DNA of 64,000 nucleotides. Source: a virus. The first letter of the stretch is position 1, and each line of letters opens with the position of its first letter. The notes beneath the pieces were generated by a model, which worked only from the letters and a program-made list of their open reading frames with translations, made no database searches and was not told where the DNA came from. Positions 1 to 64,000 of this stretch are shown piece by piece. Made by a program: the position numbers and the translations under genes. Where the stretch lies: the IMG/VR virus record IMGVR_UViG_3300021964_006878, positions 1 to 64,000 of that record. The stretch is one strand, 5' to 3'.

Positions 1-504
1 TGGTACAGAAGTTCCATTAAAATTCAGAACACCGGATGAATAATCAAAGAACCAGGTATCATTAGAACCAGAACCAGCAGAAGATAACTGAACACCACCA
101 GAATTTGGATCTCCTTTATATACTTTGACGATATAATCTGCACCAAATGATGTATCAATCCAATTTCCAAGGATTTCAGTTGATGTATTATTATACGTTG
201 AGTATGCTATGAATGTTCTATTACCAGAAATCGTGCTATCAGCAGTCATCTGATGACCAGAAGTTCCTGCCAGGTATACCTGAACAGTAGCACCTGTTGA
301 ACCAGGTGGTGTTGTTGGAATCAGAGAACTATCTGACCATATATTTGTTGCGGGAACAACCAATGGCGATGGAATTGCTTCGCCAAATGGTGCCTTTTTG
401 GTGCCTGTGAGACTACTTTCATCTTCCGCAATACCAGTCTTGGATGCTACGTATCCAATTTTCTTTAAGAGAAAGTCTACCTTTTGTTCTTGTGATGCTG
501 CCAC
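1..504 (-). CDS. Virion structural/tail fibre-associated protein, N-terminal part (runs off the window edge)
   Basis: GTG start at 504 after AGAGG; open frame (M)AASQEQKVDFLLKKIGYVASKTGIAEDE...; directly follows the 522-2396 gene. Confidence 0.7.
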   Translation of the reverse strand, partial: MAASQEQKVDFLLKKIGYVASKTGIAEDESSLTGTKKAPFGEAIPSPLVVPATNIWSDSSLIPTTPPGSTGATVQVYLAGTSGHQMTADSTISGNRTFIAYSTYNNTSTEILGNWIDTSFGADYIVKVYKGDPNSGGVQLSSAGSGSNDTWFFDYSSGVLNFNGTSVP

Positions 505-521
505 TGTTTATACCTCTCTTA

Positions 522-2396
522 TTAAGTTGCGGAGAATGACATAGCGGTGATAGAATCACCTGAGTCTAATCGCCATCGGATTAGAATTCTATTGTTGCTA
601 TCGTTTGATGATGATTCAGTTCCAAATACAGAAGTAAATGTTCCGCTAGAACCACTCATATTTCCACCAGAGGCACATCCAGGTTCTGCTGATGTTGGAA
701 TACCAGAACCACGATATGCTGTGAACATACTTGCCCAACCATTTGTTCCAGACAAGGATGAAGTCCATGCAGAGTTATCAGGTAGGCAGACCCAACATCC
801 TCCATAAGAACCAGTCACCGAAATATTGAACTGGGAGACATTTGAGCGAATCAGTTCCATCTGAAAGTATTGTGCTCCACTTCTACCGGAAGAATAATCA
901 GGACCAGCAGGAAGATACCCAGTTGAATAATTGGTTTGGTCATGTCTTAACACTGCTCCTCTCACAACCGCTTCATAGGAAGCAACTTGAGTGCTTGAGG
1001 ACCAGGCAGTATAAACCGGAGTTGGGTTGTCTCCAGTCGCTCCTGCATTGACCCTATCGGCATTACCAGACCCAGTACCGAGTGAAGTAATTAAAATGTT
1101 ATCTTCATCAATTTCATTGGTTCGGGCAGTGGTGCCCATAATATTGATATTTGTACTATAACTTATTCTTTGATTATTATGACTTCCGTAAGGAGTAGAG
1201 CAATCATATCTTGAGAAGTGATTTGATGTAAGTGTGAGGTGCAAATCTCTAACTGTATTTGTGATTACACAGTCAGTACCTGTTCCAACACCAAAGTTTC
1301 TGACTGGTGGGTTTGCTCCACCGAAGTCGGTATATGTTTTATCTCCTGGATTATTGAATCCAGATGTTTGACCGTCTGATGTTACGAATGTGTGATTACT
1401 ATACATATCACCAGTCGCATTAGTGACCGTCATTGTATAAGTGAAGTTATTTGCTGCTGCTTCTGTATAGTGAGGAACACCAGAAGAATAGTTAAGTGTT
1501 GGACTACTAGGTGCAGTGACTCCACTGAATGAAATTACTGGTGCTGAAACTGTGCTTGGATCTTCATACCAGAAAACATCTGCTGTATTATTTGACCCTT
1601 GATTGATATGTGCCTTATTATATCCGTCTGGTGATGCAGCATCAATTAATCTTGCGTCATAGACTTCATAAAATAGTGAAGTGATGCCTACATTTCTTGA
1701 AGAATCTGCTGCATCCTTATCATTTGCAATTTGCAATGCATCGTATGTTCCATTATCAGACTTGACTGCATAAAGTCCGAATGAGATATTGAGTGTTGTT
1801 GTTCCGACTCCAACTGCATTCACAAAACCGGTAACTGTTCCAGATTCACCAGGACCATATTCAGTGATGTAATTAGTCGTGACTGTGCTGTCAGTATTTC
1901 TCGTATATTGAGTTCCTGCTACCGGTGCTGCTCCTCCAGTATTATTGGTTGGTGTGAATCCTGCACAAAGTCTACCTACACCTGCTGTCCCAGTCAAAGA
2001 TAACGAAACACCATCAATATCATCTGGTTGCGGTGGAACAAGTTTTCCTAAAATATAGTTAAGTTCATCCACTGAGTCGTCAATTTTATGATTTGCTGCT
2101 GGTGTATATGCTCCTCCTCTAAAACTACCAGAGGTTGGAGTGCCGAGAGTTAAATTTCCACCTTCTCCATGAAAATTAGTTGCTGTTACAACCCCCACAT
2201 ATTGTATTGCTCCCCCACCAAATGACTCCTTCCAAGGAGTTAAAAGCGTAATGGTGGTTCCAATTCCAACTCCACCTGTATCTCTTTCTGCAAACAGGTG
2301 ACCATCAAAAAAGTTAATTGCTAATTCGCCTTTCTGTAATTCGTCGGGACGTTTCCCGGTCACAGAAGACCTCTTTAACCTAAAAGGTGTTGCCAT
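522..2396 (-). CDS. Tail fibre/virion structural protein (624 aa, G/S/T-rich)
   Basis: N-terminus MATPFRLKRSSVTGKRP..GELAINFFDG is typical of cyanomyophage fibre proteins; beta-rich body. Confidence 0.65.
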   Translation of the reverse strand: MATPFRLKRSSVTGKRPDELQKGELAINFFDGHLFAERDTGGVGIGTTITLLTPWKESFGGGAIQYVGVVTATNFHGEGGNLTLGTPTSGSFRGGAYTPAANHKIDDSVDELNYILGKLVPPQPDDIDGVSLSLTGTAGVGRLCAGFTPTNNTGGAAPVAGTQYTRNTDSTVTTNYITEYGPGESGTVTGFVNAVGVGTTTLNISFGLYAVKSDNGTYDALQIANDKDAADSSRNVGITSLFYEVYDARLIDAASPDGYNKAHINQGSNNTADVFWYEDPSTVSAPVISFSGVTAPSSPTLNYSSGVPHYTEAAANNFTYTMTVTNATGDMYSNHTFVTSDGQTSGFNNPGDKTYTDFGGANPPVRNFGVGTGTDCVITNTVRDLHLTLTSNHFSRYDCSTPYGSHNNQRISYSTNINIMGTTARTNEIDEDNILITSLGTGSGNADRVNAGATGDNPTPVYTAWSSSTQVASYEAVVRGAVLRHDQTNYSTGYLPAGPDYSSGRSGAQYFQMELIRSNVSQFNISVTGSYGGCWVCLPDNSAWTSSLSGTNGWASMFTAYRGSGIPTSAEPGCASGGNMSGSSGTFTSVFGTESSSNDSNNRILIRWRLDSGDSITAMSFSAT

Positions 2397-2417
2397 TTAT
2401 TCTACTCGGTATATACC

Positions 2418-2447
2418 AAAAAAGGAGACTTATATAAGTCTCCTTTT
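2418..2447. terminator. Bidirectional intrinsic terminator-like hairpin
   Basis: AAAAAAGGAGACT-TATATA-AGTCTCCTTTT. Confidence 0.7.
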
Positions 2448-2449
2448 AT

Positions 2450-2620
2450 TTATCCTTCTTCTTGGTTGCCTTCCCCAACCATTGTGAGTGCTTCAATTGC
2501 ACCTTGAATTTTGAGGTATTGTTCTTTTTTTACATTGAACTGTTTTTCTAGGTCAAGTAACTCTGTTCTGAGTTCTGCTTCTTGTGAATTTAATTCTTCA
2601 AGCATCATTTCTGGATCCAT
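2450..2620 (-). CDS. Small coiled-coil protein (56 aa)
   Basis: Manual translation MDPEMMLEELNSQEAELRTELLDLEKQFNVKKEQYLKIQGAIEALTMVGEGNQEEG. Confidence 0.7.
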   Translation of the reverse strand: MDPEMMLEELNSQEAELRTELLDLEKQFNVKKEQYLKIQGAIEALTMVGEGNQEEG

Positions 2621-2679
2621 ATATCTTAAATAGTAATGGTAACTTATTTATTCTACACTAAATACTAGAAAAAGTCAAA

Positions 2680-4851
2680 ATGGCATCGCAAAGAAAGATT
2701 TTCAAAAGAGTTGGTTTACGAAGAGATAAGAATTTCTCAGACCTTTCTGATTCAACACTTGCATTGAACAATTTGCTTGATACACTTGTTGATAGTGTTG
2801 ATGCGACTTTTATATCTGAAGATTTAGACGCAATTCGTAATATTTTTTCATCAGGACTAACTCAAAGTGAGTATAGGGAGTTTATTGGTAGTGCTGTAGA
2901 AGAAACTGATATTAATGGTATCAATGTTGGAGTTGTGCCTAGAATTACGTATCAGAATCGTTTAGATAAATTTCAAGTTTCTTCTGGAACTCCTAGACTT
3001 AATGGTGGTAATGGTCTTACCGCCAAATATTTTAACGCAGACCAAGTTCAAAATACCACAGATGTTTTTACTGGGATTACCACTGGAGGTTCAATTCCAA
3101 GTGATACTTTTTGGGAAGCTGGAAACTTTGAATATACAGCAAAAATCCACCCACAATCAGTAAATACTGCTGGTGGAGTTCAATGGGAAGGTTTCTTCGT
3201 TCCAGCACAAACCGGTGTTTACAGATTTACTTCAAGTGGTAGTTTAGGGTTTACTGCTGATTTTCAAACCGAAGGATATACGTCTGGTATCAACACATAT
3301 ACAGAATATTCTAGAGTTCTACTATCCAAATCAACTACTGGGACAACTGAGGGTACTACATTAGTTGTAATTCCAGCAGGAGATGTGAAAAATATTGGAA
3401 TTGGTATGACTGCATCTGGTTCTGGAATTCGTACAGGTTCTATAGTAAGTGGAATAGGAAACACTGGAATAATTACACTTGAAAACCCAGATGGAGACCC
3501 GATTACATCTATTGCTACTGGTGCTATTAATTTTACTAGAGAAGCAGGAACTTCGGTTTCAAGTAATTTTGATACCTATACATTAGAAAAGTTTGAACAA
3601 TATAGAATTAGATTTAGATTCTTCGTTCCGGTTGGAGTTCCTAGTTTAGGAGTTGATAAAGCAATGGCATTTCTTTTTCTACCTCCAGGTGCTACTAGCA
3701 GTTCATATCTACGATATAATAACTTATATTCATTAGATTATGATTTTTCAGAACCAGCAAAGGGTAGTTTTAATAAATTCCTAGACCAATCTATATTATT
3801 TGGCGGTGGTCTTATTGGTGGAACAAGTAGTAGTGGATATGTAAAAGTTAAATCAACTAAAAAAATTGATATTAAATATGTCCCCAAAACAAACTATGCG
3901 GGAATCTTAAGAAAAACTTTCACAGCAAGTTGGAGTACAGGATCTAAAGTTATATCATTGAGTGATACTACAAATATTGAAATTGGAAATTATCTTTTTG
4001 CATCGGGATTAACATCAAATGTAAATATACCGGTTCGTGTGATTGACATTGTAATCAATGATTTTATTATTATTGACACTGCAACAACTGGTAGTGGTTC
4101 AAATGCTACTATTAATGCTATCAATCATCGTGGTTTTGTTAAAAGAGTTACAGCAAGTTCTAGTGCTGGAACAGTTACTATTAGTAATGGAAATACCAAT
4201 GACCTTAAAAGTAAACAACTTGCAATATGGGATGGGGTTTCACAATATACTGGAATTACTACTAATGGTTCTTCCAATCAAGTAACTCTTTCCCCATCTT
4301 CGGGATTTGGTACTAGAGCACTTTACTTTTATGAATCTAGAGGTCTGATTGATAAAGCATTAAATTCTTTCTGTGTTCCTACTCAGACGCAATGTATATT
4401 AGTAACTACCGCAGCAACAGCAGGTGATACAACACTAACAGTTGAAAGTGTTGCAGGAGCAATCGCACAAGGTTGGGTGATTCAAGGATTCCCATTTGCA
4501 TCAGGAACAACAATTTCTTCAATTGTAGGCAATACAATTACTCTAAGCACAGGAATTACTAAAAACATTAATCCTGGTTCTAATTTTACTGTTACAAATT
4601 CTGGAGGTGATAGATCACTATGCTGTCCTCCAACAGATACATCACCACCATTTAACCCAACTGAAGAAGGATTAGAAACAACCACATCATCACCAAACCT
4701 TGAAATTGTTGGTGGTAATGTTAAATTTGATGCACTTAATGCAACTATAAATCCATCTAAAATATCATTATACTCTTCTACAGACAAATCTAATAATAGA
4801 TTGCAACTAAAAGGTGGTGACGGAATCACATACAATATCTTATGTGTCTAA
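2680..4851 (+). CDS. Virion/fibre protein with PA14-like carbohydrate-binding domain (723 aa)
   Basis: GNGLTAKYFN...GGVQWEGFFVPAQTGVYRF is PA14-like; late-type CTAAATA upstream; inverted relative to its neighbours. Confidence 0.65.
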   Translation: MASQRKIFKRVGLRRDKNFSDLSDSTLALNNLLDTLVDSVDATFISEDLDAIRNIFSSGLTQSEYREFIGSAVEETDINGINVGVVPRITYQNRLDKFQVSSGTPRLNGGNGLTAKYFNADQVQNTTDVFTGITTGGSIPSDTFWEAGNFEYTAKIHPQSVNTAGGVQWEGFFVPAQTGVYRFTSSGSLGFTADFQTEGYTSGINTYTEYSRVLLSKSTTGTTEGTTLVVIPAGDVKNIGIGMTASGSGIRTGSIVSGIGNTGIITLENPDGDPITSIATGAINFTREAGTSVSSNFDTYTLEKFEQYRIRFRFFVPVGVPSLGVDKAMAFLFLPPGATSSSYLRYNNLYSLDYDFSEPAKGSFNKFLDQSILFGGGLIGGTSSSGYVKVKSTKKIDIKYVPKTNYAGILRKTFTASWSTGSKVISLSDTTNIEIGNYLFASGLTSNVNIPVRVIDIVINDFIIIDTATTGSGSNATINAINHRGFVKRVTASSSAGTVTISNGNTNDLKSKQLAIWDGVSQYTGITTNGSSNQVTLSPSSGFGTRALYFYESRGLIDKALNSFCVPTQTQCILVTTAATAGDTTLTVESVAGAIAQGWVIQGFPFASGTTISSIVGNTITLSTGITKNINPGSNFTVTNSGGDRSLCCPPTDTSPPFNPTEEGLETTTSSPNLEIVGGNVKFDALNATINPSKISLYSSTDKSNNRLQLKGGDGITYNILCV

Positions 4852-4930
4852 ATTCTAAAAAAGGTCTGGAGTGAATTTTTGCCCAGACTTTTTTTTCGAC
4901 CTTTTTTTGAATTAAAAAGGCATTTTGGTT
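4851..4930. repeat. Dispersed ~80-bp A-tract/palindromic element, copy A (probably also a bidirectional terminator between convergent genes)
   Basis: AAAAAAGGTCTGG..TGAATTTTT.CCCAGA.TTTTTTTTCGACCTTTTTT; near-identical copy at 23747-23826. Confidence 0.8.
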
Positions 4931-6135
4931 CAGGGAGTCATTAACAGGTAGTATGTCTCTCCATTGATTGTGACTGGAACTTTATGAGTGAAAGATTCTA
5001 TATCTACTTCTGAGCCTGCTATTTGACTCGTCCCTGTAATTGTAATATCACTTGCAAATAAAAGTTCTCCTACCGTAACTTCTTCACTATCAGTTTTTAA
5101 ATTAGTTCCATCAATTGTCCATGGATTATTATCGGTTGAAAATGCACGAGTCTCTCCGATAAAAATACCTGGAGATTGTGCATCATCAAGTGCTGAACTA
5201 GTAGTATTAAATTGACCGGGATCAAATAAATTAACAGTTCCTTCAAATTTTATTTCATCATCTGTGGTTGTATTGTCTGTACCTTTATATTTTTTAGTAA
5301 TAAAATAACCAGCATTCTCAACATTTGCTTGAGTAGATTCAAATACATCATTAATTGAACCACTTAAGTAACTGCCAAATTCCTCATTGTCTTGGATATC
5401 TGGTCTTGTAAAATTAATTAAATTCTGTTGATGGACAAGTTCTTTTCTAATAAAATCAAATTGTGATGGAGTTGATGTTATATTAATCGTGCTTATGCCA
5501 GCAGTGCTGCTATTAAATGATAACTTAAATTTGGTTTCAGAATCAGAATTGCATATGAAATATTCAGTGCCAGGACTTAGAGTTGTTGAACCTACACTTA
5601 CAGATTCACTTACAGTAACAACATCATCTTTTGTATATACAAACTGGGTTCCTGATTTAAATGTTATCTTTGCATTGGTCAAATCACTTGAAGGTGCAGC
5701 ACTATTAAAGAGCACATTATCTACTTTATATGTAAAGAATGTTCCTCCTGCTCCTATGGTTTGTGTAGTAAACTGACCATTGAAAATTGTTGATGCTGTT
5801 CCTGCTGTAGTTACATTTTCAAGTATAACAAGTTCCCCACGATATGTATTATAAGGAACTGTTGTTGTTACAGTGACTAAACTAGAATTATCATCAAAAG
5901 GTATTGATTTAATCGAATCTATATTCAGAACTTTATCCGAATTAAAAATAAATTCATCAGTAGTTAAATTTACGGAATTGAATGCTAGATAAGAAGTATT
6001 TCTTAGATTATTTTGAATAACTCTCAGGTCACCAGCGATTCCAACCCCACCCAGATTACTTAATGACAGAACGTCATTTGTGTTTTCTTCAAAGTTTAGA
6101 TCTCTTCTAAATCCTTGGTTCTGCTTTACTGCCAT
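4930..6135 (-). CDS. Virion/fibre-associated protein (401 aa)
   Basis: Long ORF; shares its N-terminal GFRRDLNF..LSNL and C-terminal THKVPVTING motifs with neighbours. Confidence 0.6.
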   Translation of the reverse strand: MAVKQNQGFRRDLNFEENTNDVLSLSNLGGVGIAGDLRVIQNNLRNTSYLAFNSVNLTTDEFIFNSDKVLNIDSIKSIPFDDNSSLVTVTTTVPYNTYRGELVILENVTTAGTASTIFNGQFTTQTIGAGGTFFTYKVDNVLFNSAAPSSDLTNAKITFKSGTQFVYTKDDVVTVSESVSVGSTTLSPGTEYFICNSDSETKFKLSFNSSTAGISTINITSTPSQFDFIRKELVHQQNLINFTRPDIQDNEEFGSYLSGSINDVFESTQANVENAGYFITKKYKGTDNTTTDDEIKFEGTVNLFDPGQFNTTSSALDDAQSPGIFIGETRAFSTDNNPWTIDGTNLKTDSEEVTVGELLFASDITITGTSQIAGSEVDIESFTHKVPVTINGETYYLLMTP

Positions 6136-6141
6136 TGTTTT

Positions 6142-8616
6142 TTAATCGTGAGTGACGTTCCAACCTTTTGATCTCAAAATTGTGATAAATTCTAAACCAA
6201 TTTCACTAGGTGGTCCATTTCCACGAAGATTTATTGTAACTCCTCTACGATTTACGGATACCCAGTTATCGTATAAATCTTCAAGTAATTGGTCAATTGC
6301 TTGTTGTGATAAAGAATTATCAGATAAATCTATATATCTGATGTAATATAATTCCTTGAATGCTCCTGTCTTATATCCAGTAAATTGATTATTAGACATA
6401 ATCAAATAATACAATCTAGGACATTCACTAAGGTCAGGAATTGCTCCAGTAATCTGATTATTATGAACGTAAAGGTATCTTAAAGCAGGTAAGTTTTCAA
6501 ATTTACCAATTCCGGTAAACTTATTATTTTGTAAAGCTAGATAATAAAGTCTTGCAAGATTTTTATAAGTTGGAATTGCATTACTAAGTTGATTATTGTT
6601 AAATTGTACAAAATATATATTTTGATTTGCTGCTAGGTTTGGTACTGACCCAGTAAAAGCATTTTGAAACAATCTAAGGTATGTTAGATTGGGATTACCA
6701 GCAAAACTTGGAAGAGTTCCACTAGTTCTACCATAAGAACGATACCACAAATAATAAAGAGCACTAACATCTACAAAAGCATCAGGGTGAATTGCAGAAG
6801 TCAATAAATTTCCAGAATCTATATAAAGACCACTTAAATTTGTTGCAAATTGGAAAGTGTCTCTTGGGATTACAAAACTTTCATTTCCATTTGGAGCACC
6901 TCCCTTGATTCCAGTATATCGTAAGTCTAGACTTGTTAGATTGGGATTAGTAAATACTGGGAATCTGCTTCCTGATATACCACCTGCGGCATATAATCCA
7001 ATAGTTTTTAACTCACTGCATCCATCAAATCTATAATCAATACTATTTCCTCCCTCTAAATCAACTAGTTTTCCAAGACTTCTACCATATGATGCACTAA
7101 AAGATTCTAATGAATTTTTTCCCTGAGTTCCAGTAGGAAACGGTAATCCAGTTGACCCTATGTTTATAGATTTAATAACATTATTGCCCGGAGCGATTCC
7201 AAAAGTACTACTACCGAGATAATAATTACTAGCAAGGTTTAGTGTAACAAGATTTTCTAATTGATTTACATTGAATCTTGTTGTACCATCTGCAGTAAGG
7301 TCAATTGATCTAAAGTCATTTCTACGAATACTATAAGTTTCTACTGTAGACGCAACATTGGGAATAGTATTACTAGAATCTGTGGAGTCGGGATGGAAAT
7401 ATGCTCCACCACCTCTACCAACATCGAATACAGTCAACTGCTGAAATCTATCTGCAAATATATTTTGTGTAATAGAACCATAAAAAGTTCCTTCAAGATA
7501 TAACTGTTTAACTCCAGTAGGAATCTTGTCTAAGATGGTATTTGTTGTTGTTCCACTAGGTGTGGAAGTACTCTGTAATTTTCTTTCACTTTCAACTTCA
7601 CTCAAATAGAATGGATTTCTTCGTAAAAGTAATTCATTTATATTTGGTGCAACGAAATTAATATCAGGAAACTCTCTTAATGCATTATAAGAAAGTTCAA
7701 TTCTTGTTGCTGCTTGGAACTTGACTGGGGGGAGACTTCTAATATTTGCAGACGTAATACTAATTTCACGAATTCTATCGGGATTATAATAAAATTGTAT
7801 AAATCTTTCTCTAGAGATTGAAGATCTATACCTTATTGAAGATGTTGTTCCGCCTATATTTTTAAAATTTGAGTATCTGTTTGCGTTTCCTGTCTCAACA
7901 ATCTTCCAACTTGCAGGAGTATCATTAACTAAATTTGTTAATGTGATTGTTGCATTTAGATTCCTAAAGAAACCTTTGAATATAACAGGAATACCCTTCA
8001 TCGCATAAAGAGTTACTGTCTGACCACCAATGGTTGTTTGTACTTTATGAGTTGGAAATTCTGAAGGAAATTCTTTTTCCTGTGGTACAATAGAAGTCTG
8101 AAGTCTTGGTCCTGCAACAGTTGCTGTTCCGAATACTAATGAACCACCACTACGAATTCCAAGTCTTGCACCATATGATATTGGAGATGTAGATAGAACT
8201 GGACTTGCAGAAGAACTCCATGCACTAGTTCTTGAAGTTGAAATGTCTGCAATTTTAATGGTAGCACCACTACCAGTCCCATCAACATACCTATATCTAA
8301 TTGCATTACCACTCAATGAACCATTAATTTTTAAATTACCGAACAGAGAACCATCTGTTCCTGCTCTTTCTAAAAGTAAACCATTAAATTGACCCGAATC
8401 ACGATTTAATCTATCTAAAGTCTTATGGAGAGGGTCAACTAATCGTGAAAAACTAATCCAATCATTACGTGTTGCACCAGCATCACTTGAACCAAGAATT
8501 ATTTCTAGGTCTAAGGGTGGTAAATTGATATTTTGTAAAGATAAATTTTTATCCCTAACATCAGCAAAAGAACTGAGTACATTAAGACCAAATAATTTTG
8601 GATTTTTGATTGCCAT
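6142..8616 (-). CDS. Leucine-rich-repeat protein (824 aa), putative receptor-binding/virion protein
   Basis: Repeated LxxLxLxxNxxxGxIP units (LRYLYVHNNQITGAIPDL, LTYLRLFQNAFTGSVPNL) and a C-cap ending LRSKGWNV. Confidence 0.8.
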   Translation of the reverse strand: MAIKNPKLFGLNVLSSFADVRDKNLSLQNINLPPLDLEIILGSSDAGATRNDWISFSRLVDPLHKTLDRLNRDSGQFNGLLLERAGTDGSLFGNLKINGSLSGNAIRYRYVDGTGSGATIKIADISTSRTSAWSSSASPVLSTSPISYGARLGIRSGGSLVFGTATVAGPRLQTSIVPQEKEFPSEFPTHKVQTTIGGQTVTLYAMKGIPVIFKGFFRNLNATITLTNLVNDTPASWKIVETGNANRYSNFKNIGGTTSSIRYRSSISRERFIQFYYNPDRIREISITSANIRSLPPVKFQAATRIELSYNALREFPDINFVAPNINELLLRRNPFYLSEVESERKLQSTSTPSGTTTNTILDKIPTGVKQLYLEGTFYGSITQNIFADRFQQLTVFDVGRGGGAYFHPDSTDSSNTIPNVASTVETYSIRRNDFRSIDLTADGTTRFNVNQLENLVTLNLASNYYLGSSTFGIAPGNNVIKSINIGSTGLPFPTGTQGKNSLESFSASYGRSLGKLVDLEGGNSIDYRFDGCSELKTIGLYAAGGISGSRFPVFTNPNLTSLDLRYTGIKGGAPNGNESFVIPRDTFQFATNLSGLYIDSGNLLTSAIHPDAFVDVSALYYLWYRSYGRTSGTLPSFAGNPNLTYLRLFQNAFTGSVPNLAANQNIYFVQFNNNQLSNAIPTYKNLARLYYLALQNNKFTGIGKFENLPALRYLYVHNNQITGAIPDLSECPRLYYLIMSNNQFTGYKTGAFKELYYIRYIDLSDNSLSQQAIDQLLEDLYDNWVSVNRRGVTINLRGNGPPSEIGLEFITILRSKGWNVTHD

Positions 8617-8628
8617 GTATCTTTCCTA

Positions 8629-8880
8629 TTACCAAGTAGCGAGTGCGGATCTTTTCCAAGTGTTTGTTGCAACACAGACATATAGATAACTGGCATCATA
8701 ACGAATATCACCTGCGGTGCCACTACTAGTTGCAGAGGCAGGTGCAGAACCTTCTAATGTGATTTCACCAGTAACACCACTAACATCTATACTAAAACTA
8801 CCAGACAAAGTATCAGAATCACTAATCTCCTGAATTTGTTGAGCAGATGCATTTATAATAAGTGGTCTACGGTTTGCCAT
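8629..8880 (-). CDS. Small fibre-like protein (83 aa)
   Basis: C-terminal PASATSSGTAGDIRYDASYLYVCVATNTWKR is a common phage fibre-tip module. Confidence 0.65.
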   Translation of the reverse strand: MANRRPLIINASAQQIQEISDSDTLSGSFSIDVSGVTGEITLEGSAPASATSSGTAGDIRYDASYLYVCVATNTWKRSALATW

Positions 8881-8911
8881 TGTATAACCTAGAGTTTCTT
8901 TCTTTTATTTA

Positions 8912-11900
8912 TTATTGTTCTTTGTAGTTCAATGTTGCTTCGATTTCACCAGAGGAACCAGAGTCAAGTTTCTTAGCAACTAAGAAAGTTGCTTCGATAT
9001 TTTGGTTATCTGGAGTGATTACATTACGATCTGGTCCAAAGATTTTAGACATATCAATTTCATCAGTTTGGTTTGCACCAATGTATATTGTATCAATTGC
9101 AGTCGTTGGTCTCAAATTTTGTTCATTTTGTTTATCAATTAGAGCAGATGAAAGTCTACTAACTTCAAGGAAATTGGTAGGTGCTGCTCCAGATATATCA
9201 GCTTCACCTCCAGCATTAGTGACTTCTATGTTGTCACCAAATGTATACAATTTTGGTGAAATTGTTCTTTGGAATTTTCCTGATGTCTCTTTAATTGAGA
9301 TATTATTGATTGCAGCATTATCACCCAACTTAGCAAAGAAATATAATGGATATGGGTCAAAATTAAATAACTTCTGTCTAACAGGATTACCACTCGCTGA
9401 GATTTTGATTGGTCTAATATCAACAGAAAAATTAGAACCTGGACTTCCAAGAGTCTCACTGATTTCAATATAACTGAATATATCACCATTAGTATCAAGA
9501 TAAGTTTCAACATTTCCGACATATGTTGCTGATGATGGAGATATCTCTGAAGTCAATTTAACTTGACCTCCGTCAAAATCAATTCCCGTTGGCATAGTAC
9601 CTTGTTTGAGTAAGAATAATCTACCTAGTGGGTCTGGTCCAGTTCCATTTGGTGGGGGATTACCTGGTTCAAAATTAATTTGAGTTAAACCAGAAATTTC
9701 TGAAGTATCAAGAACTTCAACAGTTACTAATGAACATCTACCACTAGAATTACCTGGAGGTGAGGGAATTCTATAATCTAAAGCCATTCTTCTTGGTGGA
9801 TTTACAGGACTCCAAGTTTCATTGATCTCAGTACCATCTTCATTTTGTCCTGCTCGTGAATGAGTATGTTCAGCATATAAAACATCAGATTTATCCAGAA
9901 CAGTTGTTAATCCTACACCAGGTTTTATGAAACCCAACAATTGGTCTGGAACTGATATTGATGGTTGGAAATTCGTCATACCAACTGTAAAATCAGCAAA
10001 GTGTCCATACGAATCATTCTGAGAAGGATTTAAGAATTGAATTTCAATTTTAGTTCCAGTAAATTTAAAGTCACAAGCAGCATAATGATTATTCTGACTA
10101 CTCAGGCGAATTGGATACCCATAATTTGGAACAGTAGGACCAGCATTTAGAGTAGTTACTATACCAGAAACAGCATCCTTAACTTGGATATCGTAGTTTC
10201 TATCAGTCAGAGTTGGATAACCATCTGCACCAGGATAACCCTTAATTGTTGCAGTCGTAAATGATTTTCCACTTCCAACAGGAGTATCATCCTCTAGGTT
10301 AGTAATATATGCATTCCAAATACTTGGAGCAATAATTTTAGAACCAAGATCAGATGCCTCAAAATATGAATCATTGACTGCTGCAAGTGTATTGCTACCA
10401 ATCATTCTAACTTCAACACTTGGTCCAGTTGTAGTAGCAGCAATTCCAGGAGTATAAACATGCCCAAATCCAGGACATGCTCTACATTTTACAACCTCAA
10501 CTTTTGCTAAAGAATCACTAGTAACATTCATTGTGGTTGGAATGATTAACTTTTTATTTTTAATCTCTGTTCCAATACTATTCAAAATAAAATTCTTTGG
10601 TGTGACTCCAAGTAAAGTTCTACTCGTAACATTGTTAATAGTTTTTATCTTAGAACTTGTAGAGAATATTTGTGAGGTTCCCTCGTCACCACCATCAATA
10701 TAATATGAAGCACCATACTTATAAAGAAATTGTGGTGTTCTAACATCAGTTGTCTTAGCAACATTGAGTGAATATGCTAGTCTAAAGTATGAGTCTTCTA
10801 AACAAGGAGAACCCATTGAGTTTTCAATCACAAAAGTATGAATGACTACCCATCTTGCCTCACCAGGACCAGCAGGAATATATGCATAGAATCTAGCACC
10901 AATAGCACCATACCAACCAAACTCAATCTTATACATGGTAACTTTATTTGGTTGAATCAAATAACCTGATGGTCCATTACCATTCAGTGGGTCACCATTA
11001 AACTTATCTCTAGGAACTTCTATAGTCCAATATTCTTCACTATCGAACGGGTCACCAGTTCCTTTACGTACTTGGTCTAAAGAAGTCAAACCACTTCTCT
11101 TTAACGCAGATAATGGAAGAGGTATTGAACTTCTACGAATGATTTTAAGTTGTCCTGCTTCAATTTGGAATACATACTGGTCTGTTGGGTTTTTGATACC
11201 CCATTCCAAAGTAACACCACTAACTGTTTCAACAGAAGACCTTAAACCGAAAGTGAATCCACTAATACGACCAGGTTGATATCTGAATACTCTTCTAGAT
11301 TGTAGATATGAATATCTTTGATTACTATCACTATATCCTGGACGAGTATCATCAGAACCAAACGGTCCACTAGCTAAGTCTAGTCCATTAATTGTGGCAA
11401 AAGTATATGCTAGAGAAGTAGTTGGATTGATAAGAATACTATCTCTAATATCCCTCCAGGTATCAGTCCAAGTATCAACTAGTGCAAAAGACTGTGCAAT
11501 ACCAGCTGCATATACAACATCACCCGACAATACATATGTTTTTGATGGGTCTAAAAATTTATCTTTCCAATCAGCAGGGTAACCTTCACTTGCTCCTGGT
11601 CCGCTATTGTAATAATTAAATAACTCATTTCCAAGTTGAATGAATTTTAGATAACGATTAAACAAATCTTCATTGTAAAATCCTACTTGTGTAAATCTAG
11701 GTCCAAAAGGATATGAATATGGTACGGCAAATGCTTCTAATCTAATAGCAGACTCTTGTACTTCTTCTCTCCTAGATGCATTATATCTGTTACCATAAAT
11801 TGAATTTGCTCTCCCATCCCAAGAACCAAAACTGGTTCCTGCAGTGATTGCAAAAAATTCAAACTCATCATTATTCAAACCATAAGATGATACATTAGAA

Positions 11901-12664
11901 AATAAACTCAGTTGAGTTTCTGCTCTATTAACACCAAGAAGTGTGGTGCTAACTTCACTCGACTCTTTAAATTGTTCTACTACTTTAAGGACATTATTTG
12001 ATGTATTTACTTCCCTTACTGCCCTATTGATACCTATTATACTTGTCTGTATTCCAACAATATCAACATTATTTGATAAATCAATCCTAGAATTGAATAC
12101 CTTTGAAACAAAAGTTCCATCTGGGATACCAAGACCTTTTACTCTATCAAAAACTCGAACATTTAGTGTGGTAGAAATACCAACATCATCAGAAAAATAT
12201 AATTTATTTTTTAAATCACCTCCCTGATCACTCTGAGTCTTAACATCAACAAATGGAAACTGAGAAAATTGTGTGCTTCCAAGACCAATATCAACAGAAC
12301 CACCTGCTACAAGAGGAACAGTTTGTCCAAATGCAACTGTAGATCCGCCACTTTGTAATACATTTGCAGCACTGATACTGACATCAAAGTTCACATTATA
12401 AGTTGCTGTTGATGTACCAACAGTTGAAAATTTTAATCTCGTGTATGCATCTTCAGGGTCTTTTGGTAGTACAATAGATGTCGATCTTTCTGCTGTCGCA
12501 TCGGCAACGAAGAACTGATCAACATTAGTAATAAGTGGTGTTCCAAATTCGTCAGTTAATAATTCTCCATTGGCGATATTATAAAGGTTATCTTCATTCT
12601 TCGGTATAATACTTACTGGGCGTTTATCGTCGCCCAGTTTTACATCCTTTCCTCCGTTCGCCAT
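8912..12664 (-). CDS. Large virion structural protein (1250 aa), paralogue of 12668-16333
   Basis: Shared blocks SRRVFRYQPGRISGFTFG, VTMYKIEFGWYGAIGA, KYGASYYIDGGD. Confidence 0.65.
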   Translation of the reverse strand: MANGGKDVKLGDDKRPVSIIPKNEDNLYNIANGELLTDEFGTPLITNVDQFFVADATAERSTSIVLPKDPEDAYTRLKFSTVGTSTATYNVNFDVSISAANVLQSGGSTVAFGQTVPLVAGGSVDIGLGSTQFSQFPFVDVKTQSDQGGDLKNKLYFSDDVGISTTLNVRVFDRVKGLGIPDGTFVSKVFNSRIDLSNNVDIVGIQTSIIGINRAVREVNTSNNVLKVVEQFKESSEVSTTLLGVNRAETQLSLFSNVSSYGLNNDEFEFFAITAGTSFGSWDGRANSIYGNRYNASRREEVQESAIRLEAFAVPYSYPFGPRFTQVGFYNEDLFNRYLKFIQLGNELFNYYNSGPGASEGYPADWKDKFLDPSKTYVLSGDVVYAAGIAQSFALVDTWTDTWRDIRDSILINPTTSLAYTFATINGLDLASGPFGSDDTRPGYSDSNQRYSYLQSRRVFRYQPGRISGFTFGLRSSVETVSGVTLEWGIKNPTDQYVFQIEAGQLKIIRRSSIPLPLSALKRSGLTSLDQVRKGTGDPFDSEEYWTIEVPRDKFNGDPLNGNGPSGYLIQPNKVTMYKIEFGWYGAIGARFYAYIPAGPGEARWVVIHTFVIENSMGSPCLEDSYFRLAYSLNVAKTTDVRTPQFLYKYGASYYIDGGDEGTSQIFSTSSKIKTINNVTSRTLLGVTPKNFILNSIGTEIKNKKLIIPTTMNVTSDSLAKVEVVKCRACPGFGHVYTPGIAATTTGPSVEVRMIGSNTLAAVNDSYFEASDLGSKIIAPSIWNAYITNLEDDTPVGSGKSFTTATIKGYPGADGYPTLTDRNYDIQVKDAVSGIVTTLNAGPTVPNYGYPIRLSSQNNHYAACDFKFTGTKIEIQFLNPSQNDSYGHFADFTVGMTNFQPSISVPDQLLGFIKPGVGLTTVLDKSDVLYAEHTHSRAGQNEDGTEINETWSPVNPPRRMALDYRIPSPPGNSSGRCSLVTVEVLDTSEISGLTQINFEPGNPPPNGTGPDPLGRLFLLKQGTMPTGIDFDGGQVKLTSEISPSSATYVGNVETYLDTNGDIFSYIEISETLGSPGSNFSVDIRPIKISASGNPVRQKLFNFDPYPLYFFAKLGDNAAINNISIKETSGKFQRTISPKLYTFGDNIEVTNAGGEADISGAAPTNFLEVSRLSSALIDKQNEQNLRPTTAIDTIYIGANQTDEIDMSKIFGPDRNVITPDNQNIEATFLVAKKLDSGSSGEIEATLNYKEQ

Positions 12665-12667
12665 GAA

Positions 12668-15600
12668 TCACTGCTCCTCCCAAGTAATACTTGCCGATAC
12701 ATTTCCTGTTGCTGTAGGAGAACCTGCTGCGGGGGAGAATAATCCAGGTTTATATTCTTTCTGTGTAGAACCACATAGATATAAACTATCTACAATATTT
12801 GTGAGTGGGAAAGAAAGATACTCTTTATTGTAATCAAAGTATGGTGATAAGTCGTAGTTCTCACCTGATGCGGGGATATAGAGACTTGCTACAATTGTTC
12901 CCGTCTTTGGAATAGGCGATTTATTCTGCGGACTCACTTTAATTGAAGATAATTGTGCAAGTGTAAATTCACTTGGTTCTGCGCCAACTGTATTTCCTTC
13001 TGCGTCTGCATCTTCTTCCCTAATAAATGGTTCAGTGTTGTTTAGAACAATATTAGCAGAGGTTGAATCTAATGCATAGAAGTAGTAACTATCAGTATCA
13101 ATATTCTTAGTTCTATTTTTTCCTCTGTTTTCTAAGTAACCTAGAACTGAAATTGGTTTCTGTGCGCCATCAGTCTCAAAGTATCCTCTGAGATATCCGT
13201 AAGCACCACCACCAATGTCTCTAATATATTCTGCAGATGAACCAACATTACCAGTATTAGCATCAGTAGTAACACTGAATACTAAAGTGCTTCCACTAGT
13301 TCCACTACGAAGTATGATTGGTCTACTATAATCACCGGAGATTGCTCCGTCAAAGTCTGTACCGCCTGGAGCATTTCCATCAAAGATTGGATCAGTAACA
13401 CGAGGATATACTTTAATAGCAGTGTTGTTATCTAAGGTGCAAGTGAATGCTAGAGACTCTTTCTTAATTCTGATTTCAGTTCCAGCACTCAATCCGTGAG
13501 CAGAACCTGTAGTTGCACTAATCAAACCAGTTGACGAATCATATGTTACTGCTGTAATTGCATACTTGGTGCTGGTATTCAATGAAGCAATCGCATTTGC
13601 AAGATCACTACTACCAGGAACAAATGTATGTGCTCCAGTATATTGAACTAATGGTAGTTCAATAGGAGTTGGTTTTCCTCTCTTTCCAATATTAACTTCA
13701 GTACTAAGTTGTGGAAGTGCAGAAGTTGGTTTAACGATTACTGAGGTTGTTTGAAAGATTGGTGTCTTCAAAAGATCAACCTTAATCACAGCATCAGAAC
13801 CAGTAGACATTCTGGTTGGATATACTTGAGTTCTATTTCTTACGTCTCTACCGGTGCTACTCTGAATGAAGTCTCTACACTTAATACCTACCAGTGGTGT
13901 TACACGGTTTGGAATAACAGTGATACTTGCTGGATTGTCTGTATTGAGTGGAGAGTTGAGATGTAAACGACCATTGGATGTGTTTACATAAGTAACTTCA
14001 ATATTCTGATCAAGAGGGTCAGTAGTTATAATTTTTGCACCAGTGTAATAGGCAGTGGATAATCCTGATGTTGCACCAGCAGTGATATATGGATCAGATG
14101 TATCAATTGCATTGGTAAGTGATGCCTGTGTTGAACCTACACCTGTTGAGAACTTTCTCTTCAGTCCAAATACTTCCTGTTCTATTGGAGTTCCATGGCT
14201 GAATAGTTTAACCGTTCCACGGTCGCCACCATCAATATAATATGAAGCACCATACTTAACGATATGCTCTGAAGCACTGCCATAACCAAAAGCACTTGCT
14301 GTTCTTAGTCCATTAGCATATCCAAATCTATTTGGATTACCTCCACCATACACCAGATAAGTGATAGGAAGTGTCGCATTGCCCAGTGAGGAGACCTTCA
14401 ACTGGTTTGATGCCCGGAGATGATGAACTCTAACCCAACGTGCTTCTCCGTTGCTTACAGGCACATACGCAAGGAACAGAGCACCAACAGCACCATACCA
14501 TGAGAATTCAACCTTATACATGGTGACCTTCTCAAGGTCAAGATCCCAGATACTGGTGTCGGTTAGAATTTCATTTGTATTTTCATCAATAACAGGACTT
14601 CCTGCTCTCTTATCTGCTACAGCATCACTATAAAGTAATGTATCAGTTGAATCATCTAATCGGTCACCACTAAACCTAGATCTTGGAACACGATACTCAT
14701 AGACACCCCAGTATTGGATATCAACGTTTTGATTTACCCACTTATTATAATAGTCATTAACATTATCAATCTGACCTTTAAGTGTTGCAGTATTTGCAGC
14801 ATTTAATGATGTATCAATATAACCTTCAGAATTATCATCAGCATCCGTATACTTATACGGGAACATACCCGTTGGTTTGACTGTAGTATACTTAGTAAGA
14901 CCTGAACCAATCAAACTACCAGTTATTGGTTGAATAAATGGAACTGGAGTCACTAGAACATGTGAAGAAATACCAGTAAAGTTTGTCAATCCACTTAAAG
15001 CAGTGCCATCTAAATTTTCTAGTGAAACAGTACTGATACCAGTAATAGTGTTAACACCAACAGCACCTACCTTATAAATTTTTTCATCAGTAAATCCTGT
15101 AGTAACACCGGCATTTACTCCTTTTGAATACGAAACATACTGTCCATCTGTAAGACCAACTACGTATCCACCACCATTAGTAGCATAATACGTTTGAACA
15201 GTTGAAACACCAACATTAACTGTAAATTGCTTGACACCATCAACTCTTACGACATTATAACCAGTTGTCCTATTTGGATAATACTTTGGTGATGAACTAT
15301 ACTGACAGGTCATTCCGATCCCAGTCAGTGTTACATACTTACCATTCTTATATCCATGATCATTTTCGGTTGTGATTGTCATCAAACCGGTATTGATATT
15401 ATATACTGCGTTCGTGACTGAATTAGCAAGACCTGCTAAACTAATTGTATTACCATCAAAGACTGATGTAATACCTACTTCGTGTTTTGGTTGTAATAAA
15501 GACTCATCATAAACAGCAGCATGAGTCATCATCAAGTTATCTCTCACGATAACAAGGTCACCCAATTTGCGATTAGTATAACCAGGAGGAACAGAAGTTG

Positions 15601-16333
15601 CTCCTGCACCAACAGATTCAGATGCTCTTGCATCTAGAGGATTGTATGGATTTGTAACACCATAGTCTGAAGTTTGTTCACCAGAACCATTTCCAAATGG
15701 TAAAGGATTAGCAAAAGTATTTGCCTGAGTTCTTCTTACAACACAGAAGTTATCATCTACACCATTGTTTCTTGATTCCCAATAATATCCATCGTAATTA
15801 TCAAAGATACCATACTTACGAACTGCTGGATTCTGAACATTAGAACCGTCAGAATTAATTAAAGTCGTTTTAACACCAAATGTAGCGGATGAAACACGAC
15901 CAGGTTGATATCTAAAGAATCTTTTAGATGAAAGAATAGCAGATTTATCAGCAGGTGCTTCAAGTAATGCACCAGATTCTTCTGGAACATGAGTCAGACC
16001 CCATCCCATTGTCTGACCAACACCAGCATATACACCTTCAGTACCAACCGAAGCAAACTGTTCTGGAGTTGATGTCCATTCTGTAGGGTTAACATCATAT
16101 GTGTTAACGTCGGCAAAGATACCAAGTGCAACTTCCGATCTTGGAATACCTAGAAGTGAAAGTGCAACTTCTGATTGAACTTTATTCTGTTCTTCAACTG
16201 GAATTGCAGTTTGGTCACTTGCTACAACAACAGGTATTGACTTATCAGATTTTTGTTGACCAGGAGGAACCGGAGCAGTTCTACCTACAACAGTTACCGC
16301 TGAATTAGCATTTACGTTTGTATTGTCTGGCAT
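12668..16333 (-). CDS. Large virion structural protein (1221 aa), paralogue of 8912-12664
   Basis: Shared blocks SKRFFRYQPGRVSSATFG, VTMYKVEFSWYGAVGA, KYGASYYIDGGD. Confidence 0.65.
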   Translation of the reverse strand: MPDNTNVNANSAVTVVGRTAPVPPGQQKSDKSIPVVVASDQTAIPVEEQNKVQSEVALSLLGIPRSEVALGIFADVNTYDVNPTEWTSTPEQFASVGTEGVYAGVGQTMGWGLTHVPEESGALLEAPADKSAILSSKRFFRYQPGRVSSATFGVKTTLINSDGSNVQNPAVRKYGIFDNYDGYYWESRNNGVDDNFCVVRRTQANTFANPLPFGNGSGEQTSDYGVTNPYNPLDARASESVGAGATSVPPGYTNRKLGDLVIVRDNLMMTHAAVYDESLLQPKHEVGITSVFDGNTISLAGLANSVTNAVYNINTGLMTITTENDHGYKNGKYVTLTGIGMTCQYSSSPKYYPNRTTGYNVVRVDGVKQFTVNVGVSTVQTYYATNGGGYVVGLTDGQYVSYSKGVNAGVTTGFTDEKIYKVGAVGVNTITGISTVSLENLDGTALSGLTNFTGISSHVLVTPVPFIQPITGSLIGSGLTKYTTVKPTGMFPYKYTDADDNSEGYIDTSLNAANTATLKGQIDNVNDYYNKWVNQNVDIQYWGVYEYRVPRSRFSGDRLDDSTDTLLYSDAVADKRAGSPVIDENTNEILTDTSIWDLDLEKVTMYKVEFSWYGAVGALFLAYVPVSNGEARWVRVHHLRASNQLKVSSLGNATLPITYLVYGGGNPNRFGYANGLRTASAFGYGSASEHIVKYGASYYIDGGDRGTVKLFSHGTPIEQEVFGLKRKFSTGVGSTQASLTNAIDTSDPYITAGATSGLSTAYYTGAKIITTDPLDQNIEVTYVNTSNGRLHLNSPLNTDNPASITVIPNRVTPLVGIKCRDFIQSSTGRDVRNRTQVYPTRMSTGSDAVIKVDLLKTPIFQTTSVIVKPTSALPQLSTEVNIGKRGKPTPIELPLVQYTGAHTFVPGSSDLANAIASLNTSTKYAITAVTYDSSTGLISATTGSAHGLSAGTEIRIKKESLAFTCTLDNNTAIKVYPRVTDPIFDGNAPGGTDFDGAISGDYSRPIILRSGTSGSTLVFSVTTDANTGNVGSSAEYIRDIGGGAYGYLRGYFETDGAQKPISVLGYLENRGKNRTKNIDTDSYYFYALDSTSANIVLNNTEPFIREEDADAEGNTVGAEPSEFTLAQLSSIKVSPQNKSPIPKTGTIVASLYIPASGENYDLSPYFDYNKEYLSFPLTNIVDSLYLCGSTQKEYKPGLFSPAAGSPTATGNVSASITWEEQ

Positions 16334-16336
16334 GGA

Positions 16337-19300
16337 TTAGATAACTCCGACTCTTCCTTTGGCGATTACGAATTGCTTCCTTATAACTATATATCCACTC
16401 TCGTCACCATTGATTTGAGAAGTAGTTGTGAATCCAGTCAATTTCACTTGTTTTGTTACTATATCAACGGTAATCTTATCTGCAACAGTAAGAACCTTAG
16501 AAGAAAGATTTGGGGTTGATGAGTGACTAACAAGTTTCACAACATCTCCAAGAGAGATGATATCAAGATTTTCTGGTTTTGTGAGTGTAACTGTGTATTC
16601 AGTTGCCCCTGCGCCAATAGTATTCCAGGCACCTGTGCTGATTCCAATGTATGTTGAAATACCACTAGGAAGATCTAGATACTCTTGTGCAATAATGTTA
16701 TATCCAAGAGCACTGGTAAGACCGATTTGACTGGTCTTGGAAAGGGGCATTGAAAGATTAATGTAACCACTTTCTCTACCAAACTCTCCAGTATCCTGTG
16801 TGGTAATATCAAAGTCAACAAATCTAGTTCCAAGAGTTTCATTGGTTGTTCCCTGACCAACAATAGTTCCGATACCAGCAGATACGATAGTAACCTTAGA
16901 AGAACTAATATCCTTAGCATCTCCATCTTCAATGTATTGTAGAACAGGACCAACAAAATCTGCTGCTCTATCAATAGTGATGTTGATAGAATTGAAATCA
17001 CTATCATAGATATCTGGTGATGGGATAAACTCATCAGATGGTCCAAGAATAATATTGTTGCTAGTGGTAATCTTACCAGTTGCATAAGTTCTAAGACCAG
17101 TTCCACAGTTACGAATAATATTACCACCGGTAGAAACTACAGAAGTAACAGATACATCCACAGGTCCAGGATAGTTCTCAAACAGAGAGTCATTGATTCT
17201 TAAGACTTGAGATTCTTGTGCATTAATTGGTTCATACGCATATCTATCAGTGATTGAACCATCAACAAATGATGAGTTCTCAATAGATACTCTGGTGCTT
17301 TCTTTAATTAGCAGACCATGTGCGGGACTATTACGAAGTTCAATGTTCTTAAAGAGAGATGAAGAAACTCCTCTGAAGTATACCATGTAGTTATCATCAT
17401 CTGATTCAAATCTAATGTTATTAGAGTTGTTACCATCAATTGTAAGATTATCAATTGTGATATCTGTACCATTAGTAACTCCAATACCAACAAAGTTATT
17501 ATCAAATGCAAGAGAATTTCCTGCTCCATCAGTCGCATCGGTAGCATAGTACTGTTGCTTCAGGATAGTATTCTTTCCTGAACCCTTAATGGTAAATGAT
17601 GTTGGAAGGACAAGTTTCTCCGCAAGATATGTTCCACTTGGAATGTTGAGGTAACTACCACCCTTCGCAAGAATATCATTGACTGCTAGGGTAAGACCGT
17701 AAGTGTTATCATGGACAACTTTTACATTGTTATCTGTTCCAAATCCAACAGCATTATTGAAGTCGTATGGATTATTTACAGTGATACTATTTGCTCCAAT
17801 GGATACAATTTCATCCATTGCCCATCCTCTTCTCTGTCCAGTGGTTGCAATACTGGGGAAGTGGATTTGGTCATCATCAAACTGATTCTTATTGCCATTA
17901 GATGACCATTCAGTTTGGTCATAAGTTCCATAATCTTTATATGTAATACCAGCAGTTGAATTTTCTAGTTCTTTCGGTCCAAGAATTCCAACCAGATGTG
18001 CATCATTAATGTTTGCAGGAGCACCTACAGCAGACTCTTGACGATAAACCAAGATACCATGATTAGTATCTGATCTATTCAAGGTGATAATGATGTGGTT
18101 TTGGTCATTAAAGTTATCAATAGTTGCGTGTCCGACACCAGCATCTGGAGTAATTTGAGTACCAACACCAACCTTACCAGTTCTCATATGATACTGAGCA
18201 ACCCAGTAGCGATATGTTTTAGCGGTAGCAGCAGTTCCGACTCTAGTGAATGTAGGAACAGCAGGAATACCAGGAGACAATACACTATCACTGGATTGAT
18301 TTACACCAAACAGTTTGACCTTTTCACCAACAGCAAACTTGGAAGTACTAATTCCACTAATTTGAAGTTTGTTGCTTACTGTACTACCAGTTCCAACATA
18401 TACCGTTCCATCATTACTAACACCATAACTTGATAGAGAGAATGCATCAAGTGTATTGATATCAACTAACTCATATCCATCACCAGTAGAATTGACTTTC
18501 AGAACACGATTCTTAGCAAAAGTAGATTCTTCGCTCGTGGTGTTTGGTAGGTCACTTAACTTAAAGTTTTCATATATGTCAGCACGAACTGTACCGCTAA
18601 CGTCTAGTTCAAATTGAGGAGTAGCAGTTTTAATGCCAACCTTTCCACTAGATTGATTGACAACTAAAGAAGGACTTGAATCAGAACCAACTTGGAAGAA
18701 TGGATTTGCTTGAACGTTTCCTTTCAACTGCAATTTAATTGCATTGATTCCATTTACAGTATCTAATGATGTAATCTTATTAGTAAAGTTAACTGGTCCT
18801 CTGAACTCGGAAGGAAGATTTCTGTTGAGTCCGCCACCAACACGTAGGGTGTTTCTTACGTAAAGGTCATCAAAGATTCCAGTAAAGTCATTTCCGACCT
18901 CACTAATATACTTTTCAACCGGTTTGATTCTTCCATCCCAAGTGAAAAACTCACCACGATCATTCATACCAGAGAAGAATGTAACTCCACCCTTCTTCTC
19001 ACAGTAAATAGATAGAAGTTCTTCTTCTGATGTAAGAGTTCTTTGAATTCTCTGTGGAAGTGCAGTTGAATAGTTACCAGGTCCATAACCAATGTACTCA
19101 AAGGTATGACCGGAAGCACGAATACTAGAGAATCTACGAACCTCAGAAGGAATAACTTTAATTCCTTTAGCAATAACACCACTAACATGTGGTTTTGCTA
19201 TAGTTCCCATCACACCTCTGATGACTGTGAACTGAGTGTTGCTATCTACACTCTTGATTCTTACAATCTCGTCTTCTATTTGAAGGAAATTGCCTTGTTC

Positions 19301-22300
19301 AATTGTTTCTGAGTGGTCATTAGCAGTTACAAGTAAAATAGTTGAGGTTGTATTGATACCTGAACTTGTTTTTATTGATAGTCCAGCAGAAATACTAAGC
19401 AAACTACCAGAGATTTTCTCATTTTGTAGTGAGGTATCTTCACCATATGCACCGAAACCAATCTTTATTACACCCACATTTGCAGTTACTTTTGGAGTGA
19501 ATACAGCATTGATTGTAAATGTGGAGAGACCTACAACTTCTTTTACAATAAATTCTTTATTGTATGCAGAAATTTCTTCTGATTGTAGAAATCCTTCAAG
19601 TTTGACTCTGTTTCCAACCGCAAGTCCATGCTCTACAGCAGTAGTTACTGTACAAATACCAGACAATGTAGTTCCTGCTGCACCAACAATAGTACTGATT
19701 TGTGATCGTTGTTCTACTGGGAATAGAACACCACTAGATGTGGTGTAGATTCCTGGATTAGTTACAGTTGAGGTCGTTGCAGCAAACGATACTTCAGTAG
19801 ATGATGGGAATGAAGGAGCAAAGAATACTCCGTTATAATTACTTGAATTTCTGTTTGATACTGTTCCAACACCAATGACTTGGAATCCAAGTAAATCTTC
19901 TCTACTAACATTATTAATCGTAACAACACCAGCGTCACCACCAGAAACCGACATTGTATTACCAACACCGTATGCAGAACCACCATCAACTATTGAAACA
20001 CTAGTGATTGTTCCTGCTGCACTAACCGCAATATTTGCAGTTGCACCGTCTCCAGTTCCAGTTCCACCAGTCAATGCAACATTATATAATGTAGTGCTTA
20101 CACCAGGACCATAGTTACTACCTTCACTAGTTAGGGAAAGTTTCGTAACTTTAGAGAATCCGTGATTTCTTTCGGTATAATATCTTACTGTGCCGCTATC
20201 GTAAATTGCTCCAGTAATTCCAACACCAATTCTGTTATCCTTGATATACTCAATTACAGATTCTTTGGTGATACTATTGAGAGGATCATTAACCGCAACT
20301 TTACCAATGAGTTTATTAGATGCTGCAGATACTGTCTGGTTTGGGTCAACAACTGTGTTGTCCCTATCAACAGTTGGGTACAGGTATCTAAAGTTCTGTT
20401 TAAACTTCTGATGGGCAAATTGTGAAACTGTTGGTGAAATATTTGAAAGTAAACATGTAAGATAGTAAATACCATCTTGAACTCCATCCTCATATGGTTG
20501 GAGAGTATCTACATCTTGAATAATGTAAGTAGTATTGTATTCATTCTTTTCAAATGATGGAAGGTTTGAATTTCTAGTTGAAATATTATCAATAAATGTT
20601 CCACCATTTGCATTTTGAACTGTGAAGGTATTAGTTCCTGTTACAGTTTTTACAAAGAAGTAACCATTATATCCCTGCTCGGCAGTTCCATCAGTATTTG
20701 TTGAACTTTTTATATTTTTGAGACGAACTCTATCGTCAACAAACAGTCCATGAGGTTTTTCGGAAGTAACATTTACAACATCAGATCCAGAAGTACTAAT
20801 ATTTGCAATGATACGAGGATTACGATTTGAATTTACATCATTAATAACAGTTTCTTCGGTGACTGTCTTTGATTCTTGCAGAATAAAGTTCTTTGTAGGT
20901 GCCTTTGCATTAGAAAAATCTTTGGGGATTACATAACGTAACTTGTAAATTCTATTGGAAAGGTCACGATTTTCTGGAATTCTCTGGACATACGATGATG
21001 AATTACTTGCTGCAATTTGAGTTGAGAACCCAACAAATTTTTCATAAATTTTATTTGTAGTTACAGTGTTTGAAGATGAGATATACCAATTGCTATTAAT
21101 TGAATCATATTGGATTGGATGACCAAGTTCTCCAGGAAGTTTATCAGTTACTCTACTTAGAACTGTTAAGATACCACCATTTGTGTTCTTGATATCAACA
21201 GCACTTCCATTCACTGCATTGTTGACTGAGTTTGCAATTTTAATCTCATCAGTACCAAGAGTTCCACCAGTGATCGCAAAATATGCACCTTCAGGTTCAA
21301 TGCCATCAGGGAGAACACCATTGTCTGAGAATATACGAATACTTTCACCATTAAAGAATGTATGATTATCATTTAATGTAATTACATTCGTTGAAATATC
21401 AATATCGTTTATATTTAAAGTTCTAGTAACTGTGAATTCTTTTTTGCTTGATGGACCATCACCTGATGGAACCTGCATCAGAACTGGTGAATTGAAAGTT
21501 GAAGTGATACCAGCAATATTTGTGTCTAAGTACACAACTTCGTTCTCACGAGCACCTATTCTAAAACCTTCTGAGATATTAGATGGTGGATTACCCTCAT
21601 CAGTTTCCCCAAGAATATAGAGTCTTGATGTTATACCAATACCGATAGTAGTACTTGGGTCTAATGGTCTCCAAGTAACATTGTTTGTTTGTTCTTGAGA
21701 ATCTTTTGGTGGTATAATATGAGTGATATATCCAGTATTATCTCTATCAAATGATTGATTTCTAAATCCCTTAGAGATTAAAGATTTTGCACCAAAGTTA
21801 GAGTTTGAGTTTGTAATTGATTGGTCTGCACCATCTTCTGTTAAGAAGTGATTTGCAAAACCAATAGCAAACACAGACACTGCCTGAATGACAGAATCAT
21901 TGGATGCCTTTACATGGAAACTTTCGTAGTTTGGATTATAAACTGCTTCTTGATTAATATAAAGTGGTTTAGTAACAGTGTTTGGGGCAGTATCGTTAGT
22001 GTCATACTGACCGGTAGTTTCATTATAAATTAGGAATGCTTTGGGGTCCTTTTGAAGTCCAATTCCAGTGAATTGGGCCACAACCATAGATTTAAATCCG
22101 GTTGCCTTTGAACCATCAGCGTGGAGTCCACACATACCAAAAGCAGATCTCAAAGAGAGATTAAATATGTATGGTGAAGCACCTGTTACATTGTCTGCTT
22201 CAATAACAATCTTTTCATTTCCACCGATTGTAATTACATCATCAGTAGGATCTGCAAGCATAGAGTATGTAAACTTACGCTCACTTGTGATACCAGTAAC

Positions 22301-23269
22301 TTTGAAACTTCCATTATAGGTATCAGAACCAACACCAATAACACGGAAGGAATCATCAACATTCAAATTATGTTTGATTCCAGTTGTAACTGATGCAATT
22401 GTTCCAGATGAAGTTAATTCTGAGACATTAAAATCATTTGCACTTAAATCTCCAACAATTTTAAACTCTGGACTGTTAGGTTGGAAGTCCGTAGACGTTG
22501 GGAAGTCGGTGATTTCCCTGTTACCAGTATCAGCACCATATGCATTCATCAACTTGAAGTAATACATCTGAAGGTCACTTAGACCTGTCAGAGATTTTAC
22601 ATTAACACCATCAGCATACTCAAAGCAAGTCAGTTTGTGATGAGAGAAACTTGGATTTGCTTTCTGACTATAATTTTTGTTGAAGAAAACTGCTTGATTT
22701 GCATCAAACATACTGAACTGCCAGAAATAGCAACCACCAGTTACACGGAACAGTGCAGACCTTTCTATCGTTGTGTTTTCTGGGTCAGGGACATATAGCG
22801 GTCTAATCTTGGTCTTTCTTAAGTCAAGACCAACAATAGATGTTCCCTTTGGAACAATGAGACCACCATCAACAGAATTGAATTTGTAAAGAACATTAGA
22901 AGCGTTATCTAAATCAAATATCGAACTATTCGTAAGTTCAATATTGGGAGACGCTACAATAGATTCATTTTGGTCAAAGTATTGTGGAGACCCGCCATTG
23001 TTTTTAACAAAAAATCCTGGTCTATTGTCAATAGTATGAGTTCCAGGATATAATAGAACCGTAGTTCTATCAAATCGGTCATTGCTATCACCAATTTGAT
23101 AAGAAAATCTTGCCGCTTCAATCAGTGCCCTTTGTAGAGTTTTAAACGGTCTAGTTAAAGAGTTACCTTTATTATCAAAACTATCCGTAGCGTCCAGATC
23201 TGATGGATTTACGTAAAGAATATTACCATCGGTATTAATCAGAAAATTTTCTAATCTTGAAAGAGGCAT
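16337..23269 (-). CDS. Very large virion structural/tail protein with C-terminal right-handed beta-helix (pectin-lyase-like) domain (2310 aa)
   Basis: Conserved cyanomyophage N-terminus MPLSRLENFL..GNILYVNPSDLDATDS..GNSLTRPFKTLQRAL; C-terminal LNIPSGTY...DITIDNLTIDGN. Confidence 0.7.
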   Translation of the reverse strand: MPLSRLENFLINTDGNILYVNPSDLDATDSFDNKGNSLTRPFKTLQRALIEAARFSYQIGDSNDRFDRTTVLLYPGTHTIDNRPGFFVKNNGGSPQYFDQNESIVASPNIELTNSSIFDLDNASNVLYKFNSVDGGLIVPKGTSIVGLDLRKTKIRPLYVPDPENTTIERSALFRVTGGCYFWQFSMFDANQAVFFNKNYSQKANPSFSHHKLTCFEYADGVNVKSLTGLSDLQMYYFKLMNAYGADTGNREITDFPTSTDFQPNSPEFKIVGDLSANDFNVSELTSSGTIASVTTGIKHNLNVDDSFRVIGVGSDTYNGSFKVTGITSERKFTYSMLADPTDDVITIGGNEKIVIEADNVTGASPYIFNLSLRSAFGMCGLHADGSKATGFKSMVVAQFTGIGLQKDPKAFLIYNETTGQYDTNDTAPNTVTKPLYINQEAVYNPNYESFHVKASNDSVIQAVSVFAIGFANHFLTEDGADQSITNSNSNFGAKSLISKGFRNQSFDRDNTGYITHIIPPKDSQEQTNNVTWRPLDPSTTIGIGITSRLYILGETDEGNPPSNISEGFRIGARENEVVYLDTNIAGITSTFNSPVLMQVPSGDGPSSKKEFTVTRTLNINDIDISTNVITLNDNHTFFNGESIRIFSDNGVLPDGIEPEGAYFAITGGTLGTDEIKIANSVNNAVNGSAVDIKNTNGGILTVLSRVTDKLPGELGHPIQYDSINSNWYISSSNTVTTNKIYEKFVGFSTQIAASNSSSYVQRIPENRDLSNRIYKLRYVIPKDFSNAKAPTKNFILQESKTVTEETVINDVNSNRNPRIIANISTSGSDVVNVTSEKPHGLFVDDRVRLKNIKSSTNTDGTAEQGYNGYFFVKTVTGTNTFTVQNANGGTFIDNISTRNSNLPSFEKNEYNTTYIIQDVDTLQPYEDGVQDGIYYLTCLLSNISPTVSQFAHQKFKQNFRYLYPTVDRDNTVVDPNQTVSAASNKLIGKVAVNDPLNSITKESVIEYIKDNRIGVGITGAIYDSGTVRYYTERNHGFSKVTKLSLTSEGSNYGPGVSTTLYNVALTGGTGTGDGATANIAVSAAGTITSVSIVDGGSAYGVGNTMSVSGGDAGVVTINNVSREDLLGFQVIGVGTVSNRNSSNYNGVFFAPSFPSSTEVSFAATTSTVTNPGIYTTSSGVLFPVEQRSQISTIVGAAGTTLSGICTVTTAVEHGLAVGNRVKLEGFLQSEEISAYNKEFIVKEVVGLSTFTINAVFTPKVTANVGVIKIGFGAYGEDTSLQNEKISGSLLSISAGLSIKTSSGINTTSTILLVTANDHSETIEQGNFLQIEDEIVRIKSVDSNTQFTVIRGVMGTIAKPHVSGVIAKGIKVIPSEVRRFSSIRASGHTFEYIGYGPGNYSTALPQRIQRTLTSEEELLSIYCEKKGGVTFFSGMNDRGEFFTWDGRIKPVEKYISEVGNDFTGIFDDLYVRNTLRVGGGLNRNLPSEFRGPVNFTNKITSLDTVNGINAIKLQLKGNVQANPFFQVGSDSSPSLVVNQSSGKVGIKTATPQFELDVSGTVRADIYENFKLSDLPNTTSEESTFAKNRVLKVNSTGDGYELVDINTLDAFSLSSYGVSNDGTVYVGTGSTVSNKLQISGISTSKFAVGEKVKLFGVNQSSDSVLSPGIPAVPTFTRVGTAATAKTYRYWVAQYHMRTGKVGVGTQITPDAGVGHATIDNFNDQNHIIITLNRSDTNHGILVYRQESAVGAPANINDAHLVGILGPKELENSTAGITYKDYGTYDQTEWSSNGNKNQFDDDQIHFPSIATTGQRRGWAMDEIVSIGANSITVNNPYDFNNAVGFGTDNNVKVVHDNTYGLTLAVNDILAKGGSYLNIPSGTYLAEKLVLPTSFTIKGSGKNTILKQQYYATDATDGAGNSLAFDNNFVGIGVTNGTDITIDNLTIDGNNSNNIRFESDDDNYMVYFRGVSSSLFKNIELRNSPAHGLLIKESTRVSIENSSFVDGSITDRYAYEPINAQESQVLRINDSLFENYPGPVDVSVTSVVSTGGNIIRNCGTGLRTYATGKITTSNNIILGPSDEFIPSPDIYDSDFNSINITIDRAADFVGPVLQYIEDGDAKDISSSKVTIVSAGIGTIVGQGTTNETLGTRFVDFDITTQDTGEFGRESGYINLSMPLSKTSQIGLTSALGYNIIAQEYLDLPSGISTYIGISTGAWNTIGAGATEYTVTLTKPENLDIISLGDVVKLVSHSSTPNLSSKVLTVADKITVDIVTKQVKLTGFTTTSQINGDESGYIVIRKQFVIAKGRVGVI

Positions 23270-23323
23270 TTTATCAGCGCACTAATTTTTCTTCTGCTTT
23301 ATTTATCACAGACAGAACTGTCT

Positions 23324-23590
23324 CTAATCTACAGGTAGTAATTCAGGGTTCTCTAATTCTAAATCAAAAATAAGTGGATGGCATTCTTCCATTACCAAGT
23401 AGTTTGACCACCCATACAAGTCATCTAAATCGTATTGAGTATTTCCATTTGCCCACTCTATAATCTCTGAGTCCAAATAAAAACTATCGTCTACATCATC
23501 AAATGTATATGGAATACCATTTATAAAATACATCAAAACTAATTGCGTTTTCTTAAACCAGCAATACTTGATGTCCAGATGATACTTCAT
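23324..23590 (-). CDS. Conserved cyanophage hypothetical protein (88 aa)
   Basis: ORF preceded by CTAAATA late-type promoter and AGGA. Confidence 0.7.
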   Translation of the reverse strand: MKYHLDIKYCWFKKTQLVLMYFINGIPYTFDDVDDSFYLDSEIIEWANGNTQYDLDDLYGWSNYLVMEECHPLIFDLELENPELLPVD

Positions 23591-23621
23591 TCACGTATCC
23601 TATTCTGGGAATATTTAGTGG

Positions 23622-23665
23622 GGTGGGGGCGCTGCTTCTACTTGCAGATCTTTTGTACTCCCTCG
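23622..23665 (-). ncRNA. Candidate small structured RNA immediately 3' of the tRNA (abiF-motif-like)
   Basis: GAGGGAGUACAAAAGAUCUGCAAGUAGAAGCAGCGCCCCC: inner CUGC/GCAG hairpin and GGG/CCC closing stem; GC-rich ends in an AT-rich context. Confidence 0.4.
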
Positions 23666-23667
23666 AA

Positions 23668-23741
23668 TACGAGTGGTGGGAGTCGAACCCACACTGTCGA
23701 AATTTTAAGTTTCGTTTCTCTGCCTGTTGGAATACACTCGC
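23668..23741 (-). tRNA. trnL: tRNA-Leu(UAA), short variable loop, no encoded CCA
   Basis: Acceptor GCGAGUG/CACUCGU; anticodon arm CGAAA-CUUAAAA-UUUCG; T-arm GUGGG-UUCGACU-CCCAC; discriminator A. Confidence 0.92.
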
Positions 23742-23746
23742 ATAAA

Positions 23747-23826
23747 AATTCAAAAAAGGTCTGGGATGAATTTTTACCCAGAATTTTTTTTCGACCTTTT
23801 TTGTAATCAAAAGTCAATTTTGGATT
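23747..23826. repeat. Dispersed ~80-bp A-tract/palindromic element, copy B
   Basis: Aligns with 4851-4930; lies directly 5' of the tRNA. Confidence 0.8.
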
Positions 23827-23828
23827 GA

Positions 23829-24122
23829 CTATAATGTTCTCTCTAATCTTTCAGTTGCTTGGTCTGGAAAGTCTCTTGGTCTACTATCTAGAGCATTATC
23901 AGTTTTAGGTGAACCTTCATTTGCTTTCATAGTATGCTGAAAATTGATTCTCTTATATCTGATACTAAATGGATCAGGCATCCAATATGTTACTTGCCAA
24001 TTAATATCAGGACACATTTCAAGATGTTTCTCTACTGAGTGATTGAAGATACCCATTTGAACATGTCCATCATGAGTAATACATCTACTATTACCAATAT
24101 CAACTAGAAATAATTGTTTCAT
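23829..24122 (-). CDS. Conserved cyanophage hypothetical protein (97 aa)
   Basis: MKQLFLVDIGNSRC...; ATGA overlap with the upstream ORF. Confidence 0.7.
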   Translation of the reverse strand: MKQLFLVDIGNSRCITHDGHVQMGIFNHSVEKHLEMCPDINWQVTYWMPDPFSIRYKRINFQHTMKANEGSPKTDNALDSRPRDFPDQATERLERTL

Positions 24123-24274
24123 TCCCCCTTCCAAGTTGGTGGATGAAAAACACAATACTCATTGAATGTGATTTTCATTTCTTTTTCTGTTAGGTTGCAA
24201 TTTTTTGCTGCTTTGGGTAAATTCCACTTCGCCGCGAACAACATTTCCATAGATTGACGGGTTTCTGGTCTCAT
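24119..24274 (-). CDS. Small conserved hypothetical protein, HTH-like (51 aa)
   Basis: Manual translation MRPETRQSMEMLFAAKWNLPKAAKNCNLTEKEMKITFNEYCVFHPPTWKGE; stop overlaps the next ATG. Confidence 0.7.
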   Translation of the reverse strand: MRPETRQSMEMLFAAKWNLPKAAKNCNLTEKEMKITFNEYCVFHPPTWKGE

Positions 24275-24323
24275 AGTCGTAACACTTTAAGATTTCTTGA
24301 TAGAGGGAATGTGAATACTGCAT
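24159..24323 (-). CDS. Possible overlapping small ORF (54 aa)
   Basis: MQYSHSLYQEILKCYDYETRNPSIYGNVV...; start coupled by TGATG to the upstream stop. Confidence 0.4.
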   Translation of the reverse strand: MQYSHSLYQEILKCYDYETRNPSIYGNVVRGEVEFTQSSKKLQPNRKRNENHIQ

Positions 24324-24493
24324 CAGTCAGTAAGAGATACTTCTCCACGTAACTCCATAAGTTTAATCTCTGCAAGAGTCCCAACACATTCCCAGTATGT
24401 TTCTCCACTGATACGAGTATCATCGCAGTAATGTTCTGCAATGTCTTCCTGTAGATGCTTGAGATTAACAAGGTCGTCTCGGTCGATTTGCAT
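24323..24493 (-). CDS. Small early hypothetical protein (56 aa)
   Basis: MQIDRDDLVNLKHLQEDIAEHYCDD...; directly below a sigma70 promoter. Confidence 0.7.
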   Translation of the reverse strand: MQIDRDDLVNLKHLQEDIAEHYCDDTRISGETYWECVGTLAEIKLMELRGEVSLTD

Positions 24494-24517
24494 TTGAGAT
24501 TCGTTGGTTACCTGATT

Positions 24518-24546
24518 ATTATAGCAGGTCTGGAGTGGGTCGTCAA
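24518..24546 (-). promoter_or_regulatory. Sigma70-type early promoter
   Basis: TTGACG-N17-TATAAT. Confidence 0.75.
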
Positions 24547-24548
24547 CC

Positions 24549-26111
24549 CTATGGTTCAAACTCACTAAGGTCAGACCCATCCAGTGTGCTAATCTGATTA
24601 TTGATTCTATTCATCTCTGAAGTCTCAAATGCAGATCCAGTTAACAAACTATATGCTTCTAGTTCGTCTTCATCTCTTATCTCTCTCAATACGGAAGAAA
24701 GGTCATTGAGACGATTTATTTCATCAATATTAGAATTGATTGTATTTGTAAGCGTAGTCTCACTAGCAGCGATAGTGTTATCGATAACAAGACAAGAACC
24801 AACACCATCAACCACACCAGTTGGAGAAATACTAGTAACAGTGGCTGTTGATTGAGGACCAGCAAGTGTGCTACTAGTTGAAACTAAAACTTGCCCCTCA
24901 AAAGCATAAGTAGCAACACCAAAAGCAACACCAGCAGCAGGACCAGAAACAGTTGGCCAACTTGTATTTCCTACGTAATATACAGCAGCACCAGCACCAA
25001 CGGCAGGTTCAGGGTCATCTGATTGTTCTTTCCATTGTACTGGACCTGGAGGTGCTCCATTATTAATAATTTCTGTCTTGTGTCCTATGCCCAATTGTGT
25101 TCCTAAAATACCAATAGTAACAGGGTCTATGGGACTCTTCAAATAATCAAAGTCAGAATCAATATCTTTTGTAGATCTAATAACAGTAAAACTCTGCCCA
25201 AAAGCATCTCCATTTCCAGTCTGATCTAATATTAATGTAGGTTTAACGCCAGATGTACCAAGATAAAGAGTACCATTTACAGTAGATGCTACAGCAACAT
25301 TACTTAGAATAAGAGATGGACAAGTAACTGTTATATTAGTATTGGTCTGACTAGTGGCATCATAAAAAGGCACAACAGCATTTGCAGTTCCAAATCCAAT
25401 GACAGTTGTTCCCTCAGGAAGGATACCAGTAAATGAAACTGCACTTCCTACTTCAGCAGCAAGAGTAGTTCCAATGCCGACATTAACAAAATGGTCTGAA
25501 CCCACACCAATACTACCCCCAAGTGATGTGGTGAAACCAATAACATTTGCTGTTCCAAATCCAATTACTTTTGGAATAAAACCTTGACTGAATACTGATG
25601 GAGAATCAAGGTTATCTGTGACAAGATCACCTAATTCAATACCATCAATTCCTTCATCACTAGTTACAGCAATTGTAATTCCTCCGCCAACAATATTACC
25701 TGTCAGTTCAGAGATTATATTTGAACCAAAGTCTCTATTTAAAGGTTTTCTATAATACTTCTGACCATAGTAGTTTTTTTGTTCCTTAAGAGCATCATTT
25801 TTGACGCAAGTATATATCGTATATGTTGAATCATCTGCTTGATTTATTCCAGTCTCAGTAATTTCCCACTTCAAATCACTTCTACATCCACTGGAAATTC
25901 TTGATAGGTATGCTGCTTGTGCTTCAGTAGACCTAGTATTAATTTCATCAATAAGACTTGGAATTTTTCTATCAATGTTGATAATCAATTCATCAATCTT
26001 ATCAATCTTAGCATCTTTCAATGCAAGTTGTCCAAGAATACTCTCTCTAGAGTCTTTCTTGTACTTTATTGTCTGTTTTAGTTCTTTGATTATATTATCT
26101 TTGGTTGACAT
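24549..26111 (-). CDS. Virion structural protein (520 aa) with coiled-coil termini
   Basis: Long ORF at the end of the gp5 operon. Confidence 0.6.
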   Translation of the reverse strand: MSTKDNIIKELKQTIKYKKDSRESILGQLALKDAKIDKIDELIINIDRKIPSLIDEINTRSTEAQAAYLSRISSGCRSDLKWEITETGINQADDSTYTIYTCVKNDALKEQKNYYGQKYYRKPLNRDFGSNIISELTGNIVGGGITIAVTSDEGIDGIELGDLVTDNLDSPSVFSQGFIPKVIGFGTANVIGFTTSLGGSIGVGSDHFVNVGIGTTLAAEVGSAVSFTGILPEGTTVIGFGTANAVVPFYDATSQTNTNITVTCPSLILSNVAVASTVNGTLYLGTSGVKPTLILDQTGNGDAFGQSFTVIRSTKDIDSDFDYLKSPIDPVTIGILGTQLGIGHKTEIINNGAPPGPVQWKEQSDDPEPAVGAGAAVYYVGNTSWPTVSGPAAGVAFGVATYAFEGQVLVSTSSTLAGPQSTATVTSISPTGVVDGVGSCLVIDNTIAASETTLTNTINSNIDEINRLNDLSSVLREIRDEDELEAYSLLTGSAFETSEMNRINNQISTLDGSDLSEFEP

Positions 26112-26114
26112 ATT

Positions 26115-27017
26115 TTATTTCCAGTTAGGTTTTCTTCTATCGTAATCCCATCCACCAACTAAGAATTGCTCTGGGTTTCCTGGGTAATCATCAGGAGATT
26201 CACCATCATAAACGACATGAAGTTTTTCATCATGGTTTCTAGGATCAATCCATCGTGCTACCCATACGTGGTAGAAACATTCAAATGGTTTATCGTCTGC
26301 TTCCTTTACAACTATCTTTTCTTTATCCATTTCAATTATATTTAAATGATAATGTCTTTCACCAATAGGTTGTAGTTGAACAGTGATACTATCATAGTCA
26401 ACCAGACCATCCCAATAATCAGGTAATTGTATCACATTACTATCTTTAAGTCTACCTCTGATATAAATTCCTGCTTCAGGTCCCTCTGCACATAAGTGAC
26501 GTATTCTTTTTCCTTCATCTTTCCAATGAGGAAGATCAAAAGCACTTAATGGTTTGTTTCCAGTAGCCTTTCCAATAAGTTTTGGAGCAACAACAATTGG
26601 TGCTACAATACCGGCATTTGCAAACAATTTACCATTGAAATTACTTACAGCATTCGCAACATTCAGACCATTTTTAATGTCAATAGAGTTCTTAATAGAG
26701 AAACCATTTTTTATAGTTCCCCCAAACATCGTATTTAACCCAAACAGATTAGTAGTTCCAAAATTATTCAAGACCCCAAAATACTGAGACACACCACTAA
26801 CTTCTAATGAGAATGGTAATGTTGTTCCCGGAATAGTAAGAGGAGGACCGATGCTTACACCTGCTCTTACTACTCCTGTCTGAAGTGATGCACCAAATAT
26901 ACTAATGCCAGGATTTGTAAGAACTCCTGACGCAGTATATTGTGACACACTAAGTTTTGATAAATCTGGTGTTCCTATACTGACTTTACCAAATGAACCT
27001 TTTGCTGCCTTATACAT
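26115..27017 (-). CDS. Baseplate spike/fibre protein with beta-helix repeats and a chaperone-like C-terminus (300 aa)
   Basis: Hexad repeats KNGFSI/KNSIDI/KNGLNV; C-terminal FDLPH..RIRH.CAEGPEAGIYIRG. Confidence 0.6.
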   Translation of the reverse strand: MYKAAKGSFGKVSIGTPDLSKLSVSQYTASGVLTNPGISIFGASLQTGVVRAGVSIGPPLTIPGTTLPFSLEVSGVSQYFGVLNNFGTTNLFGLNTMFGGTIKNGFSIKNSIDIKNGLNVANAVSNFNGKLFANAGIVAPIVVAPKLIGKATGNKPLSAFDLPHWKDEGKRIRHLCAEGPEAGIYIRGRLKDSNVIQLPDYWDGLVDYDSITVQLQPIGERHYHLNIIEMDKEKIVVKEADDKPFECFYHVWVARWIDPRNHDEKLHVVYDGESPDDYPGNPEQFLVGGWDYDRRKPNWK

Positions 27018-27022
27018 ATATC

Positions 27023-27631
27023 CTATCCACCGAATGTCCTACCCAATTTCTTTGCCTTGTCTAAGACATTGAAAATTGTAGTGATTAAAGATGGACTGAG
27101 AACCGGATCTTGTCCACTTCCGGCAACAATAGACCCAGTTTCAGAATATAATGTTAAACTACCAGCAGTTAATAGCATATCTGAATAAGCAGTTATATTA
27201 GATTTAGTTGCAAAAACATTGAACTCTGGTGACTCTGTGGTAATAGTTTTGTTAGATTTAATAGACACATCACCATCAGCATCTGTTGCTTCAATCTTTA
27301 CATTAGCACCCTGTAAAATCAAATCACCATTTCGTGCTGTGATTTTAATATTTCCTTTCGCAGCATCAAGAACTATTGTCATACTCGTTTCATCTTCTGA
27401 TAGTTCTCCTGAATATATTTCAAGAGAATCATTACTAAGGATTTTACAATTCCCCTTCTTATAGAAATGAATTCCTTGATCGGTATCAGTGCTCATAGAA
27501 AATTCTGCTTTTCCATGTTCTTGAGAATTATATTCAGATTCAATATTAAATCCAGGACGACGCATTGCAAAATACTCTTCTGCATATCTTCCTATTTCTT
27601 CTTTTAATATTTGTACTTCTTTTTCTGTCAT
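27023..27631 (-). CDS. Baseplate hub protein, gp5 C-terminal-like
   Basis: Beta-strand repeats (GNIKITARNGDLILQGANVKIEA); coupled to the gp5 gene. Confidence 0.55.
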   Translation of the reverse strand: MTEKEVQILKEEIGRYAEEYFAMRRPGFNIESEYNSQEHGKAEFSMSTDTDQGIHFYKKGNCKILSNDSLEIYSGELSEDETSMTIVLDAAKGNIKITARNGDLILQGANVKIEATDADGDVSIKSNKTITTESPEFNVFATKSNITAYSDMLLTAGSLTLYSETGSIVAGSGQDPVLSPSLITTIFNVLDKAKKLGRTFGG

Positions 27632-30030
27632 ATACAATCAATAACGCTAGTGATTCCAACAAGACCAGACCTATTGGGAGTTGTGTCTGTATTTCCCAAC
27701 TGCTTGTAGGACAAGATTGGTATTAAGTCAGCACCCCTTCCTGTTCTAGTATTTATTGTAATTGAGGGAATGAAATTATACTCACTATCAATGTTGGGTA
27801 TATTAACATCAATAATTGAACCATTACCCGGAGTAAGAATAGGTGTAACAATATATCCTGGTAAATTTACCTCTCCAGATTCACCTGGTGTTCCTGGTAC
27901 AGTGTCATCAATAATTCTCGGTAAAGGAATTAATATACTATCACCACTGGTGTATCCAATACCTGGTGAGACAATGTAAATCCCAGTAATAATTCCAACA
28001 GGGTTAGATGAAATTGGTCCATCATTACTCACATAATTATTACCACAGTTTAGGACAACAATATCACTAATCTTACCATCATCAACGATAACTTTAAGTC
28101 TTGCACCAGAACCATAGTTACTATTATCAATCACAGATGCTGCAGTATCAGAATCATATCCAGAACCTGGATTCGTAACCTGAACTGCAATGATGCAATT
28201 AGAACCACCTACAATAGGCACTGCAGTAGCGCCAGACCCTCCACCTGATATTTGAATTTCTGGTGGTATACCTTTTTCAAACTTGTATCCCATAGGCATA
28301 GGAATCAAATCTCTTTGGCGTGTTGGATTATTAATTTTTTCAGTACAAGCATCAAATATAGTATTAGTTCCAAACAATGATGTAGTAGAAATTGCACTTT
28401 CAATAGAACCTAGTCCTTTATCAAGTGCTCCAGATGCATTACCTCCAGTAAGACTATCAGTTACTTTTAATATACTTCCCAATTTCATTCCACTGTAGTC
28501 AGTGTCTTGGAATTGATCAGAACCAAAGAAATTACCAATATCAGATTCTGCTTCGCTACGAATTCTTGAAAGGTCAGAGGATACTCCCTTGAGAATATTG
28601 ATATTACTAACTTGTTTTTCCCAATCGTCTGCTGCTGTAGAAATAGAACCACTTAATGTAGATACCCATTTAGATGGAGTAGTACATTTTCTACCATCAC
28701 AACCAATGAAACTCAGGATTTGAGACGCAAGGTTAGATGCCTTTCCAATAAAATCTGAGATTACTCCAATACCACCAGTCAACCAATCAAGTCCATCTAA
28801 AACTGGTCCCAATAAATCTTCAAGTGATTCAAATAATTTAGCAAAGATACCTGAAACAAATTGCTCTGCCGCACAAAAAGGACCATTAACAATATTTTCA
28901 ATTAGAGTTCTAAACATATTTCCCAAGAACCCAGTCAAATCTTCTATAACTTTTTCAAATATACAGAAGATAGTATCAAGAATTCCCTGAAGTGCTTTTC
29001 TTGATACTTCATCAGAAATAAAGTCTAATGGATTAACAAGATTTAGTTTACCTAAGAACTGAGAGAAGATAAGATTTAACTTTCCAATAATTCCATTTCT
29101 GATATTATTAATTATTCCTTTTACAATTCCCTTTACCTGCCTTACAATTCTCTTTATTTCTGCATCCATATCAATGATTGCATTCGTAATCGGATCAACA
29201 AACTTGTTTATAGAATTTTCTAAACTATTTGTGAATGCGATAAAGTCAGTAAGTATCTGAGTTATTCTTCCGATTGCATCATTACCACAGTTACTTGGAT
29301 TTACTTGTACCTTAGTTGCTCTTTTTTCTATATTTTTTGCAGCATTACTACCAGTTCCACCTGATTGAATAACACCCTGTTCAACTGTTGATATTAGTCT
29401 TTTAGAAACAATGTCTGCTTGTATCTGATCAAATGTAAGATCAGCATCTGCTGCAGCAGCAGATGCTGCTCCAATAGCAACTGCATCGGGGACAAAAGGA
29501 ATTACATCTAATTGTATGCTACCCTTTATTGCAGGAGATTTTGGTGTTTGTATAGGATTTGTATTACGAGATTTCCCTTTAGTTGACCTTTCATTATTAC
29601 CCCCAGTGAAATTTTTAAAAGATGAAGTGCCACTTGATAATAGTTCTTCTTTAGGAAGAGAATTTGGTATTGAATTGTGTCTGTTTAAGAGACCAATGAT
29701 AACTGGTTGTTGTGCTTCTTCCCCATCGAGAAAAAACCCCATGCATGTTTCTCCACCAACCAAACACAAAGAGTCTCCCATACCACCCTGACCACCGCCA
29801 GTGACAGCATCCATCATTACTTCTGCCCAAGGCAAATCCTTCTCTGGTAATTCATTAGTGAATGGGTGATACCCAATTATTCTCACCTTACATCGTTGCC
29901 CCAAACTATCCGATTGAGACATAACGACATTTTCTTTTTTCCATACAGAAGAATCGGCAACTCTACCAATCCACCATACAAAACCATCTCTACCGAGAAA
30001 ATTAGATTTTAGTAATGACTCGTCTATCAT
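27628..30030 (-). CDS. gp5: Baseplate hub subunit gp5 (N-terminal OB-fold)
   Basis: GFVWWIGRV...RCKVRIIGYH...LPWA...GFFLDGEEAQQPVIIG. Confidence 0.85.
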   Translation of the reverse strand: MIDESLLKSNFLGRDGFVWWIGRVADSSVWKKENVVMSQSDSLGQRCKVRIIGYHPFTNELPEKDLPWAEVMMDAVTGGGQGGMGDSLCLVGGETCMGFFLDGEEAQQPVIIGLLNRHNSIPNSLPKEELLSSGTSSFKNFTGGNNERSTKGKSRNTNPIQTPKSPAIKGSIQLDVIPFVPDAVAIGAASAAAADADLTFDQIQADIVSKRLISTVEQGVIQSGGTGSNAAKNIEKRATKVQVNPSNCGNDAIGRITQILTDFIAFTNSLENSINKFVDPITNAIIDMDAEIKRIVRQVKGIVKGIINNIRNGIIGKLNLIFSQFLGKLNLVNPLDFISDEVSRKALQGILDTIFCIFEKVIEDLTGFLGNMFRTLIENIVNGPFCAAEQFVSGIFAKLFESLEDLLGPVLDGLDWLTGGIGVISDFIGKASNLASQILSFIGCDGRKCTTPSKWVSTLSGSISTAADDWEKQVSNINILKGVSSDLSRIRSEAESDIGNFFGSDQFQDTDYSGMKLGSILKVTDSLTGGNASGALDKGLGSIESAISTTSLFGTNTIFDACTEKINNPTRQRDLIPMPMGYKFEKGIPPEIQISGGGSGATAVPIVGGSNCIIAVQVTNPGSGYDSDTAASVIDNSNYGSGARLKVIVDDGKISDIVVLNCGNNYVSNDGPISSNPVGIITGIYIVSPGIGYTSGDSILIPLPRIIDDTVPGTPGESGEVNLPGYIVTPILTPGNGSIIDVNIPNIDSEYNFIPSITINTRTGRGADLIPILSYKQLGNTDTTPNRSGLVGITSVIDCI

Positions 30031-30257
30031 TAGTCTTCATACACCAGACATTCTGGTTCTGATGGGTTAGCATCACAGTATAATTCTAGTGGCGTAGGAT
30101 CATGATGATCACCTGCTTCAATCTCTGACTTATGATGTTCTACATACTCTTCCAATTCATGCAGTTCGCTCTCAATGTGACGACGTTGTTGTGGGGATAT
30201 AGTTGAGTTGTCTAGAATTTCTTTATCAACTTTAATATGCTTTTCGATGCTTTCCAT
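30030..30257 (-). CDS. cp12: CP12 Calvin-cycle inhibitor
   Basis: C-terminal PTPLELYCDANPSEPECLVYED. Confidence 0.95.
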   Translation of the reverse strand: MESIEKHIKVDKEILDNSTISPQQRRHIESELHELEEYVEHHKSEIEAGDHHDPTPLELYCDANPSEPECLVYED

Positions 30258-31562
30258 TTAGTTTACTCCGTATGAATCTCTCATTAGTTTAATACTTGTT
30301 GTGTTCTGAGTAGAGGAAAAATGATGTCGTAGTTCTCTAATCAAATATAATCCGCTGGATTCTGGATCAATTTCTTTTGATCTTCCTGCAGACATTTCTG
30401 GGAACTCACAGTATATGATATCCCCTACCTTTAATTTAACATTAAGTGGTATAAGAATATTTAGTGCCTGTGAGAATAATAGATTATATCTAGCAGAAGA
30501 CTTAGCAAAATCTGCTGGTGTCCTTCCTGAAGTTTCAGTTCCTCCATTCTTTGACATTATACCATTGTCTGTGGTCCTGACAAGTATTCTGCTAGAATAT
30601 TGAGATATATCATCAGGCACTGACAATTTGTCTTGTTTGGTTAGTTTCTTATTTTTAATTTCATTTTTCATATCATAATTATAAACACTTACTTCATTGG
30701 TTGAAATATCAAACAGATATGTAAAATTATTATAGGTTCCTGTTCTTAATGCCTTTCTCATATCAATATTTTTTTCATGAACAAATTCTATGATATCAAA
30801 ATTATTTCTGATATCATTTGCCTTAATAATTTTACCACCATAAGAATACTTAAATATATCTTTCTCGTCTGCACTCCCAGATTCTTTTAAGTCAGATGTC
30901 AAACTATCAATACTTTTAAAATTAAACCCTTCACTATTTTCAAAAAAGAAAAATCCAGAAGTTCCTTTTGCCTTTTCTCTTACAGAACCTGATGGGTCAG
31001 GATCGGATTCTCCTGCATTAATTGATAATGATTTTGGACCCAACCACTGCAAAACATTAAATGGTTTTCGCATCGAACCAATAAAAGAATATGCATTCGC
31101 AGATTCCTCTATATTATTATCTAAAAATTTTGAAGTATTTAAATCATTTTGAAGAATGTTTTTCACTGAGTCACTTATCTTTCCTTCATATCTTTTATAT
31201 GACCTAGAAACTTCATTATTAAAATACTCTTGAGTTGTGAGATGTAGAGTAAAGTTCTCTGCCATTCTAGTCCCATCAAGACCACTTACTTTATAAACAC
31301 GAAGATGATTATCTTCATCATTTATTGTAAAGTCACCAGATGCTGTCTCAATATCAATTTCTACTTTCTCTCCACCACGAATTGGTAGATTACTTACAAT
31401 ACTATATGAATTAGTCACTTGAACAGTCATAGTTACTGAGGGACTTAATATATCCTCAAAATAATCTATAGATAAAATTGAGTTTGTGATATCAATTTTA
31501 TTTCCATCCATAGAAGTAATGAAAAATTGTTTTGGTTTATATCCTCTATATGCTTCTGACAT
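30258..31562 (-). CDS. Baseplate hub/tail protein (gp27-like)
   Basis: IDYFEDILSP..., FFFFENSEGFNFKSID, SGLYLIRELRHHF..LMRDSYG. Confidence 0.7.
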   Translation of the reverse strand: MSEAYRGYKPKQFFITSMDGNKIDITNSILSIDYFEDILSPSVTMTVQVTNSYSIVSNLPIRGGEKVEIDIETASGDFTINDEDNHLRVYKVSGLDGTRMAENFTLHLTTQEYFNNEVSRSYKRYEGKISDSVKNILQNDLNTSKFLDNNIEESANAYSFIGSMRKPFNVLQWLGPKSLSINAGESDPDPSGSVREKAKGTSGFFFFENSEGFNFKSIDSLTSDLKESGSADEKDIFKYSYGGKIIKANDIRNNFDIIEFVHEKNIDMRKALRTGTYNNFTYLFDISTNEVSVYNYDMKNEIKNKKLTKQDKLSVPDDISQYSSRILVRTTDNGIMSKNGGTETSGRTPADFAKSSARYNLLFSQALNILIPLNVKLKVGDIIYCEFPEMSAGRSKEIDPESSGLYLIRELRHHFSSTQNTTSIKLMRDSYGVN

Positions 31563-33748
31563 TATGCTCCATCTAGTTTAGTTAACATAAGTGTTTCTAT
31601 CATACTATCTAGTGAAACGCCAGCAACTATTACGCTATTGTTTCCATTACTACCACCGCTACTTCCAATAGGAATTGGAATTACATCACCACCTTGTTGC
31701 TGCTGAGGTGGTGCTACCTCTCTGATAACAACGATATTATCAGAATTTGCTGCTTCTGCCTCAGGAGTAAGCATTGAAACGTTCATATCCTTTGGAGTGG
31801 TAGATGCTACTGGTGGTGCTTCACTGCTTGCAGTGCCTAACAATTCAGCACCATCGGCAGTAACAGAATTTATAATTTCTGTTGACCCTTTTGCTAAGAC
31901 AGATTTTTTAGAATCGGGAGTTCCTAGAAGAACATTGAAGATGCTCATCAATCCATCTAATCTTTTAGCATATGATTCAAGCATTGCGACCTGAGGGTCA
32001 ACTCTTTGTTCTGTATTTTGGGAACGAGCAGGTAAATTACTTGGATTTAATTGAGCTACCCGATTATTTTGTGATGTTTTATCAGGGTCGAGTCTACCAA
32101 TAACCAGAGCAGAGACATATGGTTCTGGGTCTATATCAGACCCACCTCCGCCTCCAGCAGGTCTCACCTCAAAATGTAAGTGTTGACCGCCACCACCAAA
32201 ACTTCTACCAGTATTTCCAATCTCACCAATGATTTCTCCATTATATGGTTGTCCTGGTTTTAAATTTGATTTTCTTGCCAAGTGGGCAAAGATGAAATCT
32301 AGATTACCAATTTGAATAATAACTGTATTACCATAACCACTTAGATACTGAACTAAACTTACTCTTCCACTTCTTCTATATGCAACATAGTATCCAGTCT
32401 GACTACCAGTGCCGATGTCTACACCGCCATGACCACTACTTCTACCTCTGGTTCTAACTGGACCAGTAGCAACACCATAAGTCTCCTTTATTGCTTTCTG
32501 AGATATCACATCCGTGAGTGGACCATTTCTAGAACCAGTCATCGAAACATTTCCAAAATCAGTAGATGGACCTGTGTTATTCATTGGAGTCAATTGACCA
32601 GTATCAGTCGTTCCCATTAATTCTTCTTCAGACCTTTCATCTGCGGCTGCAGGAATATTTGGTGATTGTCCCTTATTGAAAATCTTATCATATAACCACC
32701 CACCAAGCATATCACCAACATATCCTCCACCAATAAAACCAATAGCAGTTCCAATTCCAGGAACTATACTAAGCATTGCACCAAGTATCCCAGCACCAAG
32801 AGCAGAACCGATTGCTTTGAATGCTGCTTTACCTGGATGCACTTTAAATATAAAAACATCCATAGCAAAACCTATTAAAGATCCAATAAATGGAATTCTT
32901 TTAACAAATTTTCCCAGCGTCTTTGCTAGTGCAGTACGACCAGCTTTAGATTTAAATATCCTTTCAACTAATCCCTGTATGGGATTCTTACCACCAAGAC
33001 CTCTAGTGATTGCTGGTCTAGATCTAAATGGATTTTGTGGTCGTTGTATCCCAAACCTTTGTGTTGATGCACCCCTTCCATATCTTTGTTGATATCTACT
33101 CTGTGCTGCGTCTGGTCCACCCCTTCCTCGCGAGGGTCTTTCCCTTCTTCGCAATGGGTTCCTTAGTCCACCCCTATTTACATTTCCACCACCACTTTGG
33201 GTAATTGCAGTTCCTCTATTGAGACCCAAAGATTTTCTAAGACCTGGTGTGCTTCTGCTACTAGTTACACCGCGACGACCAGTAGTAGAACGACTAGTAC
33301 CCTTTACTGCTGACTTGAATCCTGCTTTACCTAAAAACTTTTTTATTCCAAATCCACCGAGACCAAGACCTAATGCTCCACCAAGTCCTGATGCTCCAGC
33401 AGCAACACCACCAGCAAGAGCAGTAACACCACCAGTAGCAATCGTAGCAAGACCACCAAATGCAGCACCACCTATGCCCAAAGCAGACGCTGCTAGGGGT
33501 AATGCCGCAAGAACTCCTAGCAGTCCAATTTTGGAAGGTTTGGCTAAGTTTACATCCTTTTCTAATTTTTTAAATTCTTCTTCTTTAGGAAGGTCAGACT
33601 TTTCTTTAGAAACAAACTCTAACCACTTTCTAAATTTTTCAAGTTCACCTTTACGGTCAAGATCAACTGCAGCAATACGCCTAGTTGCTGCTACAGGTCT
33701 ATACTTTTTTTCTTTTGGATTTTGTTGAAACAGAGAAAGTGTTTTCAT
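31562..33748 (-). CDS. Tail-associated protein with peptidase M23 domain (728 aa)
   Basis: HGGVD, GYGNTV, FAHL, IGNTGRS, HLHFE M23 motifs. Confidence 0.8.
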   Translation of the reverse strand: MKTLSLFQQNPKEKKYRPVAATRRIAAVDLDRKGELEKFRKWLEFVSKEKSDLPKEEEFKKLEKDVNLAKPSKIGLLGVLAALPLAASALGIGGAAFGGLATIATGGVTALAGGVAAGASGLGGALGLGLGGFGIKKFLGKAGFKSAVKGTSRSTTGRRGVTSSRSTPGLRKSLGLNRGTAITQSGGGNVNRGGLRNPLRRRERPSRGRGGPDAAQSRYQQRYGRGASTQRFGIQRPQNPFRSRPAITRGLGGKNPIQGLVERIFKSKAGRTALAKTLGKFVKRIPFIGSLIGFAMDVFIFKVHPGKAAFKAIGSALGAGILGAMLSIVPGIGTAIGFIGGGYVGDMLGGWLYDKIFNKGQSPNIPAAADERSEEELMGTTDTGQLTPMNNTGPSTDFGNVSMTGSRNGPLTDVISQKAIKETYGVATGPVRTRGRSSGHGGVDIGTGSQTGYYVAYRRSGRVSLVQYLSGYGNTVIIQIGNLDFIFAHLARKSNLKPGQPYNGEIIGEIGNTGRSFGGGGQHLHFEVRPAGGGGGSDIDPEPYVSALVIGRLDPDKTSQNNRVAQLNPSNLPARSQNTEQRVDPQVAMLESYAKRLDGLMSIFNVLLGTPDSKKSVLAKGSTEIINSVTADGAELLGTASSEAPPVASTTPKDMNVSMLTPEAEAANSDNIVVIREVAPPQQQQGGDVIPIPIGSSGGSNGNNSVIVAGVSLDSMIETLMLTKLDGA

Positions 33749-35415
33749 TATCCTATAACACCATTTGCGATTCTACCAGAAATAGATGACTGAACATTAT
33801 CACTATTGGAAGTAGAATAAAATGCGACTGTAGGACTACCTCCTAATGATCTACCTGCGTCCGGTTGAATAATTCTTTGAGGTCTGCGTGATGCTACTTG
33901 TTGTACTCCTGGAACAGTAATAAAGGATACATTCGGTCCTTTTTTAGGAGGTATTAGTTTCTTTAATCTTTCAAAATGTGCCTCCCATTCTGCTGGTGTT
34001 GCATCAGCATCTGGCATCTCACTTAAAGGAACAGTATATTGCTGTTGTGTAGTAGGTTGTGGTCTATTGAATTTTTGTATCGCTTGTTTTGCTGCTCTAA
34101 TTCTATTCTCATCATGTGCTTCATGTTCTCCAGGTCTTTCATAATATATTCTAACTGCCATAGATGCTTCTTCAACAGTTTTTGCCTTTTTAATTTGACT
34201 CATAGCTCTACTTTCAGAACCTTGCAATTCCGTCATAGAAAATTTTAATTGTGTTTTAATATCTAAAGGATTTAAATTATTACTTGCTGCATAATTATAC
34301 AAATCATCCTTTCTAGATCCTAACCATTGTCCAATACCAGTAGCACCAATTTGATTTACTGCTTTTGGATCATATTTACTTTCTTGATAATAATTCCCAA
34401 CAAATCCTGCTGCTTGTTCTGGAGTGAACCCTTGTGATTTGTAAAAATTAAAAATCTTTTCAGCATTACTACCACCAGTAAAATCTGCTGCACCACTTGC
34501 TCTAGTAGAACTGCTACTACTGCGTTTTAAATTAAATGGATTAGTTACTGCTCGTTGAGGACCAAACATATTCCCCAATCCAAGTAAACTGGATGCCTGA
34601 TTTCCTTTCTCTGTAAGACCAAGCATGGAAAGGAAATTATTAAATATATCCCCCATGAAATCTCCTGTCCCGCCAAGAAAATCTCCAATACCTGAACCAA
34701 TACTACCTACCATACCACCCAGAGTTTTACCTTCTAAAAAGTTAAATCCACCAGCACCAAATGCTTGTTCATATGAAGGCATCTTCTCTGGTTGACCAAT
34801 TTTTGGAAGTGGTATTCCAATCTTATCCGCAATAGTTTGAACTGCATTATTATATGTTTCAATTAAACCAACAAATTTATTATTATAGAGATCCATAACA
34901 AAGGTATAAATCCCTTTAATTTTTTCGTCTATATTTGATAAGAAACCTTTAACATTTTCAAATACATTTTCTGCTTGTCCTACAATAAATTCATATGCTT
35001 TCTTTATCTGGGGACCAAATATTGCTGCGACTCCAACTACAACTGCCGCAACAATTCCAATAATACCTAGTTTACCAATACCTCCCCCACTTGTACCTTT
35101 ACCAAGTCCCTTAATCTGTCCAACAATATTTCCAATCGATGCTCTCAAACTTTTAGCAGCCATGAAACCTTCTACCAGAAGGTTTTTAAGCGAAACAATT
35201 GCTGATCTAATTGCTTTAGTATTTTTCTTACCACTAAAGAAGTTTAGATAGTCGAGACCAGATGCTTTACCAAAACGACTCTTCGATTGAGGATTTGCTT
35301 CAACTAAACTTGGTTTGGAACTAGCAGGCGCAAGCACTCTACGCTTAGATGCAAAAACTGAACTAGCAGTTCCACCTCTAATAAAGTTTTTTGCTCTTAC
35401 TCCCGATGGTCTCAT
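33748..35415 (-). CDS. Tail-associated protein with phage tail lysozyme-like domain (555 aa)
   Basis: QAAGFVGNYYQES...GIGQW...YYERP. Confidence 0.75.
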   Translation of the reverse strand: MRPSGVRAKNFIRGGTASSVFASKRRVLAPASSKPSLVEANPQSKSRFGKASGLDYLNFFSGKKNTKAIRSAIVSLKNLLVEGFMAAKSLRASIGNIVGQIKGLGKGTSGGGIGKLGIIGIVAAVVVGVAAIFGPQIKKAYEFIVGQAENVFENVKGFLSNIDEKIKGIYTFVMDLYNNKFVGLIETYNNAVQTIADKIGIPLPKIGQPEKMPSYEQAFGAGGFNFLEGKTLGGMVGSIGSGIGDFLGGTGDFMGDIFNNFLSMLGLTEKGNQASSLLGLGNMFGPQRAVTNPFNLKRSSSSSTRASGAADFTGGSNAEKIFNFYKSQGFTPEQAAGFVGNYYQESKYDPKAVNQIGATGIGQWLGSRKDDLYNYAASNNLNPLDIKTQLKFSMTELQGSESRAMSQIKKAKTVEEASMAVRIYYERPGEHEAHDENRIRAAKQAIQKFNRPQPTTQQQYTVPLSEMPDADATPAEWEAHFERLKKLIPPKKGPNVSFITVPGVQQVASRRPQRIIQPDAGRSLGGSPTVAFYSTSNSDNVQSSISGRIANGVIG

Positions 35416-35592
35416 TTAGATGCCTTGCTGTTGAATTCGTGTATTCTCTTCTTCAACATATTGATTTAACAATCCAAGATATATATCTCTCTCCCATGGC
35501 ATCATATTTTCAATCTCTGTTAAACTATATTTATGATGCTGCATGAGAGAAAAATTAACCTTATAGTATGACTCAAGATCAATATGTGCCAT
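35416..35592 (-). CDS. gp51: Baseplate hub assembly catalyst gp51 (58 aa)
   Basis: Manual translation YYKVNFSLMQHHKYSLTEIENMMPWERDIY. Confidence 0.9.
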   Translation of the reverse strand: MAHIDLESYYKVNFSLMQHHKYSLTEIENMMPWERDIYLGLLNQYVEEENTRIQQQGI

Positions 35593-35594
35593 GA

Positions 35595-36317
35595 TTAACC
35601 GAAAAAACTTTGTAACCCCTCCAATACAACTTCACTTTCAATCTTTGTATTTGGATTCTTCACCTTAATTGTATGAGTAAGTTTTGGCATAGTTGCAAAA
35701 AACTTTTCAATTTCTTTGAACTGATTAGAATTTAAATCATCCATCCAAGTAAGTAATTCTTTCTTGGTACAATCAGATGTAGACCAACAATCATCTTCAT
35801 TAAAGATCATATCAATACATGAAGAAATAATCTCAAATGATTGAGTCAATGATTCACCTTCTTCATCAAAGTTAAAATTAGTAGAAACAAATTGATCCAA
35901 AGACGGATACTTCATACGAAGTGTTAATGTATCATCTAATTTAATATCAGGTGTATGGTCACTATCCTTAATAACACCAATCTCATCAATATAAACTTTA
36001 ACTGGAACCGTAGTCTCCCCATCATCTGGGCAAGTAATAATTAAATCTACTGCTTCACCTACAGACTTACCTCTGATATTCAAAAACAAATATTCAATAT
36101 CAAATGTAGGAAGAGATTCAACTTTGATTCCTCTAGTTTGAATGCAATCTTTCAGTGTTTTCTTAATTGCATTTGCAATCTGAGTAGAATCTTCGCTTTC
36201 TAATGCAAGAATAAGAACTTTTTCTTCTCTAACTAAGAAAGGACGATACTTAATCTTCTTTCCTGTTGATGGTAATTCCAACTCATATGTCGGGGTAGAA
36301 ATCTTTGGTAAAGGCAT
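35595..36317 (-). CDS. gp26: Baseplate hub subunit gp26
   Basis: MPLPKISTPTYELELPSTGKKIKYRPFLVREEK. Confidence 0.92.
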   Translation of the reverse strand: MPLPKISTPTYELELPSTGKKIKYRPFLVREEKVLILALESEDSTQIANAIKKTLKDCIQTRGIKVESLPTFDIEYLFLNIRGKSVGEAVDLIITCPDDGETTVPVKVYIDEIGVIKDSDHTPDIKLDDTLTLRMKYPSLDQFVSTNFNFDEEGESLTQSFEIISSCIDMIFNEDDCWSTSDCTKKELLTWMDDLNSNQFKEIEKFFATMPKLTHTIKVKNPNTKIESEVVLEGLQSFFG

Positions 36318-36367
36318 AATATCCTATAGATGTTTCAGTAAAATTATTTATCAGGTATACTCAACAG

Positions 36368-37099
36368 TTACTTTTTCTTTGGGTTCTGTTTACATACAGT
36401 GTATCTAGAGTAACTAAAATTGACAGTGACTTTTGTTAGCGTGCTTCCATCATATGAAAATGGAATAGCAGCAATGTTCATTGGGAAGGCATCAATGAAA
36501 TCATATTTTAGAAGGGGTTGCTCAAGTAGTTTCTTTTCCTTGTTATCTTTATTTGGATTTCTCCAAAACCCTCTTTCAAATTTAAGAATAGAAATACGAG
36601 TTTTATATTGATTGGGATATCTAAACCTAAAGAAGCTATTACTTTCATTAAATCCTTCTTGCCCATCTTCATCACCAAAATATTGATCTGACCCTCTACT
36701 CAATGGGTCAACCCAATTCAACCACTCCTCAAAGAGACGAATAGTATTATACTCTCTATCAACATAAAATGATAAATCAAAGTCAGCATAAATTCTACGA
36801 ATTGGAAATCTTTCAATGATTCCTTGACGACTACCACTCTCTTCTGACATATCAAAAGATGAACCTGGTAAGGATGCTTCCGAACATAAGAAATCATATG
36901 TTTCTTCTGTGGATTTGGATTGTCTAAACAATCCACAATCAGTAAGATATCGATTCAACTCACCAATACCACTTTGTCGAATAGCAGAACGTCCAAGATT
37001 CAATGATACCATAAATTGAGATGTCTGCGACAATGCACCGAATGTGTCCTGGACATCATTCATTCTCTTATACAACATCTCAGGCGAATATGTTGCCAT
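36368..37099 (-). CDS. Tail tube-fold protein (gp19/gp54-like)
   Basis: CSEASLPGS...FYVD...FEEW...DAFP..I...LTKVTVNFSY. Confidence 0.7.
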   Translation of the reverse strand: MATYSPEMLYKRMNDVQDTFGALSQTSQFMVSLNLGRSAIRQSGIGELNRYLTDCGLFRQSKSTEETYDFLCSEASLPGSSFDMSEESGSRQGIIERFPIRRIYADFDLSFYVDREYNTIRLFEEWLNWVDPLSRGSDQYFGDEDGQEGFNESNSFFRFRYPNQYKTRISILKFERGFWRNPNKDNKEKKLLEQPLLKYDFIDAFPMNIAAIPFSYDGSTLTKVTVNFSYSRYTVCKQNPKKK

Positions 37100-37131
37100 C
37101 TAAATACTTTGAAACTACTTATATACTATGT

Positions 37132-37572
37132 ATGTCGTATAAGGGAAGGTATCTCCCGTCTTATCCGAAGAAATATAATGGGAATGCTAAGAATATAGTC
37201 TATCGTTCCTTGTGGGAGCGAGGTTTTATGAAGTATTGCGACCTTACCGAGTCAGTGAAGGAATGGCAGTCAGAAGAATTTTTCATTCCATATGTTTCGC
37301 CTGTAGATAAAAGAGTTCATCGTTACTTCCCAGACTTCTTTATCAAGTATGTGGATAAGACCGGTAAGTTAAGACAGATGGTTATTGAAATAAAACCAAA
37401 GAAGCAAGTAGCACAACCAAATATGAATCCCAAAAGGAGAACTAAGGCATGGCAGAACTCCATAGTAACTTGGGCAGTTAATCAAGCAAAGTGGAAAGCA
37501 GCACGAGAGTTCTGTGCTGACCGCAAGTTTGAATTCAAGATTATGACTGAAGACGATCTAGGAATCAAGTAA
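37132..37572 (+). CDS. gp4: Head completion nuclease gp4
   Basis: MSYKGRY.P..PKKY.G...IVYRSLWE...HRYFPDF...IEIKPK. Confidence 0.92.
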   Translation: MSYKGRYLPSYPKKYNGNAKNIVYRSLWERGFMKYCDLTESVKEWQSEEFFIPYVSPVDKRVHRYFPDFFIKYVDKTGKLRQMVIEIKPKKQVAQPNMNPKRRTKAWQNSIVTWAVNQAKWKAAREFCADRKFEFKIMTEDDLGIK

Positions 37573-38135
37573 TGGTAAGACGACGTGCTAAACGAAGACG
37601 CGCAGGCGGTCCTTCTTATGAAGAAGTAAAAGCACAGATAGATGCGAGAGAAGAGGCATCTAAAACTATTGGTCGAAGAATCATGGACCGAGCAGGTCAA
37701 GGTGAAGATCCTGACTGGTATGCAAATGAACTGTTCACTGAACTCCAAGAGTATGGCACATCACCTACAATAGGTGCTCTCTGTTTCTTCAGTTACAATG
37801 CAGCATATCCTGCTAAGTATCCTTTCTATGATAGAAGACCCCTTGCATATATTGTTGACATTAATGAAAATAGAATACTTGGCGCTAACTTGCATTACTT
37901 AAATCCTTCACTCAGAGGACAACTTGCTGCTTCCTTGATAAATAAGAAACAAGTAGACTTTTCAATAGGTTACTCTAAACTTATACACAGTTACTTTCCT
38001 GGTAACATGGGTGATTTATATGCTATTCCAGTTGATGGAAATGAATGGAATGATGTTGCAAAACTAGTGACTGAAAGTTTTGTGAACAAGTCAGGAACAT
38101 ATGTCGAACCTCAAACCGCTTGGGATAGTATTTAA
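37572..38135 (+). CDS. gp2: DNA end protector gp2-like
   Basis: FYDRRPL...GANLHYL; position after gp4. Confidence 0.7.
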   Translation: MVRRRAKRRRAGGPSYEEVKAQIDAREEASKTIGRRIMDRAGQGEDPDWYANELFTELQEYGTSPTIGALCFFSYNAAYPAKYPFYDRRPLAYIVDINENRILGANLHYLNPSLRGQLAASLINKKQVDFSIGYSKLIHSYFPGNMGDLYAIPVDGNEWNDVAKLVTESFVNKSGTYVEPQTAWDSI

Positions 38136-39998
38136 ATGGCAGTAAGAACGGATGCAAATGTATTATCCTTTAATCCACTCGATCCTGGTGCAGGCAATAC
38201 TTTAATCACTAAAGGAACCAGTAGTCTTAAGACTATGAAAGTCACTATCAATGGTGAGCAATATTTTGTACAGACTCGTTATGATCAAGGTGATGGAACT
38301 ACAGCAGCAGTAGCTGTAGCACAAACTGAAACTGTGACTAAATCTGGGACGGGGAGAAAAAGTAGAACCACAGTCAGAAAGACAGATACTCCATGGGTAA
38401 TATTTACAGTAAATTCAAAGGGTGAAACTACATTTGGTGGAGAGGGTAGAACTGATAACCCCGACACACTTGGTGATATTGGTCCTATGCATATTACATC
38501 TGAAGAGACTGCAAAAGCAATTGCAGCAACTTTTGAGATTGATGGTGCACCTGCTACTCTAGCAGAAGGAGTATCTGAACATAATACCAGAGCAAAAGTA
38601 TTACAGAAAAAGTCTACCCGAATATTTCATACTAAAGATGAAAGCAGGGTAGTACAAGGTGTAGCAGTAAAAGAAGCAGTAATAGAAGAAACAACTCCTG
38701 TTCCTCCAGTGAATATTAACGAATCTCCCAATGTTGACACAGATAATGGTGAAGAACCATCGAATAATGACGTGAATGCCGATTCGATTACTGATGCAGA
38801 AGGAAATACATTAGCAACAATTGGAGATAAAAGCAAAGATGTACTCCAATTAATTCAAGAAAAACTTGGACAAGCAAATGCCTTAATTAAAATATCACCA
38901 GAAGATCGTGCAGCATTTGAAAAATTATTTGAAGAAGGTGGTGGAGATACAATCGTTGGTGGTAATTATCCAATCGATAATACCTATGGGGAATTTTTCG
39001 GGCAAGATTATGTCACCATTGACCAGTTCATATATCAACCACCGAGGAGAGATCAAATATTTGGGGAAAATGCACTACAAAATATAACAAGTGGGAATCA
39101 AAGAGTCACACCATTGAAAAAGTTTGTAGCAATGGTCAAGTTACCAATGCCCAATACTATTACAGATGCAAATGCTGTTGCTTGGGGTGATGATGTAATG
39201 AATAATCTTTCTGCAGCAATTACTGCTGGTACTATGAATAACCCAGTAGCAGTTGGTGCTGGTGGTTTTCTTGGTAGTCTGATTGGTCAGGGTCAGTTAG
39301 GAGCACTAGCAGCACTAGCAATCGCAGAGAATAAGAGTAGTATAGAGGATATAAAAAACTTTAACTTTGCAGGTGCTTTTGGTAGTGGTGCTAGTGGTGC
39401 TTTGATGGGTAAAGCTAGTTTGGGTGCTGCAATCTTGGGGATAGCAGGTTCTAATGTCTCGGCAGATGATATATTACAAAGAGGTGTTGGGGTTGTTCCA
39501 AATTCAAATATGGAACTTATGTTTAATGCTCCAGCACTGAGGGATTTTAATTTTAGTTGGAAGATGAGTCCAAGAGATGAAAAGGAAGCATTAGAAGTAA
39601 AGAAAATTATTCGTTTCTTTAAGCAGGGAATGGCTGCAAAAACAATGACGAACCAGGCAGGACAAAGAAGTCTATTCCTAGGAACACCAAATGTTTTTAG
39701 ACTTCAATATCGAACTGCAAAAGGAGAAATTATTGAAGGTGTAAATAGAATTAAACCCTGTGCTGTTGTTGGAACATCGGTGAACTATACACCTGATGGG
39801 GCATGGGCATCGTATGATGGTGGTCAACCTGTCAGTACTATCCTATCAATCAATATGAAAGAACTTGAAGCAGTATATGCTTCTGATTATAGTGAGAAAC
39901 AGATTCTTTCAGAAAGACGATCCAAAGATATTACTGATGGGACAATGGGAGAGGATGGTGATCTTTATTCAATTAGTCCAAACGAGGTAGGTTACTAA
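38136..39998 (+). CDS. gp48: Baseplate tail tube cap gp48 with long N-terminal extension
   Basis: LPMPNTITD...W...NMELMFNAPALRDFNFSWKMSPR...IIRFFKQGMA. Confidence 0.85.
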   Translation: MAVRTDANVLSFNPLDPGAGNTLITKGTSSLKTMKVTINGEQYFVQTRYDQGDGTTAAVAVAQTETVTKSGTGRKSRTTVRKTDTPWVIFTVNSKGETTFGGEGRTDNPDTLGDIGPMHITSEETAKAIAATFEIDGAPATLAEGVSEHNTRAKVLQKKSTRIFHTKDESRVVQGVAVKEAVIEETTPVPPVNINESPNVDTDNGEEPSNNDVNADSITDAEGNTLATIGDKSKDVLQLIQEKLGQANALIKISPEDRAAFEKLFEEGGGDTIVGGNYPIDNTYGEFFGQDYVTIDQFIYQPPRRDQIFGENALQNITSGNQRVTPLKKFVAMVKLPMPNTITDANAVAWGDDVMNNLSAAITAGTMNNPVAVGAGGFLGSLIGQGQLGALAALAIAENKSSIEDIKNFNFAGAFGSGASGALMGKASLGAAILGIAGSNVSADDILQRGVGVVPNSNMELMFNAPALRDFNFSWKMSPRDEKEALEVKKIIRFFKQGMAAKTMTNQAGQRSLFLGTPNVFRLQYRTAKGEIIEGVNRIKPCAVVGTSVNYTPDGAWASYDGGQPVSTILSINMKELEAVYASDYSEKQILSERRSKDITDGTMGEDGDLYSISPNEVGY

Positions 39999-40660
39999 TG
40001 TCTTATTTCAGAGAGTTACCAAATATATCTGCTCTATCTTTACTGCCAGGAAGAGCACGAGATGATGAAAGAGTTTTAATCAAAAACTTTTTCAAGAGAC
40101 CAAAACTTAGAAGCGATATTGATATTGCAATTACTGCCTTTGATTTTAAGGTTATTAAAGATGGGCAGAGACCTGATAACATTGCAGAAATTATGTATCA
40201 AGATCCAGAATTGGATTGGGTAGTTCTGATTACTAATAATATTACAAATATAAGGGACCAATGGCCACTGTCTAACAATAATCTTCATAATTATATGCTA
40301 GATAAGTATGGTTCTGAACAGGCACTTCAGGAAGTCCACCATTATGAAACATTTGAAATTAAAGATGAATATAATAGAACAGTTTTAGAATCTGGTCTTG
40401 AAGTAGATGAAGATTTTTCATTCACATTCACAACAGTTAATGGTAACCTTGTAACGAAATCAAATGCAGCAGGTCCAGTTACAAATTATACTTATGAAAG
40501 TACAAGAAATGATGCGAAAAGAATCATTCGTGTATTGAAACCAAAATTCGTTGGTAGTTTTATCAGTGATATGAAAAAGATGATGAAGTATGAAACATCT
40601 TCCCAATATATCAATAGAACTACTAAGGCAGCGTTTAACACCAGAAAATTTGGGTTATAA
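39998..40660 (+). CDS. gp53: Baseplate wedge subunit gp53
   Basis: MSYFRELPN...RPDNIAE.MY.DPELDWVVLITNNI. Confidence 0.9.
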   Translation: MSYFRELPNISALSLLPGRARDDERVLIKNFFKRPKLRSDIDIAITAFDFKVIKDGQRPDNIAEIMYQDPELDWVVLITNNITNIRDQWPLSNNNLHNYMLDKYGSEQALQEVHHYETFEIKDEYNRTVLESGLEVDEDFSFTFTTVNGNLVTKSNAAGPVTNYTYESTRNDAKRIIRVLKPKFVGSFISDMKKMMKYETSSQYINRTTKAAFNTRKFGL

Positions 40661-40682
40661 AAAAACCCTCCTTTCGGAGGGT
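40659..40682. terminator. Terminator between convergent gp53 and gp32
   Basis: AAAAAA-CCCTCC-TTTC-GGAGGG hairpin. Confidence 0.75.
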
Positions 40683-40689
40683 GTAAAGG

Positions 40690-41649
40690 TCAGGAGTTGA
40701 CCAGTTTAGCAAAGTAGTTGAGGGAGTCGTCTTCATCTTCCGTGTTGCTACTGAGAGTGGTGTCGGGGTCATTAAATGACTTACTGCGACCTTCACTCAA
40801 GTCCTCATAGGAAGCACCAGCGGCACTAGGTTCAGAGTAGTCACCACGACGCTCACGTTCCCATTGTGCTTCTTCTTCCTGAGTCTCAGGGTCTTGCATC
40901 TTAGGAGTACCCTTGTTACCAAGAGTATAATCAAGACGCTTCTGAAGTGCATCATATGCCTTGAAGTTCTTAGGGTCAAGGAACTCATTCAGGTCATAGA
41001 GATTGTTGTAGATTTTCTCTAGTTTATCATCGTCATCGAACAATGCGCTAGGGTTAGCAAACTCACTGCTATCATAGTTCTGATAACCAGCAACACGGCG
41101 AATCTTCAGTTTGAAGTTTGCACCCTGCCAGAAATCAAAAGGATTGATAGGTTCTTCGTCAGCAAACTCAGGCTTCATTGCTTCCATGATTTTATCATGG
41201 ATCTTCTTACCATACTTGTAAAGGAAAACTTTACCGTCGTTATCGGGATTAGAAGGATCACTTACAACAAGAATGTTGCTATAGTATGAGAGTTTACGCT
41301 TTTGCTTACGTGCTTGCTCTTTACCAGCATCAGTGCCGTTGTTCCAAAGGGTAGAATTATATTCACATACAGGACATTTCTGCTCTTTAGTGGTTAGACA
41401 TTGGTCAATCAACCAACCACCAGGACCTTGGAATGCATGGGTATAGACTCGTGCCCAAGGAAGTTCATTTCCATCTGCTTCAGGGAGGAAACGAATAACT
41501 GCAAAACCATTACCAGTCTTATCAACTGATGGTTTCCAGATACGCTCGTCAGCACCATTCCCCTTGTCGTTGAGTTTTTCGACAGACTTGATTAGTTTAT
41601 CAGTAAGGGAACCAGAACGGGACTGCTTTTTGAGATTTTGAAAAGACAT
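40690..41649 (-). CDS. gp32: Single-stranded DNA-binding protein gp32
   Basis: DERIWKP..DKTGNGFAVIRFLP...CPVCE; acidic C-terminal tail. Confidence 0.95.
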   Translation of the reverse strand: MSFQNLKKQSRSGSLTDKLIKSVEKLNDKGNGADERIWKPSVDKTGNGFAVIRFLPEADGNELPWARVYTHAFQGPGGWLIDQCLTTKEQKCPVCEYNSTLWNNGTDAGKEQARKQKRKLSYYSNILVVSDPSNPDNDGKVFLYKYGKKIHDKIMEAMKPEFADEEPINPFDFWQGANFKLKIRRVAGYQNYDSSEFANPSALFDDDDKLEKIYNNLYDLNEFLDPKNFKAYDALQKRLDYTLGNKGTPKMQDPETQEEEAQWERERRGDYSEPSAAGASYEDLSEGRSKSFNDPDTTLSSNTEDEDDSLNYFAKLVNS

Positions 41650-41695
41650 AGGATTGATTAGGATAAATTAGGATGTGTTGGATGTGGACAGGTCT

Positions 41696-41724
41696 ATTAT
41701 AAGGCATGTGCCTTCAGATGTCAA
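41696..41724 (-). promoter_or_regulatory. Sigma70-type promoter for gp32
   Basis: TTGACA-N17-TATAAT. Confidence 0.85.
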
Positions 41725-42043
41725 GTGTGTGCTCTAGATTTGCGATAGTTTTGTCGAGTTGCTCAAAGAACTTTTCCATGCCGTCACTCTCGGTATATCC
41801 GAACATCTTTGCTGCTTCAATTACCTTCTCCTTAATCACTAAGGCGTCAGGGTCATCAGACAGTGAGACACGAAAGAAGAACAGTTTCTGTTTCTCAAGG
41901 AATGTCTTAAGTCGCGCCAAGTGATCTCTTCTTTCTTCAACACTATACTCTGCAAGATGCATTAGATCAATAGTGAGTTCTTGTTGCAGTTGCTCAAGCT
42001 CCATGACTGTACCACGGACTTGATCTGAGTCAAAAAATCTCAT
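41714..42043 (-). CDS. Conserved cyanophage protein (DUF1825-like)
   Basis: FFDSDQVR...LEKQKLFFFRVSLSDDPDA. Confidence 0.7.
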   Translation of the reverse strand: MRFFDSDQVRGTVMELEQLQQELTIDLMHLAEYSVEERRDHLARLKTFLEKQKLFFFRVSLSDDPDALVIKEKVIEAAKMFGYTESDGMEKFFEQLDKTIANLEHTLDI

Positions 42044-42633
42044 ACTACCTGCTCTTTAAGAATCGACTTGAATTTGTTCACATCAATATTTAGGAATGGT
42101 TTATACTTTTTAATTTTGAGACTGACGGTATTCCACACCGGGTCTTCGAGTTTTTTATCAAAGTTCTTCACATATTCTAGGATAATATCTAATATTACCA
42201 TGGTCTCAATAGACAAAGCACCCTGCAGATATTTCTTCAATACCTCAGGGTGTGACTGTCCCTTGATAGAGAACAGTTGTTGAAAGTTTTCTTTGTTGAC
42301 GAAGACTTCTACTTCTGTCTTGAACATATAGGTTAAAGTTTGTGACCTTTTCATCCAAGATTTATAATTATCTTCTCCAGAGGAAATAATATCGCCAATC
42401 CATAGACGGTCTGGGTCATCACACTCAACAAAGTTTGCTAAAAAGTATTCTTTAATCTCACTATCATCTTTTTTGCGAGACATTCTTTCAAAAAAGTAAC
42501 GATCTTTACGATTGTTATATGCTTGAACAGATGCCCTAGACTTACCAGAGTATTTGAAGTAACTATAACTCTGCTTTGTAAAATGATTTTTGAATGCTAG
42601 ATATGTTTTGTATACATCAATCGGTGTCATCAT
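42040..42633 (-). CDS. gp59: Helicase loader gp59
   Basis: VYKTYLAFKNHFT...YFKYSGKSRAS...RKDRYFFE. Confidence 0.88.
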   Translation of the reverse strand: MMTPIDVYKTYLAFKNHFTKQSYSYFKYSGKSRASVQAYNNRKDRYFFERMSRKKDDSEIKEYFLANFVECDDPDRLWIGDIISSGEDNYKSWMKRSQTLTYMFKTEVEVFVNKENFQQLFSIKGQSHPEVLKKYLQGALSIETMVILDIILEYVKNFDKKLEDPVWNTVSLKIKKYKPFLNIDVNKFKSILKEQVV

Positions 42634-42805
42634 CAATTCGTTCAAAATCTTCAATTTCGTCTGCAGTAACTTCGTGTTCATTATTGATTAGATACCAATG
42701 ATGGCCAGAACGTTTACCAAGATACTGTAATTCTTCATCGATCCATGAGTTTTCACGCATTGCTGCTTGAATTTTATAATGAATCAATTCACCTCTAGAA
42801 ATCAT
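42617..42805 (-). CDS. Hypothetical protein (62 aa)
   Basis: ORF coupled between gp33 and gp59. Confidence 0.65.
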   Translation of the reverse strand: MISRGELIHYKIQAAMRENSWIDEELQYLGKRSGHHWYLINNEHEVTADEIEDFERIDDDTD

Positions 42806-43056
42806 AATGGAAGTTTTGCTCGTGTAGTTTTTTTCAAAAAGTTAAGTTGAGTAGCGTCACATTTAAGTTTTTCTTTCAATGGTTTTGAAATTAATTTACC
42901 AACAGATTCCATTTCGATCTTGTTCTCTTCACAAAACGTGAGGATAGCATCGATGTAATTGAACTTGTAAGTCTTGACTAGACTCTCAACCTCTTGTGCA
43001 AACTTTGCTGGACACAGAAACTTTTCCTTGATGAGTTCATCAACTTGATTCTCCAT
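42802..43056 (-). CDS. gp33: Late transcription co-activator gp33
   Basis: YIDAILTFCEENKIE.ESV.KLISKPLKEK...LNFLKKTTRAKLP. Confidence 0.9.
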   Translation of the reverse strand: MENQVDELIKEKFLCPAKFAQEVESLVKTYKFNYIDAILTFCEENKIEMESVGKLISKPLKEKLKCDATQLNFLKKTTRAKLPL

Positions 43057-43726
43057 ATTCTCCTGTTTTATATTCGACGAACTTTTTGATGTACTCTGTG
43101 AGAAGTTTAATATAGTGACCCTTGTTTGTTTTTTCGTAGACAAAGCTTTCTCCATTTTCTGCAACCATAATAGTAATTAATTTTTTAACTGGGATACCAG
43201 TCATTTCAAAATACATGCAAGCATAAGCAGTCTCTTGCACGAAATAATTTTCAATCCATTTTTCGGGTTTGATCTTGGCCGAGGTCTTAAAGTCGATGAC
43301 TGCAAGTTCTCCGTCGTACTCTGCTATGCAGTCTACTCTACCTGCAAGACCAAGATAATCACTATACAGCGATTGTTCTATAACATGTATGTTATTTATA
43401 CGGTCAAGATTCTTTTTCGCTGAGAGTAGAAGAAACTTTGTAGAAGGAAGCATATCAATGTCCTTGATGGGAACATTCTTGATGTATTGTTCTACAGCGT
43501 CATGGAACTTTGTCCCACGAAATGTAGATTCCCTAAGGACTTTATTTGCTTCTTCTTCACCGACTCTCTTTCGCCATTTGACAAAAACTTCACGGTTATA
43601 GAAACTCGTTACAGAAGTGATGGATGGATACATCTTTCCTGATGGAACTTCGTAAAAACGAGTTCCATCAATCATGGTTGCTTCTAAATCAGTTTCGCCT
43701 TTTAAATTATCTAGATGGACAAACAT
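43040..43726 (-). CDS. PD-(D/E)xK exonuclease (Cas4/RecB-like)
   Basis: YPSITSV...RGTKFH...AGRVDCIAE..GELAVIDFKTS. Confidence 0.85.
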   Translation of the reverse strand: MFVHLDNLKGETDLEATMIDGTRFYEVPSGKMYPSITSVTSFYNREVFVKWRKRVGEEEANKVLRESTFRGTKFHDAVEQYIKNVPIKDIDMLPSTKFLLLSAKKNLDRINNIHVIEQSLYSDYLGLAGRVDCIAEYDGELAVIDFKTSAKIKPEKWIENYFVQETAYACMYFEMTGIPVKKLITIMVAENGESFVYEKTNKGHYIKLLTEYIKKFVEYKTGEYGESS

Positions 43727-44487
43727 TAAATACCGAGTGCAATTTTAGTCATGATGTAGTTACGAACAAATCCAGATCTAACAATATCATTGACATCATA
43801 CTCTACACAAGTAAAGTCATCAGTCATTGCTTGGATGATCTTCATGAAATCAAGAATTCCATTACGCTCGTTGGTCTTCACAAGGTCAGACTGTGCTGCG
43901 TCTCCACAGAAAACAATCTTACAATTTTCACCAACTCTTGTTATTATACTATCAAGTTCATGAAAATTCAAGTTCTGCATTTCGTCAACGATGATAATAC
44001 AATTATCCATTGTAGTTCCACGAATGAATGAGGTAGACCAGAAGCGAATAGTCTCCTGTGCTTTGAGTGCTCCATAAAGCATCTCAAATTCATTCTCATT
44101 CTGCATCTCAAACATATACTTCACCATATTCTTATATGGAATTTGGTATAGTGCTGCCTTATCTTCATGGTCTCCAGGAAGAAATCCAATCTCACGAGTA
44201 GAAACAAGAGAACGAACCACATACACCTTTTCATAAGGTGTGAATTGATCTAATACGTCTTTAAGTGCAAGGTATAGTGCAACAAAAGTTTTGCCTGTAC
44301 CTGCTGCACCATAAGCAAACATATTTTTGCCTGCATTATATGCCTCAAAGAACTTTTCTTGGTTATCTGTTAATGGTTTGATGTCAACCATTAAATCAGA
44401 ATTGATTGGATGCTTTCTCTTCAGTTGTCTTGAACTCATACTGCCGACTCCAACACTGGAACCGCCTTTTCTCTTTTTAGCTGGCAT
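43726..44487 (-). CDS. phoH: PhoH-like ATPase
   Basis: GAAGTGKTF, REIGFLPG, FIRGTT, IIVDEMQN, GD..QSDL. Confidence 0.95.
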   Translation of the reverse strand: MPAKKRKGGSSVGVGSMSSRQLKRKHPINSDLMVDIKPLTDNQEKFFEAYNAGKNMFAYGAAGTGKTFVALYLALKDVLDQFTPYEKVYVVRSLVSTREIGFLPGDHEDKAALYQIPYKNMVKYMFEMQNENEFEMLYGALKAQETIRFWSTSFIRGTTMDNCIIIVDEMQNLNFHELDSIITRVGENCKIVFCGDAAQSDLVKTNERNGILDFMKIIQAMTDDFTCVEYDVNDIVRSGFVRNYIMTKIALGI

Positions 44488-44489
44488 AC

Positions 44490-44738
44490 TTAGATTTTTT
44501 GAATGTTAGCACCTGGGACTGATTTTACCTTGGATAGAACATCGTTCCATCCAGGATTCTTCTTACGAAGTTTATCCTTCCATTCACCGACTTCACCTGA
44601 AGCAGGACAAGTAGATGGATCACTCCAGTCCCTATGCCAGTCAGGATTATCGTTACACCACTGAGACCATTCAGTGACACTCATTACGATTTCTTTTTGC
44701 TCACCAGTCTCTTTATGGACTATTGGATATGTTGCCAT
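44490..44738 (-). CDS. Conserved cyanophage hypothetical protein (82 aa)
   Basis: MATYPIVHKETGEQKE...PGWNDVLSKVK. Confidence 0.75.
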   Translation of the reverse strand: MATYPIVHKETGEQKEIVMSVTEWSQWCNDNPDWHRDWSDPSTCPASGEVGEWKDKLRKKNPGWNDVLSKVKSVPGANIQKI

Positions 44739-44761
44739 GGTTACAAAACTCAATGAATTAT

Positions 44762-45364
44762 TTAGACCCATTCAAGGGCTTCAGCAATGATAGAAAGGTT
44801 GTTGTGTATTTTTTTGATATGCTCTGCAAAATGTTTTACATCCATATCTAACTTCATACTATTACATATTCTACAGCAAGGAACGCAGTTCTCTTTGGTA
44901 TAACCAAGAGTATTATCTACTCTATCAACACCTGTATAGTAGAAATCGCCACTGGTTTTTCCTCCTCCCTTTACTCTATTCTGACCTTGACTTCCACAAT
45001 AAAGACAAGGAGCAGTTGCTATACCACAAAACTCATCTTTTGTCAAGTCAAATGTGTGGTTTCTTTTCTCCGCACATTTAGAGTATTGATAGTATAAGTT
45101 ATTTTTTGCAGCCTCACCAGGAGCAAGTTGCCAAGACCTGGTGTATGCTCCACCATTATGTTTCCAAGTAGAGGATATTTTTTGGTTACATCCACAGGAG
45201 TATCTCCTCTTTATGTTGAAACTATACATCTCCTTTACATTATCACATAAAGAACACCTCACAACTCCTCTGGTGTGTCGTCCTGATTTAGTTGCAGGTA
45301 TTACTTCCAGTATAGTAAAGTTTCCTACAACATCTCCAACATTGATAGAAGATTTTCTTCCCAT
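44762..45364 (-). mobile_element. Free-standing HNH-type homing endonuclease (200 aa) at the thyX 3' end
   Basis: N-terminal Cys domain (C..C...SCGC); C-terminal CLYCG...GVDRVDNTLGYTKENCVPCCRICNSMK; own TATAAATA at 45389-45396. Confidence 0.85.
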
Positions 45365-45401
45365 AGTAGTAATGTATCCAACTACTTATATTTATATTAT
45401 A

Positions 45402-46055
45402 TCATATCAACCACTCATTATCAATACCTCCAAGTGCTTCTGCTGTTATGGGAAACTCTTTACAAAATATCTCCTTACAAGATTTTGCAATTTCCATATG
45501 CTCTTTCTGTGTTCCATTCTTCTCTCTCAGAGCAATGTAAGTAATCCAACTCCGCAGACTGCCAGTCATGTAGATTCTGGTGGGAGTACAGAGGGGAAGC
45601 ACATTTCTTGCACATTCCTTTGCCACACCACGCTCAAGCATCTGCTGATATAATGCCATAGAAGAATCAAACAGAGTCTGCATTTGCAGTTCCATGTTCT
45701 GAATTATAAAAGGATCAAGGTCATCAATCGAGTTCTGACGATTCTTTGTATCCTGACGGCGAAGTTCAGGCAAAGGAATCTTATCACCAAGCAGAGATGA
45801 ATCTGCATACCGTTGTGAAAATTCTTGATATGTGAAACTTCTATGACGCAATATCTGAGCCGCAATAGCACGGGTAGTCTCAATCTCTAAGGTCATAGTG
45901 GATTGTTCAAACACAGACCAGTGGTTGTGCTTGATACAGTAACGTAAAAGACCAGCGTACTTATCGTTCTCCTGGTTACTGGGGTTGGAAACTCTAGCGA
46001 TATACGCCATAGTCTTTTCTGCGTCAGGAGTAACGCTTACTAGTTGTGCTCTCAT
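45402..46055 (-). CDS. thyX: Flavin-dependent thymidylate synthase
   Basis: ThyX motif LRHRSFTYQEFSQRY; HWSVFE. Confidence 0.95.
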   Translation of the reverse strand: MRAQLVSVTPDAEKTMAYIARVSNPSNQENDKYAGLLRYCIKHNHWSVFEQSTMTLEIETTRAIAAQILRHRSFTYQEFSQRYADSSLLGDKIPLPELRRQDTKNRQNSIDDLDPFIIQNMELQMQTLFDSSMALYQQMLERGVAKECARNVLPLCTPTRIYMTGSLRSWITYIALREKNGTQKEHMEIAKSCKEIFCKEFPITAEALGGIDNEWLI

Positions 46056-46561
46056 AACATTTGCAATAATCTATGTTCTTTGTGATGATTTCTTGTGCCC
46101 TTATATGTTTTGTGTAGAGTTTGTTTGTTTAAATCATTCTCTAAACAAAATGTCGTAAGGTTTTTCACCTCTATTATATCACCAGAAGGGATTTTAATCA
46201 ACCACCTTTTAGAGTTGTCTGGCATTTTATAAACCCCATTCTTAATGGCGTCTTCAACATTTTCTTTTATTGTTCCCCATTTTAGATTAGATAAAGAGTT
46301 ATTATCTTTATTGTCGTCAAGATGTCTAACTACTTCGTGGTTCTTTGGGTTTGGAATAAATGCCATAGCAAGAAGTTGATGTAGTCCTTTCTGCCTTCTT
46401 TTTCCTTTTAAATCATACAAAGAAAAAGCATAGTATCCCCTTTTGTTTTTATGCCCGTTAATATATCTTTTAAGTTTAATCGAATAAACTTTTCCATCTG
46501 GGTATATTTTATAATGAGGATACTCATCTAGTATTCTACAATCCATCTCCATCATCGTCAT
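46052..46561 (-). mobile_element. HNH homing endonuclease (NUMOD4/HNH-like)
   Basis: HQLLAMAFIPNP....VRHLDDNKDNNSLSNLKWGT..EN; TATAAATA at 46580-46587. Confidence 0.88.
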
Positions 46562-46757
46562 TGATTAGTAGGTATGGATTATTTATACTTTTAGTCACGC
46601 CATCATCATCGTCTTCAAAAATCTCATCGTAGTCGCCTACAATTGTAGTATTTCTCTCATATGTATATGCTTCTATATCCGAGTAAACCTCAGACTCCAA
46701 AGCATCGACAAGAGATTTTAAATTACGTACAATGAGTTTTAGTTTTTGTTTGTCCAT
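46536..46757 (-). CDS. Conserved cyanophage protein with acidic tail, extended by the HEG insertion
   Basis: MDKQKLKLIVRNLKSLVDALESEVYSD...DYDEIFEDDDDG. Confidence 0.75.
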   Translation of the reverse strand: MDKQKLKLIVRNLKSLVDALESEVYSDIEAYTYERNTTIVGDYDEIFEDDDDGVTKSINNPYLLINDDDGDGL

Positions 46758-46780
46758 AAACTCAATTACAGTATCCATAC

Positions 46781-46817
46781 ATTCTACACAAAAAAAGCGT
46801 GTCTGTCAAGACACGCT
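46781..46817 (-). promoter_or_regulatory. Terminator hairpin overlapping a sigma70-like promoter
   Basis: AAGCGTGTC-TTGACA-GACACGCTTTTTTT followed by TAGAAT. Confidence 0.6.
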
Positions 46818-46824
46818 TCGTATA

Positions 46825-46995
46825 TTAATTTAATAGTCTCCTACATATTCGTTTACATACAGATTGAGAATCATCGCACTCAATCAAACAATCAAAGTAG
46901 TCGTTTGTCAAATCCATTTCATCATTATATAAATTTAAACTTTGTCCAATATTCCTCCATTCAGCTAATTGGTTACTTGACATGACATTGTGCAT
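46825..46995 (-). CDS. Small Cys-rich protein of picocyanobacterial type (56 aa)
   Basis: Manual translation MHNVMSSNQLAEW...NDYFDCLIECDDSQSVCKRICRRLLN. Confidence 0.7.
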   Translation of the reverse strand: MHNVMSSNQLAEWRNIGQSLNLYNDEMDLTNDYFDCLIECDDSQSVCKRICRRLLN

Positions 46996-47125
46996 AGTTT
47001 AACCCTTAAGAGTTTACATCATTGATATAGAAAGATTTTCAGATCATAGGAAGTTTTTTAATTCTGTATTATTTAGGTTAGTTTGTGTTAATTCACTAAC
47101 ATTTGTTAATTCGTTACTTAAAGAC

Positions 47126-47154
47126 AAAAAAAGAGAGGATAGTCAATCCTCTCT
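47126..47154 (-). terminator. Intrinsic terminator of the DUF4278 transcript
   Basis: AGAGAGGAT-TGACT-ATCCTCTCTTTTTT. Confidence 0.8.
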
Positions 47155-47172
47155 GCAATGTAAGTTAATGAA

Positions 47173-47340
47173 TCACTTAGTATAAGTACGACCACGATAG
47201 CAGAATGTACCGTGCGACTCTTTGTTTTCTACACAACGAGTAGAATACTCAACACCACGATATGAAGTGTGAAGAATTTGTGCGTTATGCAGTGCAGATG
47301 CTTTGTTGATCTGCTGCTTTACCATTTGAAGGGTGTTCAT
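47173..47340 (-). CDS. DUF4278-family small protein (GS-inactivating-factor IF17-like), 55 aa
   Basis: MNTLQMVKQQINKASALHNAQILHTSYRGVEY...GTFCYRGRTYTK (double YRG motif); SD AGGAG; downstream of glnA aptamers. Confidence 0.8.
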   Translation of the reverse strand: MNTLQMVKQQINKASALHNAQILHTSYRGVEYSTRCVENKESHGTFCYRGRTYTK

Positions 47341-47373
47341 GTTGTTACTCCTAAAGTAGTTGGATTTTTAGGT

Positions 47374-47561
47374 CCGTTCCTTTAGTCGTTTGCGTCCCAA
47401 TACCACTCACATTCTGGTGCTGAGTCCTTAAGAGTCTCAATCAATTCAATCTTAACTATATTACTAAGATTAGAATTTTTCTCAATCTTCAGCATAATAG
47501 CATCAGTTTGAGTACAGCTGAGTGTTGTATAGAATAATAGTTCTAACATGGGATGAACGAT
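47374..47561 (-). ncRNA. glnA-type glutamine riboswitch aptamer 2 (P2 region contains an ORF)
   Basis: AUCGUUCAUCCCA...UGGGACGCAAACGACUAAAGGAACGG; P1 CGUUC/GAACG, P2 UCCCA/UGGGA. Confidence 0.75.
47382..47549 (-). CDS. 55-aa ORF embedded in the riboswitch aptamer
   Basis: MLELLFYTTLSCTQTDAIMLKIEKNSNLSNIVKIELIETLKDSAPECEWYWDAND; uninterrupted frame. Confidence 0.7.
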   Translation of the reverse strand: MLELLFYTTLSCTQTDAIMLKIEKNSNLSNIVKIELIETLKDSAPECEWYWDAND

Positions 47562-47644
47562 TAGAGTGATTTTTTCCAGCGACGAATAGAAGTATGAGAT
47601 GTTTGATAATCTTCTGCAAGTTTTCTAATAGGCAGTGTAGCAAA
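47561..47644 (-). pseudogene. HTH-like coding remnant between the two aptamers
   Basis: Startless frame FATLPIRKLAEDYQTSHTSIRRWKKSL*, preceded by an in-frame TGA. Confidence 0.5.
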
Positions 47645-47657
47645 TCATTCTAATTCT

Positions 47658-47724
47658 CCGTTCCGCGACTTACTTGCGTCTCCTAATCAAGTCCAAATTT
47701 GTTCCAAATTAGGAGATGAACGAT
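47658..47724 (-). ncRNA. glnA-type glutamine riboswitch aptamer 1
   Basis: AUCGUUCAUCUCCUAAU...AUUAGGAGACGCAAGUAAGUCGCGGAACGG; 9-bp P2. Confidence 0.82.
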
Positions 47725-47730
47725 AGGTCT

Positions 47731-47759
47731 ATTATAGACCTCATACATTATTTAGTCAA
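47731..47759 (-). promoter_or_regulatory. Sigma70 promoter for the riboswitch transcript
   Basis: TTGACT-N17-TATAAT; predicted +1 near 47724, the first base of aptamer 1; -10 box sits in the palindrome GGTCTATAATAGACC. Confidence 0.8.
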
Positions 47760-47934
47760 GTAGTTCTGCATTATCGTTTTCTTTCATAAGATTAGATACT
47801 ACTTTTTCTGTACCGTCAATAACTTTAATCTGATACAGGTTAGACTTCATATACTTTTTAATTTTCTTGTACTTCTTCTTGACTTGCTCAATACCATCAA
47901 AGTTGATATCAACATTCAGATTATTGTCAGTCAT
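47752..47934 (-). CDS. Hypothetical protein (60 aa)
   Basis: ORF track; coupled to the upstream gene. Confidence 0.6.
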   Translation of the reverse strand: MTDNNLNVDINFDGIEQVKKKYKKIKKYMKSNLYQIKVIDGTEKVVSNLMKENDNAELLD

Positions 47935-48221
47935 TTCTTTTTCTTTTCTTCTTTCTTGGGTTCACTACCAGGAGCATTCCACATTTTGGGATTCATTGTT
48001 CCACTAGATTGTTTCATATCAATAAAGTTATCACGATACTTGTCCCAATAATGATCAAAGATATCTACTTTCTTAGTTGCAATAACTAAATCAAAATGTT
48101 TTCCACCATCTACCTTATACTCAATAAGATAGCAGGTATAAGGTAGAGACTTATCCTTTGATAATTCTGGATCACAATCTTCATGCAATATTTTAAGTTT
48201 ACTCAACTTCTCCCTCCCCAA
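47931..48221 (-). CDS. Conserved cyanophage hypothetical protein
   Basis: ILHEDCDPEL..DKSLPYTCYL...KKVDIFDHYWDKY; start uncertain. Confidence 0.7.
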   Translation of the reverse strand: MGREKLSKLKILHEDCDPELSKDKSLPYTCYLIEYKVDGGKHFDLVIATKKVDIFDHYWDKYRDNFIDMKQSSGTMNPKMWNAPGSEPKKEEKKKK

Positions 48222-48829
48222 GTGATATCAGGATATGCTTGAGAAACAATATCCTTAGTAATATTATACTTATTTTCTAGGTTCTTATCCTTTACAAGGC
48301 ACAAGATCTCTGCGTCAAGTGGATGCAGACCTTCAAGCATCTGAATAAACATGGTCTCTCTACGAAGACTCTTAAGTTGGTCGTTACCACCTTTACAGAA
48401 GTTGTAAAATCTCCGATACTCTTTACGAATAGTGGTCTTGCCTTTCTTCAGGTCACTAATTCCCATGGAATCATTCTGATTATATTCCATGGTACCAACT
48501 GCCTGAGCAATCTTAGTGCTCAGAGTACCAGTAGTAATTTGCTCATCCTTCATACTAGAGTATGGCACTTCACCAGGAGGGAGCAGAGAAATCACACTCT
48601 CATCAAAATTCCAAATGAATAATGCTTTGATAGAATCATGTTCATGCTTCTTAAGCACCTCTATCTTCTTTGCTTTTGTTTTCTGCTTATTCACCAGAGC
48701 AAAAACTTCAAAGGTAAAAGGATTAGGTGGCAGTTCCAGTGTTGCTGGTGCTGCCTTCGGTCTAGGAGTAGACGCTTTCTTAATCGTCGTCTTCCTCGTC
48801 GTGGTCTTGGGTTTCGTAGTCATTTTCAA
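48203..48829 (-). CDS. Conserved T4-like cyanophage protein (208 aa)
   Basis: LPPNPFTFEVF...WNFDESVISLLPPGEVPY...RRETMFIQMLEGLHP. Confidence 0.8.
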   Translation of the reverse strand: MKMTTKPKTTTRKTTIKKASTPRPKAAPATLELPPNPFTFEVFALVNKQKTKAKKIEVLKKHEHDSIKALFIWNFDESVISLLPPGEVPYSSMKDEQITTGTLSTKIAQAVGTMEYNQNDSMGISDLKKGKTTIRKEYRRFYNFCKGGNDQLKSLRRETMFIQMLEGLHPLDAEILCLVKDKNLENKYNITKDIVSQAYPDITWGGRS

Positions 48830-49007
48830 ATCTTACAGCTAAAATTTCATCTGGTAATACATTACCATATTCATCCAACATTTCAGGATGAATGTACGGG
48901 AGTGCCTGTCTTTGGAATATTTCTCTTGCAATGAGTCCAATCAAACCACCAATAAGCAGAAATTGAACAGATACAAGGGAAAAAAGAGTTATAGTTGCAG
49001 CATTCAT
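48780..49007 (-). CDS. Small membrane protein (75 aa)
   Basis: N-terminal TM segment; HPEMLDEYGNVLPDEILAVRFEN. Confidence 0.7.
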   Translation of the reverse strand: MNAATITLFSLVSVQFLLIGGLIGLIAREIFQRQALPYIHPEMLDEYGNVLPDEILAVRFENDYETQDHDEEDDD

Positions 49008-49225
49008 AAACCTTCTCCAAGAGATTTTTTTCTAATAAGTAAATTTATCTCAAAGTTAAAATGAATCTCTCTTCCAAAGAAAGAGACCATTTTGGCAAAC
49101 TTCACATAGTTGCCTTTTTGGGGTGCTGGTCTCCCTCCCAATAGTAATTCTACACCTTTATTTATTGCAATATCAGAGGAGTTTTTCTTCCCTGAGGTAT
49201 TTGATGGTTTCACTACATCCTCCAA
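49004..49225 (-). CDS. Hypothetical protein (start uncertain)
   Basis: INKGVELLL...SFFGREIHFNFEI. Confidence 0.55.
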   Translation of the reverse strand: MEDVVKPSNTSGKKNSSDIAINKGVELLLGGRPAPQKGNYVKFAKMVSFFGREIHFNFEINLLIRKKSLGEGL

Positions 49226-49409
49226 GTTTCTTTTGGTCCGCTAGAATTTGGGGAAATGATGTACCATGTCCGAATTCATTATAGAATTCATCAGGGGTGA
49301 AGTCTCTTCCAAGTTTATATTCTACAAACTTTTGTTCGGTTAGTGTGAGGACCTGAACGATCTTATCACAATATGGGCATCCTGGTTTTGAATATACAAT
49401 TAAATTCAT
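49173..49409 (-). CDS. nrdC: Glutaredoxin
   Basis: YSKPGCPYC...SFPQI...LGG. Confidence 0.92.
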   Translation of the reverse strand: MNLIVYSKPGCPYCDKIVQVLTLTEQKFVEYKLGRDFTPDEFYNEFGHGTSFPQILADQKKLGGCSETIKYLREEKLL

Positions 49410-50050
49410 TGTTGTACTCCTTTCCAATCATTTTCAAAGATTGCCATTCCCATATCGGTAAGGATATGATCATGCATCTGTTCAAATATAGAAGGTGGCA
49501 TAGTTACTACACTAGCACCATTATACCATGAACGGACAGCACGTTGCACACTACGAATAGATGCCGAGAGTACTTGAGTAGGAGCACCCTGTATACGATA
49601 CAGTTCAGAAATAGAACGTACAACTTCTAGACCTGCTACTGATTGGTCATCCAATCGTCCTACGAAAGGAGAAACATAATATGCACCTGCTCGTGCTGCA
49701 AGAACTGCCTGGGCAGCAGAGAAGATAAGAGTCACATTGACACGGATGTTATTGTATGATAATTCGCTGCAAGCTTTAAGACCTTCACGAGTCATAGGAA
49801 CCTTAACAGTGCAAGGAAACCCAAATGTTTCAAACAAACGACGACCTTCTGCAATCATATCATCAGCATTCCCCATGACTTCCATGCTGATATCTCGGAT
49901 ACCCATGTCCTTGATCTCTTGATAGACATCATCAGGTTTCCGACCACTCTTCATAATCAGAGTAGGATTTGTAGTGATGCCATCAATCAATCCAGTATCA
50001 TTATATTTACGAATCAATTCTGTGTCTGCTGTATCCAGAAAAATTTTCAT
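49406..50050 (-). CDS. talC: Transaldolase
   Basis: MKIFLDTAD...GITTNPTLI...YVSPFVGRLDD. Confidence 0.95.
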   Translation of the reverse strand: MKIFLDTADTELIRKYNDTGLIDGITTNPTLIMKSGRKPDDVYQEIKDMGIRDISMEVMGNADDMIAEGRRLFETFGFPCTVKVPMTREGLKACSELSYNNIRVNVTLIFSAAQAVLAARAGAYYVSPFVGRLDDQSVAGLEVVRSISELYRIQGAPTQVLSASIRSVQRAVRSWYNGASVVTMPPSIFEQMHDHILTDMGMAIFENDWKGVQQ

Positions 50051-50247
50051 TTGAGTTTATTTAAAAATTCTCTCTCGTCATTATATAGAAACTTCATATC
50101 TTTGTCAAGGAAATATTCAATTCCTATCACGACTTCTGGTAGCAACCATTCATGCACTGGTAGACATGCTTCCCAGTTCACAGGTTGAATACAATTCATA
50201 ACCACCACCGACCAAAAGGCAGCAGCATAATTGATGATGCTAGTCAT
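50047..50247 (-). CDS. Conserved cyanophage hypothetical protein
   Basis: AFWSVVVMNCIQPVNWEACLPVHEWL. Confidence 0.7.
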   Translation of the reverse strand: MTSIINYAAAFWSVVVMNCIQPVNWEACLPVHEWLLPEVVIGIEYFLDKDMKFLYNDEREFLNKLK

Positions 50248-51173
50248 GTTACTTTCCCGATAACCCATGACCTCATACCGAATGGAGTATCAGCAATCAG
50301 AGTTTGAGTTAGTGTTGCTACCTCTTGTGGCACCACCAAACAGAATCCAATACCAAGATTGAATACATTACGCATCTCATCTTCAGCAATGTCTCCTGCC
50401 TCCTGGATCTTGTTAAAGAGTTCTGGTCTCTCCCAAGCATCATAGTCAACATCAACTTTAAGACCTGCTGGAAGGCATCGTGGAAGGTTCTCAGGCAGTC
50501 CTCCACCTGTGATGTGTGCCATGCCTAGGATAGGAACCTCATCCAACAGGTGCTGGATCAGACGAGAATAGATGGTGGTTGGAACCAGCAGCTCAGGCAT
50601 CTCTTTATAATAGATGTAATTTCTCCACAGCATATCATTGACGAGTGTGTATCCATTACTATGAAGTCCACTGCTCTCAATACCAATGACTACATCACCA
50701 GGTCTGATGTTACTACCATCAACAATATCATTCTTCTCTACAATACCAGTACAGAAACCAGCAAGGTCATATTCAGTTGCTCTATAATGTTCTGCCGTTT
50801 CTCCACCTAGGAGTTCCATACCAGCCATTACACAACCAACATTAACTCCATACACAATGTCACTGACGTTAGCATCAAGTGATTTAGTAGAGATATAATC
50901 TAGAAAATATAATGGTTTAGCACCAGAACATATAACGTCATTGACGCACATAGCAACAAGGTCCTGACCAATAGTGGTGTAATCAAAAGCAATCCTACAG
51001 ATATTAATTTTAGTTCCGACACCATCAGCACCAGATACCAGCACAGGTTTCTCATATCCTGATGGAATCTCCATCATTCCATTGAACCCACCAATGTTAG
51101 GTGCCAGTGCTTTGATATACTCTACAAAGGAACGTCCCTTAATAATATCAACACCAGAAGTTTTATAATCCAT
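50244..51173 (-). CDS. purM: AIR synthetase
   Basis: YKTSGVDI, DGVGTK, GGETAE, SSGLHSNG, HITGGG. Confidence 0.95.
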   Translation of the reverse strand: MDYKTSGVDIIKGRSFVEYIKALAPNIGGFNGMMEIPSGYEKPVLVSGADGVGTKINICRIAFDYTTIGQDLVAMCVNDVICSGAKPLYFLDYISTKSLDANVSDIVYGVNVGCVMAGMELLGGETAEHYRATEYDLAGFCTGIVEKNDIVDGSNIRPGDVVIGIESSGLHSNGYTLVNDMLWRNYIYYKEMPELLVPTTIYSRLIQHLLDEVPILGMAHITGGGLPENLPRCLPAGLKVDVDYDAWERPELFNKIQEAGDIAEDEMRNVFNLGIGFCLVVPQEVATLTQTLIADTPFGMRSWVIGKVT

Positions 51174-51370
51174 CAGTCTCTTCCCAAACGAATGTACAAA
51201 GTAATCAATGATTGTGAGATTAGATCACAAGAATATGTGAATCCAATCTTATCTTCCTTGTCCCAGTGTTCTCTTTGACTTTTAAGAAGTGTGGAAAACT
51301 CCTTAATTTTAGACCTCATTTCCTCTTTAGATAATTTATCCAATGATTTCACCTTTGGCAATTTGTTCAC
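51173..51370 (-). CDS. Hypothetical protein
   Basis: ORF coupled to purM; start uncertain. Confidence 0.55.
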   Translation of the reverse strand: MNKLPKVKSLDKLSKEEMRSKIKEFSTLLKSQREHWDKEDKIGFTYSCDLISQSLITLYIRLGRD

Positions 51371-51608
51371 GACGTTTTAGTTTCCATACGATGTAATCCA
51401 TTGTAGGGATACACATAGGATTCCAACCAACAAAGGATGTTGATTCTCCACTTGGTATCTTCCAACAGGGAGCATCATCATTCTCAAGGTCTAATGACTT
51501 ACGATACTCTTCCTCACCAAACATAACAACAGCACGTTCTGCTTCATTCAAACTCTTGAAGCAATCAAAAGAATTCTTTCTAATGATGTCAGGGATGTGA
51601 TGTTTCAT
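51336..51608 (-). CDS. Conserved cyanophage hypothetical protein
   Basis: MKHHIPDIIRKNSFDCF...GWNPMCIPTMDYIVWKLK. Confidence 0.7.
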   Translation of the reverse strand: MKHHIPDIIRKNSFDCFKSLNEAERAVVMFGEEEYRKSLDLENDDAPCWKIPSGESTSFVGWNPMCIPTMDYIVWKLKRREQIAKGEIIG

Positions 51609-51825
51609 TTTGAATCTCAAGTTTAAGTTTACGAATACCAGTGATGAAATAACCAAAGTCCCTGGTTTCTGTGATGGGTTTTGTCTCACCACATACACCA
51701 CACTTTGATTCATACACAGATGAACATCCTACAGAATAAACTCCATACTTATGTCCACAATCAAAACAAGTGTTGTAGGCAGTTTCAAGTTTCTTAAGTA
51801 GGGTCTTTTTTTCTTTGATGGTCAT
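51589..51825 (-). CDS. Small Zn-ribbon protein
   Basis: CFDCG...CGVCG. Confidence 0.65.
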   Translation of the reverse strand: MTIKEKKTLLKKLETAYNTCFDCGHKYGVYSVGCSSVYESKCGVCGETKPITETRDFGYFITGIRKLKLEIQNETSHP

Positions 51826-51827
51826 TA

Positions 51828-52058
51828 TTAAAATCTCCAAGTGCGTTCCAGTAATCCAATATTCAATCCAAACTTATAAACACTAAACAAAATAGAAATT
51901 AGATTGCCCATACCAGATTGGATTTGAAGAAAAGGCCAAACAGGATACTCATACCAATGTGCTGATGCTTGAAAAAGTGCCCATCGTTTGGTGAATAATA
52001 CTTGGACATACCAATCTTGTCCAAAATCACAATCACGGGTGAACTTAATTAGTTTCAT
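51828..52058 (-). CDS. Hypothetical protein (76 aa)
   Basis: ORF track; coupled to neighbour. Confidence 0.6.
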   Translation of the reverse strand: MKLIKFTRDCDFGQDWYVQVLFTKRWALFQASAHWYEYPVWPFLQIQSGMGNLISILFSVYKFGLNIGLLERTWRF

Positions 52059-52318
52059 GTTTCATATCCGTAATACTTCTCGTTGTAGTATGGGTTGCTG
52101 TTTATAAAGAACGACTTAATAAACTCTTCTTTACTTTCTTTCTTTGGTGGCACATAGTACATCTCCAACCATCCTTTATTGATGAGCTCAAAGAAACTTG
52201 GTTCCCACGATGCTAATGAGTTTAATGGATCAAACCTTTCACTGATTGCTAACCACCAAGTATCATACCAGTCTCCACCAAATCTAAAACGGATCTTGTC
52301 AAGTTGTTCTTCGGTCAT
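52055..52318 (-). CDS. Hypothetical protein (87 aa)
   Basis: ORF track; ATGA overlap with purC. Confidence 0.6.
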   Translation of the reverse strand: MTEEQLDKIRFRFGGDWYDTWWLAISERFDPLNSLASWEPSFFELINKGWLEMYYVPPKKESKEEFIKSFFINSNPYYNEKYYGYET

Positions 52319-53013
52319 TGGATTGCAAGTGGTTGTAGTCTATCTAGAATCTCACGATAGGCAGGTACAATATCTCCTTCATCCTTTCGGAATAGGTCTT
52401 TATCAAATCTTTCATCACTACCAATCTTCCATAGTCTCATACTATCAGGACTAATTTCATCGGCAAGATACAAATCACCATGAGCATCATAACCATACTC
52501 AACTTTAAAATCTACAAGGTCAACGCCCATGATGTAAAACATCTGACGTAAGAAATCATTGATACGCAATGTCATCTCAATGAAAGGTTCAGGATCATAT
52601 CCCATCAGACGCACACGGTCAGGGGTGAGTAGAGGATCATGCTTGCTATCATCCTTCAGGAAGAATTCTACAATAGGATGTGGTAGTGGAGAACCTTCTA
52701 CTAAAGTTGTTTCTCTTACAATAGATCCAGCAGCACGATTCCTACAAATAACTTCTAGAGGAACAATTTCTACCTTCTTACAGATCATCTTGTTAGCACC
52801 AACCATATTAATATAATGAGTTGGAATAAGTTCTTTGGAAAGTTTCTCAAAAATGATAGATGAAATACTGCAGCAAAGAGATCCTTTTCCTAAAGGATGA
52901 TCAACCATCTCACCATTGCCAGCAGTTACCTTATCATGATACTCAATGATGACTTGCTGTGCATCGTCACCTGCGTATACCGTCTTTACCTTTCCTTCTG
53001 TAATTACTTCCAT
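52315..53013 (-). CDS. purC: SAICAR synthetase
   Basis: EGKVKTVY, PLEVICRN.AAGS, LVDFKVEYG, LADEISPDSMRLW. Confidence 0.95.
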   Translation of the reverse strand: MEVITEGKVKTVYAGDDAQQVIIEYHDKVTAGNGEMVDHPLGKGSLCCSISSIIFEKLSKELIPTHYINMVGANKMICKKVEIVPLEVICRNRAAGSIVRETTLVEGSPLPHPIVEFFLKDDSKHDPLLTPDRVRLMGYDPEPFIEMTLRINDFLRQMFYIMGVDLVDFKVEYGYDAHGDLYLADEISPDSMRLWKIGSDERFDKDLFRKDEGDIVPAYREILDRLQPLAIQ

Positions 53014-53207
53014 TAATTAACCTCAGATTTGTATGTAATAGTAATTTGATTATATACTTCATCTCTATTGTCGCTGTTGTAAACATGACAACTTTCCATC
53101 TTAGCATCTAATAATCTCACCACATTATCTAGTTGCCATTTAGCAGCATACTCTTTAAATTCAGGAGTGATACCTATCTTATTAGATCCTGGTGTGTTAA
53201 ATTCCAT
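53013..53207 (-). CDS. Hypothetical protein (64 aa)
   Basis: ORF between purS and purC. Confidence 0.6.
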   Translation of the reverse strand: MEFNTPGSNKIGITPEFKEYAAKWQLDNVVRLLDAKMESCHVYNSDNRDEVYNQITITYKSEVN

Positions 53208-53482
53208 TACTCAATACCTTTAGGAAATTCTTCAATCTCAGTCAGTTCGTAGTCCCAGTCTTCCATGACTGTATTGGCAAGAAATCTATCAGATAGCATT
53301 TCAAGTTCCTTCTCAGCATACTCTCTGCTCTCTGCTTCTAACCAAATATCAATCACCTTACCTAGTCTAAGTTTCTTGATATTTAACTCAGACAATCTCT
53401 TACAGGCATCTCTCACGGCATTACCAGGAGAGTCATCAACCTGTGATCTCAGACGGACAAATACAAGTGCTTTAAACTTCAT
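53207..53482 (-). CDS. purS: FGAM synthase subunit PurS
   Basis: VRLR.QVDDSPGNAV...LRLGKVI...LANTVMED. Confidence 0.9.
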   Translation of the reverse strand: MKFKALVFVRLRSQVDDSPGNAVRDACKRLSELNIKKLRLGKVIDIWLEAESREYAEKELEMLSDRFLANTVMEDWDYELTEIEEFPKGIE

Positions 53483-53643
53483 GCTTGTTCCCTCTCATCA
53501 AGTGCTTCATTGATAATCTGCTTCAACTCTTCACGTTCTTCTGGTGTGAAGATTGTACGGATTTTCACTGGCATCGGTTCATAGCTACTTGGTTTCTTTG
53601 ATTTACCAGGAAGACTCATGCCTTGAGTATCAATTTTGTCCAT
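53479..53643 (-). CDS. Small hypothetical protein (54 aa)
   Basis: Manual translation MDKIDTQGMSLPGKSKKP...ELKQIINEALDEREQA. Confidence 0.65.
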   Translation of the reverse strand: MDKIDTQGMSLPGKSKKPSSYEPMPVKIRTIFTPEEREELKQIINEALDEREQA

Positions 53644-53779
53644 TGTTCTTTTTCACCCAGCAAGGTTTACATAACGAATTTGTCCAACTACCACCAGGTG
53701 CTTGGTGTCCTACTTGAGGTGTTTGATTCGCTGGCACCATTTTACCACACCCAACGCATTTTGTCTCCCACATTTCCAT
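53630..53779 (-). CDS. Small Zn-finger protein (49 aa)
   Basis: MEMWETKCVGCGK...SLCKPCWVKK. Confidence 0.6.
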   Translation of the reverse strand: MEMWETKCVGCGKMVPANQTPQVGHQAPGGSWTNSLCKPCWVKKNNGQN

Positions 53780-53781
53780 AA

Positions 53782-54012
53782 TTACTTTTTGCGGGTTTTT
53801 ATTTCATTGCAAATTTCTGTGATTTCAGATTCAAAATAATTCCTATCTCTTTTTATTAGATCCCGAATATTGATACTAGTTACATAATTATAATTATGAA
53901 TATCATTTTTGATATCATATTCCAATTTATGAATACGATATCCAAGTTTACGCATTTTAAAATATAAAATACAAATTATAACAACAAGAAATCCTATTGC
54001 GTAGTTGATCAT
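53782..54012 (-). CDS. Small membrane protein (76 aa)
   Basis: N-terminal TM segment; very AT-rich. Confidence 0.5.
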   Translation of the reverse strand: MINYAIGFLVVIICILYFKMRKLGYRIHKLEYDIKNDIHNYNYVTSINIRDLIKRDRNYFESEITEICNEIKTRKK

Positions 54013-54044
54013 TAAAAAAGAGGGTCCTTAACCCCCTTATTATA

Positions 54045-54263
54045 TCACTGATTGTTCTGCTTGTAAAGGTCTTCAAGTCTTTCTCTACTGAGATCAACAT
54101 ACATCAACTCTTCACCTGCTTGTGGTGCCTCGGGATGCTTTGGTTTGGGAGGATTCCTCATCTCTACGTTAATAGATTGAATGTTACTCCACATCATAGC
54201 AAACGCAGCACCAGCAATGAGAGCAAAGCATACACCGTAAACAAAAACAAGATAGTGATTCAT
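54045..54263 (-). CDS. DUF2973-like membrane protein
   Basis: AGAAFAMMWSNI...HPEAP..GEELMYVDL. Confidence 0.7.
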   Translation of the reverse strand: MNHYLVFVYGVCFALIAGAAFAMMWSNIQSINVEMRNPPKPKHPEAPQAGEELMYVDLSRERLEDLYKQNNQ

Positions 54264-54268
54264 AGTAG

Positions 54269-54460
54269 TTATTTGTTGTTTTTACATGATAGTCCATAAT
54301 AATAAATCTTATTGTGATTGTTCTGCCCCATTCGATAAGGAAACATTTCTTCTGCTCTTTCCTTTATCTGAAGTTCAGTTAAGTTTGGTGCCTCATAACA
54401 AATCGTAGACATGTAATAAGACATTCCTGCTGCTAATAAGAAAGACATAAAACTTATCAT
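54269..54460 (-). CDS. Hypothetical protein (63 aa)
   Basis: ORF track. Confidence 0.5.
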   Translation of the reverse strand: MISFMSFLLAAGMSYYMSTICYEAPNLTELQIKERAEEMFPYRMGQNNHNKIYYYGLSCKNNK

Positions 54461-54523
54461 AATTTAATTATCTATAATAAAAGCACCCCTGTAAAGGAGT
54501 GCTGTGACGGTTTGGGAAGTGGT

Positions 54524-55087
54524 TTAGAGTGCTTCCAGATTTTCTACCAGTGTTTTGAGTTCTGTAAGTGTGGCATCATTCTTGAGAGTATTAGCCCTAT
54601 AACTTATTACCCAGATATTATCAGGAGTATATCCTTTTCCAGGAACTTTTTGATCTAAACTTGGATTTCTTGGGTCTGTCTTATCACTTGTAGATACTAA
54701 TGGTATTCCAAGTAAAGGACAAACTTCTGGTATTACAATATCATCCATAGAGATTGTAAAGGGTATACCTTTTTTCTTTGCTCTGTGTTGAGCATTATGA
54801 TACATCTTATATCTACGGTCGTCTCGTTTGAGAGTTCCTTCAGGTTTCTTTTTAGTTTTATTGAAGGTAATTGTAGTTTCTCTTCTAACACACCCACAAC
54901 TTGTAGTTCTTCCAGTCGTTAATCCACTTCTGTCACAAGTTTTTTCTCCACCACATTCACATTTACAAGTTGCATATACTCTGGTTTTTCCACTCTTTAA
55001 AATAACTTCTTCTTTTAAAACAGTAAGTTTTCCAAACTTCTCATCAACTAAAGCACCACAAGGTTTTGATTTATTATTTAATCCCAT
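54524..55087 (-). mobile_element. Free-standing HNH-like homing endonuclease downstream of psbD
   Basis: FGKLTVL...CKCECG...SCGC; CPLLGI...PSLDQKVPGKGYTPDNIWVISYRANTLKND; TATAAATA at 55113-55120. Confidence 0.85.
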
Positions 55088-55148
55088 GACACGAACTATG
55101 AATAACTATTATTATTTATATAATATCATACTCTGGGTCTTATGTAAA

Positions 55149-55171
55149 TAAAAAAGACCCCGAAGGGTCTT
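55149..55171 (-). terminator. psbD terminator
   Basis: AAGACCC-TTCG-GGGTCTTTTT. Confidence 0.85.
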
Positions 55172-55176
55172 GAGTA

Positions 55177-56235
55177 TCAAAGAGCATTTCCTCTTGGAAG
55201 GATCTCCTCAATTACAGGAAAGTTTTCGTGTGGTTGGTCAATAGTCATCATCCATTCACGGAGGCCATTGTTCAACAAAATATTTTTCGTGTAGAAAGTT
55301 TCGTATGAAGCGTCCTCTGCTGCTCTAATCTCTTGACTCACAAAATCATAGGCACGAAGATTAAAAGCAAGCCCAATGATCCCAATAGAGGAGACCCAAA
55401 GACCCATGACAGGAACAAAAAGCATAAGGAAATGAAGAAACCGCTTATTGCTAAACGCAATCCCGAAGATTTGCGACCAGAAACGGTTCGCAGTAACCAT
55501 CGAATAGGTCTCCTCCTCCTGAGTGGAATCGAACGCTTTAAATGTGTTTGCCTGTTCTCCATCTTCATACAATGTATTTTCTACTGTGACACCATGGATA
55601 GCACTGAGTAGTGCTCCTCCTAGTATACCAGCAACTCCCATCATATGGAAGGGGTTGAGGGTCCAGTTGTGGAAACCCTGAAGGAACAATAGGAATCTAA
55701 AGATTGCTGCTACCCCGAAACTAGGTGCAAAGAACCATGAAGACTGACCCAGTGGATAGATAAGGAATACACTGACAAAAACAGCAATAGGACCAGAGAA
55801 CGCAATAGCATTGTAAGGACGGATACCAATCAGGCGAGCAAGTTCAAACTGTCGAAGCATGAAACCAATGAGAGCAAAGGCTCCGTGGAGTGCCACAAAA
55901 TTCCAGAGTCCCCCAAGTTGGCACCAGCGTTGAAAGTCCCCTTGAGACTCAGGACCCCAAAGTAGCAAAAGAGAATGACCCATAGCGTCAGCAGGCGTCG
56001 AGACAGCTGCCGTAAGAAAGTTAGCACCCTCAAGATAGGAAGAAGCAAGACCATGGGTGTACCAACTCGTAACAAAAGATGTGCCAGTAAGCCAACCGCC
56101 AATGGCAAGATAAGCAGTGGGAAGAAGTAAGAGTCCAGACCAACCCACAAAGACAAAGCGATCCCGTTTAAGCCAGTCATCCAGGACATCAAACCATCCC
56201 CTCCCTTGTTGCTGTGATAATGTTGATGTTGTCAC
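55177..56235 (-). CDS. psbD: Photosystem II D2 protein
   Basis: [22 protein letters not shown]...PRGNAL; GTG start. Confidence 0.98.
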
Positions 56236-56498
56236 TATTTAAACCCTCCTTTTAGATTTTTTTGTTTTTTGTTTTTAATATCCAAAACTTCTATATGAGA
56301 TTTGAATACTGTTGGAAGATTAAACCATTCTTCTTGTGCTCGTTCATAACCCTCAAAGATTTTACTTTGACCGTCTGAATACACAAATCGGTAGTGATGT
56401 CTATCATATGGTGTGTCAGAAGTTTGAGCAAACCATTTCGGTAGTTCTGGTAAGACATCATCCAAGATTCTTTCTTCTGGATCTAATTTTCCATTCAT
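56235..56498 (-). CDS. Hypothetical protein between psbA and psbD
   Basis: [15 protein letters not shown]...SHIEVLD. Confidence 0.7.
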
Positions 56499-56531
56499 GA
56501 GAATAAGTAATTAAACTTAACATTTGTAAGT

Positions 56532-56560
56532 AAAAAAAGAGGGGATCCGAAGACCCCCTT
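56532..56560 (-). terminator. psbA terminator
   Basis: GGGGGTC-TTCG-GATCCCCTCTTTTTTT. Confidence 0.85.
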
Positions 56561-56586
56561 GCTTCCTATTAATTATAGCAGATATA

Positions 56587-57666
56587 TCAACCAACTGTGG
56601 GTGCAATTAAGGCCACAGGTGTGGACTCTACTGCTGCCAAATCAAGTGGGAAGTTGTGTGCGTTTCTCTCGTGCATCACCTCCATACCAAGTCCTGCTCG
56701 GTTAAGAACGTCTGCCCAAGTGTTAAGAACTCTACCCTGTCCGTCGATAACAGACTGGTTGAAGTTAAATCCATTCAAATTGAATGCCATGGTGCTTACG
56801 CCCAGTGCGGTGAACCAGATACCAACAACAGGCCATGCAGCAAGGAAGAAGTGCAATGAGCGTGAGTTGTTGAATGAAGCGTATTGGAAGATCAAACGAC
56901 CAAAGTAACCGTGAGCGGCAACAATGTTGTATGTCTCTTCTTCTTGTCCGAACTTGTAACCATAGTTCTGTGACTCAGTTTCAGTCGTCTCACGGACGAG
57001 TGAAGATGTAACCAAAGAACCGTGCATCGCTGAGAACAATGAACCACCGAAGACACCAGCCACTCCAAGCATGTGGAAGGGGTGCATCAGGATGTTGTGC
57101 TCTGCTTGGAAGACAAGCATGTAGTTGAATGTACCACTGATACCCAAAGGCATCGCATCAGAGAATGAACCTTGACCGAAAGGATAGACGAGGAATACAG
57201 CAGATGCTGCTGCTACTGGAGCAGAGTATGCTACACAGATCCATGGACGCATACCTAAGCGGTAAGAAAGTTCCCACTCACGTCCCATATAAGCATAGAT
57301 GCCGATAAGGAAGTGGAAGACTACGAGTTGGAAAGGACCACCGTTATACAGCCACTCATCAAGAGATGCTGCTTCCCAGATGGGATAGAAGTGAAGACCA
57401 ATTGCGTTGGAGGATGGGACAACAGCACCAGAGATGATGTTGTTACCGTACATGAGTGAACCAGCAACTGGTTCGCGGATACCGTCAATATCGACGGGGG
57501 GTGCTGCTACAAAAGCAACGATGAAACAGATGGTTGCCGCCAACAGAGTTGGGATCATCAGCACACCAAACCAACCGACATAGAGACGATTGTTGGTAGA
57601 TGTAACCCACTCGCAGAATTGTTCCCACGAAGAGGTTGATTGTTGTCTAGAAAGAGTTGAAGCCAT
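56587..57666 (-). CDS. psbA: Photosystem II D1 protein
   Basis: [15 protein letters not shown]...[13 protein letters not shown]; no intron. Confidence 0.98.
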
Positions 57667-57679
57667 TGTTTTGAACAAA

Positions 57680-57750
57680 AAAGTAAGACCATCAGGGAAT
57701 GGTGGAGTTACTATTTCCCAGACACCCTAAGTCTGGGATATGAAAGACTG
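57680..57750 (-). ncRNA. PhotoRC-II-like RNA motif in the psbA 5' UTR
   Basis: UCUUUCAUA-UCCCAGAC-UUAGGGU-GUCUGGGA-AAUAGUAA...ACCAU-UCCCUG-AUGGU-CUUAC; loop-loop AGGG/CCCU complementarity. Confidence 0.8.
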
Positions 57751-57830
57751 TTGTTTAGACACGCTGTTTAGTCTTGGTAAGGCGTGTTACAAATGGTTAA
57801 GAAATGTGTTGGTTCCGTAACCTCTCGACT

Positions 57831-57864
57831 TATTTATAATACCACTGTTTTGGGTCTCTGTCAA
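57831..57864 (-). promoter_or_regulatory. Overlapping early (sigma70) and late promoters for psbA
   Basis: TTGACA-N17-TATTAT overlapping TATAAATA. Confidence 0.75.
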
Positions 57865-57868
57865 CCCC

Positions 57869-58030
57869 CTAGTACCGATATTCTTGAATTCTATCCAAGA
57901 CTCGATTGAGATACTTGTGTGCTAGATCCTTTTCTTTCTGCCAAACCGATTTCGATTCTCCGTCAACCTCATGCTTGAGTTTGAGAACATGGCATATCAG
58001 TTCATCTTTGTTCAATTGATTCTTTGGCAT
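57869..58030 (-). CDS. Small conserved hypothetical protein (53 aa)
   Basis: MPKNQLNKDELICHVLKLK...LAHKYLNRVLDRIQEYRY. Confidence 0.7.
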   Translation of the reverse strand: MPKNQLNKDELICHVLKLKHEVDGESKSVWQKEKDLAHKYLNRVLDRIQEYRY

Positions 58031-58034
58031 ATTA

Positions 58035-58077
58035 CAAAAAAAGACCTTACTCAGTATATAGAGTAAAGTCTTTTTTG
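58035..58077. terminator. Bidirectional terminator-like hairpin
   Basis: AAAAAAAGAC.TTACTC...GAGTAA.GTCTTTTTT. Confidence 0.65.
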
Positions 58078-58081
58078 TCTG

Positions 58082-58207
58082 TTATTGGATTGGGTTTTGT
58101 GCTGGTATCAACATACCACCATCAAAATGGTCATCGTCATCAACATCTTCTGTAAGCACTGAATGAATTATAAAAGCACCCAACATAAAGGTTGCTAATA
58201 ACATCAT
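58082..58207 (-). CDS. Small membrane peptide (41 aa)
   Basis: MMLLATFMLGAFII...DDDDHFDGGMLIPA; TGATG-coupled to hli. Confidence 0.6.
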   Translation of the reverse strand: MMLLATFMLGAFIIHSVLTEDVDDDDHFDGGMLIPAQNPIQ

Positions 58208-58314
58208 CAAAATATGCCCGGAATCAATTGACCTGTGGTTGCATATGCTCCGATTGCTGCAATGACTCCAATCATTGCTGCCCAACCGTTAATACGTTCT
58301 GCTCTTTCGTTCAT
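58207..58314 (-). CDS. hli: High-light-inducible protein (35 aa)
   Basis: MNERAERINGWAAMIGVIAAIGAYATTGQLIPGIF. Confidence 0.93.
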   Translation of the reverse strand: MNERAERINGWAAMIGVIAAIGAYATTGQLIPGIF

Positions 58315-58547
58315 GAGTTTTCTCCTAGTTTAAGATAAAATTGAGTTTGGTCTTTTGGTAACTTTGGTGAAGGATCATAGATCGAACTATCACCATATGT
58401 TTTGTGGTCTTTATATCCAACCATACGTCCTTTCGTATTTTGGATTGCTCCCATCATAGCAATAATCAGGAAGATTGCAGGCGGTCCTATAATAAGGGCA
58501 CCACCAATTACATAATAAGTAAGGAGTTCAGCAATAGAAGTTTCCAT
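58311..58547 (-). CDS. Small membrane protein
   Basis: TM segment; GYKDHKTYGDSS. Confidence 0.65.
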   Translation of the reverse strand: METSIAELLTYYVIGGALIIGPPAIFLIIAMMGAIQNTKGRMVGYKDHKTYGDSSIYDPSPKLPKDQTQFYLKLGENS

Positions 58548-58633
58548 CAATAAGTTTCAGATAAGTTTTCAATAGAGAAGCAAAGTAAGACAAGAAATGC
58601 AATGCTTGTCATGGTAAAAACAAATTCAATCAT
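58547..58633 (-). CDS. Tiny TM peptide (28 aa)
   Basis: MIEFVFTMTSIAFLVLLCFSIENLSETY; TGATG-coupled at both ends. Confidence 0.6.
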   Translation of the reverse strand: MIEFVFTMTSIAFLVLLCFSIENLSETY

Positions 58634-58851
58634 CAGAATCCGAAGACACCAAAGAAAAATACGCTACCACTGAAAGTATAAGAGACAACAGCAGCAACAA
58701 ATCCAAGCATAGCAGTACGTCCATTCAACTTCTCAGCTCTCTCTGCATATGTCTCAAGACCATAACGTTCTGCATCAGTCTCAGAGATATACATTCTAGG
58801 TTCTGTGGCATACATGTTTGTGCGCCCACCGTCTTCAGTTGTTACAGTCAT
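58633..58851 (-). CDS. hli: High-light-inducible protein (72 aa)
   Basis: NMYATEP...AEKLNGRTAMLGFVAA. Confidence 0.93.
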   Translation of the reverse strand: MTVTTEDGGRTNMYATEPRMYISETDAERYGLETYAERAEKLNGRTAMLGFVAAVVSYTFSGSVFFFGVFGF

Positions 58852-59011
58852 GTTACACTCCGTAATGTTTCTTTACATATTATATAGGAAACATAAAAAT
58901 TTGTCAAGCAGTCTGAGTGACGGTATCTTGCGGAACATATATTTCTCATAAAACTCTAATAAAAATCACATCTTTCTAAATACATATACATACCTCCTTC
59001 GGAAAAAAAAT

Positions 59012-59506
59012 ATGAAAAGGTTATTGCCTTTCATAATGTTATTGATGACCGCACCAGCAGCAAATGCAGGCGGACTTGTATCAAAAATGTCTTCTAGTGT
59101 TCAACTAACTGTTGAATCTGCTAGATCAACTGCTGTAAGAGTTGGTAATTCTTATAGTATTTCAGGTAGTGGTATTAATACTACTGATGGCACCACAGCA
59201 GGAACTGTTTCTGCTGGCACTATTACTAGTGGCATCTATTCTCCTGGAACTATCTCAGCAACTCAGGCAACTGATGGTAATGCTTTCACATATAGCACCT
59301 CGTTTACTCAAGGTGATGATATCCCAAGTGCTGCTCCTACTGTAGGAGATGTCCCTAACTTCAGTAATGTAACTTCTTACACTGCTGGTGTTGCTGGATC
59401 TTTGGCTGGTACTGTAGCGACTACAGGTGCTCTAACGGTGACGGCTGGTGGTGCTGGTACTACTGCAACTGGACAATTCGTTTCTGAGATTACTGTTATC
59501 GACTGA
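59012..59506 (+). CDS. Secreted beta-rich hypothetical protein (164 aa)
   Basis: Signal peptide MKRLLPFIMLLMTAPAANA; T/S/G-rich. Confidence 0.75.
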   Translation: MKRLLPFIMLLMTAPAANAGGLVSKMSSSVQLTVESARSTAVRVGNSYSISGSGINTTDGTTAGTVSAGTITSGIYSPGTISATQATDGNAFTYSTSFTQGDDIPSAAPTVGDVPNFSNVTSYTAGVAGSLAGTVATTGALTVTAGGAGTTATGQFVSEITVID

Positions 59507-59517
59507 GGAGGAACGCA

Positions 59518-59955
59518 ATGAATACTATGATTCGTTGGTCTGTCCTAAGTGCGGTGGGTGTAAGTGTCACACTTGCTCCTGCCCTGTCGGTCCCCGTGGT
59601 CCCAAACTTCACACAGGGATCAATGACGAGCAGAACGGAAACAACTCAGAAGATAACTGAGACAATAAATAGCATGGATTATAACACTGGGTATCAGTAT
59701 TCTGCTACTGGTTCTGGTGTCACAGCATCTGGAAACCTTTCACCAGGAACAGGTGCTACAAATGTAACTATTAATGGAGTGACTTCATCATGGACTGGAG
59801 TAACAAGCAAACCGCAATTCACACAAACAGTACCAGGAGCAGCGTTTCAGTTCACAGAAACTTATCGAGGACCTGGTTTAAGCAACCAAACGATTATCCA
59901 AAGAGAAACCGAGGTTACAAGCATAACTGAAACAACCTCAATTTTTAGTCAGTGA
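59518..59955 (+). CDS. Secreted hypothetical protein (145 aa)
   Basis: Signal-like N-terminus; VPVVPNFTQGSMTS...TSIFSQ. Confidence 0.75.
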   Translation: MNTMIRWSVLSAVGVSVTLAPALSVPVVPNFTQGSMTSRTETTQKITETINSMDYNTGYQYSATGSGVTASGNLSPGTGATNVTINGVTSSWTGVTSKPQFTQTVPGAAFQFTETYRGPGLSNQTIIQRETEVTSITETTSIFSQ

Positions 59956-60471
59956 TTTCAGTGCCTCATAGAGCATTCCAATTTCCTCTATGGTGGCATT
60001 ATTCTTTATACGATTAGCACGAGCAGAAATGATCCAAACATTATCTTTTGTATAACCTTTGGTGCTATCAATCCTATCAACAGAAGGAGAACAATCTTGA
60101 TGAGTGTCTGATCCTGGTTGTAATTTAATACCAAGCACAGGACAAAACTCTGGGATTACAATATCATCCAGAACCAAACTACATTCTTCACCTCTTCTTC
60201 TGGCATTACGACGAGCATAGTTTAGCAGTCGTGTTTCATTCTTTTTAGTAGGATTAGCTCTGGGATGTGTGTAACCTGCTGACTTTCTACACCCACAACT
60301 TACTACTGGTTTCCTACCTCTAAATATATCAGAACTAATAAGTTTTTCATTATTACACTCGGAACACTTACACCAGTAAGTTCCTCTCTTATTTTTCTTG
60401 GTTGCCTCTTCATCCTTACGAATAACAAGAAGAGCACCAAATGTTTGTCCCGACAAATCTACTACTTTCAT
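59938..60471 (-). mobile_element. Free-standing HNH-like homing endonuclease inserted antisense in a + strand operon
   Basis: DLSGQTFG.L.V...WCKC...SCGC; CPVLGI...PSVDRIDSTKGYTKDNVWIISARANRIKNN; TATAAATA at 60503-60510. Confidence 0.87.
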
Positions 60472-60486
60472 TATTGTGATAACATT

Positions 60487-61290
60487 ATGTCTTTACTAAA
60501 ACTATTTATACACAATAGATATTCTAAATCACTTCTCGCAGTAACTTTATTATTTGCTAATCCTTCTTATGCTGAAACCGTTGGTGGTGTGTCTGCTACT
60601 GCTAATCCTGTTGCTAATTCCTCAGGTAGTGTTACAAACCAAGCTATTCAGGTCCTTCAGGGACCTTACATTACGAACACCTACGGTGGAGGTATACAAT
60701 GCCAAGGTCCCACTCGCAATTTCACTCCGTATGTAACAGGAAGTGTTTCTGCTGCTAAACCTTTTCAAGGTTATTATAATGACCCAGTATATGATGTCAC
60801 CGATAATTTTGGTGCCTTCGATTCTGACGGGAATCCAACTGGAGATGGTATCTTAGATAATCCTGGTGATGTAAGTTTCTTTAAAAGAACTAGAACAGGA
60901 CAGAAAGATAACTATAGTTTAGGTGTAGGGTTCTCTATGACATGGAGCACACCTACGGATAAAAACTTACAAGACCTGTGTAAGAAAGCAGCAACTACAC
61001 AGATTGAATTGAACAGTCAAATTGTTGCCAATAAAAGATTGGACTTTGAGATAGCCAGACTTAAAAATTGTGGGGAGTTGAAGTTAAAAGGAATTCAATT
61101 CCATCCTAAGAGTCCTTACTATTCTGTGTGTGCTGATGTATTGGTAAACAATCCACCAGGACATAATCATCCACACTACCATGAGATTCCTAGCGTTTCT
61201 TCTTCTTCCTCGGGAAGACAGAACGTAATGCCTTCACTGCATGATTCATCTGACGCTGCTCTGCTCGGCGCTCCCCTGACGACAAGATAG
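60487..61290 (+). CDS. Secreted/membrane hypothetical protein with conserved Cys
   Basis: ETVGGVSATANPVANSSGSVTNQAIQVLQGPY...RLDFEIARLKNCGEL; start probably displaced by the HEG. Confidence 0.75.
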   Translation: MSLLKLFIHNRYSKSLLAVTLLFANPSYAETVGGVSATANPVANSSGSVTNQAIQVLQGPYITNTYGGGIQCQGPTRNFTPYVTGSVSAAKPFQGYYNDPVYDVTDNFGAFDSDGNPTGDGILDNPGDVSFFKRTRTGQKDNYSLGVGFSMTWSTPTDKNLQDLCKKAATTQIELNSQIVANKRLDFEIARLKNCGELKLKGIQFHPKSPYYSVCADVLVNNPPGHNHPHYHEIPSVSSSSSGRQNVMPSLHDSSDAALLGAPLTTR

Positions 61291-61990
61291 GAGGTTTCTT
61301 ACCACGTAAGGTAGCAATCTTCTTCATAACTTTCTTAACCGTTGGTTTGACTGACTTTAGTAAGATGTCTGCCAACGGTTTTGCTAATAGTGCTGATGAT
61401 GTAGCGATGACAGCAATACCACCCACCTGCATCACTTGTCCACCACTAGGTAGACCAGCAAGTATTTGTGTAGGTAGAGGAACTGGTTCTGTTATCTGAA
61501 CACATGTCTTATCAATGAGTTTATAACCAGTAACTTTCTTTCTAAATCCTTCTACTAATGTCCCTACAGGTTCTTGTGCCTGTTGTACTTTAGTAGGACA
61601 TTCTACTACAGCACTAACAACAGGTTGTTTTGTTTGTGGTGGTTTAACTTCAGGTGGTGTTGGTTTGTCAGGAGATCTAGTATCCACTTTTGGTGGACCA
61701 GTCAGTATCATCTGGTTTGGTTCATAAGAAATAGGATTAAAACTGGGATAACCAGAATCGCAATACGTAACCACACCATTGGGATCGTCCTCTCTTAGTT
61801 GATTATTTTTAGCACTATTAGTTTCAGTCGCCTCAACACATCCTGGAATGTTAACCACAGGCACACCAATATTTACAACTACTGGTGGTGCTGTAGGAAC
61901 TACTGGTGTTGTATATTGATATGTTTGAATATCATTGATACCAATATTATTAATATCGATATCCATTCCAGTAATCAAAGGTATATCCAT
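61190..61990 (-). CDS. Conserved membrane-anchored hypothetical protein (266 aa)
   Basis: IGVPVVNIPGCVEA...TM...basic tail; ~100-nt convergent overlap with the + strand gene. Confidence 0.75.
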   Translation of the reverse strand: MDIPLITGMDIDINNIGINDIQTYQYTTPVVPTAPPVVVNIGVPVVNIPGCVEATETNSAKNNQLREDDPNGVVTYCDSGYPSFNPISYEPNQMILTGPPKVDTRSPDKPTPPEVKPPQTKQPVVSAVVECPTKVQQAQEPVGTLVEGFRKKVTGYKLIDKTCVQITEPVPLPTQILAGLPSGGQVMQVGGIAVIATSSALLAKPLADILLKSVKPTVKKVMKKIATLRGKKPPILSSGERRAEQRQMNHAVKALRSVFPRKKKKR

Positions 61991-62000
61991 CAGTCGATAA

Positions 62001-62174
62001 TCATAATATATTACTGCCTCTAGAAGGAATTAATTGATATGCCATCTTATCTCTCAACTTATTTACACGTTCTTCATTATATTGTTTAAAGTTACCTCTC
62101 TTCTCCACTTTCTTATAGTAGTGTAGTGCATTGAGAATAATTGCATAATCCTCCATTGTTAATTCAAAATTCAT
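62001..62174 (-). CDS. Small hypothetical protein (57 aa)
   Basis: MNFELTMEDYAIILNALHYYKKV... Confidence 0.65.
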   Translation of the reverse strand: MNFELTMEDYAIILNALHYYKKVEKRGNFKQYNEERVNKLRDKMAYQLIPSRGSNIL

Positions 62175-62431
62175 AGTCCAGGAATAACACTGTTAGTTGT
62201 AGTTGGCATGGTAGGAATAACACCACCAGTAGCATCAGGTAATTCTGGCATTGCTGCATCCATCATTCCGGGAAGAGCACCAGTAATTGCTTCTGCAGCT
62301 GCAGCAGCAACTTGAGATTTGATATTCTCAACAATGGAATCTTTATTGAGATAAACAAAAGTGCCTGCGCCAACGATGGCAGCAGACACAGAAAAAGACG
62401 TGATAGCTAATACATTAATTACTTTTTGCAT
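62171..62431 (-). CDS. Conserved membrane protein (86 aa)
   Basis: MQKVINVLAITSF...YLNKDSIVE. Confidence 0.7.
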   Translation of the reverse strand: MQKVINVLAITSFSVSAAIVGAGTFVYLNKDSIVENIKSQVAAAAAEAITGALPGMMDAAMPELPDATGGVIPTMPTTTNSVIPGL

Positions 62432-62462
62432 GACTAGTTCTTAACTAGAAGTATATATCACT

Positions 62463-62759
62463 TTAATAGAGTTCTTCCTCCACTTCTGCCTGAATAACGC
62501 AATCACTAGTAGGATATGACACACAAAGAAGTGCGAATCCTGCTTCAAGTTGATCATCGTCAAGGAAAGATTGATCTTCCTGATTTACCGTTCCTTCCAA
62601 CACTTTACCAGCACAAGTAGAACATGCGCCAGCACGACAGGAGTATGGAAGTTCTAAACCTGCTTCATCTGCTGCATCTAGGATATAAACATCGTCGTCA
62701 CAAGAGACTACATTCTCAGTTCCATCAGAGGAACGAACTGTTACGTTATAAGTTGCCAT
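62463..62759 (-). CDS. petF: [2Fe-2S] ferredoxin
   Basis: [16 protein letters not shown]...LLCVSYP. Confidence 0.97.
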
Positions 62760-62766
62760 TGTTCTT

Positions 62767-63090
62767 TTAATTTACGTGAATTGTACCGGTCATACCAGCA
62801 CCTTGGTGTGGACCACAGAAAAACTCATAGTCTCCTGCATCCGCAAAAGTGATGTCTTGTGATTCTCCTGGAGAAAACATAAGTGATTCTCGTGAGAGAT
62901 CAGCACGACCCTCAACAATAATATTGTGAGGAGGCAACATACCATTTATAAAATGTATAGTTTCGCCTGCGTCAATTGTAACATCAGATGGATCAAAAAT
63001 CAAGTTTCCACCTGAACCCATTGTGATATCTACTGCCCATGCTGGAGCAGCAAGAAATAGTGTAGCAAAAAATGCAAATAATACTTTCAT
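62767..63090 (-). CDS. petE: Plastocyanin
   Basis: PPHN...[13 protein letters not shown]; signal peptide. Confidence 0.95.
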
Positions 63091-63091
63091 T

Positions 63092-63295
63092 TTAATCCTC
63101 CAAATACTTTTCGATTACTTCGATACGTTCTTCTTCTTTTGCAATTGCATCAATCTGATCTTGAATTGCACCAAGAACGTCAGGATGCTCACCAATACCT
63201 ACAGGATTTGTAAGGTATATCTCAATATTCATTTTTGCTTTTTTAATACTCCCAACAGACAGTGCCTTGAGAGCGTCTAACATTTCTCTTCTCAT
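63092..63295 (-). CDS. Conserved cyanophage hypothetical protein
   Basis: NIEIYLTNPVGIGEHPDVLGAIQ. Confidence 0.75.
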   Translation of the reverse strand: MRREMLDALKALSVGSIKKAKMNIEIYLTNPVGIGEHPDVLGAIQDQIDAIAKEEERIEVIEKYLED

Positions 63296-63297
63296 AA

Positions 63298-63385
63298 TTA
63301 GTCTACCAATGTTCCGTGTGCTCTACGAATCTCTCACAATGCTTCGAGATTCATATCTTTTGTTCCCCCATCGTATTGGACCCAT
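63298..63385 (-). pseudogene. C-terminal remnant of a thermonuclease-like gene
   Basis: Startless frame QYDGGTKDMNLEAL*EIRRAHGTLVD* with an internal TGA. Confidence 0.55.
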
Positions 63386-63521
63386 CATCCAATTCGCTAA
63401 ATGCAATTTTCATTATATAGAAGATATATCCCCCAACTCCGCCAAGTAATATAAGTAATGAAATAATAACACTCCAAACAGGATCACTAACATTCTCCAG
63501 AGGTCTCAGTAATAAATTCAT
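63351..63521 (-). CDS. Small membrane protein (56 aa)
   Basis: MNLLLRPLENVSDPVWSVIISLLILLGGVGGYIFYIMK... Confidence 0.65.
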   Translation of the reverse strand: MNLLLRPLENVSDPVWSVIISLLILLGGVGGYIFYIMKIAFSELDDGSNTMGEQKI

Positions 63522-63553
63522 ATATTATATAATTGGGTTCAAATATATCTATA

Positions 63554-64000
63554 TTATTCTCCTTCACAATCTAGTTGCATTGTGGCGATTTCCGCACCTA
63601 CATCTGCGCCAGTATCTTGACCTAACATTACTGCCCAACCAGATATCAACCAACCAACATATGGGATACCCGTGAAGATAGGAGCAATGCCTGATGCAAC
63701 ACTAGCACCTACCATTCTTCCGGTTGATTCTCCAGCGCCCTCCGCTTTGATGCATGCCAGGTTTTGAGCAGTCAACTTTCCCTCAGCACCTCCTAGATGC
63801 CTTACCCCATCCATTGTATATTCTTCTTCAGTTACAATTACTGAGTTACCACCAATACCAAACAACCCATTGTTCTTATTAATATTTCTCCTAACTCCCA
63901 TGACCTTGGGATCATTGGAACTATATTCTATACTGTATCCGTCTTTACCTGCTTCTACACTATATGAGGTATAGTCACCCACAGGTAAATTTATGATAGG
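63554..64000 (-). CDS. Conserved cyanophage protein with C-terminal glycine-zipper-like segment (5' end outside the window)
   Basis: YSSNDPKVM...CIKAEGAGESTGRMVGAS...IPYVGW; frame appears open to the window edge. Confidence 0.7.
   Translation of the reverse strand, partial: PIINLPVGDYTSYSVEAGKDGYSIEYSSNDPKVMGVRRNINKNNGLFGIGGNSVIVTEEEYTMDGVRHLGGAEGKLTAQNLACIKAEGAGESTGRMVGASVASGIAPIFTGIPYVGWLISGWAVMLGQDTGADVGAEIATMQLDCEGE

Follow-up and report, generated by a model that had tools for sequence, protein, structure and literature searches.

Probable homing endonuclease cassettes seated in the terminal codons of thyX, psbD and a DUF6322 gene of a T4-like marine cyanomyovirus

Three related homing endonuclease genes (HEGs) occupy the 3' ends of thyX, psbD and a DUF6322 gene (ORF 59518) in IMG/VR record IMGVR_UViG_3300021964_006878, each separating the end of its host gene from a second version of that gene's last codons. 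The window analysed (positions 1–64,000 of the record, 64,000 nt) is of T4-like marine cyanomyovirus origin, and comparison with related alleles confirms this tail-swap geometry at all three loci. The alignments also show that the HEGs are polymorphic for presence or absence and that cassettes have moved between backbones, and they reveal both co-conversion mosaics and footprints of HEG loss. We consider it very probable that these are three paralogous free-standing PacI-like HNH HEGs, carried as mobile cassettes in terminal codons and spread by homing.

About 69–80 alleles were surveyed per locus. An earlier note on this DNA had proposed alignment with HEG-minus alleles as a check, and at 3/3 loci identity indeed passes from the gene body into the stranded tail: gene bodies and far flanks are 86–100% identical to HEG-minus backbones, while in-gene tails are 92–100% identical to other HEG-plus contigs and only about 54–75% to HEG-minus alleles. 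The second tails which that note had described beyond each HEG are real remnants, being matched by HEG-minus alleles at every locus. The HEG1 and HEG3 cassettes are 81–97%, and the psbD block 95–100%, identical to HEG-plus contigs whose flanks are only 64–79% identical, and in the HEG1 and HEG3 comparisons the cassette edges are the exact positions of the identity breaks. The replacement tail is linked to the HEG in independent contigs or phages (11 for thyX, 7 for DUF6322, 2–4 for psbD). Two cultured phages, S-SKS1 (psbD cassette) and RB11-B (DUF6322 cassette), are carriers, and the arrangement is therefore compatible with viability.

The features of the thyX locus are as follows (asterisks denote stop codons).
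45402..46055, minus strand: thyX, Thy1 family, host gene of HEG1 (Pfam PF02511, E 1.4e-47; mosaic identity)
45402..45575, minus strand: cassette-linked thyX 3' block, about 170 nt (identity to HEG-plus versus HEG-minus contigs)
45402-45449, minus strand: replacement tail ITAEALGGIDNEWLI, last 16 codons of thyX (15-nt GGIDN insertion versus native EALEWV)
44762..45364, minus strand: HEG1, PacI-like HNH homing endonuclease gene, 200 aa (phrog_1035/3118/3322)
44762..44791, minus strand: native thyX tail left stranded, IIAEALEWV* (HEG1 reads it in frame as its final 9 codons and stop)
44490..44738, minus strand: phrog_385 regulator gene, right homology flank (identity to HEG-minus contigs)

Nucleotides 0–480 of thyX are 90–100% identical to the HEG-minus contigs L089 and L090, while the last ~170 nt display 54–67% identity to L089–L092 (all HEG-minus) and 92–100% to the HEG-plus contigs L009 and L013 and to L111 and L112. 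Beyond the HEG the stranded tail and downstream gene are 86–91% identical to L089–L092 and 65–69% to HEG-plus contigs, and the stranded tail matches L091 at the DNA level. Across the 80 thyX loci surveyed, which are mostly HEG-minus, the commonest ending is EALEWV*, and HEG1 terminates in this sequence; HEG1 homologues align only as far as residues ~186–193. Stranded tails vary among contigs (PTISEALDW*, SVISEALEW*, SLEWN*). The AEALGG..W.. replacement tail was found in 11/11 HEG1-plus contigs, and the HEG1 cassette is 95–97% identical at the nucleotide level to those of L009, L012 and L013. L111 and L112 have the new tail without a HEG, a footprint of HEG loss. Because same-strand insertion leaves the native thyX tail almost complete in a HEG-plus genome, the HEG1 recognition site would, judging from these sequences, have to extend across the junction.

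At the psbD locus the following features were identified.
55177..56235, minus strand: psbD, photosystem II D2, host gene of HEG2 (ORF list, allele comparison)
55177..55291, minus strand: cassette-linked divergent psbD 3' block (identity to S-SKS1 versus typical alleles)
55150..55171, minus strand: terminator-like hairpin past the new psbD stop (sequence inspection)
54524..55087, minus strand: HEG2, PacI-like HNH homing endonuclease gene, 187 aa (phrog_3322, E 2.7e-31)
54476..54532, minus strand: stranded native psbD end and native terminator (last two codons and stop, GCACTCTAA, being the AL* of HEG2)

The 3' block is 95–100% identical to S-SKS1 and 60–70% to typical alleles; its best match among 77 HEG-minus alleles is 74%, the control minimum being 83%. 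The HEG2 protein is 50% identical to an S-SKS1 endonuclease likewise located after psbD. In the HEG-minus phage Sf-FS3, psbD ends in GCACTCTAA plus terminator, as does HEG2 here, and the last 9 nt of HEG2 with the next 48-nt terminator are 86% identical to Sf-FS3 (with GCACTCTAA exact), 88% to S-RIM12 and 92% to L375. A longer stranded tail, EEVLPRGNAL* versus AL* in the window, is present in L350. The last five codons of the window's psbD also occur in the HEG-minus alleles L368 and L421, and these end codons fall inside natural variation. Several HEG2-plus contigs (L329, L331, L339, L345, L348) have ordinary D2 tails at the protein level, and a divergent tail is therefore not obligatory. HEG-loss footprints are seen in L363, in which the new tail is followed by the final 15 nt of HEG sequence and the native terminator, and are also read in L441, which has a duplicated psbD tail and no HEG. 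Mosaicism extends over the full length of psbD, with or without HEGs.

The third locus differs in orientation.
59518..59955, plus strand: DUF6322 / phrog_650 gene, host of HEG3 (Pfam PF19847, E 2.6e-40)
59928..59955, plus strand: cassette-borne replacement tail ..ETTSIFSQ* (antisense overlap with the last codons of HEG3)
59938..60471, minus strand: HEG3, PacI-like HNH homing endonuclease gene, 177 aa (phrog_3322, E 1.1e-31; antisense to the host genes)
60487..60531, plus strand: new start codon and n-region, MSLLKLFIHNRYSKS, brought by the cassette for the phrog_848 gene (HEG-plus versus HEG-minus contigs)
60532..60544, plus strand: stranded native DUF6322 end ..FSQ*, CTTCTCGCAGTAA (identical to HEG-minus alleles)
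60487..61290, plus strand: phrog_848 gene downstream, forming the right homology flank of HEG3 (phrog_848, E 1.2e-123)
59790..59930, plus strand: orphan 46-codon ORF (ORF list; cut off at the cassette junction)

The DUF6322 body is 93% identical to the HEG-minus phage ACG-2014e; the phrog_848 gene is 88% identical to ACG-2014e and 64–69% to HEG-plus contigs, and the cassette is 81–94% identical to those of L169–L174. In these HEG3-plus contigs the replacement tail is near-constant (1–2 base differences) though the gene bodies diverge. The native ending of HEG-minus alleles, CTTCTCGCAGTAA, lies beyond HEG3 in the window, where it now encodes part of the downstream gene's signal peptide in another frame; 13 nt of the native tail are left here, and the full 21–22 nt in L169–171 and L173. 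The phrog_848 frame is open in 69/69 HEG-minus loci, where a conserved ATG lies 166 nt ahead of the DUF6322 end, and the orphan ORF corresponds to its 5' part, which overlaps DUF6322 in HEG-minus phages. The 5' part of the new n-region (ATG to ..CACAAT) is kept in all HEG3-plus contigs and missing from all HEG-minus alleles. The cassette splits an overlapping gene pair, giving the upstream gene a tail and the downstream gene a start codon.

Compared with 57/69 HEG-minus tails, the new DUF6322 tail has at least 9 mismatches over 21 nt, yet it encodes TSIFSQ, as does the commonest native tail; by sequence it resembles a rare natural allele, with a near-copy in the HEG-minus L298. Near-copies of new tails are found in the HEG-less alleles L298 and L122, and selection-driven recoding is therefore not demonstrated. 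Of the earlier proposal of a 'recoded replacement C-terminus', replacement holds, but 'recoded' is too strong a word for psbD and DUF6322, given the HEG-minus look-alikes. The new tails may instead be donor-derived, from a divergent allele carried in the cassette.

The architectural likeness claimed for the three HEGs reflects homology: they share 23–37% pairwise identity, an N-terminal Cys-rich module and the nuclease motif D..GY..N..N..K. PacI was the sole PDB sequence match and also the top Foldseek match in the PDB for the HEG3 AlphaFold model (pLDDT 83.5). Six residues (D132, G139, Y140, N144, N153, K156) are invariant across 32 homologues, and all three ORFs are intact and keep every one. 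The canonical HNH/Endo VII histidines are missing, DRID, DRVD or DQKV replacing DHDH; we class HEG1-3 as PacI-like HNH enzymes and not of the F-CphI (DHHRN) type. Because those histidines are absent, the case for nuclease activity rests on the PacI analogy, and DNA cutting by HEG1-3 is putative.

Each HEG is preceded by an exact copy of the late-promoter-type motif TATAAATA, as had been reported.
45389..45396, minus strand: TATAAATA, 24 nt upstream of the HEG1 start
55113..55120, minus strand: TATAAATA, 25 nt upstream of the HEG2 start
60503..60510, minus strand: TATAAATA, 31 nt upstream of the HEG3 start, within the downstream gene's new 5' coding region

There is no enrichment of the motif across the whole window (6 found versus 5.8 expected), and 4/6 copies sit 18–31 nt upstream of the start codons of the window's four HEGs. 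It is kept in most HEG1-plus contigs, L009 differing by one base. The fourth HEG, at 46561, is an HNH_3 HEG unrelated to HEG1-3 and is also preceded by TATAAATA.

We propose that the cassette consists of a donor-type host-gene 3' end, the late-promoter-type TATAAATA and the HEG, seated in the host gene's last codons rather than the intergenic spacer, with the gene body as left arm of homology and, on the right, the native tail together with the DNA downstream of it. In a mixed infection a nuclease made late would cut the HEG-minus allele in or near its native 3' end, and recombinational repair templated by the HEG-plus genome would copy in the cassette. Of the two crossovers, the left would fall inside the gene body, generating co-conversion tracts of about 28–170 nt, and the right inside the native tail, which would account for the varying lengths of the stranded tails among contigs. 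The host gene stays intact because the cassette's tail now ends it, the native tail persisting as a remnant past the HEG. For the same-strand HEG1 and HEG2 this tail also furnishes the final codons of the HEG, together with its stop and terminator. As HEG3 runs antisense and interrupts a pair of overlapping genes, its cassette supplies the upstream tail plus the downstream ATG and n-region. The tail swap would destroy the cleavage site, and divergence between the two tail copies plausibly blocks both self-cleavage and repeat-mediated deletion.

It is unlikely that the HEGs are inactive passengers, derived from one old insertion-plus-duplication per locus and then spread by ordinary T4-like homologous recombination only. 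Lengthwise psbD mosaicism regardless of HEG presence, the absent catalytic histidines and the new-type tails in HEG-less alleles would all fit such a history; however, it is difficult to reconcile with three intact ORFs retaining all family-invariant residues, with 81–97% identity of cassettes against about 65–79% in backbone flanks and breaks exactly at the cassette edges, with a promoter motif at a fixed distance before each HEG, or with one pattern repeated by three paralogues at three loci. The duplicated, HEG-less psbD ends of L441 and L363 could suggest that duplication came first, independently of HEGs (e.g. by replication slippage or illegitimate recombination), and that HEGs colonised the gap later. 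However, these are the only HEG-less duplications among the about 69–80 alleles per locus and are read as loss footprints, L363 being a deletion derivative because it retains the terminal 15 nt of a HEG ORF; replacement tails are moreover tied to the HEG by sequence identity, and we regard prior duplication as very improbable.

We give still less credence to an unrecognised self-splicing intron or intein-like element whose product would unite gene body and stranded tail. The reading frames of HEG1 and HEG2 do run into their stranded tails, as those of such an element might, but no Rfam intron match was obtained within 43000–62000 at E ≤ 0.1, each host gene has a complete in-frame tail and stop before the HEG that is conserved at the protein level, the thyX copies overlap (I.AEAL occurring twice), HEG3 is antisense, and a promoter (plus a terminator for psbD) lies between gene and HEG. 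AL* and FSQ* by themselves are just 2–3 residues, which might invite the view that the AEAL, AL* and FSQ* similarities are coincidental and the HEGs simply free-standing intergenic ones of the ordinary kind, but DNA similarity reaches 48 nt of the native psbD terminator (86–92%), 30 nt at thyX and the whole downstream gene at the DUF6322 locus, and related contigs have longer stranded tails. The HEG-minus alignments refute coincidence, to which we assign practically no probability.

The geometry that we attribute to homing cassettes is already known from fungal mitochondria, hence not new to biology. Mobile-ORF (mORF) 'gene hybrids' have been described in Allomyces macrogynus atp6 and Glomus atp6, atp9, cox2 and nad3, and C-terminal duplications of atp6 and cob lie beside free-standing HEGs in Endoconidiophora (PMC3630166, PMC6279837). 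The earlier note held the tail-swap geometry to be less known than free-standing HEGs and intronless homing; mitochondrial mobile ORFs of fungi show it (PMC3630166), and for phages a literature search found no case of HEG-borne gene-tail replacement. In both systems an endonuclease ORF lies within the 3' part of a conserved gene and brings along a C-terminal segment, foreign or divergent, that is in phase with the gene body, amino-acid sequence is mostly preserved, and the downstream native C-terminus is far closer to HEG-less relatives than the inserted copy is (91–98% versus 64–81% in Glomus; 86–100% versus about 54–75% in the phage). The hybrids reside in an organelle and not a virus, use LAGLIDADG or GIY-YIG rather than PacI-like HNH nucleases, and have the HEG fused to the upstream gene, whereas in the phage the HEG forms a cistron of its own, preceded by a late-type promoter. 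Unlike the hybrids, HEG1 and HEG2 are fused in frame with the native tail that follows them, the phage duplications are short (9–30 nt stranded, 28–170 nt replaced), and a single cassette, the antisense one, additionally re-creates the beginning of the overlapping gene downstream.

The Seg/Mob enzymes of phage T4 are free-standing endonucleases capable of intronless homing (reviewed in PMC2988022), and share with the present case a T4-like phage, polymorphism among relatives, co-conversion of flanking markers, late promoters and a target in the conserved gene adjoining the HEG. T4 HEGs are, however, described as intergenic, with cleavage sites lying hundreds to thousands of bp away from where the HEG is inserted (PMC2988022), while HEG1-3 belong to another nuclease family and are inserted inside terminal codons, offset by a duplicated tail. 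F-CphI of cyanophage S-PM2, a DHHRN / Endo VII-motif enzyme engaged in 'collaborative homing' with a psbA intron (PMC6083498), is likewise a free-standing HEG adjoining a photosystem II gene in a T4-like cyanophage, with an N-terminal DNA-binding part, a C-terminal beta-beta-alpha-metal nuclease domain and overlapping PHROG labels ('endonuclease VII'). HEG1-3 lack its family-defining DHDH histidines, S-PM2 was absent among the tblastn matches listed, and self-protection would come from tail replacement in HEG1-3 but from an intron in F-CphI. Phage genes split by HEGs include Aeh1 nrdA (by mobE) and the T4 topoisomerase genes 39 and 60 (by mobA). There too a free-standing HEG lies inside an otherwise single coding unit without splicing, but two translated pieces are left, whereas the hosts of HEG1-3 are kept whole by end duplication.

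The three homing endonuclease genes (HEG1, HEG2 and HEG3) lie on an 85-kb IMG/VR viral contig, estimated to be 43% complete, whose gene content (psbA, psbD, thyX, talC, purM and phoH homologues) is that of a T4-like marine cyanomyovirus; the nearest database relatives of the window are Synechococcus and Prochlorococcus myoviruses. They are the only three genes of this type in the 85-kb record, and our list of open reading frames (ORFs) agrees with all the placements in an earlier sequence-only note:

44762-45364, minus strand: HEG1, at the 3' end of thyX
54524-55087, minus strand: HEG2, at the 3' end of psbD
59938-60471, minus strand: HEG3, at the 3' end of a DUF6322 gene

The relatedness proposed in that note also holds, with pairwise identities of 23–37%, a common N-terminal cysteine-rich module and a C-terminal D..GY..N..N..K motif, as does the presence of an exact TATAAATA motif 24, 25 and 31 nt upstream of the start codons of HEG1, HEG2 and HEG3 respectively. 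This 8-mer shows no overall enrichment in the window (6 observed vs 5.8 expected), and four of the six copies lie 18–31 nt upstream of the window's four HEG starts, the fourth being that of an unrelated HNH_3 HEG. At all three loci both states, with the HEG (HEG-plus) and without it (HEG-minus), were recovered among related genomes (surveyed IMG/VR loci and contigs carry L numbers). We refer to the gene end supplied with the HEG as the replacement tail, to the native end beyond the HEG as the stranded tail, and to replacement tail, TATAAATA motif and HEG together as the cassette.

All three proteins match the same PHROG endonuclease families (phrog_1035, 3322 and 3118; E 1e-18 to 1e-31). Pfam returned no significant family for HEG1, HEG2 or HEG3, the N-terminal module of HEG3 giving a weak match to CapR (E 0.045). 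Residues C110, D132, G139, Y140, N144, N153 and K156 (HEG3 numbering) are invariant in a 32-sequence alignment. A phmmer search of PDB sequences had PacI as its sole match (E 0.24), across the shared stretch VDRxDSxxGY...N...NRIKxN, and Foldseek with an AlphaFold model (pLDDT 83.5) placed PacI at the top (E 5e-3, prob 0.98), followed by HNH nucleases. On this structural modelling HEG1–3 are predicted to be PacI-like enzymes of the HNH (beta-beta-alpha-metal) superfamily, for which nuclease activity is plausible by analogy. Membership of the F-CphI/DHHRN group is ruled out by the catalytic residues. The DHHRN (Endo VII-motif) family has D-H-(D)-H ... R ... N between CX2-4C and CX2C (PMC6083498); HEG1–3 lack the DHDH histidines, the corresponding stretch reading VDRVD (HEG1), LDQKV (HEG2) and VDRID (HEG3), and the distal CX2C is missing from HEG2 and HEG3.

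At thyX, the commonest ending among 80 IMG/VR loci, mostly HEG-minus, is EALEWV before the stop codon, and HEG-minus thyX in the phages S-PRM1, S-CAM9, S-T4 and S-8S55 ends ..FP[IV][IV][AS]EAL[EG]W.. (in S-8S55 a denV-type gene lies downstream in place of the HEG). The thyX of the window ends in ITAEALGGIDNEWLI and HEG1 in ..NNLSIIAEALEWV, each followed by a stop. Alignments to HEG1 relatives located away from thyX, which have the ending ..HI.KI.NH.., stop at about residue 186–193 of 200, and thus the last nine codons of HEG1 plus its stop represent the native thyX tail in its native frame. HEG1 homologues occur in 11 IMG/VR contigs (58–95% identity), in 11/11 of which they directly follow a thyX ending in AEALGG..W.. 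before the stop, so HEG and replacement tail move together. Stranded tails among the 11 include PTISEALDW, SVISEALEW and PIISEALEW, each before a stop, and a read-through form in L014–L016; in L017–L019 the stranded tail was unrecognisable. L114, from the set of thyX loci, has a more distant HEG1 homologue ending SLEWN before its stop. The homologues in L014–L019 carry an extra terminal extension, C[PAS]EC.D..SIT.E, which in L014–L016 follows a stranded thyX tail that has lost its stop codon.

Sliding identity along thyX gives 90–100% to the HEG-minus loci L089/L090 over nt 0–480, and over the last ~170 nt 54–67% to the same loci vs 92–100% to HEG-plus L009/L013. The HEG1 cassette is 95–97% identical to those of L009/L012/L013, and the stranded tail together with the downstream regulator gene is 86–91% identical to L089–L092 vs 65–69% to HEG-plus contigs. 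The gene body and stranded tail thus match HEG-minus alleles and the in-gene tail matches HEG-plus ones, which is the switch that the earlier note had predicted if related HEGs replace gene tails and strand the originals. HEG loss is also represented, as in L111/L112 thyX ends in cassette-type sequence (100% identity across the final ~120 nt) and the HEG is absent; their sequence would be the expected product of deletion between two late-promoter-like repeats in an L013-type allele. Two contigs with thyX-linked HEGs (L016, L114) and one HEG-minus thyX contig (L124) derive from a single metagenome, 3300025674, so HEG-plus and HEG-minus thyX appear to occur together in the same community.

The same comparison with HEG-minus alleles gave the same outcome at psbD, where the in-gene end is the outlier and the stranded end matches HEG-minus alleles. 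The last ~115 nt of the gene are 95–100% identical to S-SKS1 vs 60–70% to typical alleles; the best of 77 HEG-minus alleles reaches 74% over this 3' block, whereas the controls have a median of 90% and do not fall below 83%, and two 120-nt blocks upstream of it have a best match of 92%. The psbD of HEG-minus phage Sf-FS3 ends ..GGCAAC GCACTCTAA and is followed by the same terminator as HEG2. Window positions 54470-54532, comprising the 57-nt stranded element (54476-54532) and six downstream bases, are 86% identical to Sf-FS3, 88% to S-RIM12 (L360) and 92% to L375. In L350, a contig that begins or ends within the HEG so that only the downstream side is visible, the HEG2 homologue ends ..LVEKLEEVLPRGNAL before its stop and a psbD-type terminator, a stranded tail of ten codons. 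The replaced block alters approximately 9–10 residues at the C-terminus of D2, which is normally invariant and usually reads RAW[ML]AP[VA]D..F[VI]FPEEVL; in several HEG2-plus contigs, however, the D2 end is ordinary at the protein level. In L363 the new-type psbD end of the window is followed, after 17 nt, by a 15-nt remnant of the HEG ORF's 3' end and then by the native terminator, showing that the HEG was deleted, and L441 has a different divergent psbD end followed by a second end (..NAL and stop) and terminator, with no HEG.

At the third locus HEG3 is antisense to its host gene, and the cassette affects two overlapping genes:

59790-59930, plus strand: orphan 46-codon ORF left over from the 5' part of the phrog_848 frame, stopping at the cassette junction
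59928-59955, plus strand: replacement DUF6322 tail, overlapping the last HEG3 codons on the other strand
60487-60531, plus strand: new ATG and n-region for the phrog_848 gene, a coding sequence that includes, on the other strand, the promoter motif of HEG3
60532-60544, plus strand: stranded native DUF6322 tail, 13 nt in the window and in L172

In 69 HEG-minus IMG/VR loci DUF6322 ends T.T[TV]SIF[SQT]Q before the stop, and in 69/69 the phrog_848 frame, which is -1 with respect to DUF6322, runs through this end without a stop and covers at least the final 166 nt of DUF6322; its ATG 166 nt upstream is conserved in all of them, with no other start before the signal-peptide core, and we therefore regard the two genes as overlapping. 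The cassette is inserted after ..CATAAC (59927 in the window) in the window, in RB11-B and in L169–L174, and the native tail beyond HEG3 is complete (21–22 nt) in L169–171 and L173. The replacement tail differs at no fewer than 9 of 21 nt (at least 9/21) from 57/69 native tails, and encodes TSIFSQ like the commonest native tail. Here too the identity pattern follows the tail-swap prediction: the DUF6322 body and right flank match HEG-minus ACG-2014e (93% and 88%) vs 70–81% and 64–69% to HEG-plus contigs, which the cassette itself matches at 81–94%. HEG3-plus phages lack a phrog_848 extension of ~50 residues found in all 69 HEG-minus alleles among loci L249–L328; either this extension is dispensable or the gene is normally expressed otherwise, by frameshift fusion or coupling.

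The short likenesses AL-stop and FSQ-stop might have been coincidental. For AL-stop this was at first the favoured explanation, since the HEG after psbD in S-SKS1 also ends ENLEAL before its stop; it was overturned by a query of 94 nt across the HEG2 stop, which showed that the 3' flank of HEG2 matches the psbD 3' end of HEG-minus phages. Carriage of the HEGs by introns or inteins finds no support: the host genes terminate ahead of the HEG and no Rfam intron family was detected in positions 43000-62000 at E<=0.1. At that threshold the search for intron or riboswitch-like RNA beside the HEGs gave only the PhotoRC-II motif of psbA (RF01717; 57703-57799, minus strand, upstream of the gene; 65.6 bits, E 1.6e-9) and a sub-threshold glutamine-II riboswitch match (47649-47725, minus strand; 22.4 bits vs a gathering score of 33).

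The earlier note also described the replacement tails as recoded. They do diverge from most native tails, but recoding overstates the case because natural HEG-minus near-copies exist. The last five psbD codons of the window are also present in HEG-minus L368 and L421, the DUF6322 end of HEG-minus L298 differs at only 2/21 nt from the new tail with the native gene overlap intact, and a GG-type thyX end without a HEG occurs in L122. Natural variation at psbD and DUF6322 rules out taking a change in every codon as a sign of selection. Given that the psbD codons fall within this variation and that L298 is a near-copy, the simplest reading of the sequences would be that a divergent donor lineage supplied the gene end found in each cassette, as has also been proposed for mitochondrial cases; later selection for tail divergence is possible.

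The window's fourth HEG provides a contrast:

46052-46561, minus strand: HNH_3 (Pfam) HEG flanked by thyX and a small gene; its TATAAATA motif is at 46580-46587
46536-46778, minus strand: small gene upstream of the HNH_3 HEG, reading on into an unrelated longer tail

Compared to HEG-minus L089/L091/L092, this HEG replaced 17 bp including the small gene's native end (GYPD and stop), and no stranded or duplicate tail was found at the locus. It is thus excluded as a further tail swap, the native tail having been deleted without a duplicate, and tail duplication is here a feature of the PacI-like family rather than of every HEG in the genome.

The insertion points lie 9, 2 and 4–7 codons before the native stops of thyX, psbD and DUF6322 respectively, and identity switches ~170 nt, 115 nt and 28 nt from the gene end, reflecting co-conversion of the host flank. 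Identical cassettes occur in differing backbones with identity breaking at the cassette edges, the right-hand crossover varies within the native tail, and HEG-loss derivatives exist. The data fit intronless homing with an insertion point within the last codons of the target gene. The nuclease would be made late and would cut where the insertion point lies in HEG-minus alleles, at a site extending to both sides of it, while the cassette's own tail would be immune to cutting; divergence of the two tail copies would limit self-cleavage and repeat deletion. As a near-complete native thyX tail lies behind HEG1, the recognition site would have to reach upstream across the junction. S-SKS1 and RB11-B are cultured, so genomes with such cassettes are viable. 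HEG1 and HEG2 both end on the native stop codon in frame, which may be simple economy, as it preserves the stop, the terminator and the promoter context further downstream; selection cannot be concluded from two independent cases.

The free-standing HEGs of T4 are described as intergenic, with distant cleavage sites (PMC2988022), and the Seg/Mob arrangement differs from that of HEG1–3, which are inserted within terminal codons with duplicated tails compensating. F-CphI has its own genome protected via an intron (PMC6083498). In fungal mitochondria, mobile endonuclease ORFs (mORFs) bring a foreign C-terminus in phase with the native one downstream, the latter closer to relatives, for example in Allomyces atp6 and in Glomus atp6, atp9, cox2 and nad3 (PMC3630166); C-terminal duplications of atp6 and cob adjoin free-standing HEGs (PMC6279837). 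The order of in-phase inserted C-terminus, endonuclease ORF and native C-terminus is shared by 3/3 of our loci, and at all three the native C-terminus is nearer to HEG-less relatives than the inserted one. However, mORFs are organellar, encode LAGLIDADG or GIY-YIG enzymes and are usually in phase with the upstream gene, whereas HEG1–3 belong to a phage genome, are HNH/PacI-like and form separate cistrons behind a stop codon and promoter motif. HEG1 and HEG2 are furthermore fused to the downstream native tail, and the antisense HEG3 remakes a tail and a start in a pair of overlapping genes. Viral host, nuclease family, fusion to the native tail and the antisense double-end form are therefore what is new relative to known tail swaps. 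A large cyanophage comparison recorded endonucleases at the 3' end of gp17 and did not describe duplications (PMC3037559). We found no phage report of the tail-swap geometry in the literature searched, coverage of which was incomplete, so that absence is no proof.

In the textbook picture of phages, drawn from T4, free-standing HEGs keep out of coding sequence by occupying spacers and cutting from afar, and a HEG entering a gene is expected to need an intron or intein. The present loci show a third route into phage genes, entry into the last codons with a spare gene end carried along, and this accounts for the unusual D2 C-terminus of the window contig and S-SKS1 as a by-product of selfish-element traffic. 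We think it somewhat more likely than not that PacI-like HNH HEGs of marine T4-like cyanophages follow a splicing-free life inside coding sequence, with substitute-end cassettes that overwrite, as they home, the C-termini of core auxiliary and metabolic proteins such as D2 and ThyX. If so, HEG traffic would directly change amino acids in viral photosynthesis genes that are otherwise highly conserved, and these phage loci would offer a tractable experimental model for something hitherto described only in fungal mitochondria. The environmental data display a full HEG life cycle of invasion, co-conversion and loss, the last leaving an allele that may be immune, with cultured HEG-plus (S-SKS1, RB11-B) and many cultured HEG-minus cyanophages (e.g. 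S-PRM1, Sf-FS3) making the system testable. For annotation, the signature recognisable in other genomes is a HEG whose terminal codons repeat the C-terminus of its neighbour or, as the footprint of loss, a HEG-less duplication of a gene end.

Several other small elements lie around the psbD 3' end. A short AT-rich, repeat-bounded element (CTTTTAATAAGG..CTTATTAAAGG..) lies between the psbD or HEG stop and the terminator in L360 (S-RIM12), L329, L343, L371, L391 and L418, being found 3' of the psbD stop in S-RIM12 and after the EAL-stop of the HEG in L329, which gives a further, independent match between the two 3' ends; it looks like a miniature mobile element. A fragment encoding GCCGAGCPDCPFRP.., which in ACG-2014b and ACG-2014e forms the 3' end of a small annotated gene, directly follows the psbD stop in HEG-minus L378 and L388 and the HEG stop in L344/L345, is also present in L361/L362 (positions 300–400), and could be another stranded gene end. 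The terminator module itself (ACCACYTCC..AAACNGTC..hairpin..TTTTTTATTGTATAAT; window 54476-54523, minus strand; also L007, L359–L362, L375 and L421) recurs at several unrelated cyanophage sites, downstream of psbD as well as behind a small Cys-rich ORF, with three copies in S-SKS1; it may be a terminator/promoter element that is mobile or prone to recombination.

Follow-up and report, generated by a model that had tools for sequence, protein, structure and literature searches.

A complete protein-coding gene of 55 codons, ORF55, appears to be nested within a glutamine-riboswitch-like element of a T4-like cyanophage, with its start and stop codons forming part of the predicted sensor helices. 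The sequence analysed, referred to here as the window, comprises 64,000 nt (positions 1-64,000 of IMGVR_UViG_3300021964_006878). On its minus strand, CGUUCAUCCC-AUG (47559-47547) and UGGGACGCAAACGAC-UAA-AGGAACGG (47399-47374) bracket the intact frame, as the initial annotation had described, and the same two flanks frame the ORF in each of approximately 200 parseable related loci. Hundreds of related phages share this arrangement, which is widespread among T4-like cyanophages, marine ones included. The reading that we favor, and consider reasonably probable as a whole, combines a real nested gene, two interlocked sensor cores, and a stop codon located in the anti-Shine-Dalgarno (anti-SD) strand of the next gene, together with a presumed coupling between glutamine and translation. 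The initial annotation knew of no riboswitch-embedded gene, and in the literature that we searched, neither a gene within a riboswitch aptamer nor the ORF55 layout was described.

The coordinates of all elements refer to the 64-kb window, and every feature lies on the minus strand (Table 1). The promoter at approximately 47759 and the terminator at approximately 47132 would delimit a short minus-strand transcription unit, with a predicted transcript start approximately 2 nt 5' of the first CGUUC. The TTGACT...TATAAT text was also present 5' of the element in related loci. In relatives without the endonuclease remnant, RNA-library contigs from three studies reached from DUF4278 across ORF55 into the first unit; transcript ends, strand, and translation are not readable from such contigs, and transcription is not certain from them. 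The contigs of the RNA runs covered just small shares of the 64-kb stretch.

Table 1. Predicted features of the nested-gene element and its transcription unit, in 5' to 3' order of the transcript.
Feature	Position in window	Strand	Remark
Sigma-70-like promoter, TTGACT-17-TATAAT	47731..47759	-	11/12 consensus matches
Core I P1 5' strand CGUUC (A1-5')	47718..47722	-	Invariant in 197 loci
Core I P2 hairpin, stem UCUCCUAAU/AUUAGGAGA	47679..47716	-	First four pairs covary
Core I linking strand CGCA and AGUA (5' half of loop-E-like element)	47671..47678	-	
P3 strand a, AGUCG	47666..47670	-	Pairs with 47388-47384
GGAACGG (A1-3')	47658..47664	-	Pairs with CGUUC 47559-47555, forming P1 of core II
Homing-endonuclease gene remnant in P1(II) loop	47561..47648	-	
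Core II P1 5' strand CGUUC (A2-5')	47555..47559	-	
P2(2) 5' strand UCCCA	47549..47553	-	Ends with the A of the ORF55 AUG
ORF55, nested protein-coding gene, 55 aa, PHROG 504, T4-GC_430	47382..47549	-	Two invariant Cys
P2(2) 3' strand UGGGA	47395..47399	-	Also codes for Trp and begins the Asp codon; covariation
Core II linking strand CGCA	47391..47394	-	Within codons Asp-Ala
P3 strand b, CGACU	47384..47388	-	Overlaps codon Asp55 and the first stop-codon base
Anti-SD segment CUAAAG	47380..47385	-	Holds ORF55 stop UAA (47384-47382); pairs with 47356-47351
GGAACGG (A2-3')	47374..47380	-	Probable partner of the first CGUUC, forming core I P1
CUUUAG and Shine-Dalgarno AGGAG of DUF4278 gene	47348..47356	-	
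DUF4278/IF17-like gene, 55 aa, PHROG 545	47173..47340	-	
Intrinsic terminator hairpin, then T run	47132..47154	-	

The window and related loci were compared with the Rfam models of the two glutamine riboswitch classes, whose gathering scores are 35 bits (RF01739) and 33 bits (RF01704). At the gathering scores, the scan of the window gave no glutamine match, and at an E-value threshold it reported the compact upstream unit alone (24.8 bits), with the ORF-bearing unit unreported. Compact units in relatives scored 24-30 bits on RF01739. Two natural alleles of the second unit, L150 and L154, are free of the ORF, and in them the same halves close a 4-nt or 17-nt loop; they stood in for the in-silico loop deletion that had been proposed. 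They matched RF01739 end to end (32.7 and 30.1 bits; E values of 4.6e-4 and 2.5e-3), and on RF01704 the ORF-less alleles gave 29.4 bits. Every unit was below the Rfam gathering score, the RF01739 threshold included; on RF01704, scores were 22-29 bits, and the second hairpin was unaligned or mostly unpaired in cmscan. CGUUC, CGCA, and GGAACGG are ligand-site nucleotides of the solved structures (PMC6698751), and the ligand-site nucleotides named there are present in the phage element. The element further has the glutamine-I P1 (CGUUC:GAACG, then a G pairing with the linking-strand C), with both copies of CGUUC and of GGAACGG; a P2 hairpin directly after CGUUCA and next to the linking strand, P2(1) and P2(2) both covarying; and association with a DUF4278/IF17-like gene, together with a predicted fold that masks the ribosome site. 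We describe it as glutamine-riboswitch-like, with two putative ligand-binding cores.

ORF55 sits in the apical loop of the predicted P2 hairpin of core II, P2(2), and is at the same time placed by the proposed pairings inside the P3 "loop" of core I. The initial annotation had the start codon overlapping the 5' strand of P2, and A47549, the first base of the AUG (47549-47547), is indeed the last base of UCCCA. It had also read the last codons, W-D-A-N-D-stop (UAA at 47384-47382), as the 3' strand of P2 and the junction; in agreement with this, the last five codons and the stop make up UGGGA of P2(2), the CGCA linking strand, and the CGACU strand of P3. P2 covariation had been suggested as a check, and P2(2) does exchange base pairs, although a 150-nt loop containing the ORF separates its strands. 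At pair 1, 147 units have U-A and 7 have C-G; in no unit had just one of the two bases changed, and the switch from U-A to C-G alters the C-terminal part of ORF55, where an Asp becomes Gly. Pair 4 is C-G in 147 units, U-A in 4, and U.G in 4.

The gene downstream, which had been called DUF4278, proved to be DUF4278-like, matching phrog_545 with an E value of 3e-35 and PF14105 with an E value of 6.7e-4, at 20.4 bits against a cutoff of 25.3. A new feature emerged between the two genes, namely that the ORF55 stop codon would fall within the 6-nt anti-SD segment predicted to mask the DUF4278 ribosome site. When the stop codon was UAA, the partner base was U in 35 of 35 cases; when it was UGA, the partner was C (59) or U (31), and no A.C combination was seen in the anti-SD:SD helix among the compared loci. 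Of 8 supported independent contrasts, 6-7 agreed with anti-SD:SD covariation and none was opposite.

The loops of the element accommodate other genes as well. The P2 hairpin of core I is compact in the window, and in other phages it holds an ORF of 66-68 codons (ORF66), whose 7-bp stem includes AUG:CAU and was perfect in 72 of 86 cases. Every ORF66 stop codon (UGA, UAA, or UAG) was matched by its own 5' strand. Homology between ORF55 and ORF66 was not established (hhalign probability of 12%), and the probability was 8% when ORF66 was compared with a group of divergent 58-63 aa ORFs from the ORF55 loop. The endonuclease remnant in the window consists of a 7-codon start (47648-47625) and a C-terminal end of approximately 70 nt with its stop at 47563-47561. 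An intact 190-aa homing-endonuclease gene occupies the same site in Synechococcus phage Sf-CH5, and most relatives have just 3-6 nt there. In L063, L083, and L108, an HNH-like ORF of 182 aa lies within the P2 loop of a third aptamer.

These selfish genes in the same loops, and the compact loops that replace ORF55 or ORF66 in some phages, would fit an explanation in which the loops tolerate insertions, small genes and homing endonucleases have settled in them, and the sensor works ribosome-free, with no selected link between ORF55 and the switch. We regard this explanation as conceivable but unlikely. In all parsed loci, ORF55-family genes were confined to the P2(2) position. The start codons of both the ORF55 and ORF66 families keep a constant distance of 0-1 nt to the stem, which incorporates start and stop codons, and the ORF55 stop codon lies inside the covarying anti-SD strand. 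Moreover, the divergent 58-63 aa ORFs are homologues of ORF55 (hhalign 97%), which argues for a long joint history instead of repeated colonisation. Three loci were without ORF55, indicating that the ORF is not essential to the switch.

The initial annotation treated the ORF-bearing half as a self-contained second aptamer. Its placement of the ORF in the P2 loop stands; a P1 of its own does not, because the P1 strands of the two units appear to be swapped and one P3 helix to be shared, giving two interlocked cores, not tandem aptamers. The C of the middle CGUUC and the G of the upstream GGAACG had switched together, to G and C, in 15 of 197 loci, and there were no single mutants of P1(II) among the 197 loci, indicating that the middle CGUUC and the middle GGAACG pair together. 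Pairing was 99.4% in the interlocked model, with the P1(II) pair being G-C in 58 sequences and C-G in 13, whereas the tandem model broke the innermost P1 pair in both units for 13 of 71 sequences. On the tree, the P1(II) pair switched independently at least 5 times with support, compensating each time. Independent events on supported branches were few (5, 2, and 2). The two bases that change together in P1(II) lie within a quasi-palindrome, just approximately 12 nt from each other, and a single templated event followed by spread through recombination could account for much of the P1(II) pattern.

The shared P3 helix carries its own covariation. Neither unit has a P3 hairpin of its own, and the helix forms between AGUCG in unit 1 and CGACU in unit 2. 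P3 pair 2 occurred as G-C, A-U (27), U-A (3), and G.U (1), with no mismatches, and no variants of P3 position 4 were present in IMG/VR. AGUA, the 5' half of loop E, was found in unit 1 alone, and the 3' half, GAA or AAA, in unit 2 alone (AAA replaces GAA in 61 of 197 loci, the window included). The two halves flank the shared P3 and face each other only across that covarying helix. For core I, the outer P1 pair between the first CGUUC and the last GGAACG was invariant among the loci; this P1 is a probable one, assigned by elimination, topology, and analogy to the solved fold, and is consistent with the model. The minimum free energy folds of the window and of one relative (L011) contained P1(II), P2(2), and the anti-SD hairpin. 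These folds also contained a pairing between the first CGUUCAU and AUGAAC at the start of DUF4278, which was rejected as a conserved feature because DUF4278 genes starting with AUGACU, AUGUCU, or AUGGCA keep CGUUCAU.

An arrangement of two self-contained tandem aptamers, with ORF55 in an ordinary P2 loop and the middle GGAACG:CGUUC hairpin as a competing ligand-free structure, seems improbable to us. Rfam does give a full-length alignment of each unit as a self-contained aptamer, 182 of 197 loci have four identical P1 strands and thus allow either topology, and tandem glnA RNAs have been reported (PMC2864571). However, the double mutants retain the middle hairpin, whereas a core pair of both self-contained aptamers would be mismatched in them (C.C and G.G), and the loop-E halves would stay split between the units. 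The swapped topology, in contrast, places the strands in the same order as in the solved glutamine-I junction, and a strand-swapped dimer is seen in the glutamine-II crystal (PMC6698751).

Family membership, frame conservation, and purifying selection all identify ORF55 as a protein-coding gene of PHROG 504, and its substitution pattern argues that it is a genuine gene under purifying selection. The profile match to PHROG 504 had an E value of 3.7e-25. The family comprises 1874 protein clusters. Among the 120 listed, almost all are 53-56 aa long; about a dozen, at 75-82 aa, are likely upstream-extended gene calls. An 82-83 aa frame extended upstream through the first unit (9 loci, and some gene callers) was attributed to chance, the extension being missing in most loci. 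Frame preservation and dN/dS in homologues had both been proposed as checks, and both came out in favor of a gene. The frame was intact, with 52-63 codons, in 149 of 152 unique long-loop units from related phage contigs, reaching down to approximately 30% sequence identity, and loop lengths differed by multiples of 3 bases. Among 135 unique coding sequences, dN/dS was 0.24 and pS was 0.60, with synonymous sites near-saturated. The synonymous rate was 0.17 in the last six codons vs 0.64 in the ORF interior. Both of the Cys residues noted initially are invariant.

The AlphaFold model of ORF55 has four helices and a pLDDT of 81.9. Foldseek against the PDB gave no fold match at E <= 0.001, comparison with PDB sequences gave no relative, the Pfam search returned sub-threshold noise alone and no family, and the ESM Atlas contained unnamed 55-aa clusters alone. 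As had been observed, no Shine-Dalgarno sequence precedes ORF55, and the text before it is the end of the decayed homing-endonuclease gene. Missing Shine-Dalgarno, Pfam, and PDB signals would suit a 150-nt insert that is a conserved structured RNA extension of P2 with an incidental open frame, but the low dN/dS at near-saturated synonymous sites, the indels in threes, the intact frames at low identity, the two invariant Cys, and the confidently predicted helical fold make this extremely improbable.

The nested gene, the interlocked cores, and the anti-SD stop codon suggest a regulatory logic in which glutamine binding, ORF55 translation, and the coupling between them would all take part. DUF4278 has been linked to IF17, and cyanobacterial glutamine riboswitches have been reported as ON switches (PMC6212724). 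In the ligand-free fold, the anti-SD would pair with the DUF4278 ribosome-binding region. Glutamine binding would lock P1, P3, and the loop-E-like element, and the locked cores would withdraw the anti-SD, turning DUF4278 translation ON. Glutamine would also tighten the helices flanking the ORF55 start, lowering ORF55 translation. A ribosome on ORF55 would melt P2, the linking strand, P3, and the anti-SD helix, so that both sensor cores would be erased and the DUF4278 site briefly opened by translational coupling. The RNA would in this way integrate the glutamine level with translation of the nested gene. Mutual exclusion of ribosome transit and aptamer folding, proposed in the initial annotation, follows from the anatomy, since a translating ribosome must unwind the 3' half of the sensor. 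The idea of a toggle or of translation-rate sensing becomes more concrete with the ORF55 stop codon in the anti-SD strand. Opening of the DUF4278 site by ORF55 translation at low glutamine would blur a simple ON/OFF logic.

More tentatively, the covalently strand-swapped double glutamine sensor might act as a two-way translational switch and relay. Glutamine would repress the ORF66- and ORF55-type Cys-pair genes and activate the IF17-like gene, the ORF66 stop would open the ORF55 start, and the ORF55 stop would open the DUF4278 site, so that the ratio of the small proteins would be set by the nitrogen state of the host. We hold this extended scheme to be possible, though rather doubtful. The DUF4278 gene is presumably a homologue of the host glutamine-synthetase inactivating factor, and the switch would therefore bear on how the phage reads or rewires host nitrogen metabolism.

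Riboswitch aptamers are usually treated as compact non-coding domains. Here, a selected whole protein gene appears to lie inside an aptamer with its start and stop codons in sensor helices, a layout that standard Rfam scans miss. If the coupling is true, it would be the first case of ligand sensing and embedded-gene translation competing on one RNA over a second gene.

The element shares CGUUC, the linking strand, and GGAACG(G) with glutamine-I RNAs (RF01739, Synechocystis gifB/IF17 leader, PMC6212724), possibly also the AGUA...GAA surroundings of P3, along with a predicted P1/P2/P3 three-way junction, a DUF4278/IF17-like gene downstream, and a ligand-free fold predicted to mask the ribosome site. 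Unlike glutamine-I, the phage cores would swap P1 strands and have P3 in common, a whole gene is enclosed by P2, the linking strand is CGCA (as in glutamine-II) rather than CGGA, and the units are below the gathering score, with the ORF-bearing unit invisible to cmscan. For annotation, covariance-model searches should permit gene-sized insertions in hairpin loops. With glutamine-II (RF01704, Downstream-peptide motif, PMC6698751), the ligand-site nucleotides of CGUUC, CGCA, and GGAACGG are common. A two-piece glutamine-II RNA still binds glutamine (PMC6698751), indicating that P1/PK strands can come from separate segments. Unlike glutamine-II, the phage element is without an enclosing second hairpin or pseudoknot, and its swap would occur in one covalent chain held by the covarying P3. 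The strand-swapped two-core architecture may thus be a natural counterpart of the domain-swapped dimer in the glutamine-II crystal, and a test bed for cooperative or long-range riboswitch folding.

Like tandem or cooperative riboswitches (tandem glnA RNAs, the glycine riboswitch), the element would place two ligand-binding domains in one leader before one gene; unlike them, its domains would be locked together by swapped strands, and either hairpin can accommodate a gene. Group I and II introns likewise carry ORFs, for homing endonucleases and maturases, in terminal loops of a functional folded RNA (PMC3984707); a conflict between folding and translation on one RNA is common to both, and homing endonucleases occupy the phage-element loops too. 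In contrast to the introns, the phage host RNA would be a ligand sensor with no ribozyme and no splicing, ORF55 is not an endonuclease, and the sensor helices include its start and stop codons.

In leader-peptide attenuation and translational coupling (the trp leader, ermC, overlapping phage genes), the choice of downstream RNA helix depends on where a ribosome stands on an upstream ORF. ORF55 resembles these systems in having its stop codon in the strand predicted to mask the ribosome site of the next gene. Unlike them, the ORF55 family is a conserved protein of 52-63 aa with a predicted fold, not a short sensing peptide, and the competing structure would be a metabolite-binding aptamer.

A PhotoRC-II RNA and a tRNA in the window, with thyX (45402-46055) adjoining the locus studied here, place it in a T4-like cyanomyophage, and its closest records are Synechococcus phages. 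On re-reading the window, all coordinates and sequence letters of the initial annotation were correct, and the layout is listed in the table below. ORF55, the 55-codon frame, occupies the P2 loop of the second of two glutamine-riboswitch-like units (unit 2), upstream of an IF17-like DUF4278 gene. RNA-library contigs from three marine studies spanned the DUF4278 gene, ORF55, and the end of the upstream unit (unit 1) in relatives without the endonuclease remnant, which is compatible with a single transcript. A 169-aa ORF (46052-46561, minus strand) lies directly downstream of thyX and overlaps the thyX start.

Features of the locus and two further RNAs in the window
Feature	Position	Strand	Basis
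PhotoRC-II RNA	57703-57799	-	65.6 bits, above Rfam gathering score
tRNA	23668-23741	-	above Rfam gathering score
Sigma-70-like promoter TTGACT-17-TATAAT	47759-47731	-	sequence
Compact glutamine-riboswitch-like unit (unit 1)	47722-47658	-	sequence
Homing-endonuclease gene remnant, 88 nt	47648-47561	-	comparison with Sf-CH5
CGUUCAUCCC-AUG	between endonuclease remnant and ORF55 body	-	sequence
ORF55, 55 codons	47549-47382	-	open frame
UGGGA-CGCA-AA-CGACU-AAA-GGAACGG	3' end at 47374	-	sequence
Shine-Dalgarno AGGAG of DUF4278 gene	47352-47348	-	sequence
DUF4278-like gene, 55 aa	47340-47173	-	sequence
Intrinsic terminator	47154-47132	-	sequence

Comparison with relatives shows that ORF55 is a gene, as had been proposed. 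PHROG 504 matched it over the full length (E 3.7e-25), and its annotation in S-MbCM7 is hypothetical protein, cluster T4-GC_430. In 149 of 152 unique long-loop units the frame was intact at 52-63 codons, running from the AUG at the stem to a stop ahead of GGAACG, and dN/dS was 0.24 (pS 0.60, pN 0.24; 135 unique coding sequences). Loop lengths formed one series in three-base steps (140, 143, 146, 149, 152, and 180), the exceptions carrying a single additional A ahead of the AUG. Frameshifts, which had been named as grounds for rejecting the gene if present in most homologues, had one clear case, the related locus L128 (701-852), in which both aptamer halves were unaltered. Two Cys, two Glu, one Pro, and the Trp were invariant in the alignment, from which AlphaFold2 modeled four helices (mean pLDDT 81.9). 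The ORF55 profile matched 1874 clusters at 90% identity. Among the 120 matches listed, nearly all were 53-56 aa, and about a dozen of 75-82 aa are likely gene calls extended upstream; phage isolates and marine metagenomes were the sources, and none had more of a name than hypothetical protein. Searches of Pfam, PDB sequences, Foldseek, and the ESM Atlas were uninformative as to function. In nine related loci (L021, L024, L028, L033, L039, L042, L079, L080, and L082), the frame was open across the whole of unit 1 as far as a promoter-proximal AUG, for a length of 82-83 aa, and some public gene calls have 75-82 aa (e.g., entries P0010 and P0029); the probable cause is the stop-free frame GAC GCA AGU AAG UCG CGG AAC GGA, which would make the extension an artefact.

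The RNA around ORF55 was also conserved. Both flanks were shared by all parsed relatives, and in three phage contigs they closed a loop of 2 or 17 nt without the ORF. The enclosing stem is kept by selection. At its pair 1, 147 unique units had U-A and 7 had C-G, single mutants being absent; this exchange converts a conserved Asp of the protein to Gly. Pair 4 was mostly C-G (147 units), with four units each for U-A and U.G. Synonymous change was 0.17 in the last six codons versus 0.64 in the interior, a pattern that reads as the signature of an overlapping RNA constraint. Two natural loop deletions, L150 and L154, aligned over the full Glutamine model RF01739 (32.7 and 30.1 bits, E 4.6e-4 and 2.5e-3) and scored 29.4 and 27.2 bits with Glutamine-II. 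Although significant for the searched sequence, these scores fall below the Rfam gathering scores of 35 and 33, respectively, and therefore outside Rfam's own definition of membership. Considering these thresholds and that ligand binding is putative, we term the element a glutamine-riboswitch-like variant.

The initial annotation had drawn two self-contained tandem aptamers, a drawing that the covariation contradicts. A double change was seen in 15 of 197 loci, with GCAACG in place of the middle GGAACG (unit 1) and CGUUG in place of the middle CGUUC (unit 2), and either change alone occurred in no locus. The bases concerned correspond to the C5:G36 pair of the ligand-binding helix in the glutamine-II crystal structure (PMC6698751). 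In a 71-sequence alignment, the tandem drawing broke the innermost P1 pair of both units in 13 sequences, whereas the interlocked drawing was 99.4% paired, with this middle pair being G-C in 58 and C-G in 13. The two bases are about 12 nt apart, so a single event plus recombination could spread the double change; on a tree of the ORF interior, the allele changed at least 10 times, but only five contrasts lay on supported branches, all of them compensating. The outer P1, a putative helix, was invariant among the compared loci. The AGUCG linker of unit 1 pairs with the CGACU linker of unit 2 as a P3 helix, whose second pair was G-C in 192 loci, A-U in 27, U-A in 3, and G.U in 1, with no mismatches. 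AGUA, the 5' half of the glutamine-I loop-E element, was found only after the first CGCA, and the 3' half (GAA or AAA) only ahead of the last GGAACG, opposite each other across the shared P3. These patterns argue that the units are interlocked in a fully nested fold, with two three-way junctions at the ends of a single P3 helix, each with its strands ordered as in the solved glutamine-I junction. The second junction's P2 loop would house ORF55, and the middle P1 hairpin would carry the endonuclease remnant in its loop. Predicted MFE folds of the window and one relative contained both this hairpin and the ORF-enclosing stem.

A second nested gene, ORF66, displays the nesting principle more clearly than ORF55. 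In many relatives, including Synechococcus phage Sf-CH5, the P2 hairpin of unit 1 contains an ORF of 66-68 codons (PHROG 6471), whose 7-bp stem takes in the stop codon as well as the AUG, the latter pairing with CAU. The stops UGA, UAA, and UAG were matched by the 5' strands UCUCAUG, UCUUAUG, and UCCUAUG, respectively, and pairing was perfect in 72 of 86 stems. Other loci carried further nested ORFs, of 57-63 aa and 68 aa, in the P2 loop of the second unit (L212, L217, L220, L225, and L238) and of the first (L220, L233, and L238), all with a hydrophobic N-terminus and a Cys pair. Those of the second loop ended in D-A-N-D/E, as the RNA dictates; one 68-aa first-loop ORF stopped instead at the UAA within the junction AGUAA.

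The loops might merely be safe sites for insertions, and homing endonucleases indeed use them. The remnant in the window retains seven codons of the start and about 70 nt of the end of an internally deleted endonuclease gene, with its stop 1 nt ahead of CGUUC, between the two middle P1 strands. Sf-CH5 (L003, 1794-2366) has an intact 190-aa gene at the same site, and several IMG/VR relatives have about 590-605 nt there. A third glutamine-aptamer-like unit downstream of the ORF55 unit (L063, 908-1482; L083, L108, L112, and L129) holds in its P2 loop a 182-aa HNH-endonuclease-like ORF that also reads W-D-A across UGGGACGCA and then stops; upstream of this unit, the ACGACU..GGAAC segment is partly duplicated, and a hairpin containing TATAAATA occurs. 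The three loci with a compact, ORF-less second loop likewise fit simple insertion. Against it, the ORF55 family was found only in this position, its start is fixed, some of its codons form part of stems, and its stop falls within a switch helix that covaries; even the highly divergent 58-63 aa ORFs of the same loop were ORF55 homologues (hhalign 97%, E 7.6e-11). An untranslated RNA insert is contradicted by the coding signatures, and a relic aptamer by the covariation.

ORF55 may also be linked to the DUF4278 gene. The ORF55 stop codon lies within six bases, CU(A/G)AAG, complementary to CUU(U/C)AG, which continues into the AGGAG of the DUF4278 gene. Among 134 unique leaders, UAA stood opposite U in 35 of 35 and UGA opposite C (59) or U (31), with no A.C; on the tree, 6-7 of 8 supported independent contrasts went in the same direction and none in the opposite one. 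This anti-SD helix was present in predicted ligand-free MFE folds and excludes P3 and the outer P1, since it uses the same bases. ON-switch action has been shown experimentally for cyanobacterial glutamine riboswitches ahead of IF17 and IF17-like genes (PMC6212724), and by analogy the helix is expected to be the expression platform of an ON switch. The first CGUUCAU (47716-47722) is complementary to AUGAAC(A) at the DUF4278 start (47335-47340, minus strand) and paired in MFE folds; as a conserved feature this pairing was rejected, being lost where the gene has other second codons.

We infer the following mechanism from sequence comparison. Glutamine would stabilize P1, P3, and loop E, and the anti-SD would then be retained in the sensor, leaving the ribosome site of DUF4278 free for ORF55's downstream neighbour. 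The same fold would clamp helices flanking this gene's AUG on both sides and should thereby lower ORF55 initiation. To translate ORF55, a ribosome would have to melt the 3' strand of the stem, the CGCA strand, and the anti-SD, as well as P3, whose loss disrupts both cores; it would end 41 nt short of the DUF4278 start. Such translation would thereby return the sensor to its starting state and expose the next ribosome site for a short time. In loci with ORF66, 36 nt separate its stop from the AUG of ORF55 downstream, and that stop falls just before the strand pairing with the ORF55 leader; a relay from ORF66 through ORF55 to DUF4278 is therefore conceivable.

In line with the initial annotation, the literature searched yielded no account of a gene lodged in a riboswitch aptamer; it yielded none of interlocked glutamine aptamers either. 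The closest family is the glutamine-I riboswitch, from which the element differs in having a CGCA strand as in glutamine-II. The nearest structural analogy to the nested gene is provided by the loop ORFs of group I and group II introns, and the nearest functional analogy by leader-peptide attenuation and translational coupling.

Follow-up and report, generated by a model that had tools for sequence, protein, structure and literature searches.

Two glutamine aptamer cores, one putatively nested in the other through a shared P3 helix, in the leader of a cyanophage gene

Background

The stretch of DNA analysed here (the window, 64,000 nucleotides, positions 1 to 64,000 of IMG/VR record IMGVR_UViG_3300021964_006878, an 85-kb virus) is part of a T4-like cyanophage genome and carries a PhotoRC-II RNA, a tRNA, thyX and talC. 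On its minus strand lies a double glutamine element within a self-contained unit that comprises a promoter, a leader of ~385 nt, a gene for a 55-aa protein and a terminator (Table 1). The promoter is equally placed in most homologues, and the transcript should start a few bases ahead of the outer P1 helix. Matches to the Rfam families SIB_RNA, L20 leader and ceN30 near the terminator fell far under the thresholds and were taken as chance. The product of the regulated gene matches DUF4278 with E = 6.7e-4, short of the Pfam cut-off. This domain is that of IF17, which inactivates glutamine synthetase in cyanobacteria and is classically found under glutamine riboswitch control (PMC6212724). Two further protein-coding features lie inside the leader: an embedded ORF of 55 aa, for which a Pfam search returned only a meaningless sub-threshold match, and the remnant of a homing-endonuclease gene.

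A preliminary description of this locus, made from the sequence alone, recognised two glutamine aptamer units that lack P3 hairpins of their own, and proposed that AGUCG in unit 1 pairs with CGACU in unit 2 to form one shared P3, with an ordinary three-way junction outside this helix and a permuted one, whose P2b carries the embedded ORF, inside it. The elements that it listed for both units are all found on the minus strand where it had placed them (Table 1), and AGUCG is the exact complement of CGACU. Complementarity over 5 nt could by itself arise by chance; the pair rises above chance because it covaries in homologues. Here, we describe this comparative evidence, the architecture that it implies and the alternative readings of the locus.

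Table 1. Coordinates of the transcription unit and of the parts of the double glutamine element, in the order in which they would be transcribed.
Feature	Position	Strand	Remarks
Sigma-70-type promoter, TTGACT-17-TATAAT	47731..47759	minus	Near-consensus; 11 of 12 consensus matches
Unit 1: outer P1, 5' strand CGUUC	47718..47722	minus	Partner 47379-47375; followed by A 47717; invariant in 131 unique homologues
Unit 1: P2a hairpin of the outer aptamer, UCUCCUAAU...AUUAGGAGA	47679..47716	minus	Closing pairs covary strongly (U-A/C-G/G-C/A-U)
Unit 1: outer J2/3, CGCAAGUA	47671..47678	minus	From Rfam alignment; CGC, groove strand with linchpin C; AGUA (47674-47671), E-loop 5' half
Unit 1: shared P3, 5' strand AGUCG	47666..47670	minus	Complement of 47388-47384; covariation
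Unit 1: inner J3/1 (CG) and inner P1' strand GAACG	47659..47665	minus	CG 47665-47664; GAACG 47663-47659; then G 47658, the inner linchpin G
Decayed homing-endonuclease gene in the inner P1' loop	47561..47648	minus	Start and 7 codons, stop, then intact 3' end (last ~85 nt)
Unit 2: inner P1' strand CGUUC, then A	47554..47559	minus	CGUUC 47559-47555; A 47554
Unit 2: P2b	47395..47553	minus	UCCCA 47553-47549 with UGGGA 47399-47395; encloses most of the embedded ORF
Embedded 55-aa ORF, phrog_504	47382..47549	minus	AUG in the P2b 5' strand; UAA stop spans the last P3 base and the E-loop
Unit 2: inner J2/3, CGCAAA	47389..47394	minus	Groove strand CGC; no E-loop
Unit 2: shared P3, 3' strand CGACU	47384..47388	minus	
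Unit 2: outer J3/1 AAAG, outer P1 3' strand GAACG and linchpin G	47374..47383	minus	AAAG 47383-47380, E-loop 3' half and triple G; GAACG 47379-47375; G 47374; Rfam consensus GAAGGAACG
CUUUAG overlapping the SD AGGAG	47348..47356	minus	CUUUAG 47356-47351, partner of CUAAAG 47385-47380; SD 47352-47348
Regulated gene, 55-aa protein with two YRG motifs, phrog_545	47173..47340	minus	Weak DUF4278 (IF17-like) match
Intrinsic terminator	47132..47154	minus	Closes the unit

Methods

Homologues in GenBank were identified with blastn, which recovered the region in 414 phage records, with homology beginning exactly at the CGUUC of unit 2. Loci from IMG/VR were gathered in three ways, once by the downstream protein, which is unbiased with respect to the RNA, and twice by sequence patterns in which the tested positions were left free. 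The resulting sample comprised 131 unique class-1 sequences and, in total, 216 unique nested elements. For the pairing tests, 103 distinct class-1 sequences were aligned with MAFFT.

Results

Only unit 1 of the window was detected by the Rfam Glutamine model (RF01739), at 24.8 bits against a gathering score of 35, and the threshold was not met; unit 2 is not seen by the model because its P2b holds ~150 nt. Where the consensus P3 has 10 nt, the model sees 4 nt, which bears out the statement that neither unit has a P3 hairpin of its own. Unit 1 has a complete 5' junction strand (CG-N-AAGUA) and a stunted 3' strand (CG), and unit 2 has a stunted 5' strand (CGCAAA) and a complete 3' strand ((G/A)AAG-GAACG). 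When the outer parts are joined across AGUCG/CGACU, they rebuild the glutamine-I consensus as CGUUCA-P2-CGCAAGUA-[P3]-GAAGGAACG, the Rfam form being CGUUCA-P2-CG(G/C)AAGUA-P3-GAAGGAACG; the roles given to the nucleotides of the outer J2/3 are taken from the glutamine-I and glutamine-II structures (PMC6698751). In the alignment, P2a closes beside CG(G/C)AAGUA and has changes on both sides in all four of its closing pairs. The E-loop strand AGUA faces AAA in the window and GAA in ~60% of the relatives, the geometry of this element being inference only. The enclosed part reads as a circularly permuted core, in which the P1' hairpin (GAACG-loop-CGUUC) is followed by A, P2b and CGCAAA, P3 closes the junction, and CG leads back to GAACG. 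The closing pairs of P2b covary across the ORF, ~150 nt apart (C-G/U-A/A-U/U·G). The architecture put forward in the preliminary description, with outer P1, inner P1', shared P3 and an ORF-bearing P2b, holds on the homologues by covariation, except that its term "interlocked" has to be given up: the fold is nested and not knotted.

Every cell of the shared P3 is canonical in the 131 unique class-1 sequences, wobbles being the only intermediates. Pair 1 is A-U in 129 sequences and G·U in 2; pair 2 is G-C in 127, G·U in 3 and A-U in 1; pair 3 is U-A in 129 and U·G in 2; pair 4 is C-G in all 131; and pair 5 is G-C in 128 and A-U in 3. The preliminary description had named covariation of AGUCG/CGACU across phage homologues as a check on its proposal, and such covariation is found: G-C gives way to A-U at two positions, and class 1, in which the helix is nearly invariant (~95% AGUCG/CGACU), is free of mismatches. 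The wider set contains AGUCA/UGACU in 4 contexts and AAUCG/CGAUU in 2, together with the G·U intermediate AGUCG/CGAUU. With strands 50–280 nt apart, P3 is a long-range helix and not a hairpin. The 3' strand of P3 also encodes the end of the embedded ORF (AAC GAC UAA/UGA), and the C-to-U changes observed there are synonymous.

In other clades, the P3 strands are different yet matching, as in GGACGG/CCGCCC and GGACGACG/CGCCGCCC. Others carry an 8-bp P3, formed by AGCCGACU or AGCCGACA with AGCCGACU, AGUUGACU or UGCCGACU, in which pair 8 switches between U-A and A-U (with one orphan as the sole exception) and A·C or C·A is conserved at positions 3 and 6 in classes 2 and 3. Conservation of the P3 complementarity, on which the preliminary description had made its proposal depend, holds in class 1 and is imperfect in class 2, in which both units contain identical, not complementary-looking, 8-mers (AGCCGACU), two A·C mismatches are conserved and the helix is weak (the duplex amounts to only -1.3 kcal/mol). 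A 2-bp mini-hairpin within each class-2 unit (AG-CCGA-CU) was considered and rejected for class 2b, where it would require A·A and U·U, as opposed to A-U for the cross-unit pairing. A third unit, whose P3 strand has no partner, is present in a single contig (L159).

The nested and the side-by-side pairings of the P1 strands differ in what they predict for the junction-proximal pair of the inner P1' (the pair that involves 47555). Of the 131 unique class-1 sequences, 117 have G-C here and the other 14 have C-G, and a one-sided change never occurs. The outer strands are unchanged in the 14 swapped sequences and the nested pairing is perfect, so that units folded separately would each be mismatched, with C·C in one and G·G in the other. 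On the alignment of 103 sequences, the nested model pairs 99.2% of the cells, with 9 pairs changed on both sides and a covariation score of 0.109, compared with 0.042 in shuffles; when the partners are slid by one column, the paired cells drop to 32–54%. The side-by-side model leaves 13 unpaired cells in each P1 helix (13 C·C and 13 G·G). The inner C-G form occurs in at least 6 backgrounds of P2a, loop and ORF, and several of its nearest neighbours are G-C forms. The two swap sites are only 9–10 nt apart, and joint inheritance or recombination is possible; the swap may be a single ancient event that was spread by recombination, and independent events may be few, since sites so close can travel together.

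The swapping pair corresponds to C5:G36 of glutamine-II, one of two helix pairs that are not highly conserved in that riboswitch, where the invariant helix pairs are those that contact the ligand (Huang et al., PMC6698751). The nucleotides that contact glutamine, as defined in the same work, are kept in the inner unit at 47559-47554, 47394-47392 and 47664-47658, namely C1:G, G2:C with the G of CGC, the linchpin C:G and the G before GAACG. The inner J2/3 is CGCA(A/C)A in all but one of the 216 unique sequences, a count to be read with the caution that the search pattern fixed most of these letters; among the leaders retrieved by protein, an unbiased sample, 50 of 52 unique sequences keep the whole inner core. 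A turn element of either known kind, E-loop or type-II loop, was not found in the inner unit, in which P3 and GAACG are connected by nothing more than CG, and CGC is followed by AAA alone.

Natural compact forms of 81–92 nt, with a short P2b, are also present among the homologues, and the ViennaRNA minimum free energy fold is exactly the nested structure for most of them (5 of the 8 listed). Infernal reads one compact form (L090, positions 3880-3961, minus strand, 81 nt) against RF01739 as a single aptamer whose P3 (AGU...ACU) holds 39 extra nt, at 41.0 bits (cut-off 35), and a class-3 element (L220) at 33.3 bits with a 54-nt insertion. In phages S-RIM44 and Syn33, only 3–4 nt separate the two units (...GGAACG-GAG(G/C)-CGUUCAUCCCAUG...). 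A 99-nt "glnA" match in phage S-CREM1, judged by length alone, is close in size to the compact nested elements, and in the 2010 glnA seed alignment two GOS scaffolds are represented by unit 1 only, their P3 columns holding loose letters. Published annotations thus appear to include unrecognised nested elements.

The last two bases of P3, the E-loop strand and the G before GAACG together form CU(A/G)AAG, which is complementary to CUU(U/C)AG, whose AG starts the SD AGGAG. Two pairings had been suggested in the preliminary description as the core of an expression platform. One of them, CUAAAG with CUUUAG, is supported by covariation, and the other, through CCUAAA (47372-47367), is not, being present in only part of the family and without covariation. 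The variable pair of this anti-SD helix is A-U in 53, G-C in 51 and G·U in 27 of the 131 unique sequences and A·C in none, where ~21 A·C would be expected if the columns were independent (our own arithmetic on the counts). On the 103-sequence alignment, 99.7% of the cells are paired and 36 are doubly changed, and the variable pair is A-U in 48, G-C in 36 and G·U in 19 sequences, with no mismatch. The ligand-free minimum free energy fold of the window contains the helix. As this helix and P3 with the E-loop exclude each other, stabilisation of the latter fold by glutamine should expose the SD, and the element would be an ON switch. ON behaviour has been observed in vivo for both published types of glutamine riboswitch (PMC6212724, PMC6698751), and by analogy with these we infer the same direction here.

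The embedded ORF is intact in 125 of the 131 unique homologues, with a length of 49–66 aa and variation mostly at the third codon position. Related-looking ORFs, as judged by eye from the translations, sit in P2a instead in Synechococcus phage Sf-CH5 and in contigs L204, L206, L210 and L224. Where the loop of the inner hairpin starts with GAG, a GGAG is formed 10–11 nt before the embedded AUG; such loops occur in 131 of the 176 elements with a long P2b (at least 100 nt, nearly all with an AUG at its start), as against 0 of the 40 compact ones. This association, counted without phylogenetic correction, largely reflects a difference between clades; it is a hint that the embedded gene, too, is gated by the inner unit.

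These data also bear on a reading in which the four P1 strands switch between side-by-side and nested pairing in the course of transcription or translation, such that translation of the embedded ORF, and not only glutamine, decides the fold and ribosomes stopping in CU(A/G)AAG free the SD by translational coupling. The location of the ORF's stop codon within the anti-SD partner, and the restriction of GAG loops to long-P2b forms, speak for such coupling. However, the ORF-less compact forms keep both the nested design and the anti-SD helix, so that the ORF is not needed for the core mechanism, and the weight of the GAG loops is reduced by the clade effect just described. We regard translational coupling as unlikely to be what decides the fold, without being able to set it aside, and prefer nested cores whose mechanism does not depend on the ORF.

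The inner P1' loop is only 3–4 nt long in most relatives. In the alignment, Sf-CH5 has a full homing-endonuclease gene of 573 nt at the site at which the window contains the decayed one. Contigs of relatives in RNA libraries join 47559/60 straight to 47656, that is, without the insert of 95–96 nt; these metatranscriptome contigs derive from relatives and show neither a transcript start nor a single transcript. A hairpin loop that is a tolerant insertion site fits the nested model, and a linker between separate aptamers would fit equally.

The nested design was found in nearly every sampled leader of the downstream gene family and is widespread in T4-like cyanophages. A strict diagnostic pattern run on 401 sampled cyanobacterial genomes gave two matches, both by chance, and no true case; in genome contigs, the diagnostic pattern gave chance matches in unrelated bacteria, and none of the loci examined, among the matches listed, contained the full element, a result that has no bearing on cellular genomes. 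Judged by the strict pattern, the nested design looks phage-borne among the genomes searched. A single canonical aptamer precedes a member of the same gene family in contig L304 (42.7 bits), and its P3 is a closed hairpin of the same sequence, AGUC-UUUAG-GACU. That P3 is a closed hairpin in single-aptamer phages points to an origin of the nested form by insertion into the P3 loop.

Discussion

The leader probably acts as one composite glutamine sensor in which two aptamer cores share one helix, although there are no binding or probing data for this RNA. What covariation shows is the nested pairing, together with P3, P2b and the anti-SD helix; selective binding of L-glutamine, binding in the inner pocket, coupling of the sites through the shared P3 and the ON direction are inferred. 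In the proposed mechanism, the outer core would be an ordinary glutamine-I three-way junction, consisting of P1, P2a, the E-loop formed by AGUA with AAA or GAA, and P3. P3 would have no terminal loop and would open into a second, circularly permuted three-way junction, made up of the P1' hairpin GAACG-loop-CGUUC, P2b with the 55-aa ORF, and the joining strands CGCAAA and CG. Without ligand, CUAAAG is predicted to pair with CUUUAG over the SD of the downstream DUF4278/IF17-like gene, and bound glutamine would stabilise P1, the E-loop and P3, freeing the SD and turning translation on. In the window, the outer aptamer can be closed only after ~350 nt have been made and with no ribosomes on the embedded ORF.

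On balance, we expect that the inner site binds glutamine, for which there are no binding data. The expectation is based on the contact nucleotides being kept while all their surroundings vary; the missing E-loop and the very short P1' loop count against it. In addition, the first G of the 3–4-nt inner P1' loop would have to form the linchpin pair, which so short a cap may not sterically allow. These doubts are the strength of a one-site reading, according to which the element is one glutamine-I aptamer whose P3 has received a large insertion, and the inner junction is a scaffold or the relic of a duplicated aptamer without binding. For the compact forms, a lone aptamer with extra sequence in P3 is indeed what the Rfam model reports, positions of the inner core are occasionally broken (CAACC in L058, CGAAAA in L179), and one contig (L040) has lost unit 1 altogether. 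Yet a scaffold has no need of CGUUCA, CGCA(A/C)A and GGAACGG, which stay fixed while P2a, P2b, P3 and the loop change, even in the compact forms without the ORF, and variation in the inner P1' is confined to the pair whose glutamine-II counterpart is reported as not highly conserved (PMC6698751). A one-site switch is, in our judgement, distinctly unlikely.

That two sites in such a composite sensor act cooperatively falls somewhat short of probable, even though the shared stem makes coupling physically plausible. Speculative, and on present evidence unlikely as a whole, is the furthest-reaching form of the proposal, in which both pockets bind glutamine and are coupled via the shared P3 to make a steep cooperative two-site sensor, ~81 nt in its smallest version, and the forms with an ORF regulate two genes oppositely. 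In those forms, bound glutamine would expose the downstream SD and at the same time mask the start signals of the embedded gene, whose SD (GGAG) is in the inner P1' loop and whose AUG is in P2b. If true, no cooperative riboswitch known would be more compact, and this would be the first case in nature of a permuted aptamer lying within its twin. The versions of 81–92 nt are small enough for crystallography, isothermal titration calorimetry and Hill analysis, and cooperativity through a common helix is therefore directly testable.

It could also be supposed that the two units are conventional aptamers lying side by side, each with its own P1 and no P3, which act independently ("pseudo-cooperatively"), AGUCG/CGACU being fortuitous or a loose tertiary contact. 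The literature treats tandem glutamine riboswitches as independent doublets (PMC9481103); the 2010 glnA alignment gives unit 1 of such sequences as a stand-alone aptamer; both units keep a glutamine-II-like core; and unit 1 is transcribed first and could fold alone. Nevertheless, this arrangement is very improbable, since both conventional P1 helices are mismatched in 13 of 103 sequences in which the nested helix is perfect, P3 covaries over 50–280 nt, neither unit has its own P3 and the E-loop halves AGUA and GAA are in different units, contrary to what independent tandems require, and the return from AGUCG to its own P1 via CG alone would, by inference, be topologically strained.

With the nested cores retained as the preferred reading, the gene context suggests that the phage reads host glutamine to time the expression of an IF17-like, possibly glutamine-synthetase-directed, protein. 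A stem-loop of the riboswitch hosts a conserved protein-coding gene and, in the window, a hairpin loop tolerates a homing-endonuclease gene. No description of a nested or permuted layout for glutamine riboswitches was found in the literature searched, which excluded the founding paper (Ames & Breaker 2011), and a survey in 2017 reported only two glutamine aptamers in cyanophages (PMC5473149).

Among known systems, the outer unit is closest to glutamine-I (the glnA motif, RF01739; Ren et al. 2015, to the extent that it is set out in PMC6698751), with which it shares the CGUUC/GAACG P1, the A, P2, CG(N)AAGUA, the E-loop, P3, GAAG and a linchpin, as well as the DUF4278/IF17-like gene context and the expected translational ON switch. 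It differs in that P3 is the entry to a second three-way junction and not a hairpin and in that the linchpin is C:G, as in glutamine-II, and not G:C. The inner unit resembles glutamine-II (the Downstream-peptide motif, RF01704; PMC6698751) in CGUUCA, CGCA, GGAACGG, the C:G linchpin and the lack of an E-loop. Separate strands suffice to build the binding helix, as work on glutamine-II has shown (PMC6698751); in glutamine-II, it is a pseudoknot with a hairpin loop, whereas here it is a plain hairpin, the permuted P1, in a junction closed by the outer P3. Tandem glutamine riboswitches, of which 157 doublets and 4 triplets have been described as consecutive and independent, with pseudo-cooperative control (PMC9481103), likewise place two glutamine-type cores in one leader ahead of one gene. 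In the present element, by contrast, one core lies within the other, the two have a helix and an expression platform in common, and neither is whole by itself; some of those doublets may belong to the nested type.

The tandem glycine riboswitch offers the parallel of two homologous aptamers for one amino acid that are physically coupled and act on one expression platform, but its aptamers are consecutive, each complete, and connected by tertiary contacts, while the cores described here would be connected by a common coaxial helix and one of them is permuted. Circularly permuted RNAs such as hammerhead types I–III and the twister permutations similarly close the same core at different helices; those, however, are stand-alone ribozymes. 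To our knowledge, no other riboswitch aptamer is permuted and set into a helix of the unpermuted copy. The comparative evidence hence indicates a different design principle, in which a permuted aptamer is inserted into the helix of its twin, so that a common stem joins two ligand sites, as proposed here, and a single platform reads them out.

Shared P3 helices and variant arrangements

Among relatives of the nested element, which fall into classes differing in the strands of the shared P3 helix (the window belongs to class 1), those of classes 2 and 3, including the viral contigs L222, L204, L220 and L210, have a shared P3 of 6–8 bp in which the bases opposed at position 3 are conserved as A·C, C·A or A·A. 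In the 8-bp forms, such conserved oppositions also occur at position 6, and the two positions are symmetric about the helix. The symmetric oppositions may mark contacts made from each junction.

Two relatives depart from the paired arrangement. One element (L159) consists of three units, the second and third of which form a nested pair with the P3 strands AGUCA/UGACU; it looks like a recombinant because the first unit carries a class-2 P3 strand, AGCCGACU, without a partner. The other (L040) is a deletion variant that retains a single unit (CGUUCAUCCCAUG...CGCAAACGACUAAAGGAACGG) with a partnerless CGACU, the deletion apparently having arisen by recombination between two CGUUCAUCCC repeats.

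Four further phage contigs (L304, L234, L275 and L309) each contain one canonical glutamine-I aptamer in which P3 forms a hairpin by itself. Of these aptamers, two were scored, both above the Rfam cut-off (46.2 bits in L234 and 42.7 bits in L304). All four aptamers precede longer members of the YRG-motif family, the same small-protein family as the gene downstream of the window element, and the nested and single designs thus coexist among cyanophages.

Genes within the element

Small-protein ORFs are embedded in P2 stem-loops of the window element and its relatives, in either P2a or P2b, with the start codon within the 5' arm of P2 and the stop codon at the 3' arm or just past it. P2a contains such ORFs in L204, L206, L210 and L224. 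The products from these four contigs, the window and L002 are small, with two cysteines and a hydrophobic N-terminus; from reading of the translations, without a family search, the P2a ORFs are assigned to the same family as the phrog_504 ORF of the window.

Where the inner P1' hairpin has a loop starting with GAG, GGAG is located 10–11 nt upstream of the embedded AUG. Among elements whose P2b is long, 131 of 176 have this configuration, vs none of 40 compact ones (Fisher p ~5e-20, without correction for phylogeny), and the loop may serve as the SD of the embedded gene. The same loop in the window holds a homing-endonuclease gene remnant, comprising a start, 7 codons and a stop, followed by an intact 3' end (~85 nt); at the matching site, Synechococcus phage Sf-CH5 has a complete homing-endonuclease gene of 573 nt.

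Features of the window and related contigs
Feature	Location	Strand	Remark
Embedded ORF, phrog_504	47382-47549	-	within P2 stem-loop of glutamine aptamer unit
P2-embedded ORF in relative	L002:552-752		
GGAG at inner-hairpin loop	47656-47659	-	GAG-type loops, window and homologues
Homing-endonuclease gene remnant	47561-47648	-	inside loop of inner P1' hairpin
Promoter palindrome	47725-47741	-	
Three-unit element	L159:~6430-6860	+	
Single-unit deletion variant	L040:~1260-1500	+	
PhotoRC-II RNA	57703-57799	-	65.6 bits
tRNA gene	23668-23741	-	53.3 bits
manA RNA	L222:1640-1839	-	160.9 bits

Other RNA features and the promoter

A PhotoRC-II RNA and a tRNA gene, both present in the window, are ordinary in T4-like cyanophages. 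In L222, a manA RNA occurs together with a compact nested glutamine element.

A palindrome, AGGTCTAT/ATAGACCT, spans the -10 region of the window promoter and is preceded by GTA. By sequence alone, it loosely resembles an NtcA-type site overlapping a promoter, the arrangement found at the repressed genes gifA and gifB.
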